DNA of 64,000 nt from Tubulanus polymorphus (taxonomy: Eukaryota > Animalia > Nemertea). The DNA is taken from the NCBI RefSeq assembly GCF_964204645.1, contig NC_134029.1:9140850-9204849 (forward strand), read 5' to 3'. Numbering within the stretch: position 1 is the stretch's first letter; each line of letters begins with the position of its first letter. The position numbers were made by a program, and so were the translations under genes. Positions 1 to 64,000 of the stretch are shown piece after piece. The notes under the pieces are model-generated. The model saw only the letters and a list, made by a program, of their open reading frames with translations. It ran no database searches and was not told the origin of the DNA.

Positions 1-622
1 TTCTTCAGTCAATCTGAGTCGGCCTGTGTTTATACGAGGCAGGACAAAGCCTCTTGTCTCGCTGTGTGTATACAGCACTGCTATCTCTAGTCTACTATTA
101 CATGTACTTTAACTCACTCGGGGTATTCCCCGAGAATACAGCATTGAATGGCCTGATATGTGATACTGGCTGGCCTTACTGGTAATTTTCATTGCATGAA
201 GAAAATCCTTCACTCGCAGCACTTTCAAGAAATAAAATCCGGGCTAGTGAATGACTTACACAGCAGAGACCACCTTATCGATACTCTCCCTGTCGGCGTA
301 AACCACGAACTGCGCAGCATCTATGAGCTACTTACGAATGTATTAGTACACGAGCACCTGAGAGGATAGTGATGGGGATAACACTTCATTGCTGAGTAAA
401 ACCGATATAGACAATTCACTGATATGGTTAGCCCTTCGTGTGCCTCAAAACTTTCCATAATTCATTACGATTTTGGGACCTTAGGTACAACAGGCTATGA
501 TGTTCATAGCTAGTATCATGAATATAGGCAAATGACGCATTACAGACAACTTTTTATTGGATTATCAGTTCTATATCGATACAGCATTACGAAACTATAT
601 CCATGGCAGTAAAGATACTACG
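1..622 (-). mobile_element. Interspersed repeat, inverted copy of the element at ~17377-17945 (partial, truncated by window edge)
   Basis: 1-622 aligns by eye to the reverse complement of ~17377-17945 (e.g. cagtcaatctgagtcggcctgtgt vs acacaggccgactcagattgactg). The near-identical ORFs 160..369(+) and 17641..17826(-) reflect this. Family not identified. Confidence 0.85.
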
Positions 623-713
<91 letters not shown>

Positions 714-721
714 CATACATA
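623..721. repeat. (TA)n microsatellite followed by a short (TACA)n
   Basis: Directly visible long uninterrupted TA run, then tacatacatacat. Confidence 0.98.
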
Positions 722-880
722 TGAAACTTCTAATAATGTGCTTAAGGGCTGATTTTGGCGGAACAAATCTTGGCCACAAGTCGGCCATCTTGACAAGGAT
801 TGAGTCATTTTTGGGCTGAAGATGTGTCCAAAGGTAGATACAAACATGAACCAAATATCGAGACCATTTACATCAAAGGC
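722..880 (-). mobile_element. Fragment of the HINE/DINE-1-like family (see 7086-8370)
   Basis: gctgattttggcg...gtcggccatcttga...tttttgggctgaagatgtgtc is the reverse complement of ~7225-7345. Confidence 0.75.
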
Positions 881-913
881 CTTGGTCCAACGCATACTAG
901 ATCATATACATAC

Positions 914-1019
914 CCAATCTAACAACAGGACATGCCCTTTTACATTCCTGACGACATCTTTTCGGCTTGCATCGGTCATTGTTTACGATGGCAATACGCG
1001 TCAATTTATCACCAGACAT
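914..1019 (-). CDS. ABCE1: ABCE1/RLI1 ribosome-recycling ATPase, first coding exon (gene continues beyond the left edge)
   Basis: Minus strand reads [36 protein letters not shown], matching the known ABCE1 N-terminal Fe-S motif (human [35 protein letters not shown]). Acceptor tttcag just upstream (exon starts 1037); donor G|GTATGT at 914/913. Confidence 0.95.
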
Positions 1020-2751
1020 CTTTCAAGGTCAGTACTCCTGAAATGCACAGAATAACTAAGATCTAAACGCATTTTAAACGAAACTGGTTATTTTGTCATA
1101 TGGTGCAATACGAGCCAGGGACTATTTTCAGAAAACCAATAGATAAATTAGGGGCCATTCAGAACACGAGGCTAGAATTGAGTAAATACCATACAGAATT
1201 AGACAGATCTTGGAATTTGAAGATGCATCGAACCGGCCAGTTGTTTGATGCTGGTTTATGGGTCCTGATTATAAACACTGACACTTTTTGCTTCATCATC
1301 AAACCCCTCACATAATCATCCTTTAGTGAAAATGAACTAGAAAACATTCTAATCTTGAGAGTATTATCTATATGTATGTAAATAGCTCTCGATATACCAC
1401 CTCTCACCCTCCACCATAACGCCAACGAAATCCTAGAACAGCCCTATTCGAACTCAAAGAAAAAACGTTTTTTTATACCGCCAACCATCTTTAATAATCT
1501 TTAATCAATGTTGTTTGCCGTCTATTAAGAACCGAAAACACAACAAGCTTTAGGCTAACTGAAGTTAGAGCAGTGGCAGATTCCTGAACACGCCCCAAAA
1601 ACTTTGAGGGACCGTCATCCCTAAAAATTCCGTTTCAAAAGTTTCCGTGTTTCAGATGTATGACCGCGTTTCAGACCCAATGACAGTATAGTCTTACAAG
1701 ACAGTGTCAGTGTAGTCTAGCAATAGAGAGGTAGGACGACACTACCAGTACTGTTGCGAATCTTCGATATTGAGCCGACCTTCCTTAATCAGCCCTCTAC
1801 TGTGCATGTAAACCCATCAGCTAATTATAATATATCATAATTTGTGAAGTAGGTAGGGTCCAGAGCCAGGTCCAGGAGCGCAGATCGAATGAAGAAGGGA
1901 GGAGGGAGACCCATTCATTGGATTCATGATTCATTCATCATCTGACATCTGATCGTCGATTTGAATTGAATGAATTGGGGTCGATTGATCCGAATTCCCA
2001 GCCTATTTCACGAGTAAAATAATATCAGCTGGTTCTTAAATAAATACCCGTCTTAAAAGTGAACCGTCTGATGTTGATCAGAGACCATAAACAGCTAAAA
2101 TTCACGGCGATCCTATTTTATACGAGACAATATGGCATTTCCCATAGAATGATCCTCAGCATGCCGGCATATGGACATGTGCGACTAACCTGCCGTTAAA
2201 GACTTTCGATGCCTCTGAGAGCATAGGGCTATGCCAATCTTAAGATAAAACTACAATTCTCTGTAATTCTTTAATAATTCTCACTTCCAATACTATCTTT
2301 GACGTATTGTATCTATGAATTCTCACTTGTATGCCTTAAAATGATAAATGCGTATGTATCTGCTGATTTGTCTTGTGCAAAATAAGTGTCAATAAAGCGA
2401 ATTGATTTGGATCTGTTACGGAACTCTTGTCCGACGCGCCGCAATCTCCGGTAGTTTCAGTATATCTCAACCGCGTAATCCGATAATCCGATAATCAGCA
2501 AGAAAACGTCGAAAACTTTGCTATTCAGCTGTCGATCTCGCTAGGCCGCTTTCAGTGTATGTCTTTGAACCGACTTTTGTGATTTTTTGCCATTTATGAC
2601 GTGACACTTCTAAACGCCTGTGTACTTTCCTCATAGAGAGGCGCCTATGTTTGTGTTGCAAATGATCTTGAAACTAAAATGAGGGGTATTTGCAAATCGG
2701 GAACCCGCGCCCAATACGAAAAAAGTTTGAAGTGGATATTTTGCCAAGATA

Positions 2752-3171
2752 GGCAGTGGATATTTTACGGTATACGGCTGAGTATTTATTTCCGCTATTT
2801 TACCGTACATATCGCTGATTGGCACAGAGGTGCGCGACATAGAAAATTCAAGGAAAGTGTGGAGAACAAGGTTAAAGAAAATAGACTAGAGCGAGAATCG
2901 AACCCGGCGCAGCGTCATACCATTAGTAGACCACCGGGCTCGCTGAAAACCAACCGAATGTTTTAACTATCTATAGTACCTCACCTTACCCTAATCCTAT
3001 CCCTAGGGGTAAAACAGAACCCTCTGGACCCTCTTCTGACCCTCTCGACACTAACCCTATCGAAACCCTAACCCTAAACCCAATATAATGATTTTTTTTA
3101 TATATAGTAATAATGTACGGTAAAATAGCGGAAGTAAATACTTTGCCGTATACGGTTAAATATCCACTTCG
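2752..3171. mobile_element. Non-autonomous MITE with ~55-bp TIRs and 9-bp TSD (Mutator-like)
   Basis: agtggatattttacggtatacggc...ccgctattttaccgtacat (2755-2810) is inverted at 3113-3168. The direct repeat gccaagata lies at 2743-2751 and 3172-3180. Internal (aaccct)-like repeats. Confidence 0.8.
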
Positions 3172-3380
3172 GCCAAGATACGTATCTTATATGAACATTG
3201 TATTGTTCTCGCGCGATTCAACATTAAGGGGGGAAGAGATTAGGGTTTCGCCTTTGGGGTCCAGAGCAGAGGGTTAGGTTAAGGTTGAGTAGGCCTACTA
3301 GGTGCCTATGAAGTGAAAAATTACAGCCGGATTGCAAGAACCTCGAAGAATTGGCGCACCTTTGTGCACAGCGCAGTCAA

Positions 3381-3405
3381 TTAGCCAATCAGAACAGCCA
3401 TTGGA
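3381..3405 (+). promoter_or_regulatory. Possible NF-Y CCAAT boxes in the ABCE1/TP53BP1 divergent region
   Basis: agCCAATcag at 3385-3389 and an inverted ATTGG at 3400-3404 between the divergent genes. Position is plausible, but the TSS is unknown. Confidence 0.3.
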
Positions 3406-4079
3406 AAAGTAGCATTAGGCACAGGAATAATGCTGCATTATTGACAAAAATGTCAGCTGCCGAAAGTTCGGCATTATTACTACCAAAAGTTAATTACAAA
3501 TTCAAAATTAACTTTTGACTTGCCACTCGTAGGGCCTATTCGAATACAAGAAGAAGCGTTGATTTTTTTTATTTCGATCTACAATGTTTCAGTCAGCCAT
3601 CACGACGTATAGGGCTTTCCTCCGCCAAATTTAGTGATTTCGAGACTGGATCCTTCATTTTCTCTTCTTACTCTGTCTGAGGCGACTCTTTCCTCGAATT
3701 AGCCGAACAGTACATGTAATCGGCAAAATAGCACAAACTTGGATAGTACCGTGTTGACAAAATATCAACTGCCTTATTAAATCAAATCACATTAGATATT
3801 CCCTAATATTCAATTCAGTGTTTATTCATCATAAAATCGTGGGTGATATGAAAATTGTAGAAGATATAAAAATCTTTTTTACATATTAGAAAAGATGATG
3901 TATAAAATTTGTACATAGAATAACTATGAAAGAGAAGATAGGATTTTACAAATTTTCTTAGGTCTACAACAATTCATCGTATTAATGATCCATGCCTCCG
4001 AATTTGCGTAGGACTACATCTGAAGGAATTGATTGGTCCTGCGAGATCCAAGGCAAGCTGATAAAGTAATAGCTCGCTT

Positions 4080-5350
4080 CTAATTGGCCGGGTCATTTTG
4101 TAAATCGCAATAAAATTTGTAATCAGTTCATTTCTCTAGCTGCCGGGTCTGTTATGGTTAGCTTGATTGTGATTTTAAAGATGTACAGGGTAGATAGCCG
4201 AAGGCTGGGTCAACTTAAAAGCACTGCAGAATTGAGAAACAAGGTATCAATTCTTTTTAGGCTCTCATCATTAATCTTAAATTTTCTATATTTCCTCAGG
4301 GCTACTTTAAGTCTGCCGCAACGGATTTCCACTGAGATAAACGGTGTTATGCCATCAACTGAGACCGTTACCATCGGCCAATACAGTGGCAGCAGCGATG
4401 ACAGTCAGCACGAATCGAGTGAAGTGATCTTACAGGACCATGCCAGTGATCCTAGGTACGAGTTTGCGACTTAAGATAGTATCGAAAAAAAATAATTTGA
4501 GCCTTTGAAAAGAACTTGCTGTCTTCCTGTGAGTCTGTAACTACGTAGCCTATTTCTCATCCCACGACAGGGATTCAAACTTTATGACATCGATAGACTT
4601 GGCCACGGCATGAAGTCCCGTCAAACTAGACCGAGTGCGCAACAATGCTATCAAGTTCGAATCCTTACTGCGAAGGATGTATATTTCTAATTCTATCAAT
4701 TCGGTCGACAGAGATTGCCATATTAAGCAGCAAAAATGGTTTTGAAGTGGCATTGGATTAAATAGCATTGAATTTGAATCAGCAGTGCTGTTAGGAACCC
4801 TGTAATTACACGTACTACTCCTACAGAGTTTCTAATCGATTTTTTCAGGGATGTGTCCAGTGCTGAGAGTGAGGGCATGGGAGGCATAAGTGGTGCCTCA
4901 ACTGCCATTGTCAGTGATGATGAAAGTCATCGTCATCCCAGATTGCAGCAGGGTATGTACGTACCGTCCTTCATTGAAAAAGATTCTTGGTGAAATCTTT
5001 CCATCCATTGACTTGTTTTACATTTTACAACTGGCTTAAAGAACCTCTGAAAGTAGTGAGTCAGTAGGTCAGTTTGTATAGGTTATAGTCCCTACAGTAG
5101 ACTCCTCTCAGTTCGGATCTGATCAACTTGCATAACTTTTTAGGCTAAAAGATTGACGCCTTGTTTCTCCTAAATGGCTAGGTCACTTTTGTAAACTGCC
5201 ATGAAATTTATAATCCATTCATTTCTATAGCTACCAGGTCTGTTATTGTTAGCATGATCACGATTTCTAGTAATGTACATGGTATATAGGGACATGGCCA
5301 GGTCAACTTTTTAAGCTCAGCAGAAATGAGAGACAAGGTATCAATTTTTT
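4080..5350 (+). repeat. Two diverged copies (~4080-4255 and ~5170-5350) of a ~180-bp intronic repeat
   Basis: ggtcattttgtaaa...ttcatttct.tagct...ggtctgttat...ggtcaactt...gcagaa.tgaga.acaaggtatcaatt occurs twice. Confidence 0.7.
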
Positions 5351-8300
5351 TGGCCTAAAATGAAATGTTTTTAGCTACACTGTGACCAAACGTCAGCAGA
5401 TCTGATTGATAAGGGAGTTAGTCTGTCTATCGGTGCATCAATTTTTGCTTAAAATGGCTACTAGTCCTACAGTTTTTCTCAGATCAAGATGAACTTTGTC
5501 GCGATAACTAAATAAGGCCAAGGCCTTAAACGAAATAGAGCGGTTGTAAGCCCTAAAGTCACAGTGGGCTATTGCATTCATTTTTCGTTCATCTGTCTGT
5601 CCGTCTGAAGACAGAATCTAGTTTGTTGGGAAGTTTTCAAAACTTTGATATTTGGTCTTTTCTTGAGGTTTGGTATGTAGGCTAAGTATCCCTTAGGGCC
5701 TAGCATCACAAAAACAATAGGTTCCATAAAGAACAAGATGGCGGTTTGTCTCAGCTGCCACAACAAATCTATAAATCGGCTATAAAATTCTTTCCATGTT
5801 TGATTGAAGCAATGTTTTCGAGTATGGTCCTAACAAAATTGTGCTTGAAATGAATTTCAGAATCGGCCGAGTTTCTAAGTCCAGCGAGAAATAGCAGTAG
5901 TTTTCATGTACCGGCGATTAGCAGTCTGGAGAGTAGTACCGTTAGTTCTTTGAGTGCGATTAGTGATTCTGATCAACCGTCCGAGTAAGTCACAAAATAA
6001 CAGGAAATATGTTGATCAAACAGTATTGTACGTAACTAGAAATTAATGTTCTCTGTTCATGCACCTTCACTTTGGAACTCTCACGAACTATCCCGATGCT
6101 TTAGCTTTAAGACCCATCTCAAAACAATTATGTTCTATGCAGCATACCATTGAACTCTCGGAAAGCACATTTGAACTCTTTAAAGGGCTTTATAAATGAC
6201 GTTATTATTAAATTCCTGACTAAGATTCTCAAGATTCAGTCCAAATTAATGTGTTGGTTTCATAGGGCCTATTTAGGGTTTGACAGGAAAGGTTTTGGAA
6301 GTCTTTCCCATCCTCCCTCAGTAGGAATTCGAACTAACATGTCTCCCCTTTGATATCCATGAATCCATTTGCGGTTCAAGATACCCATATCCTGCTATTT
6401 ATCAAGCGCCAATTCCAAGAAAAGACCCATCCTCCCTCTGCGGAGATTAGAACCTACTGGCTCTTCTTGCAGCACTTTGTATCGGCGCTTGCTTTAAGTA
6501 TACTGTATAGTAGGATATGTGGTATCTTAAACTGCAAATGGGTTCATCGATATCAAAGTTAAGTATATTTTTGTGAAATCTTACGAAGTCGGTTTTTTTC
6601 TGTTAACAATTACTTTTACTTCAGGCAATTCCAACTTGAAGGTAGCACTTTTCGCGAGGAAATCCAAAGTTTGGAAGAATTAGCGTCAACTCAACATGAC
6701 ATGTTCCAAGAATATGCAATGGAATGCGATGGTAAGACATTTAGACATCTCGACCCCATTATCGTATTATAGGCCATAGGGCTAGTTATTTTTGGCAATT
6801 CACCTGACTGAAACAATATCAGCTATATCGCATTATAGTCCTAACCCAGTATTAAGAAGCAGATTTAAAATTTGATAATCCAAAAATACTGTGGAGGTTA
6901 TGTTGTATTTTCATAGTTTTTCCATTGGTATCTCTATTGGTACTCTTAATATTTCAAAATGTACGTATTAAAGTAATAGTCCATGACATATTTTATCATT
7001 GTGGGCAGTTTCAAGGGGAATTTGTTTTTTTACACGTTCACCCCTTCACCAGGTGGTAATGAATATTGAAATTGTCTCTAAGTCGTTTTTAGCCCACTTG
7101 GGACTTTAGTCCCAGCGGGCTATTGCGTTCACTTTTCGTCCGTCGTCCGTCCGTTCGTCGTAGCGTCCGTCCGTCCGTAGACGGAATCCAGTTATTTTGG
7201 GAAGTTTTGAAGACGCTTCAAGGTAATGTCTTGATATTTGGGTTACACATGTATCTACCCTAGACACATCTTCAGCCCAAAAACTGGCCCTGTCAGATTC
7301 AAGATGGCCGACTGGCAGCCATTGTTGTTCGCCAAAATCAGCACTTTTTACACATTTTTGAACTTTTTGAGGGAAATTTTGAAGACGCTTTGATCAATTA
7401 CCTTGATCTTTCCGATATATGTGAATTCCCCCAGGGCCCATCAGCATAACAAAAATTGGGTCGATCGGACTCAAGATGGCCGTCCTATGACCTTTTTAGT
7501 GCCCAAAAATGTTAATTTTTGCCCAAATTCTGAGTCCTGTAGCTTCCTACTGGTTTATCATTTCTCATTGCAATTTGTGATGGGTATTCTTTGGAAAGGG
7601 ATGTTTTATACCTGAGACATGTATTTTTCATCAGCCAATTATGACGCAATTGGCGGCCATCTTGGTGTCAGCAGTACTGATTCGTAAGTGGGAAAAAGTT
7701 TTTCCACATTATATTGATACCTAAGCATATTTTGCTACCACAAACAATTAGAAAGTTGTAGCTTATAACGTGTTCTATGATTGTGGTGAGTTTCAAGGTC
7801 ATTGGTTTTTCTATATGGCCACCAGGGAGCGTTGAATAATGCAATATCTTAGTATTTCTATATTATATTCGTATCAATGCATATTTTGTAACCACAATCA
7901 ATTGCAAAGTTGTAGCTCATGACATCAGCTATGATTGTGGCAAGTTTTAAGGCCATTAGTTATTCTATATGGTCACCAGGGGGCGTTGAATAGTAGAATA
8001 ACTTAGTATTTCCTTATTATATTGTTACCTAGGCATATTTTGTTACCATGATCAATTGCAAAGTTGTAAACCATGACATGTTCTATGATTGTGGTGAGTT
8101 TCAAGGTCATTGGGTTTTGAATATGGTCACCAGGGGGCGTTGAATAGTAGAATAACTTAGTATTTCCATATTAAAGTGGTAACGAGGCATATTTTGTTAT
8201 CACAATCAATTACAAAATCGTAGCTGCTGATATGTTCTATGATTGTGGTGAGTTTCAAGGTCATTGGATTCTGTGGTCACCAGGGGGTGTTGAATATTGA

Positions 8301-11300
8301 AATTGTTAGATTGTTGAGCATTTGGAACCACTTCCCAAGTGGGCATGGTGTCCCTGGACCCCTAGTCTAGAATATCTCTAGTTCCTAAGTGGACATAGTT
8401 TAAATCTTTGTTTATTGCACATTTTAGATGATGTTTCTAATAGATCGGAACCTAGATCAGAAGCGGTGAGTATAAAGGCCTGTATTTAATGAGGGGAAAC
8501 AGTGCAGCGAGTACAAAGGGCTGTATTTAATGAGGGGAAACGGTACGTGTGCGTGTACGTCGTTCCTAAAATTCCTAAACTATTCTAGAATTCGGAAATT
8601 CTGTTTCTAGTGGTTAATACTAACCATGAAATTCTAAGTTTCCATCTCCGAAATCGACAGATTTCCCCCATCTGAAATTGAAATTACCAGCCCACAACTT
8701 GTTTTTTAAAATTACCTATGCATTAGTCACTCTGTATAGATATCGAACCTCTTAAACCACTGATTTTGAAATTTTCAGCAACAAATGGCATTAGGATGGT
8801 CTGGAAGTGGTGATAATTCTATTAATCCGCTGTCACAGCCAGCAGAGTCACAGGTAAAATGGCTTTTAATTTCTACTTTCTAAAATAACTGTATTTGTTC
8901 ATCAGGGGGCATTGAATATTGAAGTTTTCAGATTGTCAAGCATTTCACGAAGTGGGCATGGACTCCTAGATTTTATATAGATCACAAATCTTGGTATATG
9001 GGTACATAATGCATATGTAAAACATGCTTTCTGGCATATTTAGTTCATAACAACTACCATCAATAGTGAAAGAACACATTGTGAGAACATATAAGTGAAT
9101 ATATTCTTAAACCATACTTAAAGCTATTTTGACTAAACTTTGTGTCAAGTACTTTGTTGTACTTAGTAGCCCATAGTAACACGCTACCTAGTAGAATTCG
9201 ACATTTTTTCCTTCATAATAAAAGTAATCACCAGCATAATACTCGGCAACGAAATTATCCATGTTTTGAGCAGCATACCAAAAGTATCTACAATTTCTGC
9301 GCCTCATTCCGAATCGATGGTAAAATGCCCCAAAATCACTCTAAGAGATTCTCGTACATTGAAATCTCTACGTTCAAACTTCAAAATTGTTTCGTTAAGT
9401 AGATATTGACCTCATAGTCTGGCTTCCTTTCGTAATTCTTTAAGGGACCTTCATTTAGTATGTACGCATTGTTTCATGGATTTTGGTCCCTCCCCCTTTG
9501 CACAAGGTCAGTCATTTTTTCCTGTGTCTTGGAGTGCTCGCTTCCTTGGCCCCTCCCCTACATGCGTACATACTAAATGAACGACCCCATATAATGCTAT
9601 TTGATGTATTCTGTTAATTTAATTCATATATTAGGGGATTATATTTTACCCCCTTCCCGCCATTTGTAATTTTTGTAAATTTGAATGTGTGAATGTGTGC
9701 ATGATTGATGAATATATGTGTTTTGACCGCGTGTGAGGGATAGGTGTCTCATACCCGACAAGCAGCCTTGCTTTAACCCATTAGCACTCAAGCCGCCCGT
9801 ATCCGCCCTGCCTATTATTCCTCAAGCCGCCCGAATCTGCCCCGGCACTTTTTTGTATGCTGCACAAAAACGGTTATAGTGGGTATCGAACCCATTAGCT
9901 TATGATAACCTACACACCTAAGTCCTCGAAATACCAAACAGAAATCAACATCCTCCTATTTCAATTTCTTGAGTATTTTCGAGTTTGAACATGACACATC
10001 TCTTCAAATCCAAGTAAGTTTGGATGAATTTTGGAGGGCCAAAAGGACACGATTTTGGCTGCCCACCTCATCAAATCTTACATCATATGAAAGCCTTGAC
10101 CATTTACGACAAAAGAACACAAACTTGTAATGCATAGAAATACACAGCAAATGAGTTATTCGGTATCATGATGAACTTGGATTTTGCCTTGAATTTTCTG
10201 AGGAGTAATTGACACTACATAGTGCAATTCCTGAGTGCTAATGGGTTAAATGAGCACCTACCACTGATATTGGAACATCCTTTATAAATATAAAATTTGT
10301 TACAATTTCTTGTGGAAATAAACTATTATTATTATTATATTGATCTGCCTTATGTATCTAGTTCATGTGTTGACCCCTAGGTGGTGCTCCTACAGAATAG
10401 CCATATTTTATGAACTGATAAGTCTGATTTTGATGAAACTTTGTACACATCATACCGGGGTAGTACTGCATTTAAACCAACAAGGCAGAAAACCTGTTGT
10501 TGCTGCTTTGCCAGCTATATTCTTATTTAGTTATTGTTAATTTAATGATTTCGTAATTCTGTTAATTTCATCCTTTTGGATAGTAATGATTTGTACTTAT
10601 GAACAAATTCAAATGTTTTCAGAGTCTCCTCGAGGAATCGGGTATAAACGTTGAAGAAGCTGCTACGGCTCATGCTCCAGACGATACTTCTTCAAGTGAA
10701 TCGTTAGATTTACATCTCGCACCAACTCAACAATCGCAGTTGTTGGTAATGATCTGATGCGTTCATTGAACTCTCAATTATCCGCCGTAATTGAGACTGA
10801 AAAATTTGGCAGATGATACAGTGTTGACTGATGGCAGTTTTGACGAACATTTATCATAAGAAAAAATTCCATACAAATGAAAATGAACTTTTTGGTTCTC
10901 GGGTTGCGGTTACGAGACCCTTATTTTCGTACTGTCTGTGTATCTGTCTTTCAGCTACTTAGCTTCTTTGATAGTGGCTCTATTTCTTATTCAGGCCAAG
11001 AATGGTTGTCTTATTTTGTGATGAGGGAATTGATTTCTTTGCATTCGTCTGTTTCATGCAGTAATTTACTGCATGAAACAGATGAATAGTACGTAGGTCT
11101 GCTTCTTATCGCAGTGAGAATTTTGAATAATCATTTGAAGGCCCATGATATTGAATTTATGGGGTGTTTCAGTTTGAAATATTTTGATAACTATCTAAAT
11201 GAGAAGTTACTTCTGTGTTTCAAGCCAACAGTAGGTGCCTTACACAGGCACATAGACTCAGACATAAAATGAAAACATTAAGCAGGGTTCTTACAGTTCA

Positions 11301-14300
11301 GGAATATCAGGGAATTCTAGATTTATTATTCATGTAGGGAACATCAAGGAATTCTTACTTTCTTTCTTCTTGAAATTCGGTATTTGAATTTTTGTTCTGG
11401 CTGGTGACGAGTGACACGATGAGCGTCTTGATGAGAAACAGTGCCTACTGAAGATATCTGATTTAATCGAGGAATTTTTGGTTAACGCTCAGGGAAATAT
11501 CAGGGAATTCTGTCAGAACCCATCCTTCCTCAGCAGGGATTCAAACCTGATAGCATCGCTAGACTCAGCCACAGCACAAAACCCTGCCACACTAGAGAGG
11601 ATGTGCAGGTTTGCCGCACGGAAAGTTGCGACATAGCTTGTATAATCGCTGAGGCAAATCTCTCGGAAAAATGATTATAAGTTATTGAAATACAGTGCCA
11701 TACCATGTTTAGAATTTCCTAAGCATCTTAAATTGTTTTTTAATTTCATTGTGTAGCATATACAGGATGATGAAAATGAGCATGAAGACGATGATGAGCA
11801 AAAACGAGAATCCAAATCACGGCCTGCTACAGTATCATCTGCTACAGAATCGCATGTGATAGAATCATCTGCTACAGTATCGCCTGCTACATTATCATCC
11901 ACTGCCCCATCATCTGCTGCTGTGGCACTGTCAACTGCCCGTTCTGTTTCTCAAACAGGTGAAAATTTCAGTAAATTATCTTAAAAATTGCCCAAAATCT
12001 CTGGTAGTCCCTTACAATGATAAATGATTCGTTTATACGTTTTTAGCCTACCTCCTCTGGCAGGGATTCAAATCTAAATAAATGGCATTGCTAGACTCAG
12101 CCATGGCGCGTAACCCTGCCACACTAGAGCGGGTGCTCAGGTGTGCTGCACGAAAACTTGGGGCACCAACCAGATGATTGCGCGTTGTGTAATCCCTAAG
12201 GCAAATTTCTCGGATAAACTGTATAACTATAACTATTAGATGGAAAATCTGGGCTAAAATAAAACAGGATTTCTGAAATCATCCAAAACAGGATTTCTGA
12301 CATCATCTAATAAGTGATTTATAAATGAGTCTTAACGATGCCATCAGGTTCGAATCCCTGTCGTGGGAGGGTGATGCCAACTTGAAAATCTCATTGAAGA
12401 TTTATCAGTATTGTGTTTCTATGAAATTGGCTCCAGGAATATTCGGTAGATTCATTCAATATTCAAGGCTAAAAAGAACTTTGAAACTTTTTCTTGTAGG
12501 TCCAAATGATGTAGGAAAAGATGTTCCTGCTAACAAGAGCATGCCACTTTTTACTCCGCCTCAAAATCCGAATCCTGACGAAAATGGTAATTCTTTACAA
12601 AAGAGGTGAGTAATACAATGACGATGTATGTTGTTCACCATCAAAAGTATTTCTCATTATTCTATGAGAGCAATGTAATTTTATCATGTTTGTTATTCCT
12701 GCATTTGTTAGAGTTAGTATTATCATTCCAATACATTCCTATCTGTCAATCTCAAACATAGATTTATATCGATTTCTTATCTAATGAAAGCCTTAATTTT
12801 TTAGCAATTACAACGCTGATAGTGCATCAGACATCGCTTCATCCCATCTGGAATCCGTTTCGGTCGTCACCGCCGAACAATCGATCGGCGCTTCATCATC
12901 AACGTTCGTGGCTTGTAGCGATACAGCTTCCGAAGATGTAGTTGCTACGAGTAATCAAAGAGACGTCACGACCTCAACAGTCACACAGGCAGTAGGAGCA
13001 ACTGAGCCTGTTGTATCGGTACCAGAAGAAGATGAAAATACGCAAATTTATGATCAGCAGGATTCCGTTTTACAGCCTCAGCCTGTCGAAATGCCTGTGT
13101 CAAGGTAAGCGTTAAGTGTGGTTTGTGAATATGGGTGTAGGCGTATTCTGTTATGATTAGTTACCAAAAAGCACTATGATCTCATTGAAATATAAGCTAC
13201 TGTAGATTTAAGGAATTCAAAGTGTTAACTTTATTTTCTCAGCGCTACTGAGACAGCACCTACCACCAGCTCGGTACCTGCTTCTGACCAGTGCGTTCCC
13301 CATACAGTGCCAACGAGTGAACAGGAATCGAAAAGCGAAGATGCCGTTATCGTTCCGGACCTGACACACGGGAGTACGTTCAATGCCGGCGCTTACTCTC
13401 AACCGCCTGTGGTGTCGGTTTCATCTCTGCACGGCGATGAACTGTCCGATGTAACATTATACCAATCGACTCGCACATCAACGAGGGACATGTACGATAT
13501 GCACGACTCACAGTCGCAACGTGACTACAATGAACACCTCGAAATACTGCAACAGCGCCATCGTTTGTCCAGGAAAAATAGAAAGGTGACGAATGTTACA
13601 AAAAAATGCTTTGAAACTTTATGAACATGAATGTAATAAATATGACATCTGTAAACCCCATAAAAATGTGAAGAGTAAAATGGAAATGGGATATTGGACA
13701 CTTATTGTTCTGATCCTTAGACCTGCAAATATTCTAGTATATTCTAAATACTGAGCAAGAAATGTTTTTATTTACTGATTTGTTTCATTATTGATATACT
13801 GCCTCTTTATCAATGCCTTTTTATATTTTCGTTATAGCGAGCATTTGAACCATACCAAGGATTCTCATCAACTCCTACAGATGAGGTGTGTACATTTTGT
13901 GCTTTTGGTGCTATAATTCTTTTCTGATCTTGACTAACCGCGGTATGAAGCTAATATGGGCCAAGCGCTAAAAAGTTAAAGAGCCGTTTTCCCAATTTGA
14001 TCTCTAGGGGGCGCTGTACGGGTGGCACTTGTAAAATCTTTAAATCACTTCTTGTCCTACAATTATAATCCAATCTTGACGAAACTTGGTATATAGACAC
14101 TACAGGCCAAGGGACAAAATGTTATAGAGCCGTTTTCCTTTAGGGGCGCTGTACAGGTCACACTTGTAAAATATTTAAGTCTACTAGTCCTACAATTATT
14201 GTCTGATGTTGACGAAACTAGGTATGTAGATACTATGGGTTAAAAAGTTATAAAGCCGTTTTCCAAATTTTAGGGGGTGCTGTACGCATGGCACTTGTAA

Positions 14301-17300
14301 AATCTTTAAATCGCTACTCGTCCTACAATTATTATCCAATCTTGACAAAGCTTGCTATGTTGATATTATGGGTCAAGGGCTAAAATGTTATTGAGCCGTT
14401 TTCCCAATTCGACCTCTAGGGGATGCTATACAGGTCACACTTGTAAAATCTTTCAATTGCTACTAGTCTTACAACAATTATCTGATCTTGACAAAACTTG
14501 GTATGTAGAAACTATGGGTCAAGGGCTAAAAAGTTATAGAGCCGTTTTCTGGATTTGAACACTTGAGCGTGCTGTACAGGTGGTCCTTGTAAAATCTCAT
14601 CATAAAACAGCAGAGCTGTATCAGCCGACAGGCTGCTTGTTTCATTCATTTCATTTATATGTTTCTCAACCTTATTCAGATTAAGTTCTGCAAAATTGGT
14701 TCGACATCATATGTACTTCCTGAAACCTGAAACTCGCGCTCAATGTCGTAAAAATGAGTCAGGTTAAGCAAAAAGAAAAAAATGAAAACTACCGGTTATC
14801 ATGTGATGCATGAATTAAAGCCTGCATCATTCAGACAACTGTACATTAGAATAATTCTCCCACCAGATATGATATGGTTTAAACCTAGTAAAGATGGGAA
14901 AAGTACAAAGGAATTTTGTGTCTGATTTAATACCATCAATAGAAGCTGCCATCTATCACCAAAGGAAGCGTTTGTAATTCTTGAATATATATTCTTATAC
15001 ATTATGACATGACCAGAAAAGGGATCTCGCTGCCCATACTGAAACAGATTCATGGAAAACAAAAATAAGAGATCACTTTGATGCGTAGAGATTGCTCCTA
15101 TTAGATTTGCTGTACTCGAGTATAGGCCTATGTTTGATATTTCTAGGATGAAAACTGTGACCGCAATGCAGAAGTGGAAGTGAAATACGTAACTAGCGTG
15201 CGAATAAGTAAATGTTATTTCAAGCGTGGAAAAATGCTGACATCGCAAGTTGTCGAGGTACACCTTTCACTATCTCTCATCCTCGACAGGGATTTGAACC
15301 TGATGGCATCGCAAGACCCTGCCTGTCTGATTAGCTTTAGTGCGCGTGTACTCGTGGGCCTAGCCAAACCTGTTGCACAATTGCTTAGACAAATTCGTAA
15401 CCTATTGGCCTAAATTGAATAACCCAGGCGGAAGTGAAATTCTGATTTGCTTATAATGATATCATGACTTAGCTGTGCACTGGGGCTAATCAGGAGGAAT
15501 TCATGCCAGCAGGTTCAAATCCCTGTCATCTGTTGGGGTTGGGTATGTATTTGATAAACTGAAGCCTGAATGTTAACCTCATATTCATCAACTTTTATTG
15601 TTTAAGGAAAAAATAATTGATTCGCGAACAGATCCTCCACCATCGTCTTCATTATCATTGGGAAGTACTGGATCAAGTTCGGGACATTTAGGTGACATTA
15701 GTTCCCTCTCGAAGTCGAGTGGCTCCTCTGACAACATTCCTCAATCAGCTAGGTTTGTATGTTCAGCATTAATCTGTCTTAATCTTGTTGAATATGCTTG
15801 CCATCTTGTTAATTTTCCCAAATTGTCTGGAATTTGCGATTTTCTCGATAAAGTTTAAGGTCCATGGAACCCTTGTTTTCGGATGCAATCCAACATTCTG
15901 ATGTTAAACGTATCACGTTTCTAGTACCGGAGAAGTAGGAATTACATCTGTTGACTTATCACCCATACGAAACAGTCAACCAACGGTCAGTACAGAGCAG
16001 CCTGAATCATGTCAGCGAACGCCGCGTGTTTTACACGCCACGCCGACCAGTCGAAATCTACAGACAACATCATCATCCGACCTATCACCGATAAGTAAGA
16101 CGACCCCCTCGGCCATGGCGAGTGCTCACACGGCTGGTGAACTATTGAGCAGCGGTACCATGATCGGCGCGCAACCGTCTTCGGAAGATTCAGAGTCCTT
16201 CATCAGGCCGAAGCAAATACGTAAGTAACATGAGCGAGAGGCATCCCCAGTCAAAATCATTGGGTGGCATGTTTGAAAAAAAAAACCTGGGCTTTTTAGC
16301 TAGAGTTTTGATATATGGTGACAGCATTCTGCTGATAAGTAAGCAGGTTGGTTATTTTGAACAATTGTTTGTGTATTCAGCGGAGATGCTGTTGATTTTG
16401 CGAATCTGGTATTCACTGGCTGGAAGATTCTTACCAATTTCATCTTAAAACACATTGCTTTTGCCGTCAAAATGCTGGCATGGGTTGTTGATTGATCTGT
16501 CCCTGTGATCAATAAAAATGATTTCTAAAATCTGGGGGTCAGTGCAGCTTGTCTTGAAGGGTATTACTTACAGTCTAATTAATCAAAATATGGAGTGACA
16601 TATCGTGATAGCTAATAAATTCAGTACTATTTACCGGTATGTGTTTTCTCATTAAAGATACTGCAAGAAGTACTGCCTCTTCAGGGAACAGTAGTACAGA
16701 ATTGAAACTTTCTAAAACTGACACAGCATTGGCAGCGATTGAAATCAGGTGAGGATATCATTAGTTGATGCGTTCTTTTACCGTTTGACAACTTTTTGAT
16801 CCCTGTAACAAGTCTACTAGTCTTTTTGGGTAATGGTCTAGACAGCGTCACTGTCCATATGGTACAGTAAAATCTGGTGGGTAGCAGAGAAGCCTTTTAT
16901 ACCGCTACAAAATGATAACAGTGTAAATTACAATTTATTATCTCAACCTATTATTATCATTGTGTACATTATTTTACAAAATGTTTTGTAAAATGATGGA
17001 AGAAACGGCTTGATTTTATTGTAGGCCTTTTGCTATAGATTTCCTGAAGAAAGTAGGGACTAGCCTACATTAGAAGCAATTTGAGTAAAAATCTGAATGA
17101 TAGCCCAACTTTAATACATGCGAAGAATTAAAGAAAAGCGACTCAGTTGTTAAGAATTCATAGTACTGGAGTAGACAACCAAAAGTGCAAGTGTAATCAA
17201 GATCCAATGAAAAGTGATTTGAAGTAGAAGCTGAAGGTGACAGTAGATGACTGACAGATAGACAGTCACCCCCTGATATATTTCTTGATATTCCAGTTTG

Positions 17301-20300
17301 ATTATTAATATTTTATGGTCGAAGACCATACAGGGATCGTCGCTGGTAAAAATTCTGCCGTTCACCGAACAACACCCGTAGTATCACTACTGCCATGGAT
17401 ATAGTCCCATAATGCTGTATCGACATAGAACTGATAATCCGATAAAAAGTTGGCTGTAACGCGTTATTTGCCTATATTCATGATCCTAGCTATTGAATAT
17501 CATAGCTGTACCTAAGGTCCCAAAATCGTGGTGAATTATGGAGGCCCACGAAGGGCTCACCATATCAGTGAATTGTCTATATCGGTTTTACTCAGCAATG
17601 AAGTGTTATCCCCATCACTATCCTCACAGGTGCTCGCGTACTAATACATTCGTAAGGAGTTCATGGAGCTGCGCAGTTCATGGTTTACGCTGACAGGCAG
17701 AGTATCGGTAGGGTGGTCTCTGCTGTGTTTGTCAGTCGCTAGCCAGGATTTTATTTCTTGAAAGCGCTGCGAGTGAAGGATTTTCTTCATGCAATGAAAG
17801 TTACCAGTAATGCCAGCCGGTATCACATATCACGCCATTCAATGCTGTATTCTCGGGGAATACCCCGAGTGAGTTATAGTACATGTAATAGCAGACTAGA
17901 GACAGCGGCGCTGTATACACACAGGCCGACTCAGATTGACTGACGAAAGAAAAACTGTTCGGCGCGCGGTACTAGAAAAAAAGATATAATGAGATACGCA
18001 GGGTTTCCGTGATCGTTAAAAAATGTCCGTTCTCATTATTTGTGAAAAAAATGTACAAGCGAATCTATGCCGAGTCGAGCACATCAGGCGTCAAGCCCAA
18101 GGCAAAGGGGAAAGTTTTGAGGATTTTTAGAGGCATTTTAGGTGCATTTCTATGTTACCATGTGGTTTTTGCGTAATAAAATCTCCCACTAGTACCCGTA
18201 GTAGTCCATGGCACATGAACTTCATTCATCGAAGCATCATACGCACAGAGAACACAGTTTCATTGGTTAACGTGTGGACTATACCATTATGGGAAATAGG
18301 GTGGGTAGGATGTCTGGGACGATTACACTATGCTTTTTAGGGAATGTAGATCCACGCATTTTATTATTGAAAAAGATCGTTATATTGAAATAAACTAAAA
18401 TAAGAACACTTTAATGTCTTGAGAAAAAAAATAATCAGTTTATTATCACATCACAATGCCTCAAAGAATTTTTCAGGACTAGGGGAAAATAGGACCACTT
18501 TTGTCCGGGGGAAAATGTCCATAATGGTGAAAAGAAACCCTGGAAACCCATGAATTGCTTTCACTAATAAAACTGATATCTCCTCATGCACTGTCTTCGA
18601 CCATATGGACCTTTTGGTCCTCTTGTTTGAATTTTTATACCTTTGACGGTGTACAATACTCAAACTGCCATAGTAATTGAACAAAAAAGTAAAATATTTT
18701 GCATCATGACAGGAACTGACTTCACACCTACCGCAGTATATCAATACTATTTGCATGTCGCTAAATTATTTGCTACTGTTTTGAAATTGGCGTTGACAAT
18801 ATAATAGAGAATGAAATTGATACAAGAGTTCAGAATGGAAGTGACGTTGTAAGCGGTATTCGCTTCCTCGATTCTTTTGCCCGATAAGAATTCACTGAGT
18901 TTTGACGTAGAACCTGGAATTTCTAGCAATAGAAATACGAAGCTCATCGTAATCACCATTTTCGTCGCTTTTGATTCGGATAGTTTCAAGTTCAGTTCGT
19001 TCGTCATTTCTTTGCGCACCATCAGTTTCACATACAGAACGATCAGAAGCATGATATTTGCGATGAGAACCGCTAACGTCGGTACAATTGCTCGAAGTAA
19101 GGGATCGATTAAAACATTGAAAGTGTTGAAAATTTTTTGATGAGCTTCAGACCTATATGCAACTGTTTCTTCTACGCATATGTTTCCATGTTTGTACATT
19201 GTGGTGAGCGTGGCAGGGTAGTACATGCCAAAACAAACAGATAAAGATGCGGTCAGAAATATAGCTTTTTTCAAACTTGACGTAGTGATTATTATCCCTG
19301 CTTTAAGCGGCATTAAAATTGTAATAAGACGCTCGACTTGTATCAAAACGGTAAACCAGTTTCTTAACAGCAGAGACGCTTTGTAGAATATGACTGAGCC
19401 GATGTAAATTTTCGGTTTGACGTTCCATGGCCAATAACGCGCCATGGCATCGTTGCCGACTTTCGCGAACAGCAAAAAATAACGAAATGATTCGAGGATG
19501 AATTGTGCGACTAAGAACAGATTATCGATAACCGCTAACACGGTCAGTAGAAATGCCGATCGATGGTTGTATTTCAAACGCACGAAAATCAAAATAACCA
19601 ACAAGTTCAATGTGATTCCTACGAAAATAAACGGCGGTAAAACAAACGCATTCATCCGCCAGCGCCCGCTCCCAAAAGTCGGACAGTCCGCCGTGTTATT
19701 CAAGCGCGCATCTGACATATCCTGAAATTAGCTATTGCTGAAATTCAATCAACTCCGCGAAGCTTGTCTCGTTTTAATGAGGATTTTGTTACACGATGCC
19801 TTACGGCTCGGTGTAGATGTAGTTTTAGATGATTTTTTTCATGATATCACAATTCAGAAAATTCGATCTTTTAATAGACATCTGAATCCAATTATTTCAC
19901 TGCAAATATGTACGTATCTATATGTATGTGGTGTATATGTATGAATATATATGTAGCAACACTGGAATCACATATGCTAAGGAGCAAGCACTTTAACCGA
20001 ATTTCATTTTTAGAACTTTCCAATCTACCATATCATTGGCCCTGCTAATAAGATATCACATGTAACGACTATATATTTTTCTATTGGAAAATTAAAAACT
20101 GTTGCCTGTAACAGTTTTTAATTTTCCAATAACCATAAATAAATAAACCTTCATTTTAGTCTTCAGAGAACTTGAAAGGAAAACATTGACATTTTAATAG
20201 CATTAGTGTTTTAACAACTACCACCTTTAGAGTTTTAACAACTACCACCTTTAGTCCAGTATACTCGGCAGGAAAGCGCATTGAAAGAAAGATGTTTTTA

Positions 20301-23300
20301 GCATTTCTTCGCTGTTCATTGCATACATTGTTGTGAAGAAGTCATGTTTGATATTCTTCCTACTGTTTACAACTATAGTATCTGAATTTTGAATTTGCGG
20401 TGATATTTTTCATATTTTCACGTTGTTTCGTTTTCATTTCATAGTCCAGAAATACCAGAAGCTCCATTGCCAGGAAAATCATGTTTGCAGTCGGCTACAG
20501 ATAGTAACTCGGATGAGCCAGTTGTTCTTGACTCAGGTACATTATTTGGGCTTACATTATCTGAGTCCATTATGACTTTATTTTCTGCCATATAGATATA
20601 TTTTGAATATTTGTTAATGTATTGCTTTTCCATTTTATTCATACTTCTAGTTTTTCAGAAATAAATGTACTACAGAGAAAATATGATTTTAGATATTTTG
20701 TTTGCTTTGTAGGTGTAGCGGTCATGGCCAAGTGGAGTGATGGATTCTATTATCCAGGTCATATTATCTGTAGGGAGGCAAATGGAAAGTGAGTACGGTA
20801 TTGAATTTTTGAGAGACACCTTGGGTGACATTATATTTTACTCAACATGCGCGGGTCCGCTTTTGCGTTCTACACACTTCAAATAACCTGCAAATTTCTT
20901 GAGAAATTGGGTAGCTCTGATGGGGTAGGTCCAGGGATGAAACCTATTGAAGATTACATTTCTCGCTCATCTAAAATGGCCACCACAGCGGACATATTGA
21001 ATTTTTTGTTAGAGCTCTACACACATCAAATGAAATTTCTTTTAAACTTGGTTTGTGTAATGGGGTAATTGATGATACCTATGGAGAATTAGCTTTCTCG
21101 CTCTTCTAATAAGGCTACCACGGCGAACTTCTTGAATTGATAATCTAAGTATTTAATTTATCAATGATTTCTCTGATGATGGAGAATTCGGTTCAACCAA
21201 AGACAGGCTATTGACTAAGTACGTAACTAAGAAATGCATACTCTTCATTATTTCTGATTGGTAAACCTCTTTGCCAGTGGCAAGTTATTCATTGTAGCTA
21301 ACTAGGCAAATCTTGTGTCTGGATAAACAAAGGTCTATCTTCGGGCTGCTTTTGCCAGGTCTTCATCAGCATATAGGCCAAATTGTCTAAAGCCCAATCG
21401 TTGATAGTTCTTTTTAATCAGGTTAGAGAAAAGTTGAACTGCTTGGCGCTATAGGGAAAGGGGATTTTAAAAGATGTATATTATATTCTACAGATTTCTC
21501 ATACACTACGATGATGATGGTGATATTCGACCTGCCAAGCTGACTGATATTCTGCCGTTGAGAACGCTGAATATGGGTCAGGACGTAATGGCTTGTATCA
21601 ATGATGAATACATTCGTGGGGTTATTGAACATGTTGACTCATCTGACTTGGAGAACTGCACGTATACTATAAAACTCATTAGTGGAACCAGTGAAGTGTA
21701 TGTATTTCAACAAATTCTTTTCTCTGCCATCTTTAAATGATTCCTCCATAACATTTGGATTGATAAAACTTAGAATTAATGAAAAAATGCAATTGATTAT
21801 TATAAAATATGAGACAATCTTCTGTTCCTAGCAAACATTGAAAAGGGTTTGTTTTAGGTCTACTATCAAGCGGGGAATAAACACAAAAGTAGCCCATTTT
21901 TACATTCACTTTTGTCATTCTTGATCTCTTATTCTAGGTTTCCTCGCAGTAAAGTTATACTGACAAAAATTCAAGCAAAGCCTCTCTTAAGACCAGCCAT
22001 TTATACCACTGTCAAAAATCCTTGCCCTACACTAGGAGATGTCACACTAGGTATGTTAATCAGTTTATAATATAAACCTTGTCTACACTAGCGCATTGTA
22101 CCCGGGTTTCAACGTACCCGGGTTCAATGAAAACCTGTTTCTAAAACCCAGGTTTGCGGAAAACTCTGCATTGAACCCGTGTTTCGAGCGTAGTGGAGAT
22201 GCATAACCCGGGTACAAAATGCTAGTGTAGACGTAGCTAAAAATGCAGTTGCTTGAAATGCTTACAAGGCGCTTGCCAAAAGTATAATCAAATGATGGGA
22301 ACAATCCAAAATTGCAACTGAGCCTTGAAGAGCCACTGTAAACAAGGTTTATGCAGTACAGGGCCTCGTCTACTTGCATAATCACTCGTCTCAAGCCTCT
22401 GTGTAGGAAACTGGCTTTTGATTAACGTGTATGACTTCCGACTTTTCAGATAATCTGGTAGAAGGAAAGCGCGTGCGTAGATCGAAAATATCTGAATCGG
22501 GAAATCCATCACCCGCCACTACTAGTGCATCGAAGTCACCACCATTTCCTACTAAAACGCCTCCCCAGTTAGAGACAACTCAAGCAGAGACTATGAAAGC
22601 GGAAACGACGCCCACATCGAGTGTTGCGCAAAAAAGGGGTAAACGCGGTGGCCGGTTGAATCTCGTTAAACGTCAAAAACAGGCAGCGAAATCAGCTACT
22701 AGTGTTGCTACCGGTAAGTGAAACCCGCTTCCGTTTAAAAGTTGTGACCAGAAAGTTTGATTCATGGGTCAAAGATGAAATGCATGATCATCGCCGGCAT
22801 CAGTTGTGTTTCAGTCACGTTTTAATTCAAAGTCTTGACCAATCAGTTAGTATAGTTATGCCAATTTTGACTCTAGCCATTATTTCTGGACCCTTATTGC
22901 CTTGCCTAGAAAGGATTCAAATCCTCAGTCCTATCCTCGTCCGCTGAGCCAGCCATCTATGATATTGCGCATCCGAAACTATTTCTTTATTCATTATGTG
23001 TTAAACTCTTCCAGCTGTCGATTTTGATACAACCGCAACCTCGACTACTAAACCTGCTGATACAAGTACTCGAAAACGCAAAATAAAGCAGCCGACTGCA
23101 ACAAGTACTCCGTCTGTGAAAAAATCAAAACGAGATGAAGATGTGACAACCGACGTAGTAGTAGGTAAGAGGTTTTATAACAATATTCATAATATTTCAT
23201 AATCAAGCAAACATCTTTGAAATTTGACTATGCTAGATCTTTAGGCATGAAATATTTTGCAGCCTCGACAAGTACTGCTGAAATGGCAACAGATAATTCG

Positions 23301-25463
23301 CTAAAGAGCGGCCAGTTGTTCATGGGTTACGCCTTTGTTCTGACACACGGGAAATCTGAAAATCACCAAGAAGGTAGTTATCAACTATATACATCATAGT
23401 TCAAATCCAGCTGTAAGCATTTATTTGCTTTAAGTATGTGTACACTTATCTCATGGAACTTCTGTTGTTGCTTAGTTATGAGTCATGAAATTACTGTCTG
23501 GAAATATATCTTACAAAAACCTCTTCATTGTTGTACCATGTGGTAAAAATGTGTTTCAAAATGACCATCGTTCCGCATATTGGTTGATTAGCAGGCACGG
23601 AAGAATTCGACAAAGATCTTATTCGAAAGTTAATCACGACTGGAAGCGGTATTTTACTCGAAAAGGTTGACCCAGCAATGGTAAGAATAAAAAAGTCTTT
23701 TAGCCATCTTTATTATGGCTTTTCGCCGCCTTCTTTTGGCTATCTCATTCAATCTCACAATGAAAGAAACTGTTAAAGGGTTTTTCTTTTTTCACCATTT
23801 AAGATAGCGGCCGCGACGGAGGTCTTATTGATATCGGACTCATATCAAAGAACTATAAAGTATTTTCACTGTTTAGCCAGCAGTATACCACCGGTTTCAC
23901 ACCAGTGGATTTTGGATTGCTGTGAAAAGGTAAGTTTAACTTGCGATGATTAAGATATTGGGCAACCCCGTTTATTTTTATAAGCATTCGCGAAAATATT
24001 AACATTTGGTTGTTGAAATTTTCCAAAATCGAAAGCCATGATAAAGTTGTGTATGTTAGTCATATAGATAATGGAAAAGTTATGTGGTTCGGGGATATTA
24101 AACTATAAGATAGTTGTAGCAAACAAAATTTGAAAACTTTGCCTTTATCGTCATACCAGCAAACATTCTACATGACCTAGTTGATTGGTATGATGTTATC
24201 ATAGTAGGGAATCCCAAATGAATTCTTCGTTGGAATCTTCACGAATTCTTTAAATGAAATTTTGTGCCGTAATGCCTAATCAATTCTGAAAATTACTTTT
24301 CCACAGTTGATTGTCCAAGGCTAATCATCGTCATAGATTCTATGTTAATAACTTGGCATTTTCTGTTTTGTAGAACCAACTGTTATCGTACAAGAACTAT
24401 TTGTTGCCGGCTGGAATTGATCAAGATGAATGCGTTATTGAATGGTAACGATTTCTGCTCTCCTTAACAGACTTATTGATGTTCTATTTCTAATGAATAA
24501 GATACAATACTCAATATTCTAGGCAATTTTTATGACCCTGGCTCCACTTTAGTCCAACGCATTCACCACAACCCCGTTCACATGTGGCAGGGAATTTCAG
24601 GCTGGGGTCATTCAAGGATTTGCCTCATTCCTAGTTTTATCACCTATTCTTATAATGATAAACTTTTACGACTATGATTCTTCCCTTGTTGCTATTATAT
24701 AATAAGTTATCTCTGATAGCTGGCAATAGAGTTATTACATAGCCAGGCATTGTTCACATTTTACCACCGATCACTGAGGATGAAGCAGTTTGTTGAAACT
24801 GCCCAGAAATAAGGAACAGTATCATCATGATTGCCAGTAAACATTTGATAGATTTGATTTGAATTTTTTGAATGATTGTTTTAGGATCAGTAAGGCCCGA
24901 CCGCTGAGTGGATTGGTTGTGTTTTTCGCATCCGCTGATAAAAAATTGAAAGAAGCGTGGACGGCAATTTTGATAACAGCCGGCTGTGAAGTGATTACCA
25001 AGTTACCGAAAAACATTGTTCCAGCTGAAGGTAAGTTTATTTTGAATTTTGAAAAAAGATTTAAGGCCAACAGGAACCAATTTAGACTCCCCCTTATACA
25101 GTACTGCTCAAATCAATAATATCAGTGAATTAACTGAAATTTATTTCACAAAACCTTCGATTCTTGGCTCAGTATGCAGTCATCTTGAGTGATATATACA
25201 GTCCAATGCTACTAAGTAAGGCGGAGTCTACTCTATTTCTATCTTTTTACTGAAATTGAGATATTTTTTGTGTATTCGTTTTTACAGGTGAAGCTGTACC
25301 GGAAGTGATAGTGACAGATGCTTCTTGTCCAGTCAGTACTTCACAATGGGCGGAAATACAGGAAATTCCCTTGGTGTCCATCGAATGGGCCATCCAATGT
25401 TTAATACAGGGAAAACGGCTGCAGTACGATCATCCTTTCATTGAACATCACAATCAACGGTGA
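4300..25463 (+). CDS. TP53BP1: TP53-binding protein 1 (53BP1) orthologue, multi-exon; true 5' start unresolved
   Basis: In-frame GT-AG exons: 4300-4455, 4849-4952, 5861-5984, 6625-6731, 8428-8465, 8779-8853, 10623-10745, 11757-11958, 12500-12605, 12805-13104, 13243-13585, 13838-13885, 15147-15257, 15607-15752, 15925-16220, 16658-16748, 20445-20536, 20713-20788, 21494-21697, 21938-22050, 22450-22713, 23015-23164, 23263-23373, 23595-23680, 23804-23929, 24374-24444, 24885-25030, 25288-25463 (TGA), about 1,330 aa. Has an S/T-rich N-terminus with SQ/TQ sites, SSGHLGDISS (human SSGDLGDISS), Tudor AKWSDGFYYPG, UDR DVTLDNLVEGKRVRR, BRCT1 LFMGYAFVLT...RTIKYFHCLASSIPPVSHQWI...YKNYLLPAG and BRCT2 VIVTDASCP...VSIEWAIQCLIQG. 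N-terminal exons are less certain than the C-terminal ones. Confidence 0.92.
5547..5765 (+). mobile_element. 5' fragment of a HINE/DINE-1-like element
   Basis: gtgggctattgcattcatttttcgttcatctgtctgtccgtc...aagatggcgg resembles the head of 7086-8370. Confidence 0.65.
7086..8370 (+). mobile_element. Helentron-associated non-autonomous element (HINE/DINE-1-like) with internal ~154-bp tandem repeats
   Basis: Begins in a T-run. 12-bp subterminal inverted repeat gcccacttggga (7092-7103) / tcccaagtgggc (8333-8344), a 5' partial palindrome, a (ccgt)n microsatellite, and ~4 tandem units starting gcatatttt at ~7725, 7879, 8033, 8187. This is the known DINE-1/HINE layout. Confidence 0.8.
9443..9588. mobile_element. 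Short MITE (Harbinger-like)
   Basis: TIRs ggga.c.ttcatttagtatgtacgca ... tgcgtacatactaaatgaacgacccc. Confidence 0.7.
9777..10245. mobile_element. Non-autonomous piggyBac-type element
   Basis: TTAA target duplication on both sides and perfect 14-bp TIRs CCCATTAGCACTCA / TGAGTGCTAATGGG. Confidence 0.88.
11283..11521. mobile_element. hAT-like MITE (degenerate right end)
   Basis: cagggttcttacag ... ctgtcagaaccc termini with repeated atcagggaattc subterminal motifs. Confidence 0.55.
11530..12225 (-). mobile_element. Two copies of a tRNA-derived SINE-like repeat (~11530-11700, ~12055-12225); further copies near 4565, 12340, 15285, 15510
   Basis: Plus-strand cagggattcaaacc...gcatcgctagactcagcca is the reverse complement of a Pol III B-box-like ggtt(t/c)gaatccctg preceded by an A-box-like tggctgagtc; the copies are mutually similar. 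Confidence 0.55.
13915..14642 (+). repeat. ~5 tandem ~130-146-bp units ending in a short hairpin (probable second HINE-type family)
   Basis: gagccgttttc recurs at ~13981, 14127, 14254, 14393, 14539, with tagggggcgctgtac...cacttgtaaaatc in each unit. Terminal stem-loop cagccgacaggctg followed by a T-rich tail. Confidence 0.75.
17374..18203 (+). mobile_element. Interspersed repeat (homologous to 1-622) in the 53BP1 intron
   Basis: 17377-17945 is the inverse of 1-622. The right boundary is inferred only from the acccgtagta direct repeat at 17374 and 18194. Confidence 0.7.
18747..19718 (-). CDS. Intronless rhodopsin-class (class A) GPCR, FMRFamide/sex-peptide-receptor-like orphan, nested antisense in a TP53BP1 intron
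   Basis: 323-aa ORF with 7 hydrophobic segments: TM1 GITLN, TM2 LAVIDNL, TM3 end VERL (DRY variant), TM5 IVP, TM6 LEIP, TM7 NSCINFILY (NPxxY variant), and an N-terminal N-glycosylation site NNT. Splice acceptor tttcag lies 3 nt before the ATG. Confidence 0.9.
   Translation of the reverse strand: MSDARLNNTADCPTFGSGRWRMNAFVLPPFIFVGITLNLLVILIFVRLKYNHRSAFLLTVLAVIDNLFLVAQFILESFRYFLLFAKVGNDAMARYWPWNVKPKIYIGSVIFYKASLLLRNWFTVLIQVERLITILMPLKAGIIITTSSLKKAIFLTASLSVCFGMYYPATLTTMYKHGNICVEETVAYRSEAHQKIFNTFNVLIDPLLRAIVPTLAVLIANIMLLIVLYVKLMVRKEMTNELNLKLSESKATKMVITMSFVFLLLEIPGSTSKLSEFLSGKRIEEANTAYNVTSILNSCINFILYYIVNANFKTVANNLATCK
20713..22480 (+). CDS. TP53BP1: 53BP1 tandem Tudor + UDR exons (20713-20788, 21494-21697, 21938-22050, start of 22450-)
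   Basis: Spliced translation VAVMAKWSDGFYYPGHI...KFLIHYDDDGDIRP...LNMGQDVMA...FPRSKVILTKIQA...GDVTLDNLVEGKRVRRS. Confidence 0.93.
22076..22237. mobile_element. Harbinger-like MITE
   Basis: TIRs gtctacactagc..tgtacccggg ... cccgggtaca..gctagtgtagac, with internal aacccggg repeats. Confidence 0.7.
23263..25463 (+). CDS. TP53BP1: 53BP1 C-terminal tandem BRCT exons
   Basis: Six exons give two BRCT repeats with the conserved W-x-x-x-C motifs (HQWILDC, IEWAIQC), closely matching human 53BP1 BRCT1 and BRCT2. Confidence 0.95.
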
Positions 25464-26762
25464 TGGCATCGAAATAACTCAACCGGATTATTCATTGTGT
25501 GTTGTCCCGCTATTCAGATTTATTGTCTTTTATTATACAGTTGAACACTATTCACAAAAACTGCCATATGTCTCAATCCGGTTTGGCTTAAACTTGTACG
25601 GTACGGTACTTAAATCTATGGACCGGTGAAGTTACTTTGAATCCGGAATTTGCTTGATCCCGATGTTAGGTCCTAAATTATCTAGATTGGGTGGGTTTTT
25701 GTGTTACAGAGAATCCCTGCAATTTTATTTTTTTAATACCGTTATGTAGTTAATATGTATATGTATTACGAAAAATGTTTTAATGCAGAAATATTGTAAA
25801 TTCTTGCCAAATGGTTTTTAACCTGCACGTGTACATACTGTATACTGATAATTTGATCATTTTTGTTATGCCGGTACATGTAATTTAGCAATTTTCTGAC
25901 TTAACAATCATGCATGAATCTATTGTCTGATCGAATTTAATTTTAGACATTTTAGTATAGTCTCAATATTGCATGTTTTGATTTATTTTTTCAATAGAAT
26001 TTATATATGAAATGTTCTCTTATAGAAAGAAATATAGGAAAAAAGTATGAAAGAAATTTATATTCTTCTAGTTGCGTTTTTTTCCAGTGCTTCGCCCTTA
26101 ATCGAAAGACGCGATGGGTAAATTATCGTCGTCCCATCCATCCATCGTTATATTTGACGTTTTCACTTTTAAGATGGCGGACTGGTGACCTTTTCGGGTT
26201 TTTTTAATACCCATTTGTTTAAATCCATCAAAATACTTTTGAACTCGCTTAGGTCGTCATAGCTGAGATTGTACTATGTTGACATCCAAGTGACGAATAG
26301 ATTTAATCTGAAATGCTCTACATGTCGAAAATCGTGACGAAAGGCTAAAGGCTGGCTTATGTCGACAAGCAACGCGACGCCTACCGACTCCTGCCGACGC
26401 AACTGAGAGCAACCGCGATCGCTTATTTCGACTGCGCTCCGATCCGCAGCAACTGAGGCCGACTAGCGGGATATGAGATCCTCCCAGTTGCTTCCCTGCT
26501 TATGTCGGTTGCGATTGCTGGCAACTGCAACGGCTCAAATGGTTTCGTGATAAGTACTTCGAGAATAAATTTGAATTATTAGGAAATATATTTCTATTAG
26601 AAAAGCTATTTCTTTAAGACTTTGATCTTTCTGATTCTGTTTTGAATACAATGGCTAGCGACATCTATAAAGAATAAGATGGCCACTCACACCATAATTC
26701 TACCCATTTCGTTTCTAGATCTTCGGTCCGGTCCTCTGCCGTGCTGAAGGTTTGGTTTACGT

Positions 26763-27383
26763 ATGGAATTGCTTGAATTTTTGAAAGTTATTGGTTTAGG
26801 TTTAGGTTTATTTTATTTCGCTCTAACCAAACATTGGTACATAGAGGTTACAAGAATTTGTACAATAAAATGTCGTGCAATAGATAAGTCACTTTCAGAC
26901 GTCGATTACAGACTCTCGGCAATTGATGCGTACTACGAAGAATTAGAGATGTACACTAGAAGAAACTCTATCCGTATTTTTGGACTCAACGAACTTCCAG
27001 ACGAAAATCCGCTTGAAAAATGTACGAAATTTTTCAAAGACTCCCTGAACATTGATATCAATCCGTCTGGCATCGACCGAGCGCATCGAATAGGAAAACC
27101 ATCTAGAGACCCGCGTGTTCCGAGACAAATGATCGTCAAATTTGTGCGTCATACCGACAACGAGCTGGTTATCAAGCAGCGTAGAAAATTAAAAGGATCC
27201 AAAACTAGTATCTCTGAGGATTTAACCCGCGGCAGAGCTCAATTCCTGAAGTACCTGAACAAACATCAAGCGGTTTCAGCATCATGGTCGAATGACGGTA
27301 AAATTATGGCCATCATTAACAACATGAAGCACCATCTTAGTGGCTATGCAGATTTTGATGAGATATTGAATCGTGTATCCTAA
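26763..27383 (+). CDS. LINE ORF1 (coiled-coil + RRM, L1/transposase_22-like)
   Basis: RRNSIRIFGLNE, IDRAHRIG, RQMIVKF, RRKLKG, ISEDLT and WSNDGKI are typical ORF1p motifs. Confidence 0.9.
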   Translation: MELLEFLKVIGLGLGLFYFALTKHWYIEVTRICTIKCRAIDKSLSDVDYRLSAIDAYYEELEMYTRRNSIRIFGLNELPDENPLEKCTKFFKDSLNIDINPSGIDRAHRIGKPSRDPRVPRQMIVKFVRHTDNELVIKQRRKLKGSKTSISEDLTRGRAQFLKYLNKHQAVSASWSNDGKIMAIINNMKHHLSGYADFDEILNRVS

Positions 27384-27674
27384 TTTGATTAATCCTGTCA
27401 AATCATAATTCCTTGATAACAATTATTATTTAGCATCTTAAAATTATTTAGGAGGAGCTAATCCTTTCATATGCTCGTGGCTTTAGTTACTCGGTATGGT
27501 TTATTGCTAATAGTATGTGCTGTGATCACATATTTTCTACATCGTCAATTTTTCTTTGTTTTCATTGATTTTTTTGTGTATACATATGCGTACTTTGTTC
27601 ATAATGAGCGAAATTTATTATGTAACGGTGAGTGCCGTCGAAGTATTACTATCACGCTTCAATTCCACTAGCAG

Positions 27675-30611
27675 ATGGCCAGTCATGCACATCCTGAGTT
27701 TATCGTAGGTTCAAGTAGTAAATATTATAAGGATTTAACGCAATTATCAAAGTTTGGATTATCAAACTTCTCCTTGTTTCATCTAAATATAAGGAGTTTT
27801 AATAAGAATTTTGAGAATTTGCAATTATATTTACACTCCCTCTGTTTCAATTTTGGGATTTTAGCTTTTACTGAAACGTGGACTAAACTTCAACATGACA
27901 ACAAGTCAATGTATAATTTGCCTGATTATGAGTCGATTTTCATAAGTAGACAGGATACACGTGGTGGTGGAATAGCGATGTTTGTCCACAACACCATTAA
28001 ATTTAGGATACTGGATGATTTTACATGTGTAAATGACACATTCGAAAGTTTATTTATAGAAATCCAATTACCACATAATATGTCAAAACATATTGTTGGC
28101 ACTATCTATCGACCGCCTGATGCAAGTGTCAATAACTTTAATACTGATTTTCTACCACTCTTAGAAAACTTAACTAGAGCAGGGCGTAAGTGCTTCATTT
28201 TGGGCGATTTCAATATAAATCTTTTCAACGCCGACTCTCATAAACCGACTGGAGATTTTATTTTTAATATGCTTTCAACTGGTTTTACGAATTTAATAGA
28301 TAAGTCAACACGAGTAACCGACAGATCTTCTACTCTTATTGACAATATATATTCAAACTGTTATTCTAGTTTCGATGCAATTTCAGGGATTCTGATCTAT
28401 GATATATCTGACCACTTTCCAATTTTTGCAATTATGCCAGAAATCAAAGTCAACCATACATCAACTAGGACAGTTAGTTATCGAAAAATGTCAGATCATG
28501 ATATCGCTCGATTTAAACGAAAGCTAATTGCACATGATTGGACTCATGTGTTTAATATTCATGATGCTAATGTTGCCTATAACTCTTTTTATGATGTATT
28601 CTATAAATACTACACGGAATGTTTCCCTATAATCAATAGAAAGTTTTCGATATATAGGGACAAGAAACACGGATGGTTTTCTAACGGTTTATTGATTTCT
28701 TTGAAAAAGAAGGATTCTCTTTATAGAAGATACCTGTCTAGTAAACTTCAAACTGATAGAGATATCTACAATAGATATAGAAACGTTTTTAATACTTGTA
28801 TCAAAAAGGCTAAAACGCTTCACTATAACTCTATGTTAAACAATGCGAGAGATCCCAAGGAAACCTGGAAAATAATTAATGACCTAATTAATAGAAAATC
28901 ATCAAATTCTAAATATCCTGATGTTTTTGAACAGAATGGTGTTATGTACAAAAATAATGTTAGTATAGCCAATGAATTTAATAAGTGTTTTGCACAAGCG
29001 GGTCCAAATCTAGCCAATGATATTTTACCTACTAACAAAACATTTTTCTCTTTTCTGGGTCCGCCACAACAAAATAATATCTTTTTCTCTCCCACAGATT
29101 CTTTGGAAATTGAAAATATTGTTTCAAAATTTAAAAATAGTAATAACACTGGTCATGATGGTATCAATCAAAAGATCCTTAAGAGAGTAATTGACGCTAT
29201 ATCTCGGCCGTTAGCTCATATTTTAAATCTAAGTTTGATTAATGGACAAGTACCTGAATCCTTCAAAATATCTAAGATATTACCTTTGTTCAAATCTGGA
29301 GATGTTTCACATTTTTCAAACTACAGACCAATATCAATACTCCCATGTATTTCCAAGATCTTAGAAAAAGTAGTTTACAAAAGAGTTATAAGTTTTTTGG
29401 ACAAGTATAAAATACTATCTCCATGTCAATTTGGATTTAGAAAAGACCATTCCACCAACATGGCTATTACTGTTATCATAGATAAAATTATCAATAATTT
29501 AGACAATGGCAAATCAACTATAGGAATATTTTTAGACCTTTCGCGTGCATTTGATACAGTGAATCATGAAATTCTATTGTCTAAACTTTGCCATTATGGC
29601 ATCAGAGGTACGCCATTACTCTGGTTTAGAAACTATCTTTCAAACCGTTTTCAGACTGTTCTTTTTAAAGAGACTACTAGCACTAGCTATCCTGTATTCT
29701 GTGGAGTGCCTCAAGGATCTATTTTGGGGCCGATCCTTTTCTTATTATATATAAATGACCTTGCAAACGCATCAAGCATTTTTAATCTTATCATGTTTGC
29801 TGATGATGCTAATGTATTCACTTCTCATATCAATATTAATGAGTTAACTATAATAGTAAATACAGAACTACACAAACTGAATATCTGGTTTCGGGCAAAC
29901 AGGCTTTCATTGAATTTGAAAAAGACTCATTTCATGTTTTTCAGTCGTGCTAAACATAAACACTCAATTTCTATCAAAATCAACAATATGTCTATATCAC
30001 AAGTCTCGACAACAAAATTTCTAGGCGTTCAAGTTGACGACCAGCTTACTTGGAAGTCACACATTAATAGCATCTGTACTAAACTATCACGGTTCATTGG
30101 TATAATGGGTAGACTTTATGGAATTTTGTCAAAAACAACTTTACTGCAGTTGTATTATTCTTTCATTTATTGCCATCTCACCTATTGTAATATTGTATGG
30201 GGTAATACTTATCCTTCAAACTTAAGAAAGCTGGAACTTCTCCAGACGAAAGCGGTCCGCATTATCTTTAAAACCGATTTTAGAGCCCATACCTCACCAT
30301 TATTTAAGTCTGCAAAAATTCTTAAATTGGCAGATATAAACAATTTTCAAATTGGACAATTCATGTATCTATATGTCAATAACAAGTTACCTGAGATGTT
30401 CAATAATTTTTTTAAGACGAATGACGTTGGATACAACGCTAGAAACAGCAACAACATCCGCCCTGACTCATTCAAATCAAATCTAAAAGGTTTTTCAATA
30501 AAAGTCAACGGTCCAAATATTTGGAATATTATGAATGATTCAATTAAAAACTCCCCTTCTATTGAAAGTTTCAAAAATCGAACAAAAAAAATTTTACTTT
30601 CTCATTATTAA
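27675..30611 (+). CDS. LINE ORF2: APE endonuclease + reverse transcriptase, intact 978 aa
   Basis: Endonuclease motifs HLNIRS, FTETW, RGGGIA, IYRPP, GDFNI, IDNIY, SDHFP. RT motifs NYRPISIL, QFGFR, FLDLSRAFDTV, GVPQGSILGP, FADD, KFLGV. No stops or frameshifts. Confidence 0.97.
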   Translation: MASHAHPEFIVGSSSKYYKDLTQLSKFGLSNFSLFHLNIRSFNKNFENLQLYLHSLCFNFGILAFTETWTKLQHDNKSMYNLPDYESIFISRQDTRGGGIAMFVHNTIKFRILDDFTCVNDTFESLFIEIQLPHNMSKHIVGTIYRPPDASVNNFNTDFLPLLENLTRAGRKCFILGDFNINLFNADSHKPTGDFIFNMLSTGFTNLIDKSTRVTDRSSTLIDNIYSNCYSSFDAISGILIYDISDHFPIFAIMPEIKVNHTSTRTVSYRKMSDHDIARFKRKLIAHDWTHVFNIHDANVAYNSFYDVFYKYYTECFPIINRKFSIYRDKKHGWFSNGLLISLKKKDSLYRRYLSSKLQTDRDIYNRYRNVFNTCIKKAKTLHYNSMLNNARDPKETWKIINDLINRKSSNSKYPDVFEQNGVMYKNNVSIANEFNKCFAQAGPNLANDILPTNKTFFSFLGPPQQNNIFFSPTDSLEIENIVSKFKNSNNTGHDGINQKILKRVIDAISRPLAHILNLSLINGQVPESFKISKILPLFKSGDVSHFSNYRPISILPCISKILEKVVYKRVISFLDKYKILSPCQFGFRKDHSTNMAITVIIDKIINNLDNGKSTIGIFLDLSRAFDTVNHEILLSKLCHYGIRGTPLLWFRNYLSNRFQTVLFKETTSTSYPVFCGVPQGSILGPILFLLYINDLANASSIFNLIMFADDANVFTSHININELTIIVNTELHKLNIWFRANRLSLNLKKTHFMFFSRAKHKHSISIKINNMSISQVSTTKFLGVQVDDQLTWKSHINSICTKLSRFIGIMGRLYGILSKTTLLQLYYSFIYCHLTYCNIVWGNTYPSNLRKLELLQTKAVRIIFKTDFRAHTSPLFKSAKILKLADINNFQIGQFMYLYVNNKLPEMFNNFFKTNDVGYNARNSNNIRPDSFKSNLKGFSIKVNGPNIWNIMNDSIKNSPSIESFKNRTKKILLSHY

Positions 30612-31089
30612 TCGTTACAGTTTATTCATGAAAATAATAATAATGATAATTATGTATAAGGTGCAATGACCTTCTCAAATGGTACTTACTTATGCTCATA
30701 TGATGTATGTATAACCTTGGAATAAACTCCAAGGTATAACTTTATGTATTTATATGTATACATTTTTGTGTGTGTGTCTACTTGTAAATGTGTGTGAATA
30801 TATGTGTGTGGTTTTCTGATATGTGGTGGGTGTTTTGGTGTGTGCGTGTGTGCTGCTTGCTTGCGAGTGTGTGTGCGTGTGTGTGTGTTTGTGTGTATCA
30901 TGCGTATTTCATCTCTATTTGTTCCTTTTGGGGTGCCTGATATTACAAGCTCTGCTTTCCTCTGGTTGCCCTGCTGTTATTTTACATCAGTTTATATATA
31001 TTTTGTATGAACCAAATTAATCATCTATTGTAATTTTGTCTGGTATTTATTTATTGATGTAAATTATTCAGGAAATAAATAAATAATTT

Positions 31090-31450
31090 ATAATTTACAA
31101 AACTTAAAAACAAGAAAACAGAGATACACATAGAATAGAATAATAATAGAGATAACAGATATGTATACATGAATTTTACTTAAGTAGCTTGAGACCAGCA
31201 TTTACAAATCTAGCGAGTTTAATTAATATATTGTTATTTACAGCATTAAATAATTGTGACATTTTAAAAGTGTTTGGTCTATTTACATAAAAAGGTGTTA
31301 AGAAAACTCTTCGTATATTGTATAGTTTGGAACACTCAAAAAGAAAATGGAATTCATCACCGATTTTGTTAAGACTACAATATGTACAAATACGTTCGTT
31401 TCTATCAATATTTACATTGCTAAGTTTGTTTGCATCTAATTTACGGCTAT
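31090..31450 (-). mobile_element. 3' fragment of an RTE/RTE-X-type LINE (C-terminal CCHC knuckle), tail-to-tail with the intact LINE
   Basis: Minus strand reads NIDRNERICTYCSLNKIGDEFHFLFECSKLYNIRRVFL...LARFVNAGLKLLK* (stop 31178-31176). The C-x2-C...GDEFH-x4-C motif is typical of RTE-X ORF2 ends. Confidence 0.75.
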
Positions 31451-31506
31451 TGACTGATTACTAATGACGCTAACTAGCGGTCATAATTTGTACTATGTAT
31501 ATTATA

Positions 31507-32077
31507 TAAAAATTCCGTGCAATATACCATGCAAAAAATATATTGCTTCGTTTCTGCGTCCGCAAAAACGAAATTTACCGCGCAGAAACGAAGTTCGTTT
31601 CTGCGCCCGTTTTGGCGAGTTTGAGCGCGCGGTGATTTCTCGTTTTTGCGCCGCGCAAAACGAAGTCTGCGTGGCGCAAAAACGAAATTTACCGCGCAGA
31701 AACGCGCTAAAACGAGTGCAGAAACGAACTTCGTTTTTCGAACTTCGAACTTCGCCAGGGTTCATCTCGTGATACTAATTAAAACGAAGTTCGTTTCTGC
31801 GCTCGTTTTAGCACGTTTCTGCGCGGTAAATTTCGTTTTTACGCGGCGCAAAAACGGACGCAGAAACGAAGTTTGTTTTTGCGCGGCGCAAAAACGAGAA
31901 ATCACCGCGCTAAAACGCGCCAAAACGGGCGCTAAAACGAAGTTCGTTTCTGCGCTCGTTTTGGCGCGTTTCTGCGCGGTAAATTTTTTGCGCCACGCAG
32001 AAACGAAGCAATACATTTTTTGCATGGTATATTGCTCGGAATTTTTTTTTTAAACTTGGCCCTAATCAGCCACCATA
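31507..32077. mobile_element. Foldback MITE (long internal palindrome), related to the 45667-46200 family
   Basis: aattccgtgcaatataccatgcaaaaaat...cgtttctgcg is mirrored by cgcagaaacg...attttttgcatggtatattgctcggaatt. The right end ggccctaatcagccaccata resembles the TIR of 45667-46200. Confidence 0.75.
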
Positions 32078-33601
32078 GGATACGGCTTGCGACGAGTCGG
32101 TAGGCGTCGGGTTGCCGTCGCAAGCCGGCTTATGTCGAACCGATAGAGCAGCAACTGGCGGCCTCTCGTAGACCGCTAGTTGCCGCTAATCGGCGATAAA
32201 CCCAGTTGCGTCGGTAGGCGTCGCGTTGCTTGTCGACATAAGCCAGCCTTAAAGTATGTGACGATAAGGACTTAACCAAGTTAGTATGTATGTACAGCAT
32301 CTTCACCCGTCAAGGGATTCGAACTCACTAAGCTAAAGTCGTTCCCGAACTGAGCGATACCAGATACTGGCAAGCGAGGATGTTATGTACAGTGGAACCT
32401 CTGAAGGACTATTGCGTGTTATGTACAAAATAAAAATCCCAGGCCAAATCCTCGCTCATTTACAGTTTGATACGTATCATCGGAAGCAACGATCCTTTTC
32501 TAACGAACTTTCGGTTATAACGACCGACTTAAAATAATTCAACGTCCAACATTCGGTAATGTTTAAGTACTGAGGCATGTGGTCGAAAAATGAACTCAAG
32601 AGACACGTTACGCACTCCCTCGGATCGGTTGGAACCCAACGTTGACGGATTCAACGTTTAGAAACAACTGTCAAACGAATATATAAAGCTTATACTGGTT
32701 CAAAAATATAGTCGTTTCTATAGGGTCGTCAGTGTCCTGTTTTATTATCTGAATATTTCGCTTAATTTTTTGAGTATATTTATCTCAAATAAGTGTTTAA
32801 ACTGACCAAGTGGGTATGTAAACCATTTTACATTTACACTTGCCAAGAATTGACAGAAAAGCTTTAGAATTGAAAGGAGACTCCGCAGTATTGTTACTGA
32901 TGTCTATTGATTTCTGTCTTGGATCGTTTTGGGGGATTTATTCTTTTAAATATGTCGCTTACATTAATTAGTTCACAGGAATTCCGCTGGTGCCAAAATT
33001 TCAAACCTATTCGGGGGTAGCCTACTTCGAACAATCATGAACAAGTGATTGATGTTGAGCCTGGGATACCCCATGTCCATCCTCTAATTCAGCATCTGAG
33101 GTACGGAGACTACACACAAGCGCAATAAACGATGTGGCTTCGAATCCGGAACATCCATGACTCCCATAACCCCTAGACCACTCTGAATCAGAATCCACGG
33201 CTACCCTCTAACGGTTTCTGTTGACATTTTCTTAATATAAGACAAGACGCTTTTTTAGATTAAAAGATTAACAAAATTTATTTCAGTAGCTTTTCTTAGG
33301 GTTTCACGGCTTTTATTTTACAATATCTTGTATATATATATTCGCTTGTATTATGTGAAATTTGCAAAAACAATATTCTGACCTAGACATGTAGGTATTA
33401 CTTAACTATATAATACTGGAAACTGACAGTTATCACTTTTTGGAATGCAGAAAACAGACAATTCAATACTGTGGATTCGCTCATAAGCTGCCGATACCAA
33501 AAAGGTTCCGCTCGTTAAAACTGGAAAACTATCATCATCCTAACTTATTGTTTTACAGGTTATTTAACATTTTTCATCTTTTACGACAAAGTTTTGTCGA
33601 C

Positions 33602-36600
33602 TTAAATATCAGCACCTGCGTTGTCATAGATTTCGGTGAATTCCGGTAATGCAAACTCTTCCCGCCCGCCAGCAGACGGGGTCGCTTGTGAAATCCTTCT
33701 CGTCGACGGGGCGACGCTGATCATATCCGGTTCAATGCGTCGTCTGTGTTGCGTGTTGCTGCACAATATTACTAACAACAGTATGAAACAGCCCAGCGAT
33801 AACAATATCGCCCAAACGATCAAAGCTATGAACATATTTCTGTTGATAAACGTTGATTTATAATCAGATTGCGCCCCTAAAAGAAAACGATATATTCACT
33901 TACTCATCTGAAATCTATCGATAAACATTCGTTACTAAACCCAAGACTAACAACGATTAGTCTCGAAAACTAATCCAAAACCCCTTAGAGCGAAATGAAA
34001 TTGATAAGAAATTTCACAACGAAAGAAATCGGTCGCACGAGAATCGTTGTACAGGGACAACAGGATAAGAGACAATTTTGAGCCTGAGCTTTTTATCTTA
34101 CTCTTTCACGTGTCCAGATTATGGCGCGCCAAAGCGTCACAAATCCGAGATGTTATAAATTCATTTTCTGTTCAAGACGCCTTTCCGTTCTAGCATACCA
34201 TATGTAGATTAACTTACCTGTTGATGGTTTATTATTTTCGTCCTCGGATGGCGCGTAGCACGTCGACGTGCCTTCAAAATTCATACAAATCTCTGATGCT
34301 TTGCAACGACTTGGGGACTCGCATTCATCTATGTCTAAAAGAAAATAACGAAATCGCAATTTCATGAGTATTTACATTACTTACTAATATGTAGTATCTA
34401 TATAGTAAAACAAAAAGGAATAAGCCATTATTTGCATGTAAAAGCTTAGGGCAGGCATTTTGATTTTCATATTCTATTTCAGAGTGTTAAGCATTTCATT
34501 TCAAATGATTACCGGTGCATGTTTTATTGTTGTCGGATAACGTGAATCCCTTGCCACAACTGCATATCGGTCTACCTTCCGAGTGACCACACGTTCTCGT
34601 GCAACCGCCATTATACATGTTGCATTCGTTTACATCTACAAATGCACGTAAATGCAAAAATATACATTTCAAGTTCTGTTGCAGACTTCCCCGCAACCCC
34701 TTGCCGAGGAGAAAGCTTAATTGGCATTTACCTAAACAGGTTTTTCCGTCCTCTTGTAGTTTGTATCCGGGATTGCATTTACATTGAAACCAAGGAAACT
34801 GATCTATGCATAGATGGTCGCATCCTCCATTGTTGTTACCACATTTTGTCACTGAAAAATTTGAGAATTCGATCAGTGTATGTAAATCATGATTATTAAC
34901 TCAATCAAGTAATCTCGATATGATAAGTGCATCGAACAAACTGTTGTAATTTATCAAATAAACTAGAAATAAAAATAGATAAATGAATAAATATATAAAA
35001 CCTCTATACCTTTGAAAGCTCCAGGCGGCCCTTGTTGGCCAAACGGACCCGTAGCACCAGTAAATCCATCGTCACCTGGGGGCCCTTTGTCTCCACGTTT
35101 GCCTTGTGTACCGCGATTTCCCGTAACGCCTGCAAGACAATGATTGAATTATAGTTCATCGAAATGTTAGTGCAAAAACGTAACTAATCGGATTAAAAGT
35201 AAACCAGTTGGATAAACTAGGGAGTTTGTCGTACTTCCCTAAATACCACCAACTCTTATCTAAGCATGAGCTAGGAAATATAATTTTACCTTTTATTCCA
35301 GTAATACCCATTGGTCCAGCGTTTCCCGGTGGTCCGGGAATACCCCTCGAACCTGTGACTCCCTTTTTACCAACAGGTCCTTGGTTGCCTTGTTGGCCAT
35401 CTATACCCGGAGGTCCGATTGCACCCTGATCTCCGGTCTGTCCCTTCGGCCCTTTTATTCCTGCATCTCCTTGTTCACCTTTAACGCCAGAAGCACCCTA
35501 ATATATACAGGAAAAACAAATGACAATCAGTAAATGACGCATTGGCAATTGCACTGTCAGTAATCGAAATAAATGCTGAAGTTTCTGTCTGGATTACCTG
35601 TGCCCCCGTAGATCCACCGGGACCGTCCGGGCCAATACCTCCTTGTACACCGGAAGCTCCGGGCAATCCTTGGGCACCCGCATCTCCAGTTGCACCGGTT
35701 GCTCCGGGGCCACCAATAGGAGGCAGTACGTATTCAGAACCTAATGTACAAATCATATGATAATCAAAACCAAATTTTTTCACATTTCCCATCAATCTTT
35801 TTTTCTAGTATTTTTTTTTACTTTTTATTTGTATTCCCAATTTAACCAAAATATATTTCTCGCAGTCCACTTTCCTTTTTCTCGCATAGTTCAACTCCTT
35901 AATCGATTTTATTTCGTCATAAATTTAGTGTATGTTAAATCATCTTCCGTCCTGACTTTTTTTGTAAAACGTGAATGAAATCCGAAGAATGAAATCCGTT
36001 GAGTTCAAACTCACTTATATCGGCGTTTATCGGGTACAGTTTTGTGTAGGAGATGCCGGTCTCTTGTAAAACTTGACCTTCAGTGGGTACCTCTTCGTTT
36101 TTCAGATTACGTATCTCGATGACGTCCGAATTGGGCGGCGGGGGAATATTCAAATACTTGAAAGTAATGGGGTTGTCACCGATGGTTGTAAATCCAATAT
36201 AATCGCCAGTTTTCACAGTTATTTTGTTCGGCGGATAAACCTGAAAAACATGACCAGTATTCTACTAACTCACAAAAAAATAATGCATACTCACGACTGA
36301 TAATTATTCTGTGATACAATCAAGGTTGTAAACAGTATGTCACAAATGCAATTTCAAGCTCAATGTGATCTTCATCATGCATTCTACACGCTGTTTTGAA
36401 ATTAGAGATCCTTGCATAATTTACGACTGATCTCTCAAATATTTTGTAAATTTGCTGATGATTTCTCTGGGCAAGTGAAATTTTCAACGAATTCGACTTA
36501 TCTATCGCTGGGTAAATACCTATCAAAAACTGTTCACTTTTTTGCTACAGCAACATTTTCACGGGGTTAGTACATATCTTTTTATGTACTACGCTTGTTA

Positions 36601-39600
36601 GAAAACGTTTCGTACCCTGTATTCACGCGGCCCCGAGGGTGCAGAAAACGGCACTTCGCCGACCAGAGCGAAGTATTCGCCTTGTCCAACATTCACCGGG
36701 CGCCAGATTTGCAGATTTACCGACTCATTATTGGCTAGGTAAGCGTTGAATCTCTGTACGAATCCGTCGTTCGGTATCGGTTTTCCGCGTACAATGTAAG
36801 ACTGAATGATGCTTGGAGCTTCATTCGTTAACCTCGAGGATGTGTCCGGGTTTCCAACTCGCACGGTCGATAAAGTGGGTCGTTTCAAATATCGTGAACC
36901 TGAAAATACACGTATTTGAAATCGATGTGAAATGATATTTTTTACGATAAAAAATACCATATACGGCACAAGGAAAAAGCGTCACCCTCTCAACGCACCT
37001 ATTTCAACATTGGCTTGGAAGTCGGCATCCTTCACTAGTTTTCCAGTAGGAAAGACAGAGCCCCCGACTACCGGGTCGGCGCCGATCACGTCGACAGTCG
37101 TAATCTGAGAAACCGTTTGAAGCTTCGCAAAAATCGGGTTCCTGTCCGTTATCATGAATCCAAATTTGTCACCTTTCTTAACGGCTATTGCGGCACCTTC
37201 CGCTGGATATACCTTTTACGGAAAAGAAATAATCAATGAAAGTACCATTTACAGTAATTAAGTCATATACATTACCAGCGAGTCTCACATTCTTAGATTT
37301 CTAATTTACGCCAGTCAAAATACCGTTTATAAACAGTCTGCAAGTGAGGGACCAAACGTAGTTGGAAAAGCCCCTTACTTTGCAAAATCAGGCCACAAAG
37401 TCAATTGATACAATTTCAGGCCCGTACCCCTAAAATTTTCAAAGTGCCTGCCAAAACTGCAGTGTCAAAACATTTTGGTCAAGATTTTTCGAAATTTGGA
37501 TACAATTTCCATGTTTTTTTTTATTGAAAAGTAATCCATTCCCAGATGATCTATTCACGTACCGGAACACTTCATATCTTAAGATCTGTCCTTTTTCACG
37601 GCGAGAAGTTATGAGGTATATTGTTAATCTGAACCAAAAGCGACTGTACGACAACTGTGATTCACGCGGTATCACGAAACGTCTTGGATAGTTTCTTGCG
37701 ATGAAAAAGATACCAAAAGTTGGATGGAACTTTTCAAGATCATCATGTCACGACTTACCGTATATGAATCGGGCGGTTGTTCTCTGGAATTAGGCGTAAA
37801 TGGCTGCTCTGCGACTAGCTTATATTGATTTGGGTTCGTCGATTCCAGCCGATAAATTTGGAATTTCACAGTCTCGTTCAGATTCATGAAGCAGTTGAAT
37901 CGATACACGTAACCGTCGGGAAGGTCCGAGTCCTCGTATATGTATATCCGTTTGCCAGGTGCCGCAGTTTCGTAACCGCCGCTGCTGACTGGTCCGCTGG
38001 TATGGCCGTGCGTGGAAACTTTCAAAGAAAAATACAGTGAATATGAGAAAATGAAACCAATGAACTCAAACATACGAATAGAAAACAGCGCCGAAACTCG
38101 GGAGTGACATTAGACGCACTGCAATGAAAGTCATAGAATGAAAAATCAGCAAGATATCTTCAGATTTTAAATCTCATTTCAAAGAAGGCGTTCGAGCGCA
38201 AAATTCCTTTGGAATTAGAATATTTTGGGAAATTGTCTTTAAGAATTACGAATGTCAAGCCCCAAATTTTTTTCAAAGACAAAACTTGACGACGGTTATA
38301 ATATTACATCGCTCTCACGTCTCATTGTTGCAATTTTGAGAAATGAAGTCTGAGTTTCGGTAGTTTGAATCCAAGGACCGTCGAAAAATGATAAAACACG
38401 CATCACAAATAGTTTTTTAGAAAAGGGAAAAATGACCCAACACAAAAGTACCCGAATAAAAATGGTGGCTAGCAATCAAAATATTGCAGTCTAAGTTTTA
38501 CATACAGCCAATTATTCGACTCCATTCGAATCGTAAAAAGTAAAATCTTTTCCAGAGCCGTCGGAAAGAATTTTTCAGTGGCGAGGCTTATTTCTGAAGG
38601 GGGTCTGGGGGCCCTCCGCTAGAAAAATTTTGAAAATTCAATCGCCGGAGATGCGTTTTGGGGCCATTTCACGGTCTCATTCACAGAAGCATGAGAAGCC
38701 GTGAGCCAACCACCTAGTACAGAGAACGACGAGCTGCTACGCGGTACAGCGTGCTTTGAAAAATATTTTGTTAAGCAAAAAGTGGGGCGGCTTTGTCCGT
38801 CACTGTTTCCTGTTTTCAGAATGATAGTTCGATTGAGTTCATTTTTGTTCAGAACTGAGATGACGATATACTTCCCACATTATCACGTCAATATTCGATG
38901 AAGATATAGCATTTTTGGCCCATACCAGAAAATGTGTAACTTACTTGTTGTATTTGGTTCGGTTAAAGGCACATCCGCTGAAAATATCGAGAGCTCGTGA
39001 AAATATGTACGATGAATAAGCTGATACAAAATAAATACATTGTAGCAATAAATAAAATATAATTCGAATGCAAAAAGATGAGATGATTCGAAGGCAATAA
39101 TTCCTTCACTAATACGTACAGATATCGACTCGAACTGCGAAACGGTAACCATCCAGCCTATTGACCACTTCTACACTACTTCCGAGTTGAGGTCCGCCGG
39201 TCTTGGTATCTAACGTTTTCATTTTGCTTCCGCTATCGCTATCGTAACCGGGAACGTACACGACAGGATTTGAAGCAGTTCCTGACGAGAAAGCCAGCTT
39301 ATCCCCGGCTTTGATAGGAAAATTTAGAGTCGTGCCAGCTTTTACGTACGTATCGATGCTTCGCCTTTGTCTCCTTGGCTTGATACCGTATTTTGAATCG
39401 CCATATACCTATAGTTTTAAGATTCAAGCAACTGCCTTATTCTTTTTTAAATTCCGACTCAAAAACAATCCCTGACGGCCAAATATGTTCGCAACACAAA
39501 TAATTTAAGACTTAAAGGACGTTAGGACCAATTATGGGCTTTTGCCTGGTCTCATTTTGAAGCTTTCAATTATAAAGGTACCCATGGAAACCTAATATCT

Positions 39601-42600
39601 AAATTAATCAACTCATCTATGAACGATGGCATTTACTGATCAAGGAAGATACGTTTCGACTCCGTGTTACGCATATACGACAAACTGAATTACTACTGGT
39701 CAAGCGGAATAGTTCTATGGGTCTACTGGTGAGCGCGCTTACTTTCAACGTACTAGACCAGGGTTCGCTAGATTTGATCAGATGCAGTTCAAAGAAAGTG
39801 ATTAAGAACAATAATTTGTGGCAACTGTTTTGCGCTAATTTGAACCGTGATATTTATCCTAATTTTGACTTAAACTAATTATGCAGTTAATATTTACCAC
39901 GAAAGTGCCAGGAAACGGTGCTCTAAAGGGCTGGTCGAAGATCAACTCGTATTTGTTTTTATCGACGAGGTCAGGGCGATAGATCTGCAGACGTACTTCG
40001 TCTGATGTTTTCACCGTTGTTGTAAATCTATACAGGTACCCGGCCGGTAGATCAATGGAATCAAAGATATCCACGAAGAATCCAGTTTCTCCCTGTTTGG
40101 CCGCGGGGTCGTTCAGCGATATCGATGGATTTCCGGCCGAAGAAACTGCAAAAAGGAATTGATATCGAATATGTTAATTTTCAATATTCTCAGGGGGATA
40201 CGACGGGCCGTATACGGGTTATTGGTGGCTGATTCGGGCTATATCGAAAGAAATTCGTACCGTATAAGTTATACATTCTAGATGTAAAAATATTCACCTA
40301 GTGAGAAAGACAGAATCAAGAAATCGGCTACCATCCTCTTAATTTAAACGAATGTGTACTTACCTAAAACCGTTCCTTCAACAACGGGAACTTCCGGTAG
40401 AGTAACATTTGATCCACCAGGTGCTGAAGTAAATCATAGAAAAATTCCTATGCAGATTAAGACACCGAAAATACCTCGATGATATACTGTATGGGTGATT
40501 TTTCAAGGTTCCTTCTGCATTAACTGCCGAAATTCCATCATTGCTGTCATTTTTAAAGTAATAGAAGACGATAGTTACCTGCGACTAATATGGACGAAAG
40601 AGTGACCAATAACGAATATTTGAATGCGTTATTTTTCTCCTTGAATTTCATTTCAGTTTGTCCGATAGAAGTTCTGTCAGTAGGATTCGCGAATGTGAAA
40701 GTTAAAACCGGTGAGGTCTCCTGCCCAGGAAGCCCGTAGCTGGCTATGGGACTCTGCGTTCCGAGACTGGTAAAGCCAAGCATATCTCCATTTTCAACTG
40801 GCATTACTTTGTCGGCGTAAACCTACCGAAAAAATTAATATTTTTCAAATTTAATCGGAAACCTAAAAAATGATGGTGTATTTCGCATTTATCTTTCATA
40901 TAATCGCTTTATTATTTCATTCTTATCTTTAAAAACTTACGGTAACGACGCCTGTAATTTGTGGTGTATACGTCATCTCATTAAGAAGTGTCAAGTTTGT
41001 GCCGTTCGGGCGCCATATCTGAAATGCTACCGGCACACCTTTCGTGACGTAGGCATTGAAAGCGAGTAGATACCCGCCTGTCAGGTTCGAATTCTTCAGT
41101 ACGACCGTCTTATAGCCATCTCCGAACACTCCCTGCAATAGCTGATTTCCGCCTCCCGAAACTAAAGAGACGTTTGAGATACATTCGATTAACATTTCCA
41201 ATGTGAAGCCTAGTCAGTCTCAGCGCATCTTACAATTCTGAGTCTAATAAAATCGGAAAGGAAATAAAAACTCCGGATGCGATAGTTACCTGTTGTGAAT
41301 ATCGGCGACATTGTAATCGAAAGGGAATATTTGAATGCATTGTTTTTTTCCTTGAATTTCATTCCAGTTTGTCCGACAGCAATTCTGTCAGTTGCATTCG
41401 TGAATGCGAAAGTTAAGACCGGCGAGGTCTCCTGTCCAGGTAGCCCGTAGCCGGCTATGGGACTCTGCGTTCCGAGACTTGTGAAACCAAGCATATCTCC
41501 ACTTTCAACTGGCATTTCTTTGTCGGTGTAAACCTACAGAAAAAAATCAAATACTTATTAGATTCAATCGGGAACCTAAAAAGTGATTGCATATTTCGCA
41601 TCTAAGTTGTTCGCGTCATTTCTATCTTTCAGAACTTACATTAACAACGCCTGTAATTTGTGGTGTATACAACATCTCATTAACAAGTGTAAAGTTTGTG
41701 CCGTTCGGGCGCCATATCTGAAAAGCTACCGGCACACCTTTCATGACGTAGGCATTGAAAGCGAGTAAATACCCGCCGGTCAGGTTCGAATTCTTCAGTA
41801 TGACCGTCGTATAACCGTCTCCGAACACTCCCTGCAATAGTTGATTTCCAGTGGCCGACGCTAACGGAATGTTTGAAAAAAATGATTAAAATCTTTCGCA
41901 CCAAGCGTATAATCAGTTTCTGCACTACATACAATATTAACTTCAATAGAATGATAGAAGATCCCACACAAACTCGCGATACGATAATTACCTGATGTGA
42001 ATATCGGTGACTGTGTAATCGAAAGGGAATATTTGAACGCGTTGTTTTTCTCCTTGAATCTCAATTCGGTTTGTCCAACAACAGTTCTGTCAGCAGGATT
42101 CGGGAATGTGAAAGTTAAGACTGGTGAGGTCTCCTGTCCAGGAAGGCCGTAGCTGGCTATGGGACTCTGCGTTCCGAGACTGGTAAAACCAAGCATGTCT
42201 CCACTTTCAACTGGCATTTCTTTGTCGGCGTAAACCTACATAAAAGAATCAAATACGGTACTTATTCCATCGGAAACCTAAAACGTGATGGCGTATTCGC
42301 ATCTAGTTGTTCGTTTCATTTGTGTTTCACAACTTACGGTAACGACGCCTGTAATTTGTGGTTTATACGTCATCTCATTAACGAGTGTGAAGTGTGTACC
42401 GTTCGGGCGCCATATCTGAAACGCTACCGGCACACCTTTCGTGACGTAGGCGTTGAAAGCGAGTAAATATCCGCCGGTCAGGTTCGAATTCTTCAGTATG
42501 ACCGTCTTATAACCGTCTTCGAAAACCTCCTGAGATAGTGGATTTCCATTGGCTGACACTAATGGAAAATTTGGAAATAAAATTTTTGTTAAAAATTCAT

Positions 42601-45600
42601 CACGCGAAGACCTTTGTCACTTTTAACAAAATAATAAATTTACCTTCTATGAACATTGAAGACATTGTAGCCGAAAGAGAATATTTGAATGCGTTGTTTT
42701 TCCCTTTCAATCTCAATTCAGTTTGTCCGACAGCAGTTCGGTCGGTCGTATTTGTGAATGCAAAGGTTAAAACCGGTGAGGTTTCCTGTCCAGGGAGTCC
42801 ATAGCTGGCTATGGTACTCTGCGTTCCGAGACTTGTGAAACCAAGCATATCTCCACTTTCAACTGGCATTTCTTTGTCGGCGTAAGCCTTTAAGAAAGTG
42901 AAATGGAAGGCGTATTTGATTCCATCAGGAAGTTACATTATCCTGAGCCAGGTTTCACAAACACTTCGTCGGTTTAATTTCTTCATTAGTTCAGTGTACA
43001 TGTGTATGCTGCTTAAGTCGACTAAAAATGTTATTCCCTTTTGTGAAACCCGACATACGGCTTTGAATTTCATTGTATAGTTTTAAATGCAAAAAGTGAT
43101 GACGTCATTTCTTTTCATAAGTTGATGGTTTAAAACTTACGGTAACGACACCTGTGATTTGTGGTGTATACGTCATCTCATCAACAAGTGCAAAGTTTGT
43201 GCCGTTCGGGCGCCATATCTGAAACGCTACCGGCACACCTTTCGTGACGTAGGCATTGAAAGCGAGTAAATATCCGCCGGTCAGGTTCGAATTCTTCAGT
43301 ACGACTGTCTTGTAGCCGTCGCCGAAAATGCCCATCAATAGGTGATTTCCGTTGGCCGACACTAAGAAAATGTTTGGAAAAAATATGTAAAAATTCTATA
43401 GTCTGTTTCATTGCTTTACACAATTTTGAGTCTCGTGTAATAACAAATAATCGTCTATCGCTAGAAATATCGATTGAGCTCTTGGAAGTTTTCTGATAAA
43501 TTGTACCTTCATGTCCGAACATTATGCGGCATTCAATTATGTAACGTGATTACTTACTACTGGCTACTGTCTACGAATTACTTTATAAGTTCTGTTCGTT
43601 TATTTTCAAATCGATTCGAAATTTGTGAACGACAAGACCAGGTTACAGAAACATTCGTACTATACTTACATATAGGTGCAGGCTGTGTTGGTACCGGGGA
43701 TGTAGCTGTTACCGGAGCTGTCTGTGTTGAACTCGCTGAAGTCAGAAAAATATTATATTCATCAATTCATTCATTCGTTAATTCATTGATTAAATATTTC
43801 ATTCATTCATTCATTTGATTTGATAAATGTTATTGTTTTAAACCGGGTTCAGGGAACACATTTTTGTTGATTCCAAACATTTGCCGTCTCAAACACAGAC
43901 CACTTACCTTTAGTAGTGATGGGAGAAGAAATCGGCGTTGTTACAATATTGGTTGTCGTGGCTACAAGATGTATTACGAATGAATAGAATGAGCTATCAT
44001 AAACTAATGTACATTGTATCATAACGTGGAGAGAATAACCTCACAAATCTTTTTCCATAATTATACAGATGATTGTTATATGTTATGGACTCTGTGTTTT
44101 AAAATGAATGTATTTCTTTCGCTTGGCATAATTCAACATGAATAAACGATTAATACTCACGGCAAGGTGGATCTTTGTAATCTGGGCCTGCAAAGTAGAT
44201 AGTGATAGTAGCGTATCAGGTAGTGATAATGGTAGTAATGATGTAAGTTCTGATGATCATGGTAATAAAAGATAAAAGAAGTGATGCGGCAGATGGTAAC
44301 AGTTGTGGTTGGGGTAGAATGGGGCGATGGCAGTGGCAATGAAGGTAGTACGAGTGGTAGTGCTATCACAAAAATTAGAATGAACCGGAACCGAAATTTC
44401 CAATTATGTACTTCGATTTACACAGAACACGCTGTAAACTCAACCGTCGATATCACCAAAGCACTTCGACTTTCGATTTCAAAATCAACCCCCACTTTTA
44501 CCTCCCGACAGGTGTGCACGTGGGTTTCTTACTGACACCAAATCAAACGAAATCTACCAACTGAATAAATAAAAGGGTCAATCCCTATCATTGATAAGAT
44601 TTAAAAAGATTGAATGGTAGAAGCACCGTGGTTATAGTGACTACAGGAATTGGTAGGGCAGAGGTAGGGGATTAGGTTATGGGTAAGCGGATTGGAACAA
44701 TATAGACGAGTAAATACACTGTGTGATCGTGATAATGTGAGTGGCCAACGGGATTCATGGCGAGCCTTTCAGCTTTTCAATTCACATGGATAGACACTTA
44801 CACAATTCAGGATGCGGTGCAATGTCTACGGACAGAGACAACTTATAGGTCAGGGCACTGGTCGAGATGCTAACGATCTCGTTCAATTTTGCCATGTCCT
44901 CAGCTTTATCAAATTGACGGAACACTGTCGTTTGCGGTTCGATTCGAATTGCGTATGATCCATTTCCGAGACTGGAGCCACCCAAGTGTTCACCACCTTC
45001 TAGTTTGATAGGATTTGACCAATCCATTTTGATCTATAACAGGAATTCAAACAGAGAGGGCTCGTTTAGATTCAAATACATGGTGGAAAACGGTTATCTG
45101 TAAAAAGGCGACACCTACAGTATGCTCCCCAGGAGTTTCAAACTGAAACGGTACATCAGCTATAAGTTTGTAGCTATATTGCGTCTTAGTTGGTCTGTAG
45201 ATCTGGGCTTTGGCTGCGTAGTTGGTCTTAGAGTACACATTCATCCGACAGACGTAACCAGCCGGTAGAGATTCGCTTATTATTACCATTGAAAAATACC
45301 CTGCCGTCACCGTATCACCTGACTGGACGACGGGATTACCAAATGTTTGAACTAGAAATGATGAATGGTAATATATAAATCGACAAAATTAATGGAAATA
45401 ATTCTCGCATATGTAACGGTGACTTGAATCAAACACGTGTCAGAAAATATATCATAGAATCTAAGATTGTATTCCCCTCAGACCGATGACTGTAAATATC
45501 ATTTCACCATTAACACTTGGTCATCAGTTTCTTGGGATAAACATTTTATTATATCAACTCTGTTTTCATTAATTTATCAGGTCTACATTGTTCGTTACAT

Positions 45601-48600
45601 TCTCCTTAGATTGCTTATCTTATCCATTTCCTTTCACTTGAACTATTGCAGACATGCGCAAAAATATGGTGGCTGATAAGGGCCATAGCGTAAAATTCCT
45701 GGTATGTAAATGAGGGCGCCAGAACGCAAAAAACGAAAAAAAAACGTCCAATTTTCTCTGAAAATTCGTTTTGGCGCCAAAACAAAGAATATTTAGTTTT
45801 GGCGGGAACTTTCATTTTGGCACCCCCGCAAAAACAACGAAAAACGTCGAAATTTCTCTAAAAATCAGTTTTGGCGCACCAAAACAAAGAAAATTACGAA
45901 CTTTCATTTTGGCGCCCCCGCCAAAACGAACTTTCAACCACGTAAAATAATTCTATATATGCAAATTACACACAGGATCAACGCACCAAATTGAAAAATA
46001 ATTTTATGGGGTTGGATGCTTGTTTTGGCGGGGGCGCCAAAACGGAAATAACCGCGCCAATACGAAATATTTTTGTTTTGGCGCGCCAAAACGAACTTTC
46101 AGTGAAAATTTGACGTTTTTTTTTTTCGTTTTGGCGTTCTGGCGTTCTGGCGCCCTCATTTACATACCATTTTTTACGCTATGGCCCTTATCAGCCACCA
46201 TACAAAAAGGATGGCATGGATTGAATTGCTGAGAGATTATGTGAACAAATGTTAAAAAGGACGGAAAGAAAAGAACAAATTTTTAGGGGAAAAAACAGTC
46301 CATTCTAGATCATGCATAATGAATGAATTTTGGATTTAAAACGATGATTGTTACTCATTTTTTTACCTTTGCCATTGGATGGAATCGGGTCGGTTGACAC
46401 GGGACAGAAACCGGGGACTATCGGCCTTGTGACGCGAGGAGGCTGAGTGGTCGATGATGCTGGACTACTAACGACCGCGGGTGTAATAGTGGATGTAATG
46501 GCAGGCGAAGTTCGTACCGGTGTTGTCGGAGGTTGTGTGGTTGGTGGTTGTGTCGGTCCTTAAAAAGGAACATGATCAAGACGGTCGAATAAATCAATTG
46601 TGTAAAAGATATGAGAAATAGACTTCATTTGTGCAGCGTGTTTTACCCGGGGTTGTGGTGCAGACCGGAGCGGTTGGCACGACAAAGTTGGAACCTGAAA
46701 TGATAAGTCAACAACTACTGAGTTTCGTATTTTGGTAAAAGGAATGATAACCAGAGGCTTTTGCCATCATTTTTTTAAGTGGCGATCTTTCATCATATAG
46801 ATTGTAGAGGCTATCTGACTACTAGCATTGCGTGATACAAGCTACAAAATGCAGTGAAGTTGGCATTTTACTATGATTTCTTACTGAGAGTTACTTGCAC
46901 GTGGCAGCCAATATGCGGCGCTGTGTCGTCACACGAATAACCTCTATATACATGTAGTGTTCAAATTGAAAATTAAAACTTACAAACGGTCGGATGAGAA
47001 GCTACCTCAGCCTTTATCATATATTTATAGATAAGTGCACTCGTGGAAATTGTATAGATTTCCCCGACTTGAGGAAATCGAGATGGTTTATTCGTTTGTT
47101 GACGAGTATATGTGCTGTATTGTCCTGATGCATCGGGCTGCCAAGCGATACTTGTTATGCCGTCTTTATTATAGAATCCAATCTTGTCACCGTCTGCGAT
47201 TTCTATTGGGTTGTTATTCCAATCAACATCTACCTAATAAGGAACGTATCTTATCCGACAAAGATGTTACAAAATAAAACGCAATCTACCAAGATCGAGG
47301 ATGACCTAAAGATTCGGATCTATCCTGATTGCGATACTTACGGTATATGGTCCGGCAGACTTGGCTGTGAAATCTATATTACCGACGAGAAGCCATGGCA
47401 AATTCTCCGAGTCCTGATTTGGAGGAGCTCGCCATATTTGCAAAGATACTGCGCCTGGTTTCGAGATCCATATCTTAAAGTTGCAGAGCCATCCCTTGCT
47501 CAGGTTTATAGTATACAATATAGTGAAAATGTAGCCGTCTGTTGCGCCAATTCCTTCAACGATGTCGGCTCCATACGATGTGACTGAAAACAATATTTCA
47601 ATGAAAGTAAACCTTCGGCAGAAGAGTTGAGGTACCCGGTAGATGAATAACCATAAAAGCATTCAACTGCGTAAATAGGTTTGTTTATAACGAACGTTTT
47701 CAGGAACCTTCCCCTCGTTAGGTACATAGTCGTACCTGATGTAACTGTACTTGTACCTAATGAGGGGAAGTGTTCCCGAAACATTCGTTATAGATAAAAT
47801 TTTGAAAATGAGATCTTATTGTGTTTACGCTTATATGGTTATTCAAATAGTTCAATCAGTCCAGCTAGACTATGCCCACTGGAAAAGAGTCTGAAATGCT
47901 CAACAATCTGACACTTTCAAAATTCCATACCACGTGAACATATACCGAAACCTTAAAACTCACTGAAATCATAGAATGTCATGAGCTATAACTTTGCAAT
48001 TGAATTGGGTACAAAATATCCATAGATCCCAATATAGATGGAAATACGACGTAATTCCACCATCCAACGCCCCCTGGTGAATGTATGCAGAAACAAGGGA
48101 CCTCGAAAATCAGCACAATCATATAAAGCATCATATCTACAATTATGCTAGCGATTGTGATTACAAAATATGTATAGGGGCCAATATAAATTGAAAGATT
48201 TAATACTTTTCTATATTCAACTCCCCCTGGTGGTGAGAACGATACTCTGGGTGACCAGTATTCCATGTGAGGAGATGTGTCCTGTGACAGATATCAAGAC
48301 TATAAGTTAAAACATAATGATATATTTTCCTCAAAAACCATTCTCCAGATATGAGCGATAACTGATGGAACTAAGATGGCTGCTGGTTGCATCAAAATCG
48401 ACTAATCGACTAAACCCGTCTGATATGTAAAACTCTAATTTCAATGTAACATGATAAACCATGTAGAAGCTAGAGGCCTAAGAATTCAGACCTAAAATCA
48501 CCTTTTTGAACAAAAACGACACAATACAGCCATCTTGTTTCTCGATCGACCCAATTTTTCCTGTGATACTAAGCCCTAGGGATACATATTCGCATGCAAA

Positions 48601-51600
48601 ACCTAAGAAAATAGAAAATAAAAACGCTCAAAATTGCTGAGATTTTGCCGAGCAAAATATTCGGCTTGATTCAAATTGCGCCAGTATTGGACTGTAGAGT
48701 CGGTTAGGGTAGATATACAAATTAACCAAATATCAAGACCATACATAAAAGCGTATTGAAAACTTCCCAAGAAAACTGTATTCCGTCTTTCTGTCTACAA
48801 ACAGACAGACGGACGGACGACGGACAAGTATAGGACATAAGTCCCAAGTGGGCTAAAAAGATTGGCAGAGAATATGACAAAGAAATAAACAATGAATTTG
48901 ATTGGATGAGCAGGTTATAGTCGTAATTTTACTCGATATTTCTCTAATTGATAATTTCTTATCATTATAACGCGTACCGTTTGCTCCGGTAGGAGTGGAT
49001 TCCAAAAATATCGAGTCGACGGTTCCACACCTCTTCGGTCCAATTGTTGTAGCTGCACACGGTGGAACATAACTTGAACCTTTTATTTAAACAAAATAAA
49101 TTTAGACACAGGTATGCATGCATACGTGGTTTTTTTCAAAGCCACTTAATTGTTGTAAACTTGTTCCACAAAATTCATGAAATGTTTTTACAGCTGAACT
49201 TACATTTTTGCGGATAGTTTGCAATGACGATGGAAACCGAAAATCTATAAGTAGCTATGGATTTCTCAATGGATATAGTTTGCCCTGTGGTCGGTAACTG
49301 TCCCGACAGTTCCGTGTAGAATGTGCGGGCGTTGGTGTCAGGGGAAAATCCAACGGATCCCGTATTCGGCATCATTATTCCGATGTATTCTCCGCCTTTC
49401 AGTTTTATTGGGTTGTTCCAGTCTGTTACTGAAATCTAATTCAAACCAGAAAATATGAGTGCATGGGTAATACTCCAGGAAGTAAACTGCTTAAATGCTT
49501 GATAATCTTTATTATACATCTAAACTGAAATCTTGATTAACATTTCAGGATCAAAGCACCAAAATGCCGATTAGCAATTACCTCGTGTTCTCCTACGCTG
49601 GGTGCAGTGAATTCAAGATCTTGAATCAGCATCCTCGAGGTAGTCAATTGATTGTTGCCGGTATTTTTCCAAATCTGGAAATGTGCCGAGACGTTTTTGA
49701 CCGCCATATACGCGCTAAAACTGCACACGTAGCCCTCGGGTAGTGGGTAAGAAGCTAGCACATAAATGAAAGAACCGCTCTGAGAAGGGTTTCCTTTCAC
49801 GACTGGATTGCCATGTGTGGACACTGAAATATCATTGACATTTATCAAAAAGTCATTTTCCATTTGTCAGTGTATGCGATGCCAACAATGATCTTTTTGT
49901 CATACCTTTGGCATCCACGGGAATGGAAGGCGACGAACACGTAGATGCGGTGGATGAACTACTTGGATCGGTTCCTTGCGGTGCAGTACTGGCAGGGGAT
50001 GTTAACTGAGTTGGTTTCACTGTGCTGCTGGCTACATTTGGAATTTTGGTTGTACTAGCCGCCGATGGGGTTGAAGGTAAAGCTGTGCTGGTAAGTATCG
50101 TTGTGGGTGCCATTGCAGTAGTAGCCGGAGGTGCTGCACTGGTCATCGGTGTTGTTGAAAAGGTTGGCGCAGGTGAAGTAGCTGAAAGAACAGGGAATGA
50201 ATTTACGTCACTGAAAATAGGATCGAAGCTTTTTAGTCAACAAATTGCCAAACGAAAGAACCAATTTGCATCAATATGCATTCAATTGAAAATTCTCAAC
50301 GGATTTTTATCATGCTTAGCAAAATATGTAACTTCGTTATCGATGCCGAATACTCACGACAAGGGGGATCCACATAGCCTTTGCCTAAAATAAATGAAAT
50401 TAATAAAATGATCTAAATTGGAAAACAAACTTGGTAAAATGTGTTATCCATCCATATCTACTTACAAAGTTTAGGGTGTGGTGCAATATTGACCGAAACT
50501 GAAAACATGTAAACTAATGTAGAAGTCGATACGGCAACGTTTTGTCCCACTTGTGGTAGACTTGTTGAAAATGTATACTCTCTATAGTAACTAGGTTGGA
50601 AGGATGGTGCATAAGCAACTGAGCCAGACTTTAAACTTGTCAAACCTAAATATTCACTACCGCTTAATTTGATCGGATTGCTCCAATCTACCGGAACCTT
50701 GAATATAAAATGAAACAGCCCCGATAAGTAAAGCTAAAAGACATCTTTTTCGTTTACAGAATGATAGAGAGAAACCAGTGAGTATAAATTCGAATGGTAG
50801 TTTATCATGTTTAAAATCTTGAACTTACCTCATGAACACCGGGTGTTTCAAACTTAAATTCTCTCTCTGCGAGTAAATTCCAAGTAGGTACTGCGCCTTT
50901 GAATATTTGAATTCTTGCCACGTGATTATTCTTGGTGTATACATTGAAATAACACACGTACCCAGCCGGAAGTGGTAAAGATGTTAACACGTAAGTAAAA
51001 TAGCCATCGTTTACTAGACTGTTTGCATCGACAACCGGATTTCCAACATCTTTGGCTGGAAATGAACATTTAAATTGTTTAAGCTAAAGAAAATAAACCT
51101 AAAAAAGAAAATAAACTAAAAACGAATGAGCTATATTACCTGATTTGTTAGGTGGAACGGGTTCTGTTGAAACTGGACATGTTTTGCCGTTAGCTGGGGT
51201 CGTGTTAATTGTAGAATCTGTTTGAGTTGAAGGGTTGGAAGTAGTGGTAGCTGGTTGAATTGAAGGTTGCTCTGTGCTCGCTGTTCTTGATGTAGTGGCA
51301 GCCGGTTGACTTGAAGGTTGTGCTGTACTCGCCGATTGTGTGGAAGGTTGTGTTGGACTCGCCGGTGTGGAAGGTTGTGTTGTACTTCGTGGCTGTTCAG
51401 ATGAAGCTGGTTGTGTTGTGCTAACTTGCGTTAGAAGAGTTGGCGCAGCTGTGGTCGTTGCTGAAATGGAATGTAATGGAAGAAAGCGGTGATGAATATT
51501 TCAGTTCTGTGTGTAGGTTGACAGTAACTTGCTTTGGCGCACTAGACGGCTCAACACGGGTTTTCAAAGAGGTTTTTTTCTTAGAAAATATCAACCACAA

Positions 51601-54600
51601 TGATAGATTTTGATCAGACAAAAATAACATAATTGTACAAAACGACCTGAAACGAATTAATACTCACGACACGGAGGATCGACGTAGCCTTTACCTAAAA
51701 CAAATAAAACCAGTTAGAATAGATAAAGAAACTTCGCAATATCACAATATCAACCCATATTTACTTACAAAGTTTAGGATGCGGAGCAATATTGACAGAA
51801 ACTGAAAACATGTAAACTAATGTAGTAGTCGATACGGCAACGTTTTTTCCCACTTGTGGTAGACTTGTTGAAAATGTATACTCTCTATAGTAACTAGGTT
51901 GGAAAAATGGTGCATAGGCAACTGAGCCAGATTTTAAACTTGTCAAACCTAAATATTCACCACCGCTTAATTTGATCGGATTGCTCCAATCTACCGGAAC
52001 CTTGAATGTAAAATGAAACAGCCCCGTTAAATAAAGCTAATAATAGAAATCGTTTTCGTCTACAGAATTATGGAGAGAAACCAGTGACTATAAATTCGAA
52101 TGGTAGTTAATCATTTCAAAATTTTGAACTTACCTCATGAACACCGGGTGTTTCGAAACTAAATTCTCTCTCTGCGAGTAAATTCCAAGTAGGTACTGCG
52201 CCTTTGAATATTTGAATTCTCGCCACGTGATTATTTTTGGTGTATACATTGAAATAACACACGTATCCAGCCGGAAGTGGTAAAGATGTCAACACGTAAG
52301 TAAAATAGCCATCGTTTGCTAGACTGTTTGCATCGACAACCGGATTCCCAACATCTTTGGCTGGAAATGAAAATGTAAAGAACAGAAGATTTCAATATTC
52401 AATGCCACATGAAGAACATATTGATAAGGCAATGAACTTAAAACTCACCACAGTTATAGAACATGTCTCTAGCTACAATTATGCAATTGATTGTGGTTAC
52501 AAAATGTGCACCAATACAATATGAAAATACTAAGTGATTCAGCTATTTAACACTCTCTAGTGACCATATACAAAAACCAATGACCTTGAAACTCATCACA
52601 ATCATGGAATATGGCACAAGCTACAATTTTGCAATTCATTGTGGCTACAAAATATTCCTGGGTACAAATACAATATGAAGATAGGAATTTATTCGGCTAT
52701 ATAGCACCCCCTGGTGACCATATGAGAAAAACCAATGACCTGAAAACTCTTCACCATCATAGAACATGTTACGAGCTACAATTCTGCAATTGATTTTGGT
52801 TACAAAATATCCATAGGTATCCATGTAAATAGGAAAACTGTATATAATTCAATATTCAAATCCCTGGTGGCGGGAACGAAAACCTGGTTAACCCCAATAT
52901 CGCGCGACGAGATGAATACTTCGAGAGTGATACTATCTATCAAATATCAAAACTATAAGTCAAAACCTGTCGATATTTTCTACAAAATACCTTTTTCTAT
53001 CTACAAATGACGACTGATGAAACTAAGATGGCTGCTGATTGTGCCTCGCTTGGCTGATCAAAGAATCTGTCTGATATATTTAAGAGCCGTTCTCAAAGTA
53101 TAAGCAGCAAGAATTTCAAGGAAACCAAACCATTTGAGAGCTACAGGTGTCGGAATTCAGCTGGCCGGTTCCCCAGTTGAGACTTAGGTCCAAAAATGGT
53201 CTTAAATCTTAAGACTGGTCTTAAGTTGTTAGATCGGCTATAGAACTTAGATGGTCTAAAATTGGTCTTAAGTCTAAGCTATGATAATGGAACTGGGCCC
53301 GGGCAAAAATGACTTTTTGGGCACAAGAAAGGCACACGATTGCCATCTTATGTCCGATCGACCCAATTTTTCTCATGCTAATGCATCATGGGGGAGGGTT
53401 ACAAACACATGTGGAAGATCAAGATAATTGATCAAAGCGATTTCAAAATTGTCCCTTGAAAACTACACAAATGTGTAAAAAGTGCTGATTTTGGTGGACA
53501 AGAAATGGCTGCCAGTCGGCCATCTTGATTCTGATCGGGCCAGTTTCCGTGAAGAAGATGTAGCTAGGTTAGATGCATGTATAAACCAAAGATCAAGACA
53601 ATACATTGAAGCGTCTTCAAACTCCCCAAAATAGCTGCATTCCGTCTACGGACAGGCGGACGGACGGACGGACGAACAGACGGACGAAAAGTGAACCCAA
53701 TAGCTTGCTGGGAGTCGCAAGTGGGCTAAAAAGAATGTAGCTATTTTACCTGATTTGTTAGGTGGAACGGGTTCTGTGGAAACTGGACATGTATTGGAGT
53801 TGCCGTTAGCTGGGGCAGTGGAAATTGAAGAATCTGTTTGAGTTGAAAGTTTGGAAGTAGTGGTAGCAGGTTGACTTGAAGGTTGTGCTGTACTCGCTGG
53901 TTTTGCAGTAGTGACAGCCAATTGACTTGAAGGTTGTACTGTACTCGCTGGTTTTGCAGTAGTGACAGCCGATTGACTTGAAGGTTGTGCTGTACTCGCT
54001 GTTTTTGTAGTAGTGACGGCTGGTTGACTTGACGGTTGCGCTGTGCTCGCTGGTTTTGTGGTAGTTTCAACCGGTTGACTTGACGGTTGTGCTGTACTCG
54101 CCGATTGTGTGGAAGGTTGTGTTGTACTTCGTGGCTGTTCAGATGAAGCTGGTTGTGTTGTGCTCACTTGCGTTAGAAGAGTTGGCGCAGCTGTGGTTGT
54201 TGCTGAAATGAATGGTAATGGAAGAAAGCGGTGATGAATATTTCAGTTCTGTGTGTTGGCTGACAGCAACTTGACGGCTCAACACGGGTTTTGAAAAATT
54301 TTTTGTCAAATGTCAACCACCATAATAAATTTTGAAACCGACAAGAATAACATAATTGTACAAAAAGACCTGAAACGAATTAGTGTTTGATACTCACGAC
54401 ACGGAGGATCGACGTAGCCTTTACCTAAAACAAATAAAACCAGTTAGAATAGAAAAGGAAACTTCGCAAAATCGCAATATTAAACCATATCTACTTACAA
54501 AGTTTAGGGTGTGGTGCAATATTGACAGAAACTGAAAACATGTAAACTAATGTAGTAGTCGATACGGCAACGTTTTGTCCCACTTGTGGTAGACTTGATA

Positions 54601-55436
54601 AACGTGTATATTCTCTATAGTAACTAGGTTGGAAGAATGGTGCATAGGCAACTGAGCCAGACTTGAAACTTGTCAAACCTAAATATTCACCACCGCTTAA
54701 TTTGATCGGATTGCTCCAATCTACCGGAACCTTGAATATAAAATGAAACAGCCCCGAAAAATAAAACTAAAAGACATCGTTTACAGAATTATGGAGAGAA
54801 ACCAGTGAGTATAAATTCGAATGGTAGTTTATCATGTTTAAAATTTTGAACTTACCTCATGAACACCGGGTGTTTCGAACTTAAATTCTCTCTCTGCGAG
54901 TAAATTCCAAGTAGGAACTGCGCCTTTGAATATTTGAATTCTTGCCACGTGATTATTTTTGGTGTATACGTTGAAATAACACACGTATCCAGCCGGAAGT
55001 GGTAATGATGTCAACACGTAAGTAAAATAGCCTTCGTTTACTAGACTGTTTGCATCGACAACCGGATTCCCAACATCTTTGGCTGCAAGTACAAATAACG
55101 AGTTTAATTTTAGGGAATGTGCTCTTGATTATACCCGTACATTATGGTAACTACAGAATGTACGCTTAAAATCCGAAAATGAGTAAGCTGACGATGTTAC
55201 TTTACCTGATGTGTTTGGTGGAACAGGGTCTGTAGTAACGGGACACGTTTCAGTTCCTGTAATTGTTAATACCGAAAATTCAATTATCATTTTATTCATA
55301 CGTACAGATGCAGATCGATGATTTTGATTTGAATTATATGATATTTCCAATTACCGTTTGCAAATGCATTCAAAAACGTGATCAACAGTAAAGTGCGTAT
55401 AAAAAGACTATAGCACCGCGAAAAACGAGTTGCCAT
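33602..55436 (-). CDS. Uncharacterised giant type I membrane protein (~3,046 aa, 49 exons): signal peptide, 13 repeats of an unassigned ~150-aa domain with mucin-like linkers, 49-triplet collagen, EGF x2 + truncated EGF, TM, cytoplasmic tail
   Basis: Frame-consistent GT-AG exons (minus): 55436-55355, 55256-55206, 55082-54856, 54730-54499, 54424-54398, 54202-53750, 52360-52134, 52000-51769, 51694-51668, 51460-51140, 51055-50829, 50697-50466, 50384-50358, 50181-49906, 49823-49582, 49435-49204, 49079-48978, 47583-47342, 47233-46984, 46694-46647, 46558-46367, 45351-45119, 45033-44802, 44187-44161, 43961-43908, 43735-43670, 43361-43141, 42887-42644, 42558-42338, 42235-41992, 41860-41640, 41533-41290, 41161-40941, 40822-40579, 40423-40364, 40145-39898, 39408-39120, 38977-38945, 38018-37759, 37212-36999, 36899-36616, 36240-36015, 35740-35598, 35497-35290, 35129-35010, 34851-34732, 34635-34513, 34334-34218, 33876-33602. 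Total 9141 nt, a multiple of 3. Signal peptide MATRFSRCYSLFIRTLLLITFLNAFANG; TM MFIALIVWAILLSLGCFILLLVILC. Confidence 0.85.
34218..34851 (-). CDS. EGF-like exons of the giant gene (two complete, third has only four Cys)
   Basis: KCGNNNGGCDHLCIDQFPWFQCKCNPGYKLQEDGKTC; DVNECNMYNGGCTRTC...CSCGKGFTLSDNNKTC; DIDECESPSRCKASEICMNFEGTSTCYAP. Confidence 0.92.
35010..35740 (-). CDS. Collagen triple-helix exons of the giant gene (13+23+13 = 49 uninterrupted Gly-X-Y)
   Basis: GGP GAT GAT GDA...GAQ | GAS GVK GEQ...GIK | GVT GNR...GPP GAF, counted codon by codon. Confidence 0.92.
40579..43361 (-). repeat. Four tandem ~700-bp two-exon units (domains 7-10 of the giant gene)
   Basis: Exon pairs of 221 + 244 nt repeated four times with near-identical peptides (GGYLLAFNAYVTKGVPVAFQIWRPNGT; MPVESGDMLGFTSLGTQSPIA). 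Confidence 0.95.
45667..46200. mobile_element. TA-flanked MITE with long TIRs
   Basis: ta|tggtggctgataagggccatagcgtaaaa...ggtatgtaaatgagggcgccagaacgc is mirrored by ...ttttacgctatggcccttatcagccacca|ta. Confidence 0.85.
47644..47846. mobile_element. Small foldback/MITE remnant
   Basis: tgaataaccata...ataacgaacgttt..ggaac.cttcccctcgttaggtaca is mirrored by tgtacctaatgaggggaagtgttccc.aaacattcgttat...tatggttattca. Confidence 0.65.
47860..48859 (-). mobile_element. HINE/DINE-1-like element (same family as 7086-8370)
   Basis: Ends gacggacggacg...gtcccaagtgggctaaaaa (reverse of the family head) and begins atgcccactggaa (reverse of the 3' subTIR). Internal ccccctggtg repeats. Confidence 0.75.
52385..53732 (-). 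mobile_element. HINE/DINE-1-like element inserted in one intron of the triplicated unit
   Basis: Reverse complement of the 7086 family: (gacg)n and caagtgggctaaaaa at 53650-53732; ~154-bp units at ~52420-52870. Confidence 0.8.
53163..53299. mobile_element. Small MITE nested in the HINE
   Basis: ggccggttcc ... ggaactgggcc termini with internal gtcttaag repeats. Absent at the homologous position of the 7086-8370 copy. Confidence 0.65.
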
Positions 55437-57757
55437 GATTGAAAACCTACAAATTACAATGGGTACATGATAACAAATAAATACTTCTTCGACAAATTTT
55501 TCATCTACACCCATGGATGAACAATGAACTCAAATGGTAATTTGAAAGATGTTGAGATTTGTAAACAGGGTTATTACCATACCTCTTCTGGTGAATATGT
55601 GTTGACGTTACACATCCAACGAGGCAAAAATCAAAATCTAGTTTCTTACCTTGTTATCCTGTCCGGTGCGTCATTTATTACAATTAATCCAAAAAGTATT
55701 TGCGATGATGTTAGTCCATGTATATACATATATTACACACGTACAACATTTAGTCGACGCCCTACGACGTTTAGAAACGAGCACAATACCGCAGTACGAA
55801 GATCTGACGTGCCTGACCAGGTAAAACTGTCATGCTCGGTGAATCGTTACTGTCACTCGGCGCAATAGTCCTATTCGGAAACAATCACGCAATTAATGGT
55901 TGTTTAAAAATGTATGCGTCGCCATCGGTGGATCCGACTGGATTTTCCGTCGTCGAATCGGATTCAATTATCACGTTTTTGGTTGATTGAATAACATTGA
56001 CAGACAATTGCTACCACCTCAATCAACGAAGAACAATCTTCTTGCAAGATTTGCTTATTAAAAGGAATCGTACCAATATATACTGTAAATAGCCGTATGA
56101 AAACGACCTATCAAAAGATGAAATAATGAGGCAATTACCGTGTCACTAAACTTTGACAGTTCTAACCATTATCACTTAGCGGCCAAAAGGTTTGTATCAT
56201 CATTGATGGTGTAAGAAGAAAAGTATTTGAGAAAATAGCAGAGCGTTCTAATTTTCGTATTTATGGTCTTGGGGGGGGGGGGGGCTAGCTCTAAAACGAA
56301 TGCATTTCTAAAGAACCAGATAGTGAGTTTTTGACAATATCTTATCGTCATATCGTGTTGTGGGTTTGCGTTTAAAAAACTGGATCCACAATATGTTTTG
56401 TAGGCCAAGCATATTACATTAAATTGGCAGTCCAATTCAATGATTAACGCACATTATTCCTATTTTCACTCCGTTACGCGTTCTTAATGGGTGCGGTTAT
56501 GTTAAGCACGACTAACTTATAAAGGAAGACTGAATATATTGTTTTGTAAGACGAAAGCACGGGCAAAATGTGTGTACTGGAAAAGTACGTGGACTTATTT
56601 ATAATCGTTAGTAATCTTGAATGCACATCGTCCAGTAATATGGGTGTGCGGTATGAATTAATAAGTCATGTAAAGAATAACATATAACCAAAATCAGAAC
56701 TTTGTCTGTGGCTAGAATTATTAGTGGCTAGGCATAAGTTGATTTTTCGGAAAAACGTTTACGAAAAAATTGAAATTTGAAATGAATCCATATCCCAAAG
56801 GATATTGTGATGCATAAACTTGAGGTCGTCCTTTTATTTCAAATTCCGTGTTGTTTTCACGGCAACATGACTTCTTTCTTTTAACATTAAAATTTAAATT
56901 TTCATTTCTTCCATCTGTGCTTATGGCGGAAAAATCAAAATGAAAAAAAAAATCAATATGATGTCATCATAATTGCAAGTTATCTTTACGTATGCAACAA
57001 TCTTTATTTCATATTTCGTGCTGCTTTCGTGGCAACATGACAACTTTTCTTTTTGCGAACATTTCAAATATCCATTTCTTCTTTAGAGTATATATACAAC
57101 GTCAAAAGTTCACGACTGTTTTTCCATTCGATTTATCGTTTTTTTTTTTGTTCCATGGCAATGAATAAGGCCAAATTAACTCCGTGGCGATACATCAGAC
57201 CTTGGAGTAATCATTGAATGATTACTCAAAGATCAGAACAAAAAATAGAAATGTAAACTGAACTATGAATACAATACGTTCAATTCTTTATATAGTGGGT
57301 TCTGAACTTACCGGTATTATCTATTTTCCACGTTTGTGTGTGGCTATACAATTCTTTAACAAATGTTTTTCCCCAAAATATTCATTTTATTTCAGTATTC
57401 AATTAGATTTTCTGCTTTTTTCGGATATCAATGCCCAGTTTCCTATTTCTTGTCCTTTCATTGCGTGGCGTGGAGGGGGGACATGTGCGCATGTCGGTCT
57501 CAAAATAACAGCAATATCAAGTGGAGGGTTGAGGTGGTCTGGTACAGTCGTAATGAATCCATTTGTAAAAAACGTCGTGATAAACGATTTCCAGATAAAA
57601 AGCGATAATATCTTGACAGTAGCTGTTTTCGAGAAAGTTTTATTTACAAAAACAAGCAAGACATAAGTACAAAGCCTAGCTCACTTTAGGACACATGGTT
57701 ATTGCCAATATTCGCAGAATCAAAAGTTGGCACAATATCTTGGAATAAGCCAATTAC

Positions 57758-57761
<4 letters not shown>

Positions 57762-57788
<27 letters not shown>

Positions 57789-57800
57789 CATACATACGCA
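57762..57800. repeat. (CA)n microsatellite
   Basis: Directly visible. Confidence 0.95.
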
Positions 57801-58274
57801 TATTCTCAGACTAATCCATGTTTATTCATTAATATTGCGGAGAAGGATACGGAATAAACCAAAAAAAATACATTCAAGAATTTTGCCTAATGTATGCAAA
57901 TTATTTGAAATTCGGAAATACTTTTTTCAATAGATGTAAAATCTCAAGGACAACTATTTCATTTACGTTATATATTGATTGTCTCGGAATGATATATTAT
58001 TTGTATTGCAATGCGACTTCTATCAAAAAATAGTAATCATTATGTATATTGGTATCAAATTTATTGGTATAAGTTACATACTCGAATGTGTTGACCGAGA
58101 ATCACGGTGATATCACAGAACGTGCTTCGTCTTAGAAGACCGATAAAGGGCAGGGCCAAGTTCAGTTGAAGGTTAAATTTGACTAGCGGGGTCAAAATAG
58201 GAGAAGCTTTATTATCTGTCATTTGGCTTAGTCGAGTAATATTCCACAAATGTGTTAACTTTGTCGTCTATAGT

Positions 58275-60460
58275 CTAGTAGTACTCTCCGCGGTAACTGG
58301 AACCTGGTCGCGATTCTTGTAGTCTTGGTAACGAAAGTCCGTACTGTTTGTCCCAGTTCGAGTCGACATCGCGTCGTAGCACGTTATCGTAGTAGTACTT
58401 CTCTTCGCGGCGTTGTCTTTGACGTTGGATGCACAAACACAACGACAACGACAACAACAGAATCGTCAAGATTATCAACCAGACGATGAAACCTATAATC
58501 GTTTTGTCGCTGAGTAGATCGGCTGAGATACCAGTTTGAGCTGAAAATAAAGAATCAGATTAACATTCTGTAAATTATACTCGTTCGCGATGTACTGAGC
58601 TTTGAATAGCTGATCGAAGACTGCTAGAATCTTACCATAGTTTTGCAACTAAAGCAATCTATGAAAATTAAGAGCCTTACCAGAAGCAGCTGGTTGAGCA
58701 TTGGTGTCTTTTGAAGTCTTATCGGATTTTGTTAAACATACATATCCTCCGTATGAGTTGACACACATCTCCTCTGATGTACAAGTAGCCCGACCAGTTA
58801 CCGAATTCAAACATTCGTTATTGTCTGAAAATCGAAAGAAGACGAACTGATATTATCAAAACCTATGTAACAATATTACGAACATTTGGCGAAGGGCTAT
58901 CTTACCAATGCAGGTTTTGCCATCTTTACTAATAATGAACCCGCTATCGCACTGACACGTGAAACTGCCTATGCTGTCAACGCATTTGTGTTGACAGCCA
59001 CCGTTATTGGTATTGCATTCATTGATATCTATAAAGAAATAAATCAAATGATATCTTCCCTTCAATAAGGGTCCGATTCATGAAATGTCGTGGAGATTCA
59101 CATTTATCTTAAATCCGGTCCCTGTTAATGTTGGACATCCGAAATGTCACTTACTTCCGCATTTCTTTCCGTCGGTTAATTGATAACCGTCGCGGCATTC
59201 GCAGTAGAAACTGCCGAAGGTATTTCTGCAAACGTGCTGACAACCGTGTGTATTTGTTTGACACTCATCGATATCTACATGAAAGCAATGAATTCATTAT
59301 ATCTCTGTGTAAAACATCTTTGTTTTAAGACTTTCTTGTTTTGGCTATACTGGGATTAAAACGCATACGCCAAATTTGGTGCCATTTTCCATTTGAATGT
59401 AGCTTTATATAACTGTTTCGATAAATTCAAAGCACTATTTTTGAATTCCAAAAACTGTTTATATTCAATATATTATTCCGGGCAAATTGTGGTCAATTCA
59501 TATATTTTTCATATTTGATAACAATAAGAACTCCAACAATATTATTTAGGAGATGACGACCAATTCATAATACTGTAAATTCTAATGCAGAGCTCAGCGA
59601 GACAAACTGGAAACTTCCACAGTAACTACGTACATAAATCATCAATAATCCATTCATAGGAATAGTTGTAATCAAAGAAATCGTAGCTATACCGATTAAT
59701 AATTCATGAACTTTGAACGCAGCCAATATATGGTCTATTATATAAACGTCGGAATGGTTCACAGAATTGGTATTAAAACGTGCCTATTGCAGATACAGAC
59801 CTTCATAGAGATCTCCTTTCACGCCTGTTGATCCTGCAGGTCCCCGAATTCCTTGTTCTCCACGGTCACCTTTGGGTCCATCTGCTCCTGGTGGACCTTG
59901 TGGCCCATTGTCTCCTTGTTTTCCTTGTAGCCCTTGAACTCCTTGAGCGCCATCGCTTCCTTTTTCACCCGGCGGACCGGGGTTTCCCCGTTCACCCTGT
60001 GGTCCGGCCACACCGACTGGGCCCTGCCCACCTTGTGGCCCTTGATTGCCACGTACACCTTCATTCCCTTTGTCTCCGGGTGGTCCACGAATTCCTGTAT
60101 CTCCTTTCAAACCGGGAGGTCCTTTGGGACCAACTTCGCCATCCTTCCCTGGGCCACCAATTGATCCAGTTGGGCCCGGTTTTCCTGGTGGCCCTGTAGG
60201 TCCAGGTGGGCCAGGTGATCCTTTAGGGCCTATTGGCCCTGGAAGCCCATTATCAACGACAGCAATATTTGCGACTGCTGTAAATAGAATCCGCTGACTT
60301 CAGTATACATTCTATATCAAATACCGCTGCTTTTCATTTCGACACTTAAATTTTAATTTCATTTTCATTTCGAGTCTAGAATTCATGGATTTCACTTACC
60401 AAAATGCAATGAATTAATGATTCCAATCGTGACGAAAATGGCGCAAACTTTAAGATCCAT
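58275..60460 (-). CDS. Short type I membrane collagen-EGF protein (~396 aa, 6 exons), paralogue of the giant gene's C-terminal part
   Basis: Exons 60460-60400 (signal peptide [20 protein letters not shown]), 60277-59801 (49 Gly-X-Y, 60248-59808 = 441 nt), 59274-59155 (cb[30 protein letters not shown]), 59028-58906 (cbEGF), 58824-58681 (4-Cys EGF), 58540-58275 ([26 protein letters not shown], tail ending RGEYY*). Total 1191 nt, a multiple of 3. Confidence 0.9.
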
Positions 60461-61899
60461 GATTGATAGACGGTAAGACGATTAGACAATTAACTGAAAG
60501 CAAAACAAAACCTTGCTGTAACGTAATGGAAGAAAATATATACGGCCTCAAATGAAGATTCCGCTTCAGTACATCAAAAATATCAGTGTCTTTACTACGC
60601 CTCCTTTTACAACTTAATGGCACTATAGCATTTGGCATCAATTTAGCGATCAACACCTTTGAATCGAGTATATGGCGTCAACGCTACCTTTGGTTTCCCG
60701 TTATAACGTCTGCGTTCAGAAGCGATCAACACATTTGATTCAAACTTAAAAGTTAAATGTGCTGCCAGGTATTACTTGCAGTGATTGTTTCCCGAACTCG
60801 ATAATAGGATTTTCGCGAGTGAACACGACAGACGGACAATATGAGTCGTTTCACCCAATACGAGTCAATTCAAGTTCAATCGTATGTACATTAATAAAGA
60901 AATAAGCTTCGAAACCGTACGTACGGAATTAATAAGTAATTAACATAGTCTTATAATGCCATCGAAAATCAATAACAAGGACTCCAATTTTAAGTCTTTG
61001 CGATTTAGTATAGAAATGCCAGGGCTCGATGGAAAGGTTAATTGAGTGTCAATGGTTGATATCGTAGATCACATAATGCAAAAGTTTGTCAGGCAATCTT
61101 AGAAATTCAATTTTTTACCAACAAGAATATTTCAGCGAATCTACTTGTTAGAACTAATCGAACTTGAAAATATCCGTGCGCTTTAATTATCGCTTATCAA
61201 ATAGAAATTAGGAAAACAGAAAATCTACTTACCGTATTTACATGTGGTGTTATGTGTTATTTATTAGTCCAATGTTAGTACTGATGTTGGGTGTGGCGGA
61301 ATTTACCGCGCTCTTAGTGCGGCACACTGACCGGGTTGGCGGAATTGCGGGGCAAAGTATTCATTCATTCGCATACCGGTGCGGCCAACCAGTGGATTTT
61401 GATCTGTCGGGCGGAAAGTTCGCGGCGTGTGAAAAACGGATTTTCTTCGTGAATCTATTCAGCCTTAATCCACCTATATCGTGAAGGCAACCAGCGCTAT
61501 TGAAATTACAAATTAGAGTCGGTGCGTCGGTAAATTGACAGTAAACTTCAACTAGGCCCAGTTCCAATTACATTTTCCAGCTTATTTTGCCACTACAGGT
61601 TCCAAGTTCCGCAGTTGTCGTTTATCAACATTATACTATTGGATGTAATTAATTTGCAATTTTACATTTATCGGAAGAATATATGACATATTGTTATAGA
61701 AAATAGATGACATATTAAGATAGAAAATAGATGACATATTGTTATGGAAAAACGAAATACAATTCGAGGATTGTCTTTGTAGATACTGACAAATACGCGA
61801 ATCATAGATCACGGATGCAATTCCATAATTGTAAATGATGAAGTTATCCGTGAAAAATAAAACTAATCTATAAGTACATGCATATATTGGTGATATTAA

Positions 61900-62645
61900 C
61901 TTTTGTAAGTACACTGGCCCTATATTCAAACAGTTGAATACCCTCAAGCTCAAAGATACTAGTAAACTTCAGCTAAGTACTTTTATCTACAAATTCGTCC
62001 ACTCTGACGAATTAACGAAATCATTCGAAAATTATTGGAGCGAAAATTTTCAAATCCACAGTCATAATACTCGGCGACGTCAAGATTTACAAACACTTTC
62101 TTACAATAGCCAAAGAAAAATATTTTCAGTAAAAATATCCGGCCCTTCACTTTGGAATAACATCTGTCACAGTCTAAAACAATCCGGAAAATTCAAAACT
62201 GTTTATGTGAAATGATAGAAAACTACTTTGCTCTGAATGTTTACATTATATAGGTATCCTCTAATTCAAACTGAAATTATAATTATATGTTAAACATATG
62301 CATCTGATCATTGAAGTATTACAGAAAACAACTGGTTTATTAAATGATTACATAGGTATCTCTTAATCAAACTGTTATCATAGTTAATTAAGTGTGCATT
62401 TTTGTGTGTTGAGGGTTGACTTTGAGCGTATTTTTTATTACATTTTCTTCTTCACTTTTCTCTTTTGAGGGACCTTATTTATATAAACTATTACTTAGTT
62501 TCTACAGACCCCTCCAAGTTGAATTTACTGTAATTTGCATTATGCTCTTGTACACTATGCTATAAATTATATAAATTAAAGCGTTCATTCATTCATTCAT
62601 TCATTCATTCATTCATTCATCCATTCATTCATTCATTCATTATTC
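61900..62645 (+). mobile_element. 5'-truncated CR1/L2-group LINE 3' end with (TTCA)n tail
   Basis: TGPIFKQLNTLKL...FIYKFVH...HSHNTR...FSVKISGPSLWN parallels the C-terminus of ORF2 at 27675-30611 (HTSPLFK...YNAR...FSIKVNGPNIWN). (ttca)n run at 62584-62645. Confidence 0.8.
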
Positions 62646-63521
62646 AAGTATTTAGATCCTCACAGTTCTCCTGGGTGTTTTATGGCGGACACTTAATCTG
62701 TTTTACACGGTTGCTGAATAAGTGTCATACGTAAAATTCCTGTTATGCACATGACGGCTATGAAAATTCAAGAACGGCACAATTGCCGCATTTTACCACC
62801 ACTTCCTGGACGAAAATGTGCTCAAAGTGAGCATGTCTCCCAGTCGTTACCTTCCTTCAATTCACTGCAATAATAGTCTATATATTTCCGTCAAACTTCA
62901 GTACTTCTGTGATATTTCATATGAACTATAAAGGAAAAGTGTTCATACGATACATTCGGCCTTGGGAAAAATAAATTTTGATATGGCGACGTCATAGATT
63001 ACATGTAAAACAGACCGGATCGGTTTCTACCTTATACGTAAAAGTCTTATTCGTTAAGTTCATACTTCATACGAGCAATCATCTCAACTGAGGTCGTCGA
63101 TATTTCAAACTCATTTTAGTAGGCCTTCCCTTAAAAAGGATCGTGGTATGAATCTAACGATCCAAAGCGTGCATTCAATCAGAATCAAGATAGTTGATAC
63201 CGTAAAAACATTATATATGAATGATTTTATGACCCTTTGTTCTAGTGTTCCATTTATTTTTGCATTATGCATTGCAGAATTTCCATTGGATATTTGTTTG
63301 AGTCAATTTTTTATCATGTACTATACTTCTTCAAAAAGAGCATTCTTCTCACGGAAAAAGAAGCGACTGTAAGATATCCGATTTCGAGACTAAAATGTTC
63401 GCAGATTTCTCCATCGCTACAGTCTCTTTATGATGGAAGGACAAAGTAATCCATTTTATTCCAAACTCTTTCTTATGGGGTTGTACATTTGTCTTTTATA
63501 CATCTTCCTTGTCTTTTTGCT

Positions 63522-63869
63522 TCAGTCTTCGCTAGTGCTATAAAGATAGTCTATCGAACCGTCCCACGGCGTCAAAACAGCTAGAACCCGACCAGCAGAC
63601 GAGCCATGTCTGTTCTTAGCCAAACACATATAATACCACGTCCACTCTCCTGCATCCCTTTCGTTCACATTCATGATCTTCAACGTGTATGTAATCAGAT
63701 TATCAGGTCCGGCCGTATTCGTAATACTCATTCGTTTATCTTTTTCGACGGCGATCGGAATCATCTTCAATTTGTTCCAGTTTTTTACCTCTAAGTCTGG
63801 ATAACCGTATATTTTGAAAAACTCGATTGTCGGGCTGTCCGTGTTTTTGACCGTACACGGAAACTCAAT
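63522..63869 (-). CDS. Terminal exon of an immunoglobulin (I-set-like) domain protein; rest of gene lies beyond the right edge
   Basis: Acceptor tttcag, then IEFPCTVKN...YTLKIMNVNERDAGEWTWYYMCLAKNRHGS...*. Shows the B-strand Cys, L-x-I, and D-x-G...Y-x-C-x-A-x-N-x-x-G Ig motifs. Confidence 0.8.
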   Translation of the reverse strand: MEFPCTVKNTDSPTIEFFKIYGYPDLEVKNWNKLKMIPIAVEKDKRMSITNTAGPDNLITYTLKIMNVNERDAGEWTWYYMCLAKNRHGSSAGRVLAVLTPWDGSIDYLYSTSED

Positions 63870-64000
63870 CTGAAAGATGAGTGAAAATCTGAACGGTTAA
63901 AATGATAATCATTGACATTCAGACACTCCGAAATTGCTTTCTTTTGTTAGTATGTTGGGATCTATTTTCTGATATCATTCTCGTTTTTTTTCAAATTCAT

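Follow-up and report, generated by a model that had tools for sequence, protein, structure and literature searches.

A predicted giant type I membrane collagen with thirteen repeats in the nemertean Tubulanus polymorphus, and its relatives across Spiralia

The window, that is, the whole 64,000-nucleotide stretch of DNA from the nemertean Tubulanus polymorphus that was analysed, carries on its minus strand a gene that we rebuilt from splice sites, from the ATG at 55436 to the stop at 33602, with AATAAA downstream of the stop at 33317 and 33282. Its 49 exons are separated by introns with GT-AG ends throughout (48/48) and join into an ORF of 9,141 nt, or 3,046 aa, free of internal stops, as a sequence-only reading of the same DNA had claimed when it joined 49 exons without a frameshift into a type I membrane protein of about this length. 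The encoded chain consists of a signal peptide (aa 1-27), 13 repeats (D1-D13), 49 Gly-X-Y triplets, three EGF modules, one transmembrane (TM) helix and a short tail; the signal peptide and the single strong TM helix near the C-terminus agree with the claimed type I topology. The features of the locus are the following.

55355..55436, minus strand: exon 1, start codon and predicted 27-aa signal peptide; best hydrophobic candidate, no RNA joint
50358..55256, minus strand: exons 2-13, Cys-type repeats D1-D3, a 27-nt Cys exon after each, Ser/Thr/Pro-rich linkers between
44802..50181, minus strand: exons 14-23, linker and Cys-type repeats D4-D6; equals RefSeq LOC141906211 (model aa 812-1472)
43670..44187, minus strand: exons 24-26, three small phase-1 linker exons bridging both RefSeq models; splice sites and frame preserved, no RNA joint
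40579..43361, minus strand: exons 27-34, repeats D7-D10, head to tail and Cys-free; RNA joints at introns 27, 28 and 30
39120..40423, minus strand: exons 35-37, repeat D11 behind a short linker; its loop insert has a furin-type site
36015..38977, minus strand: exons 38-42, membrane-proximal repeats D12 and D13; RNA joints at introns 37, 38, 41 and 42
35010..35740, minus strand: exons 43-45, collagen stalk; RNA contig 24 of run X4
34218..34851, minus strand: exons 46-48, three EGF/cbEGF modules (Pfam) and juxtamembrane linker; RNA joints at introns 46-48
33602..33876, minus strand: coding part of exon 49, TM helix and cytoplasmic tail; RNA contig continues to the 3' UTR, 33379
58275..60460, minus strand: predicted headless paralogue of 396 aa in 6 exons; frame open, all five introns GT-AG

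Run X4, although not labelled as RNA, was taken as spliced RNA from its joints, and runs X1-X3 show no splice joints; six further X4 joints and one X1 joint were set aside, being located in intronic repeats. Spliced X4 contigs match 16 of the 48 introns exactly, and one contig of 1,702 nt holds repeat 13, the collagen, the EGF modules, the TM helix and the 3' UTR in one piece. Exons 2-13 have a single RNA joint (intron 10), of which a near-identical copy is a possible source, and the region of exons 14-23 has joints at introns 15, 16 and 22. RefSeq divides the locus into LOC141906211 and LOC141906210; its exon choices concur with the rebuilt model across 661 and 1,525 residues, exons 14-23 being identical to LOC141906211 at 661/661 residues. 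Support from RNA joints or RefSeq models is missing for 16 of the 48 introns (1-9, 11-13 and 23-26), and the lack of X4 cover on exons 1-13, 17-21 and 23-26 was treated as evidence neither way. Searches of protein records yielded no match for repeats 1-3.

We consider it probable that all 49 exons make one chain. The locus could instead comprise two or three genes or transcripts, with repeats 1-6 in a secreted mucin-like protein and repeats 7-13 in a membrane collagen, as the separate RefSeq loci would imply; no RNA joint was found to cross introns 23-26, where the X4 cover gaps over exons 23-26 lie, and intron 26 holds an AATAAA at 43604, although about 1.4 are expected by chance. Such a division is unlikely: both RefSeq models lack a signal peptide, and one of them starts within exon 14 and, at its end, runs on past a canonical donor. 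Exon 1, by comparison, is the best hydrophobic exon among 16 candidates running from an ATG to a phase-1 donor between 56000 and 43362, and exon 24, in the bridging stretch, repeats the 27-nt Cys exons 5, 9 and 13 in frame. Furthermore, Cys-type repeats and stalk lie within single models both in the Lineus gene described below and in the Tubulanus paralogue LOC141905155, which also joins such repeats to collagen, EGF modules and a TM helix. The single-chain model would correct the split RefSeq annotation.

Judged from comparison of their sequences, the 13 repeats are homologous copies under purifying selection. Each, 154-180 aa long, is encoded by an exon pair of phases 1/0 and 0/1, and a six-frame profile scan of the 64-kb window recovered exactly 26 half-repeat exons and no further copy. 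With a profile built without the Tubulanus rows, all 13 repeats score 55-87 bits, the maximum among shuffles being 6.1 (260 made, 249 scored). Identity is 95-96% among D1-D3 and 80-83% among D7-D10, with dN/dS between copies of 0.15-0.28 and 0.23-0.31, respectively. An assembly duplication of repeats 1-3 was rejected (dS 0.10-0.14; introns 73-95% identical), as were pseudo-exons (dN/dS 0.15-0.31). The repeat motifs proposed earlier proved less universal than claimed: G[YFW][VL]xx[FM] occurs in 13/13 repeats, but the others range from 12/13 for G[NH] through 9/13 for G[DE]x[LIF]G[FL] and 7/13 for both [LF]QI[WYF]R[PA] and L[VI]x[ED]xxF to 3/13 for Yx[FY]S[VL]xV; the looser QI[WYF][RK] is found in all 13. 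Conservation falls on residues of core strands and turns, and no sugar-binding site was identified among them. The Thr/Ser/Pro-rich linkers that had been described separate repeats 1-7 (33-159 aa, 39-58% S/T/P), but repeats 7-10 and 12-13 directly adjoin one another. Two Cys residues co-occur in 12/12 domains having the C-terminal one, and both are missing in 26/40; D12 and D13 are Cys-free except for one unpaired Cys in D12.

No characterised family was recognised in the repeat by Pfam and NCBIfam searches, as had been anticipated. Pfam gave no match in 18 half-repeat exons at E <= 1; Lectin_like (Cwp84), PHR and DUF4082 were without a Pfam match in proteins P0001 and P0002 at E <= 10 and were not among the best five families per protein in 38 relatives at E <= 0.001. 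Half-repeat profiles had 0 matches to PDB sequences at E <= 10, and the whole-domain alignment matched collagen and a few weak low-complexity or TM sequences (best 60 of 87). A predicted structural model of D13 (pLDDT 81, pTM 0.82) supports the beta-sandwich that the sequence-only reading had inferred. Foldseek of the repeat model against the PDB returned nothing at E <= 0.001. The top fold match of D13 is Cwp84's lectin-like domain (Z 12.2, rmsd 2.8, 140 aligned), followed by phage cement/tail domains (Z 9.6-11.2) and PHR (7.0-7.6), with F-type lectins (Z 7.2-7.3) and CBM32 (about 6-7) lower; carbohydrate-binding modules therefore do lie in its fold neighbourhood, as had been supposed. For a model of a Lineus repeat, the top eight rows include the same seven chains, and the match to the Cwp84 domain has Z 8.6 (rmsd 3.3, 137 aligned). 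Chains named DUF4082 were absent from the listed fold matches of either model. In an atlas search, the neighbours of the repeat (Lectin_like 0.87, PHR 0.86, DUF4082 0.85) are leads only, 0.9 being the lead mark, and a whole single-repeat member gave no usable match; a relative, P0012, matches PHROG 1858 tail fibre (E 8.8e-12).

The beta-sandwich topology of the modelled repeat thus matches the Cwp84 lectin-like, or galactose-binding-domain-like, jelly roll. The likeness to Cwp84 (PF18560, PDB 4ci7), PHR (PF08005) and phage jelly rolls is one of predicted fold, and DUF4082 (PF13313) is a neighbour in the atlas; identity is 5-14%, no Pfam match links the repeats to these families, and the repeats, unlike those domains, are extracellular, animal and tandem-repeated. 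They define a nameable extracellular domain that has no Pfam entry. In the accessible part of the Cwp84 report (PMC4089489), the lectin-like domain is without a shown ligand, a calcium site is formed by Leu339, Glu448, Lys460 and Asn487, and the authors note that the usual sugar site is seemingly absent.

Below the repeats, the collagen stalk (aa 2688-2834) comprises 49 unbroken Gly-X-Y triplets. Its one RGD, at aa 2807, was rejected as a conserved integrin site; RGD occurs in 3/22 members and is missing in Lineus. The EGF exons match the Pfam families FXa_inhibition, cEGF and EGF_CA, and in P0001 and P0002 Pfam found no C1q, CTLD, fibrinogen or SRCR domain, with only EGF modules after the collagen. 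The TM helix (about aa 2970-2995), whose Trp lies 142 aa from the collagen end, bears the signature W-x4-[ST] and contains the last cysteines of the chain (2985 and 2994); the cytoplasmic tail, about 50 aa long, includes the tyrosine motif ALPEFTEIYD. In D11, the furin-type site RRQRR (RQRR at aa 2256) lies in a basic loop that is predicted as coil between strands.

An orthologue from Lineus longissimus, LOC135483968, has in one model three Cys-type repeats, a repeat with the furin-type site, two more repeats, 49 triplets, three EGF modules, a near-identical TM start and ALPEFTEIYD. Its repeat 4 has RRRRR at the matching insert position and groups with D11 (95/83), and among 22 family members checked, only these two nemertean orthologues have a furin-type site in an ectodomain repeat. 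Another 24 records, from annelids, molluscs, brachiopods and nemerteans, combine 1-6 repeats with collagen and a TM helix, so that these type I membrane collagens form a family as yet without a name; of 53 long records, 7 that scored <30 bits against the full-domain profile were discarded as spurious or Ig-like matches, including a Hydra Ig protein and its isoform. The signature W-x4-[ST] is present in 25/25 sequences with repeat, collagen and TM helix, which are not independent because isoforms and close relatives are included. In Lingula, LOC106169885 combines two repeats, 49 triplets, EGF and TM. Repeat number expanded separately in Tubulanus, Owenia and Haliotis. The architecture had been called unrecognised, and this stands, as our literature search, which reached few subscription papers, turned up no account of the family or of its records; it is not a one-off, as the focal protein is the largest member found of a Spiralia-wide family. 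The repeat domain is present in hemichordate, mollusc and protist proteins too, and other invertebrate proteins combine it with ApeC, C-type lectin, SUEL lectin and astacin modules.

In defence collagens (C1q, collectins and ficolins) and class A scavenger receptors, globular recognition modules are held out on a collagen stalk, which gives avidity, and the heads of collagen-stalked immune lectins are C-terminal. The focal protein would work like these systems, with stalked recognition modules and avidity, but its polarity is reversed, with heads N-terminal to the collagen and a C-terminal anchor. Streptococcal Scl1 and Scl2 share this polarity of N-terminal head, collagen stalk and C-terminal anchor, but they are bacterial, LPXTG-anchored and have an unrelated head; NCBIfam matches to Scl (51-84 bits against cut-offs of 325-500) stem from the collagen alone. 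A nemertean C1qL is on record in the part of PMC9835746 consulted. The MACIT collagens XIII, XXIII and XXV and C. elegans COL-99 resemble the focal protein in being single-pass membrane collagens, trimeric by inference in our case, with a furin-type site in the ectodomain; as described in the accessible part of PMC4678570, they are type II proteins with interrupted helices of several COL domains and a juxtamembrane coiled coil, and furin sheds their whole ectodomain. The focal protein is type I and mostly non-collagenous, its helix is a single run of 49 triplets, and it ends in a cytoplasmic tail where MACITs have a C-terminal two-Cys ectodomain motif (judged by description); its predicted furin consensus, shared by repeat 11 and the Lineus orthologue, is located inside a folded repeat, about 430 aa from the collagen on the N-terminal side. 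The family, with at least four spiralian phyla, reverses both the type II topology of MACITs (PMC4678570, as far as consulted) and the C-terminal position of heads. In Lingula, 17 EGF-collagen genes, with several in oysters, have been called lineage-specific shell-matrix collagens (PMC4595640, in the part consulted). They share with the focal chain a collagen followed by EGF/cbEGF modules, both of which are covered by one RNA contig in Tubulanus; that part of their description (PMC4595640) has neither membrane anchor nor head domain, and Tubulanus has no shell. Our findings suggest that this combination is older than the Lingula lineage and partly membrane-bound.

We tentatively propose, as a possibility falling a little short of even, that the focal protein is a trimeric type I membrane collagen with three long, glycan-binding jelly-roll arms, a receptor for adhesion or recognition in which furin would nick the outer arm at repeat 11 and leave it attached by a breakable joint. 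In collagens, three chains wind Gly-X-Y triplets into a triple-helical rod, and from this chemistry the 49 triplets of three focal chains would very probably form a rod some 43 nm long above the EGF modules. As a C-terminal NC domain is absent, the membrane anchor, with its conserved W-x4-S/T face, may register the chains, a suggestion that we hold to be evenly balanced and that raises the question of how a triple helix nucleates without such a domain. According to the model, each repeat is very probably a 10-strand jelly-roll sandwich, and in repeats 1-6 a Cys on a strand is likely joined to the C-terminal Cys. The variable loops may bind sugars of microbes, mucus or matrix, although we would not quite expect it, with up to 39 modules per trimer giving avidity and O-glycosylated linkers giving reach. 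Furin would fairly likely cut the exposed basic loop of repeat 11, whose halves would remain interlocked without a disulfide, so that force or proteolysis could shed repeats 1-10. Somewhat more doubtfully, the conserved tail tyrosine might couple binding to signalling or uptake.

The repeats might rather bind proteins or merely act as spacers in a structural glycocalyx or a cell-matrix tether, homophilic or matrix-binding. PHR, IFT25, XRCC1 and phage cement proteins use the fold to bind proteins (fold matches; PMC4089489, in the part consulted), the Lingula EGF-collagens are matrix proteins (PMC4595640, likewise in part), mucin-like linkers on a collagen rod would be fitting for a spacer, and no conserved surface sugar site was seen. 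We judge this reading rather unlikely, given the lectin and other modules that the domain accompanies elsewhere and the tyrosine motif kept between Tubulanus and Lineus, which would be superfluous for a pure spacer. For the receptor that we propose, small single-repeat members of the family, about 450 aa long, would ease study of ligand and trimerisation.

About 2.8 kb upstream of the focal gene and on the same strand, the predicted headless paralogue encodes a signal peptide, 49 Gly-X-Y triplets, three EGF modules, a TM helix with the W-x4-[ST] signature and a tail, but no repeat; it is 39% identical to the C-terminal part of the focal chain over 332 aligned positions. An Ig-like exon at 63525-63896 was rejected as its head, as that exon runs into a stop and 60400-60460 holds a signal-peptide exon. 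Clustered genes encode the heterotrimer chains of C1q, and by analogy the focal chain could be a heterotrimer subunit with this neighbour, giving one or two giant arms per stalk, for which the equal triplet and EGF numbers, the matching TM signature and the adjacent position might speak. This arrangement is improbable: an equal stalk length is also expected from common descent, the Lineus and Lingula relatives having 49 triplets too, and 151 aa separate the TM Trp from the end of the collagen in the neighbour, against 142 in the focal chain. In its most far-reaching form, which we regard as speculative and on balance unlikely, our proposal would describe a new spiralian receptor class of membrane-registered type I collagens, in which accordion-like arrays of glycan-binding jelly rolls akin to those of phage tails are combined with a furin-split beta-sandwich release joint, tail-tyrosine signalling and a valency tuned by the headless chain. 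The furin-type site, the tail motif common to Lineus and the headless neighbour had all gone unmentioned in the sequence-only reading.

Reconstruction of the focal gene from open stretches in six frames and candidate splice sites gives 49 exons on the minus strand (55436 to 33602), separated by 48 introns that are GT-AG without exception; the 9,141-nt coding sequence translates without a stop into 3,046 aa, as the sequence-only reading had proposed. The predicted protein runs from a signal peptide through 13 repeats (D1-D13; 154-180 aa each), 49 unbroken Gly-X-Y triplets (aa 2688-2834) and three EGF modules to one transmembrane (TM) helix and a cytoplasmic tail of about 50 aa. The count of 13 holds: each of them is encoded by two exons with identical intron phases throughout, the window contains exactly 26 half-repeat exons, and the repeats score 55-87 bits against a profile built without Tubulanus rows, whereas the shuffles that were scored (249 of 260) reach no more than 6.1. 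The motifs originally listed for the repeats are present, but some match just 3-9 of the 13; Thr/Ser/Pro-rich linkers exist, but mucin-like ones are absent at repeats 7-10 and 12-13. Repeats 1-3 are mutually 95-96% identical and repeats 7-10 80-83%, with dN/dS of 0.15-0.31 in all nine pairs of copies within these groups; sequence comparison indicates that both are recent duplications under purifying selection. The gene may have a further 5' exon upstream, since the same strand has a strong donor at 55650 and, ten bases ahead of the start codon, an acceptor at 55446.

RNA evidence comes from X4, one of four public sequencing runs that contain the stretch; none of the four carries an RNA label in its record, but X4 shows spliced joints. 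Two scans gave 12 and 9 joints, 16 of them distinct and all in exact agreement with predicted introns; introns 34 and 35 are each consistent with a loose end, and the length of an assembled contig implies intron 45. One 1,702-nt X4 contig passes from repeat 13 through the collagen, EGFs and TM helix into the 3' UTR, and therefore the core architecture, from repeat 13 to TM, is one transcript. The single transcript first envisaged is thus confirmed over this part, but introns 1-9, 11-13 and 23-26 have neither an RNA joint nor RefSeq support. RefSeq divides the locus into two models, LOC141906211 (model aa 812-1472) and LOC141906210 (aa 1521-3046, one residue differing), and this division, with introns 23-26 lacking both kinds of support, would fit separate genes. 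We consider that unlikely: both RefSeq models lack a signal peptide, exon 1 ranks first of 16 candidates for a signal-peptide exon, exon 24, which falls in the gap separating the models, duplicates exons 5, 9 and 13 in frame, the sole AATAAA in that gap is at chance level, and two relatives carry the N-terminal (Cys) repeat type and the stalk within single models. For these reasons we favour, as the probable arrangement, a single chain containing all the exons.

Pfam, NCBIfam and PDB sequence profiles yielded no credible family for the repeat, which agrees with its having been called unassigned. The AlphaFold2 model of D13 (34 sequences; pLDDT 81, pTM 0.82) is all-beta with ten strands, in line with the beta-sandwich first suggested. 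Among 48,161 solved chains, its best match is the Cwp84 lectin-like domain (Z 12.2, rmsd 2.8, 140 aligned), then a cyanophage A4 capsid protein (Z 11.2), the Bxb1 tail tip (10.9), a PBCV-1 capsid protein (10.3), the phi812 baseplate (9.6) and two esterase N-terminal modules (8.0-9.1), with PHR domains, F-type lectins and CBM32 at Z 6-7.6; a Lineus repeat has the identical seven chains within its top eight rows (Z 6.8-9.8). Foldseek returned no PDB match at E <= 0.001; seven predicted viral proteins, including one phage collagen-repeat protein, match at that threshold. At the sequence level, the three-repeat relative P0012 matches PHROG 1858 (phage tail fibre; E 8.8e-12), consistent with the similarity in structure to phage tail domains. 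By these fold matches, the modelled repeat would belong to the galactose-binding-domain-like jelly rolls as an animal branch without a name. Such a fold does not establish function: according to the passages of PMC4089489 on the Cwp84 domain, it is only a putative sugar binder and seems to lack the usual site. Repeats that bind protein or act as spacers are, in our judgement, a rather doubtful alternative to glycan binding. Conservation in the repeat falls on residues of strands and turns. Twelve nemertean domains have both a strand Cys and a C-terminal Cys, and 26 of the 40 domains examined have neither; this pattern suggests a disulfide between the two.

The repeat is more general than first thought, with relatives across Spiralia. 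A profile search over 1.84 billion representatives gave 118 matches, and two more searches added 8 and 3 new proteins. Among 53 database proteins of at least 200 aa (the two RefSeq fragments of the focal gene excluded), 24, isoforms and close relatives included, combine repeat, collagen and TM (6 with EGFs), 4 have repeat and TM with no scored collagen, 18 have neither collagen nor TM, and 7 were discarded. The TM helix carries W-x4-[ST] in 25 of 25 repeat-collagen-TM sequences, focal model counted. Members include the Tubulanus paralogue LOC141905155 (4 repeats), the Lineus longissimus orthologue LOC135483968 (6), proteins of Owenia (4), Lingula (2) and Haliotis (2), and single-repeat proteins of Lamellibrachia, Paralvinella and Intoshia; all named members are labelled 'uncharacterized', and literature searches, including by accession numbers, found no published description of the family. 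We conclude that the original observation is real and that the focal protein is the largest of the members found here in a spiralian family of type I membrane collagens; neither this family nor its jelly-roll domain has a name. In proteins without collagen, the domain is present as five tandem copies in Glandiceps (hemichordate; P0008), after astacin, ApeC, CUB and kringle modules in a Babylonia protein that also has a CTLD (mollusc; P0038), after astacin-ApeC-CUB-kringle modules in a similar unnamed protein (P0110), after SUEL and ShK modules (P0100), and at least six times in a secreted-looking protein of the paramyxean protist parasite Paramarteilia canceri (P0010). None of the best 30 Atlas clusters has a Pfam family; the three listed, all scoring 0.94, are eukaryotic and include sponge and annelid members. 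In a domain tree whose deep branches are unsettled and in which D11-D12 is flagged as a long-branch join, the Tubulanus repeats group moderately (94/80) and repeats pair within species in Owenia (100/100) and Haliotis (98/92), a within-species grouping that points to several independent increases in repeat number.

We regard the Lineus orthologue as the most telling record. Its model, incomplete at the N-terminus, contains three Cys-type repeats and, after them, three without Cys that group with D11-D13 (98/96), followed by 49 triplets, three EGFs and a near-identical TM start; the tail motif ALPEFTEIYD is common to both proteins. Lineus repeat 4 groups with D11 (95/83) and carries a basic insert, RRRRR, where D11 has RRQRR, the only R-x-[RK]-R site in either protein. 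In the repeat 4 model (pLDDT 70) this insert is a lower-confidence coil between two strands, and neither half of D11 contains a cysteine.

We read the focal protein as a trimeric surface adhesion or recognition receptor; of this reading, only the architecture and the fact that the C-terminal core is spliced are observed, and the rest is predicted. At the rise per residue of collagen, the stalk would be a rod about 43 nm long, standing on three EGFs. Because a C-terminal NC domain is absent, the conserved TM face is the likely site of chain registration. Every chain would hold out a module arm on O-glycosylated linkers, giving up to 39 modules per trimer and glycan binding by avidity. Furin would nick D11, the two halves remaining interlocked, and the ten outer repeats may then be shed; SEA and Notch heterodimer joints offer a likeness, in that nicked halves stay interlocked and the outer part can be shed. 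The tail tyrosine may couple to signalling or uptake.

The sequence-only reading did not recognise this architecture. The focal protein shows none of the three criteria for MACIT membrane collagens set out in the relevant text of PMC4678570, and its domain content excludes it from defence collagens and class A scavenger receptors; by analogy, it likely works like these two with polarity reversed. The collagen-bearing immune proteins of Lineus ruber are C1q-like in the account of PMC9835746 that deals with them. EGF-collagen pairing is recorded in Lingula and oysters, in a description (PMC4595640) whose text on these proteins mentions no membrane anchor or head domain.

Other features of the window are as follows.

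60460-58275, minus strand, upstream of the focal gene: headless paralogue, six exons, 396 aa
63525-63896, minus strand: terminal-looking Ig I-set exon (Pfam E 7e-6)
about 11400-25100, plus strand: exons with weak Tudor (E 0.007) and BRCT (E 0.003) matches and Ser/Thr-rich stretches
18750-19727, minus strand: single 326-aa ORF, by eye resembling a rhodopsin-type peptide GPCR
26748-30608, plus strand: LINE-type element, a 979-aa ORF with endonuclease and reverse transcriptase domains, and a 211-aa ORF ahead

The predicted headless paralogue starts with a signal peptide, followed by 49 Gly-X-Y triplets encoded by a single exon, three EGFs, a TM helix with the family signature W-x4-[ST] and a Tyr-rich tail; it has no repeat domain and is 39% identical to the C-terminal part of the focal protein. 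Its presence beside the focal gene indicates, at the sequence level, that the stalk-and-anchor chassis is a module occurring both with and without heads. It is a possible partner chain, but a heterotrimer of the two is, in our estimate, quite improbable. The Ig I-set exon is probably the end of the next upstream gene. The gene at about 11400-25100 is presumably of the 53BP1 type, and the 326-aa ORF, which matches no Pfam family at E <= 1, lies antisense within its span. High-copy intronic repeats lie at about 38550-38780 and 44378-44420 (bin depth 8,750 and 2,850 vs about 40 in the public run X1), and long palindromic MITE-like inserts, noted by eye and suggested by mirrored ORFs, at about 45650-46210 and 31450-32050.

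Follow-up and report, generated by a model that had tools for sequence, protein, structure and literature searches.

Collectins, ficolins, C1q, class A scavenger receptors, CL-P1, gliomedin, and ectodysplasin all use a collagen stalk to present a recognition head. In all of these the heads are C-terminal trimerising domains carried on every chain, and the membrane-bound members are type II. The C1q A, B, and C genes are clustered and their products form heterotrimers. In bacteria, streptococcal Scl1 and Scl2 are homotrimers with an N-terminal self-trimerising head, an unbroken collagen stalk, and a C-terminal anchor, and they lack EGF domains. CCBE1 places its EGF domains before its collagen region and is secreted, with no transmembrane (TM) segment. 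Designed peptides can choose both partner and register through the triple helix itself. To our knowledge, the membrane collagens described so far are homotrimers nucleated by a coiled coil, and those other than the MACITs are type II as well. The MACIT collagens XIII, XXIII, and XXV, together with C. elegans COL-99, are proteins that cross the membrane once and have a collagenous ectodomain; MACITs show type II topology, in which an N-terminal cytosolic domain precedes the TM segment, together with several interrupted collagenous domains and, beside the TM segment, both a coiled coil and a furin site, and the word "heterotrimer" appears 0 times in this account (PMC4678570).

Here we describe two collagen genes, encoding a giant chain (A) and a short chain (B), in a 64,000-nucleotide stretch of Tubulanus polymorphus contig NC_134029.1 (the window). 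Like the MACITs, A and B span the membrane once and carry a collagenous ectodomain, but they are type I, with one unbroken helix, an EGF neck and, in A, N-terminal heads. There is no R-x-K/R-R motif in the B ectodomain, and the only one in A sits in head 11 rather than near the TM segment. A collagen stalk with a recognition head is shared with the collectins and similar proteins, but the heads here are N-terminal, belong to an unnamed family with a predicted jelly-roll fold, and are absent from chain B. The EGF domains follow the helix, and no C-type lectin, fibrinogen, gC1q, or SRCR domain as found in collectins, ficolins, C1q, or class A scavenger receptors was detected by Pfam. The nearest Atlas clusters were those of CCBE1 (score 0.82, a lead only), with which the chains share collagen and calcium-binding-type EGF domains; here, however, collagen precedes EGF and a TM segment follows. 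By description, chain A resembles Scl1 and Scl2 in its order of head, stalk, and anchor, although A and B carry EGF domains. As in heterotrimeric collagens, helix lengths match (49/49), and register-specific pairing is seen by charge count only. No published account of this membrane-collagen layout was found in the openly available article texts that were searched.

Structure of the two genes

The A and B genes are adjacent on the minus strand, and both are spliced in one run, X4, which was taken as RNA solely from its contigs being spliced. Chain B is a protein of 396 aa. A single X4 contig is spliced at each of the five coding introns of its gene and at the 5'UTR intron, with a 5'UTR exon starting at 61233 and a second exon (60400..60493) that carries the ATG at 60460 and, as judged by eye, a signal-peptide-like N-terminus. 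The collagen exon (59801..60277) is followed by three phase 1-1 exons encoding EGF1 (59274-59155), EGF2 (59028-58906), and a 4-Cys EGF with linker (58824-58681), and then by the TM segment, a cytoplasmic tail of ~50 aa, and the stop (58275..58540, exon model and spliced contig); the 3'UTR reaches about 57806. The helix (60248-59808) comprises 441 nt, or 49 unbroken Gly-X-Y triplets in a single exon, by both six-frame scan and exon model. An in-frame stop lies 8 codons upstream of the ATG within the spliced exon, which makes addition of an upstream head impossible, and chain B is truly headless. An Ig exon at 63896-63525 was considered as a possible chain B head and rejected, given the short transcript with its own 5'UTR exon and the upstream in-frame stop.

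Chain A is modeled at 3053 aa in 50 exons with 13 heads, its full extent being model only. A putative signal-peptide-like first coding exon (55355..55436), lying outside transcript cover, precedes heads 1-6 (43670..55256), each head encoded by two exons and separated from the next by Thr/Ser/Pro-rich linkers. Four X4 splice joints fall in this part, and RefSeq LOC141906211 covers 50113-44785 within it. Heads 7-13 (36015..43361) belong to RefSeq LOC141906210; heads 7-10 are near-identical tandem copies, and head 11 has a furin-like RRQRR in a loop (exon 39408-39120). The helix (35014..35714) is divided among three exons of 13 triplets (35714-35598, then a phase-0 intron), 23 triplets plus 1 nt (35497-35290, then a phase-1 intron), and 13 triplets (35129-35014), making 49 unbroken triplets, and the RefSeq protein of LOC141906210 shows the same run. 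Downstream, the exon model gives EGF1 (120 nt), EGF2 (123 nt), and a 4-Cys EGF (117 nt) at 34218..34851, followed by the TM segment, a tail of ~52 aa, and the stop (33602..33876, exon model and X4 contig). Exons 36238-33379 are covered by an X4 contig of 1702 nt, in which the spacings between matched pieces (480 and 143 nt) agree exactly with the lengths of the model exons.

Both chains are type I in layout, with an N-terminal signal-like peptide, a C-terminal TM segment, and a tail of ~50 aa. The first Cys of the EGF array follows the helix by 4 residues in A and 6 in B, the array is EGF-EGF-EGF(4 Cys) with 16 Cys in all before the linker and TM segment, and the EGF1 and EGF2 exons are identical in length and phase between the genes. 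The collagen family PF01391 scored above cut-off in both chains; the only Pfam families above cut-off were collagen and EGF, and no known trimerisation domain (C-propeptide, NC1, gC1q, or coiled coil) was detected by Pfam in A or B. The preliminary description had counted 49 triplets in each gene and placed an EGF-EGF-truncated EGF-linker-TM series within a few residues of the helix. The six-frame scan, exon models, RefSeq protein (for A), and spliced contigs confirm the count, and the series stands at the spacing given above.

It is highly improbable that this pair is an artefact of gene modeling in which B is an allele or a fragment, or in which mis-called splice sites produced the counts. 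RefSeq does split the A gene, the interval 44802-43361 is bridged by no contig, and no short-chain record appeared among the matches listed; a search with the chain B TM exon likewise gave 0 matches among 181 candidates. Against this, the lengths of the spliced contigs agree with both models to the base, which largely refutes the idea; B also possesses a start, a stop, and a 3'UTR of its own and has an EGF-TM identity to A of only 34%.

Predicted fold of the heads

The heads are predicted to be jelly-roll, lectin-like folds akin to carbohydrate-binding modules. This prediction was taken from the abalone orthologue, modeled with 7 sequences, in which the heads reach a pLDDT of about 70-90; a single-sequence fold of two heads gave 38. 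The model aligned with the Cwp84 lectin-like domain (Z 13.0, rmsd 2.9, 144 aligned), a phage capsid protein (Z 12.9), a PHR domain (Z 8.2), and fucolectin (Z 7.4). Since the capsid protein ties with Cwp84, the fold alone is no proof of sugar binding. Atlas leads were PF18560, PHR, and DUF4082, with scores of 0.85-0.87. The heads resemble Cwp84 lectin-like domains, PHR domains, F-type lectins, CBM32, and DUF4082 in predicted fold only, and identity to the matched structures is 9-15%. A Pfam search of the heads returned no match, Foldseek with the abalone model gave nothing clear for them, and no solved structure covered the head positions among the 60 listed of 168.

Helix length in the family

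A third Tubulanus paralogue, C (LOC141905155), lies outside the 64-kb window. Its helix has 49 places plus 1 residue, with two breaks that are absent from A and B, and in an unrooted tree C groups with A. We considered C as an orthologue of the mollusc gene, since each helix is interrupted 16 triplets before its end, but this gained no support, as X/Y identity is at background and the tree places C with A. Orthologues from 7 mollusc species have 57 places in 6 and 56 in Patella, and their X/Y identity is near background between genera, with the exception of two scallops at 35%. One mollusc gene per species, and no mollusc short chain, appeared among 120 listed of 2,148 family-profile matches; this search was crowded by unrelated collagens and limited to proteins of up to 1,005 aa, so the lack of a short chain in molluscs is weak evidence.

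The same retention of length, in species with one gene seen each and decayed X/Y residues, is what would be expected if A and B were independent homotrimers, that is, tandem paralogues with an inherited 49-triplet spacer whose charge match is chance or left over from an ancestral homotrimer. A single change of length on the unrooted tree, together with inheritance, accounts for 49 versus 57, so equal length alone is weak evidence for pairing. By these comparisons the equal length of A and B exceeds chance against unrelated collagens, yet not against inheritance within this tightly length-keeping family. The X/Y residues have diverged as first described, with 10/98 identical in register between A and B, which is background. 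Of the 147 helix residues, Pro accounts for 17 in A and 28 (19%) in B.

Cross-chain charge pairing

Pairing was scored as axial pairs across chains between Lys/Arg in Y and Asp/Glu in X, with the geometry verified against PMC12086834 and PMC12533406. In flush register, with B leading and A trailing, the two helices form 9 axial Lys/Arg-Asp/Glu pairs. This score was equalled in 42/50,000 partner shuffles, 14/10,000 shuffles of B, and 5/10,000 block shuffles; the best of 48 other linear offsets gave 5 pairs, and net-charge scoring placed the match at 11/50,000 shuffles. B and C also form 9 pairs when flush (1,333/50,000 shuffles; next offset 7), and C repeats 6 of the 9 B-A pairs. Designed A2B and ABC heterotrimers rely on Lys-Asp axial pairs (PMC12533406). 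A Lys-Asp-only mode, picked after the pairs were seen, gave 8 versus ~2 expected, with 0/20,000 shuffles for A and for C. Among windows of comparable charge content taken from unrelated collagens, 0/392 reached the B-A score; irrespective of charge content, 271/2,480 reached 9 pairs, and certain abalone windows score 8-10 with B.

Self-pairing in homotrimers was not above shuffles (A, p 0.09; B, p 0.17; C, p 0.36), although a BBB trimer would still have 10 axial pairs, which with the Pro content noted above speaks for independent homotrimers. Among cross-species mollusc pairs used as controls, 1/21 reached p<0.01. As this was the two scallops, common ancestry can leave an in-register signal and could mimic pairing; A and B, however, are at background identity, and the other 20/21 controls lack the signal. 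A and C, which are closer relatives, show no complementarity (p 0.33). Same-charge in-register positions number 10 for A and C but only 3 for A and B. Enrichment of B-paired charges among those kept from A to C amounted to only 7/10 versus 3/10 (p 0.09). Four of the 9 B-A pairs join a B-only to an A-only residue that would be unpaired there in either homotrimer, and 2 of these recur in C. On this balance we consider independent homotrimers unlikely. The register-specific B-A pairing, repeated in C, supports co-assembly as a matter of charge count. The heterotrimer originally proposed from matched lengths is supported by another argument, the pairing, matched length being a family trait.

Trimer composition and proposed assembly

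Among the 27 trimers scored, BBA and BBC ranked highest with 13 pairs, and AAA and CCC had 7 and 6. BAA, BAC, and BCC, with 11 pairs each (12 for BAA by net-charge score), are close behind, so the 2:1 make-up is tentative. A B-leading heterotrimer of another make-up (BAA, BCC, BAC/BCA, or, as originally suggested, a mixture that depends on expression) would keep the B-to-long and long-to-B interfaces, the two that are significant, and these are common to BAA, BCC, and BAC. Such trimers would nevertheless exchange the B-B interface, with 4 Lys/Arg-acid pairs, for A-A, A-C, or C-A interfaces, whose 1-3 pairs do not exceed chance, and Lys-Asp-only counts favour BBA and BBC (11) over BAC (9) and BAA (8). 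We regard these compositions as quite unlikely. The reading we favour, with some confidence, is that A and B, paralogous type I membrane collagens that have diverged, probably assemble together, the most likely form being one giant chain with two headless short ones. The earlier suggestion that chain ratio tunes the number of heads displayed is not favoured, as the pairing points to one arrangement, with B leading, A trailing, and 2:1 best; the third paralogue suggests that head type is swapped instead.

In the proposed two-B, one-A trimer, the C-terminal TM helices would keep the chains in the ER membrane, where they may align at the EGF/TM end and then zip towards the N-terminus. The two B chains would form the leading and middle strands and A the trailing strand. 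Partner and register would be fixed by a Lys-Asp ring at triplets 15-17 (B K16-B D17, B K16-A D17, A K15-B D17), a second at triplets 41-43 with the same pattern (K42/K41/D43), and the chain-specific pairs B K3-A D4, B K20-A D21, A R30-B E32, and A K36-B D38. The resulting stalk of ~42 nm, calculated from the textbook 0.29 nm per residue, would hold a single string of 13 predicted lectin-like heads off the cell surface. C could take the trailing slot of A, in which case B would be a common scaffold on which head-carrying long chains are exchangeable. Such a molecule would probably act like an upside-down tethered collectin or scavenger receptor, adhering to glycans or binding microbes, although its ligand is a guess.

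Implications

Collagen architecture is broadened by a type I membrane-collagen family that occurs in both nemerteans and molluscs and whose lectin-like head has no name. More tentatively, and at somewhat less than even confidence, we propose an undescribed spiralian family of type I membrane collagens in which headless B is a dedicated scaffold, two copies of which join one interchangeable A or C, and in which a Lys-Asp code in the helix, rather than a trimerisation domain, sets partner and register. If true, the molecule would be a transmembrane collagen that is heterotrimeric and displays, in a modular way, a single giant string of lectins on each stalk. With its complete Lys-Asp rings, this natural pair of 49-triplet helices would open a long-standing question to direct test with short recombinant chains, namely the extent to which the helix on its own selects partner and register without a C-propeptide or NC1.

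Gene structure of the two collagen chains

A six-frame scan of the window confined Gly-X-Y runs to the four places named in the preliminary description. Once GT-AG sites were joined, the giant gene (chain A) encoded a helix of 13+23+13 = 49 triplets, and the neighboring short gene (chain B) encoded 49 triplets within one exon; each helix is followed by two EGFs, a four-cysteine EGF, a linker, a transmembrane (TM) helix and a tail of ~50 residues. The reported divergence of the helix X/Y residues also held, with 10 of 98 identical between A and B, a level that other offsets reach as well. Because the EGF1 and EGF2 exons coincide in length (120 and 123 nt) and phase, A and B are paralogues, with 34% identity over the EGF-TM part.

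The region is covered by four sequencing runs, none recorded as RNA; contigs of one run, X4, are spliced. A single X4 contig contains the complete short gene with its six introns spliced, encoding 396 aa that begin with a signal-like peptide, about 7 residues and the helix. An in-frame stop lies just 5' of the ATG inside the same spliced exon, and the short gene is therefore headless, lacking the repeated ~155-aa domains ("heads") found N-terminal to the helix of A. An Ig I-set exon with a terminal stop (63896-63525, minus strand), under an X4 contig, is the last exon of an upstream gene and unconnected to the short gene.

Another X4 contig holds giant-gene exons 36238-33379 with spacings matching the exon model, and RefSeq LOC141906210 (P0001, from the nemertean Tubulanus polymorphus), retrieved with the last head exon as query, aligns exactly with exons 43361-33602. 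The model comprises 50 exons, open throughout, from 55436 to 33602, and encodes 3053 aa with 13 heads and with Thr/Ser/Pro-rich linkers between the first six. RefSeq divides the gene into at least two models (P0001 and P0006), both lacking an initial signal peptide. No contig connects the two, and we infer a single 50-exon unit. Heads 1-3 (55082-50358) and heads 7-10 (43361-40579, both minus strand) are near-identical including introns, reflecting recent internal duplications. The window also contains a seemingly intact non-LTR retrotransposon (26748-30608, plus strand; by eye, a 211-aa ORF and a 979-aa endonuclease/reverse-transcriptase-like ORF), repeats with open frames on either strand (31458-32050), and a single-exon ORF (19727-18750, minus strand) that by eye resembles a 7-TM receptor and has no Pfam match at E 0.1.

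Heads and relatives

No Pfam family matched the heads, and 30 unnamed eukaryotic clusters in the Atlas did (top score 0.94). In a structure model of the abalone orthologue the head is a beta-sandwich. It aligned over 144 residues with the lectin-like domain of Cwp84 (Z 13.0, rmsd 2.9) and scored almost as high against a chain of a cyanophage capsid (Z 12.9); PHR domains, F-type lectins and CBM32 also matched. Sugar binding is a likely predicted function.

An exhaustive search with two heads as query returned 16 proteins. A third Tubulanus paralogue, P0002 (chain C, LOC141905155), lies outside the window, has a net charge of +14 and in the record holds four heads, collagen, three EGFs and a TM; that record lacks a signal peptide at its start, and its 5' end is probably missing. 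Abalone P0011 shares this layout, with two heads. P0007 (Capitella), P0014 (Owenia) and P0003 have the heads together with a TM of similar motif (G/A-L-I-V/L-W-L), no EGFs and 0-5 collagen triplets; in annelids, heads and TM travel independently of the helix. The head domain also forms tandem arrays in a hemichordate and is present in a snail astacin-apextrin-CUB-kringle protein and in metagenome proteins (P0004, P0008, P0009, P0010, P0015). A profile search added Haliotis cracherodii, Haliotis rubra, Patella, Gigantopelta, Argopecten and Mizuhopecten; no headless member appeared among the 120 matches listed of 2,148.

Helix length across the family

The chain C helix reads 25 triplets, one Gly-to-Ala place, 6 triplets, a four-residue break and 16 triplets, or 49 places plus one residue. 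The mollusc helix has 57 places in six of seven species and 56 in Patella, with X/Y identity of 5-17% across genera and 35% between two scallops; these counts exclude isoforms, H. rufescens (whose cluster is shared with cracherodii) and P0076, a partial protein with a vWA head. This is a collagen family in which helix length is almost constant while X/Y residues decay. A one-residue-short break lies exactly 16 triplets from the helix end in all five gastropods counted (P0011, P0017, P0140, P0019, P0020) and is absent in scallops.

In an unrooted tree of the EGF-TM part (9 sequences), A and C grouped (96/95), and B and the molluscs leave the same point. A single length change would account for 49 versus 57 on this tree; as family length is also near-constant, equal length is expected by inheritance. 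The 49/49 match is thus real but does not by itself show the co-assembly for which it had been cited. A one-residue EGF1 deletion is common to B (59274-59155) and molluscs, A (34851-34732) and C being longer, and by this character the mollusc headed gene may be closer kin to B.

Charge pairing between chains

An axial pair was taken to join position Y of triplet n to position X of triplet n+1 on the following strand; between the trailing and the leading strand the partner is X of n+2. This definition agrees with PMC12533406, and its geometry reproduces the pair counts for two peptide series in PMC12086834. When B is the leading and A the trailing strand and their ends are flush, the chains make nine canonical pairs with each other: B K3-A D4, B K16-A D17, B K20-A D21 and B K42-A D43, and A K15-B D17, A K18-B D20, A R30-B E32, A K36-B D38 and A K41-B D43. 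The heterotrimer proposal stands on charge rather than length. The score of nine, the best of three possible cross-interface sets, was attained in 42/50,000 shuffles, and further nulls and net-charge scoring gave 2-14/10,000 or 11/50,000. The highest count at 48 other linear offsets was five; one circular shift ties at nine and is the identical geometry renumbered. B with C also forms nine pairs (1,333/50,000), six coinciding with places in A. Lys-Asp pairs only, a mode picked post hoc, numbered 8 versus about 2 for B with either A or C (0/20,000).

Among charge-matched windows of unrelated collagens, 0/392 attained nine pairs; among all windows, which overlap and are often charge-rich, 271/2,480 did (71 proteins). 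One of 21 cross-species mollusc control pairs reached p<0.01. A with C gave no pairing signal, and conservation from A to C of B-paired charges (7/10 vs 3/10) was not significant. No chain paired with itself above shuffles.

Across the 27 trimers scored, BBA and BBC had 13 pairs, BAA, BAC and BCC 11, BBB 10, AAA 7 and CCC 6. Lysines at Y16 and Y42 in B lie at Y15 and Y41, one triplet earlier, in A and C, and Asp at X17 and X43 is common to all three, so that a three-bridge ring closes only with the long chain trailing. The helix-to-EGF linker has 6 residues in B and 4 in A and C, a 2-residue difference equal to the leading-trailing stagger, which is no more than suggestive.

Proposed assembly

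We consider a heterotrimer within the A/B/C family, all stoichiometries together, probable. Its most probable form would be a membrane-anchored triple helix of two B chains with a single long chain, the trailing slot being filled by either A or C; other stoichiometries with B leading, which score 11 pairs, are unlikely, as are independent homotrimers. Secreted collagens nucleate C-terminally, and on this basis the chains would align at the EGF/TM end, with the charge code as the lock. A stalk would display a single head string rather than three, which suits the ~2,650-residue head region.

A furin-like RRQRR lies in a ~25-aa loop inserted into head 11 (39408-39120, minus strand; about aa 2262-2266). 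A cut there could release the outer ten heads and would leave the stalk with two intact ones, as many as every mollusc orthologue has.

The A/B proteins fall outside CCBE1 and, by the description in PMC4678570, outside the MACITs. No paper on the layout, species or accessions was found in the open literature searched; the feature is real and the family undescribed as far as searched. The A/B trimer would act similarly to a tethered collectin or scavenger receptor while belonging to neither family.
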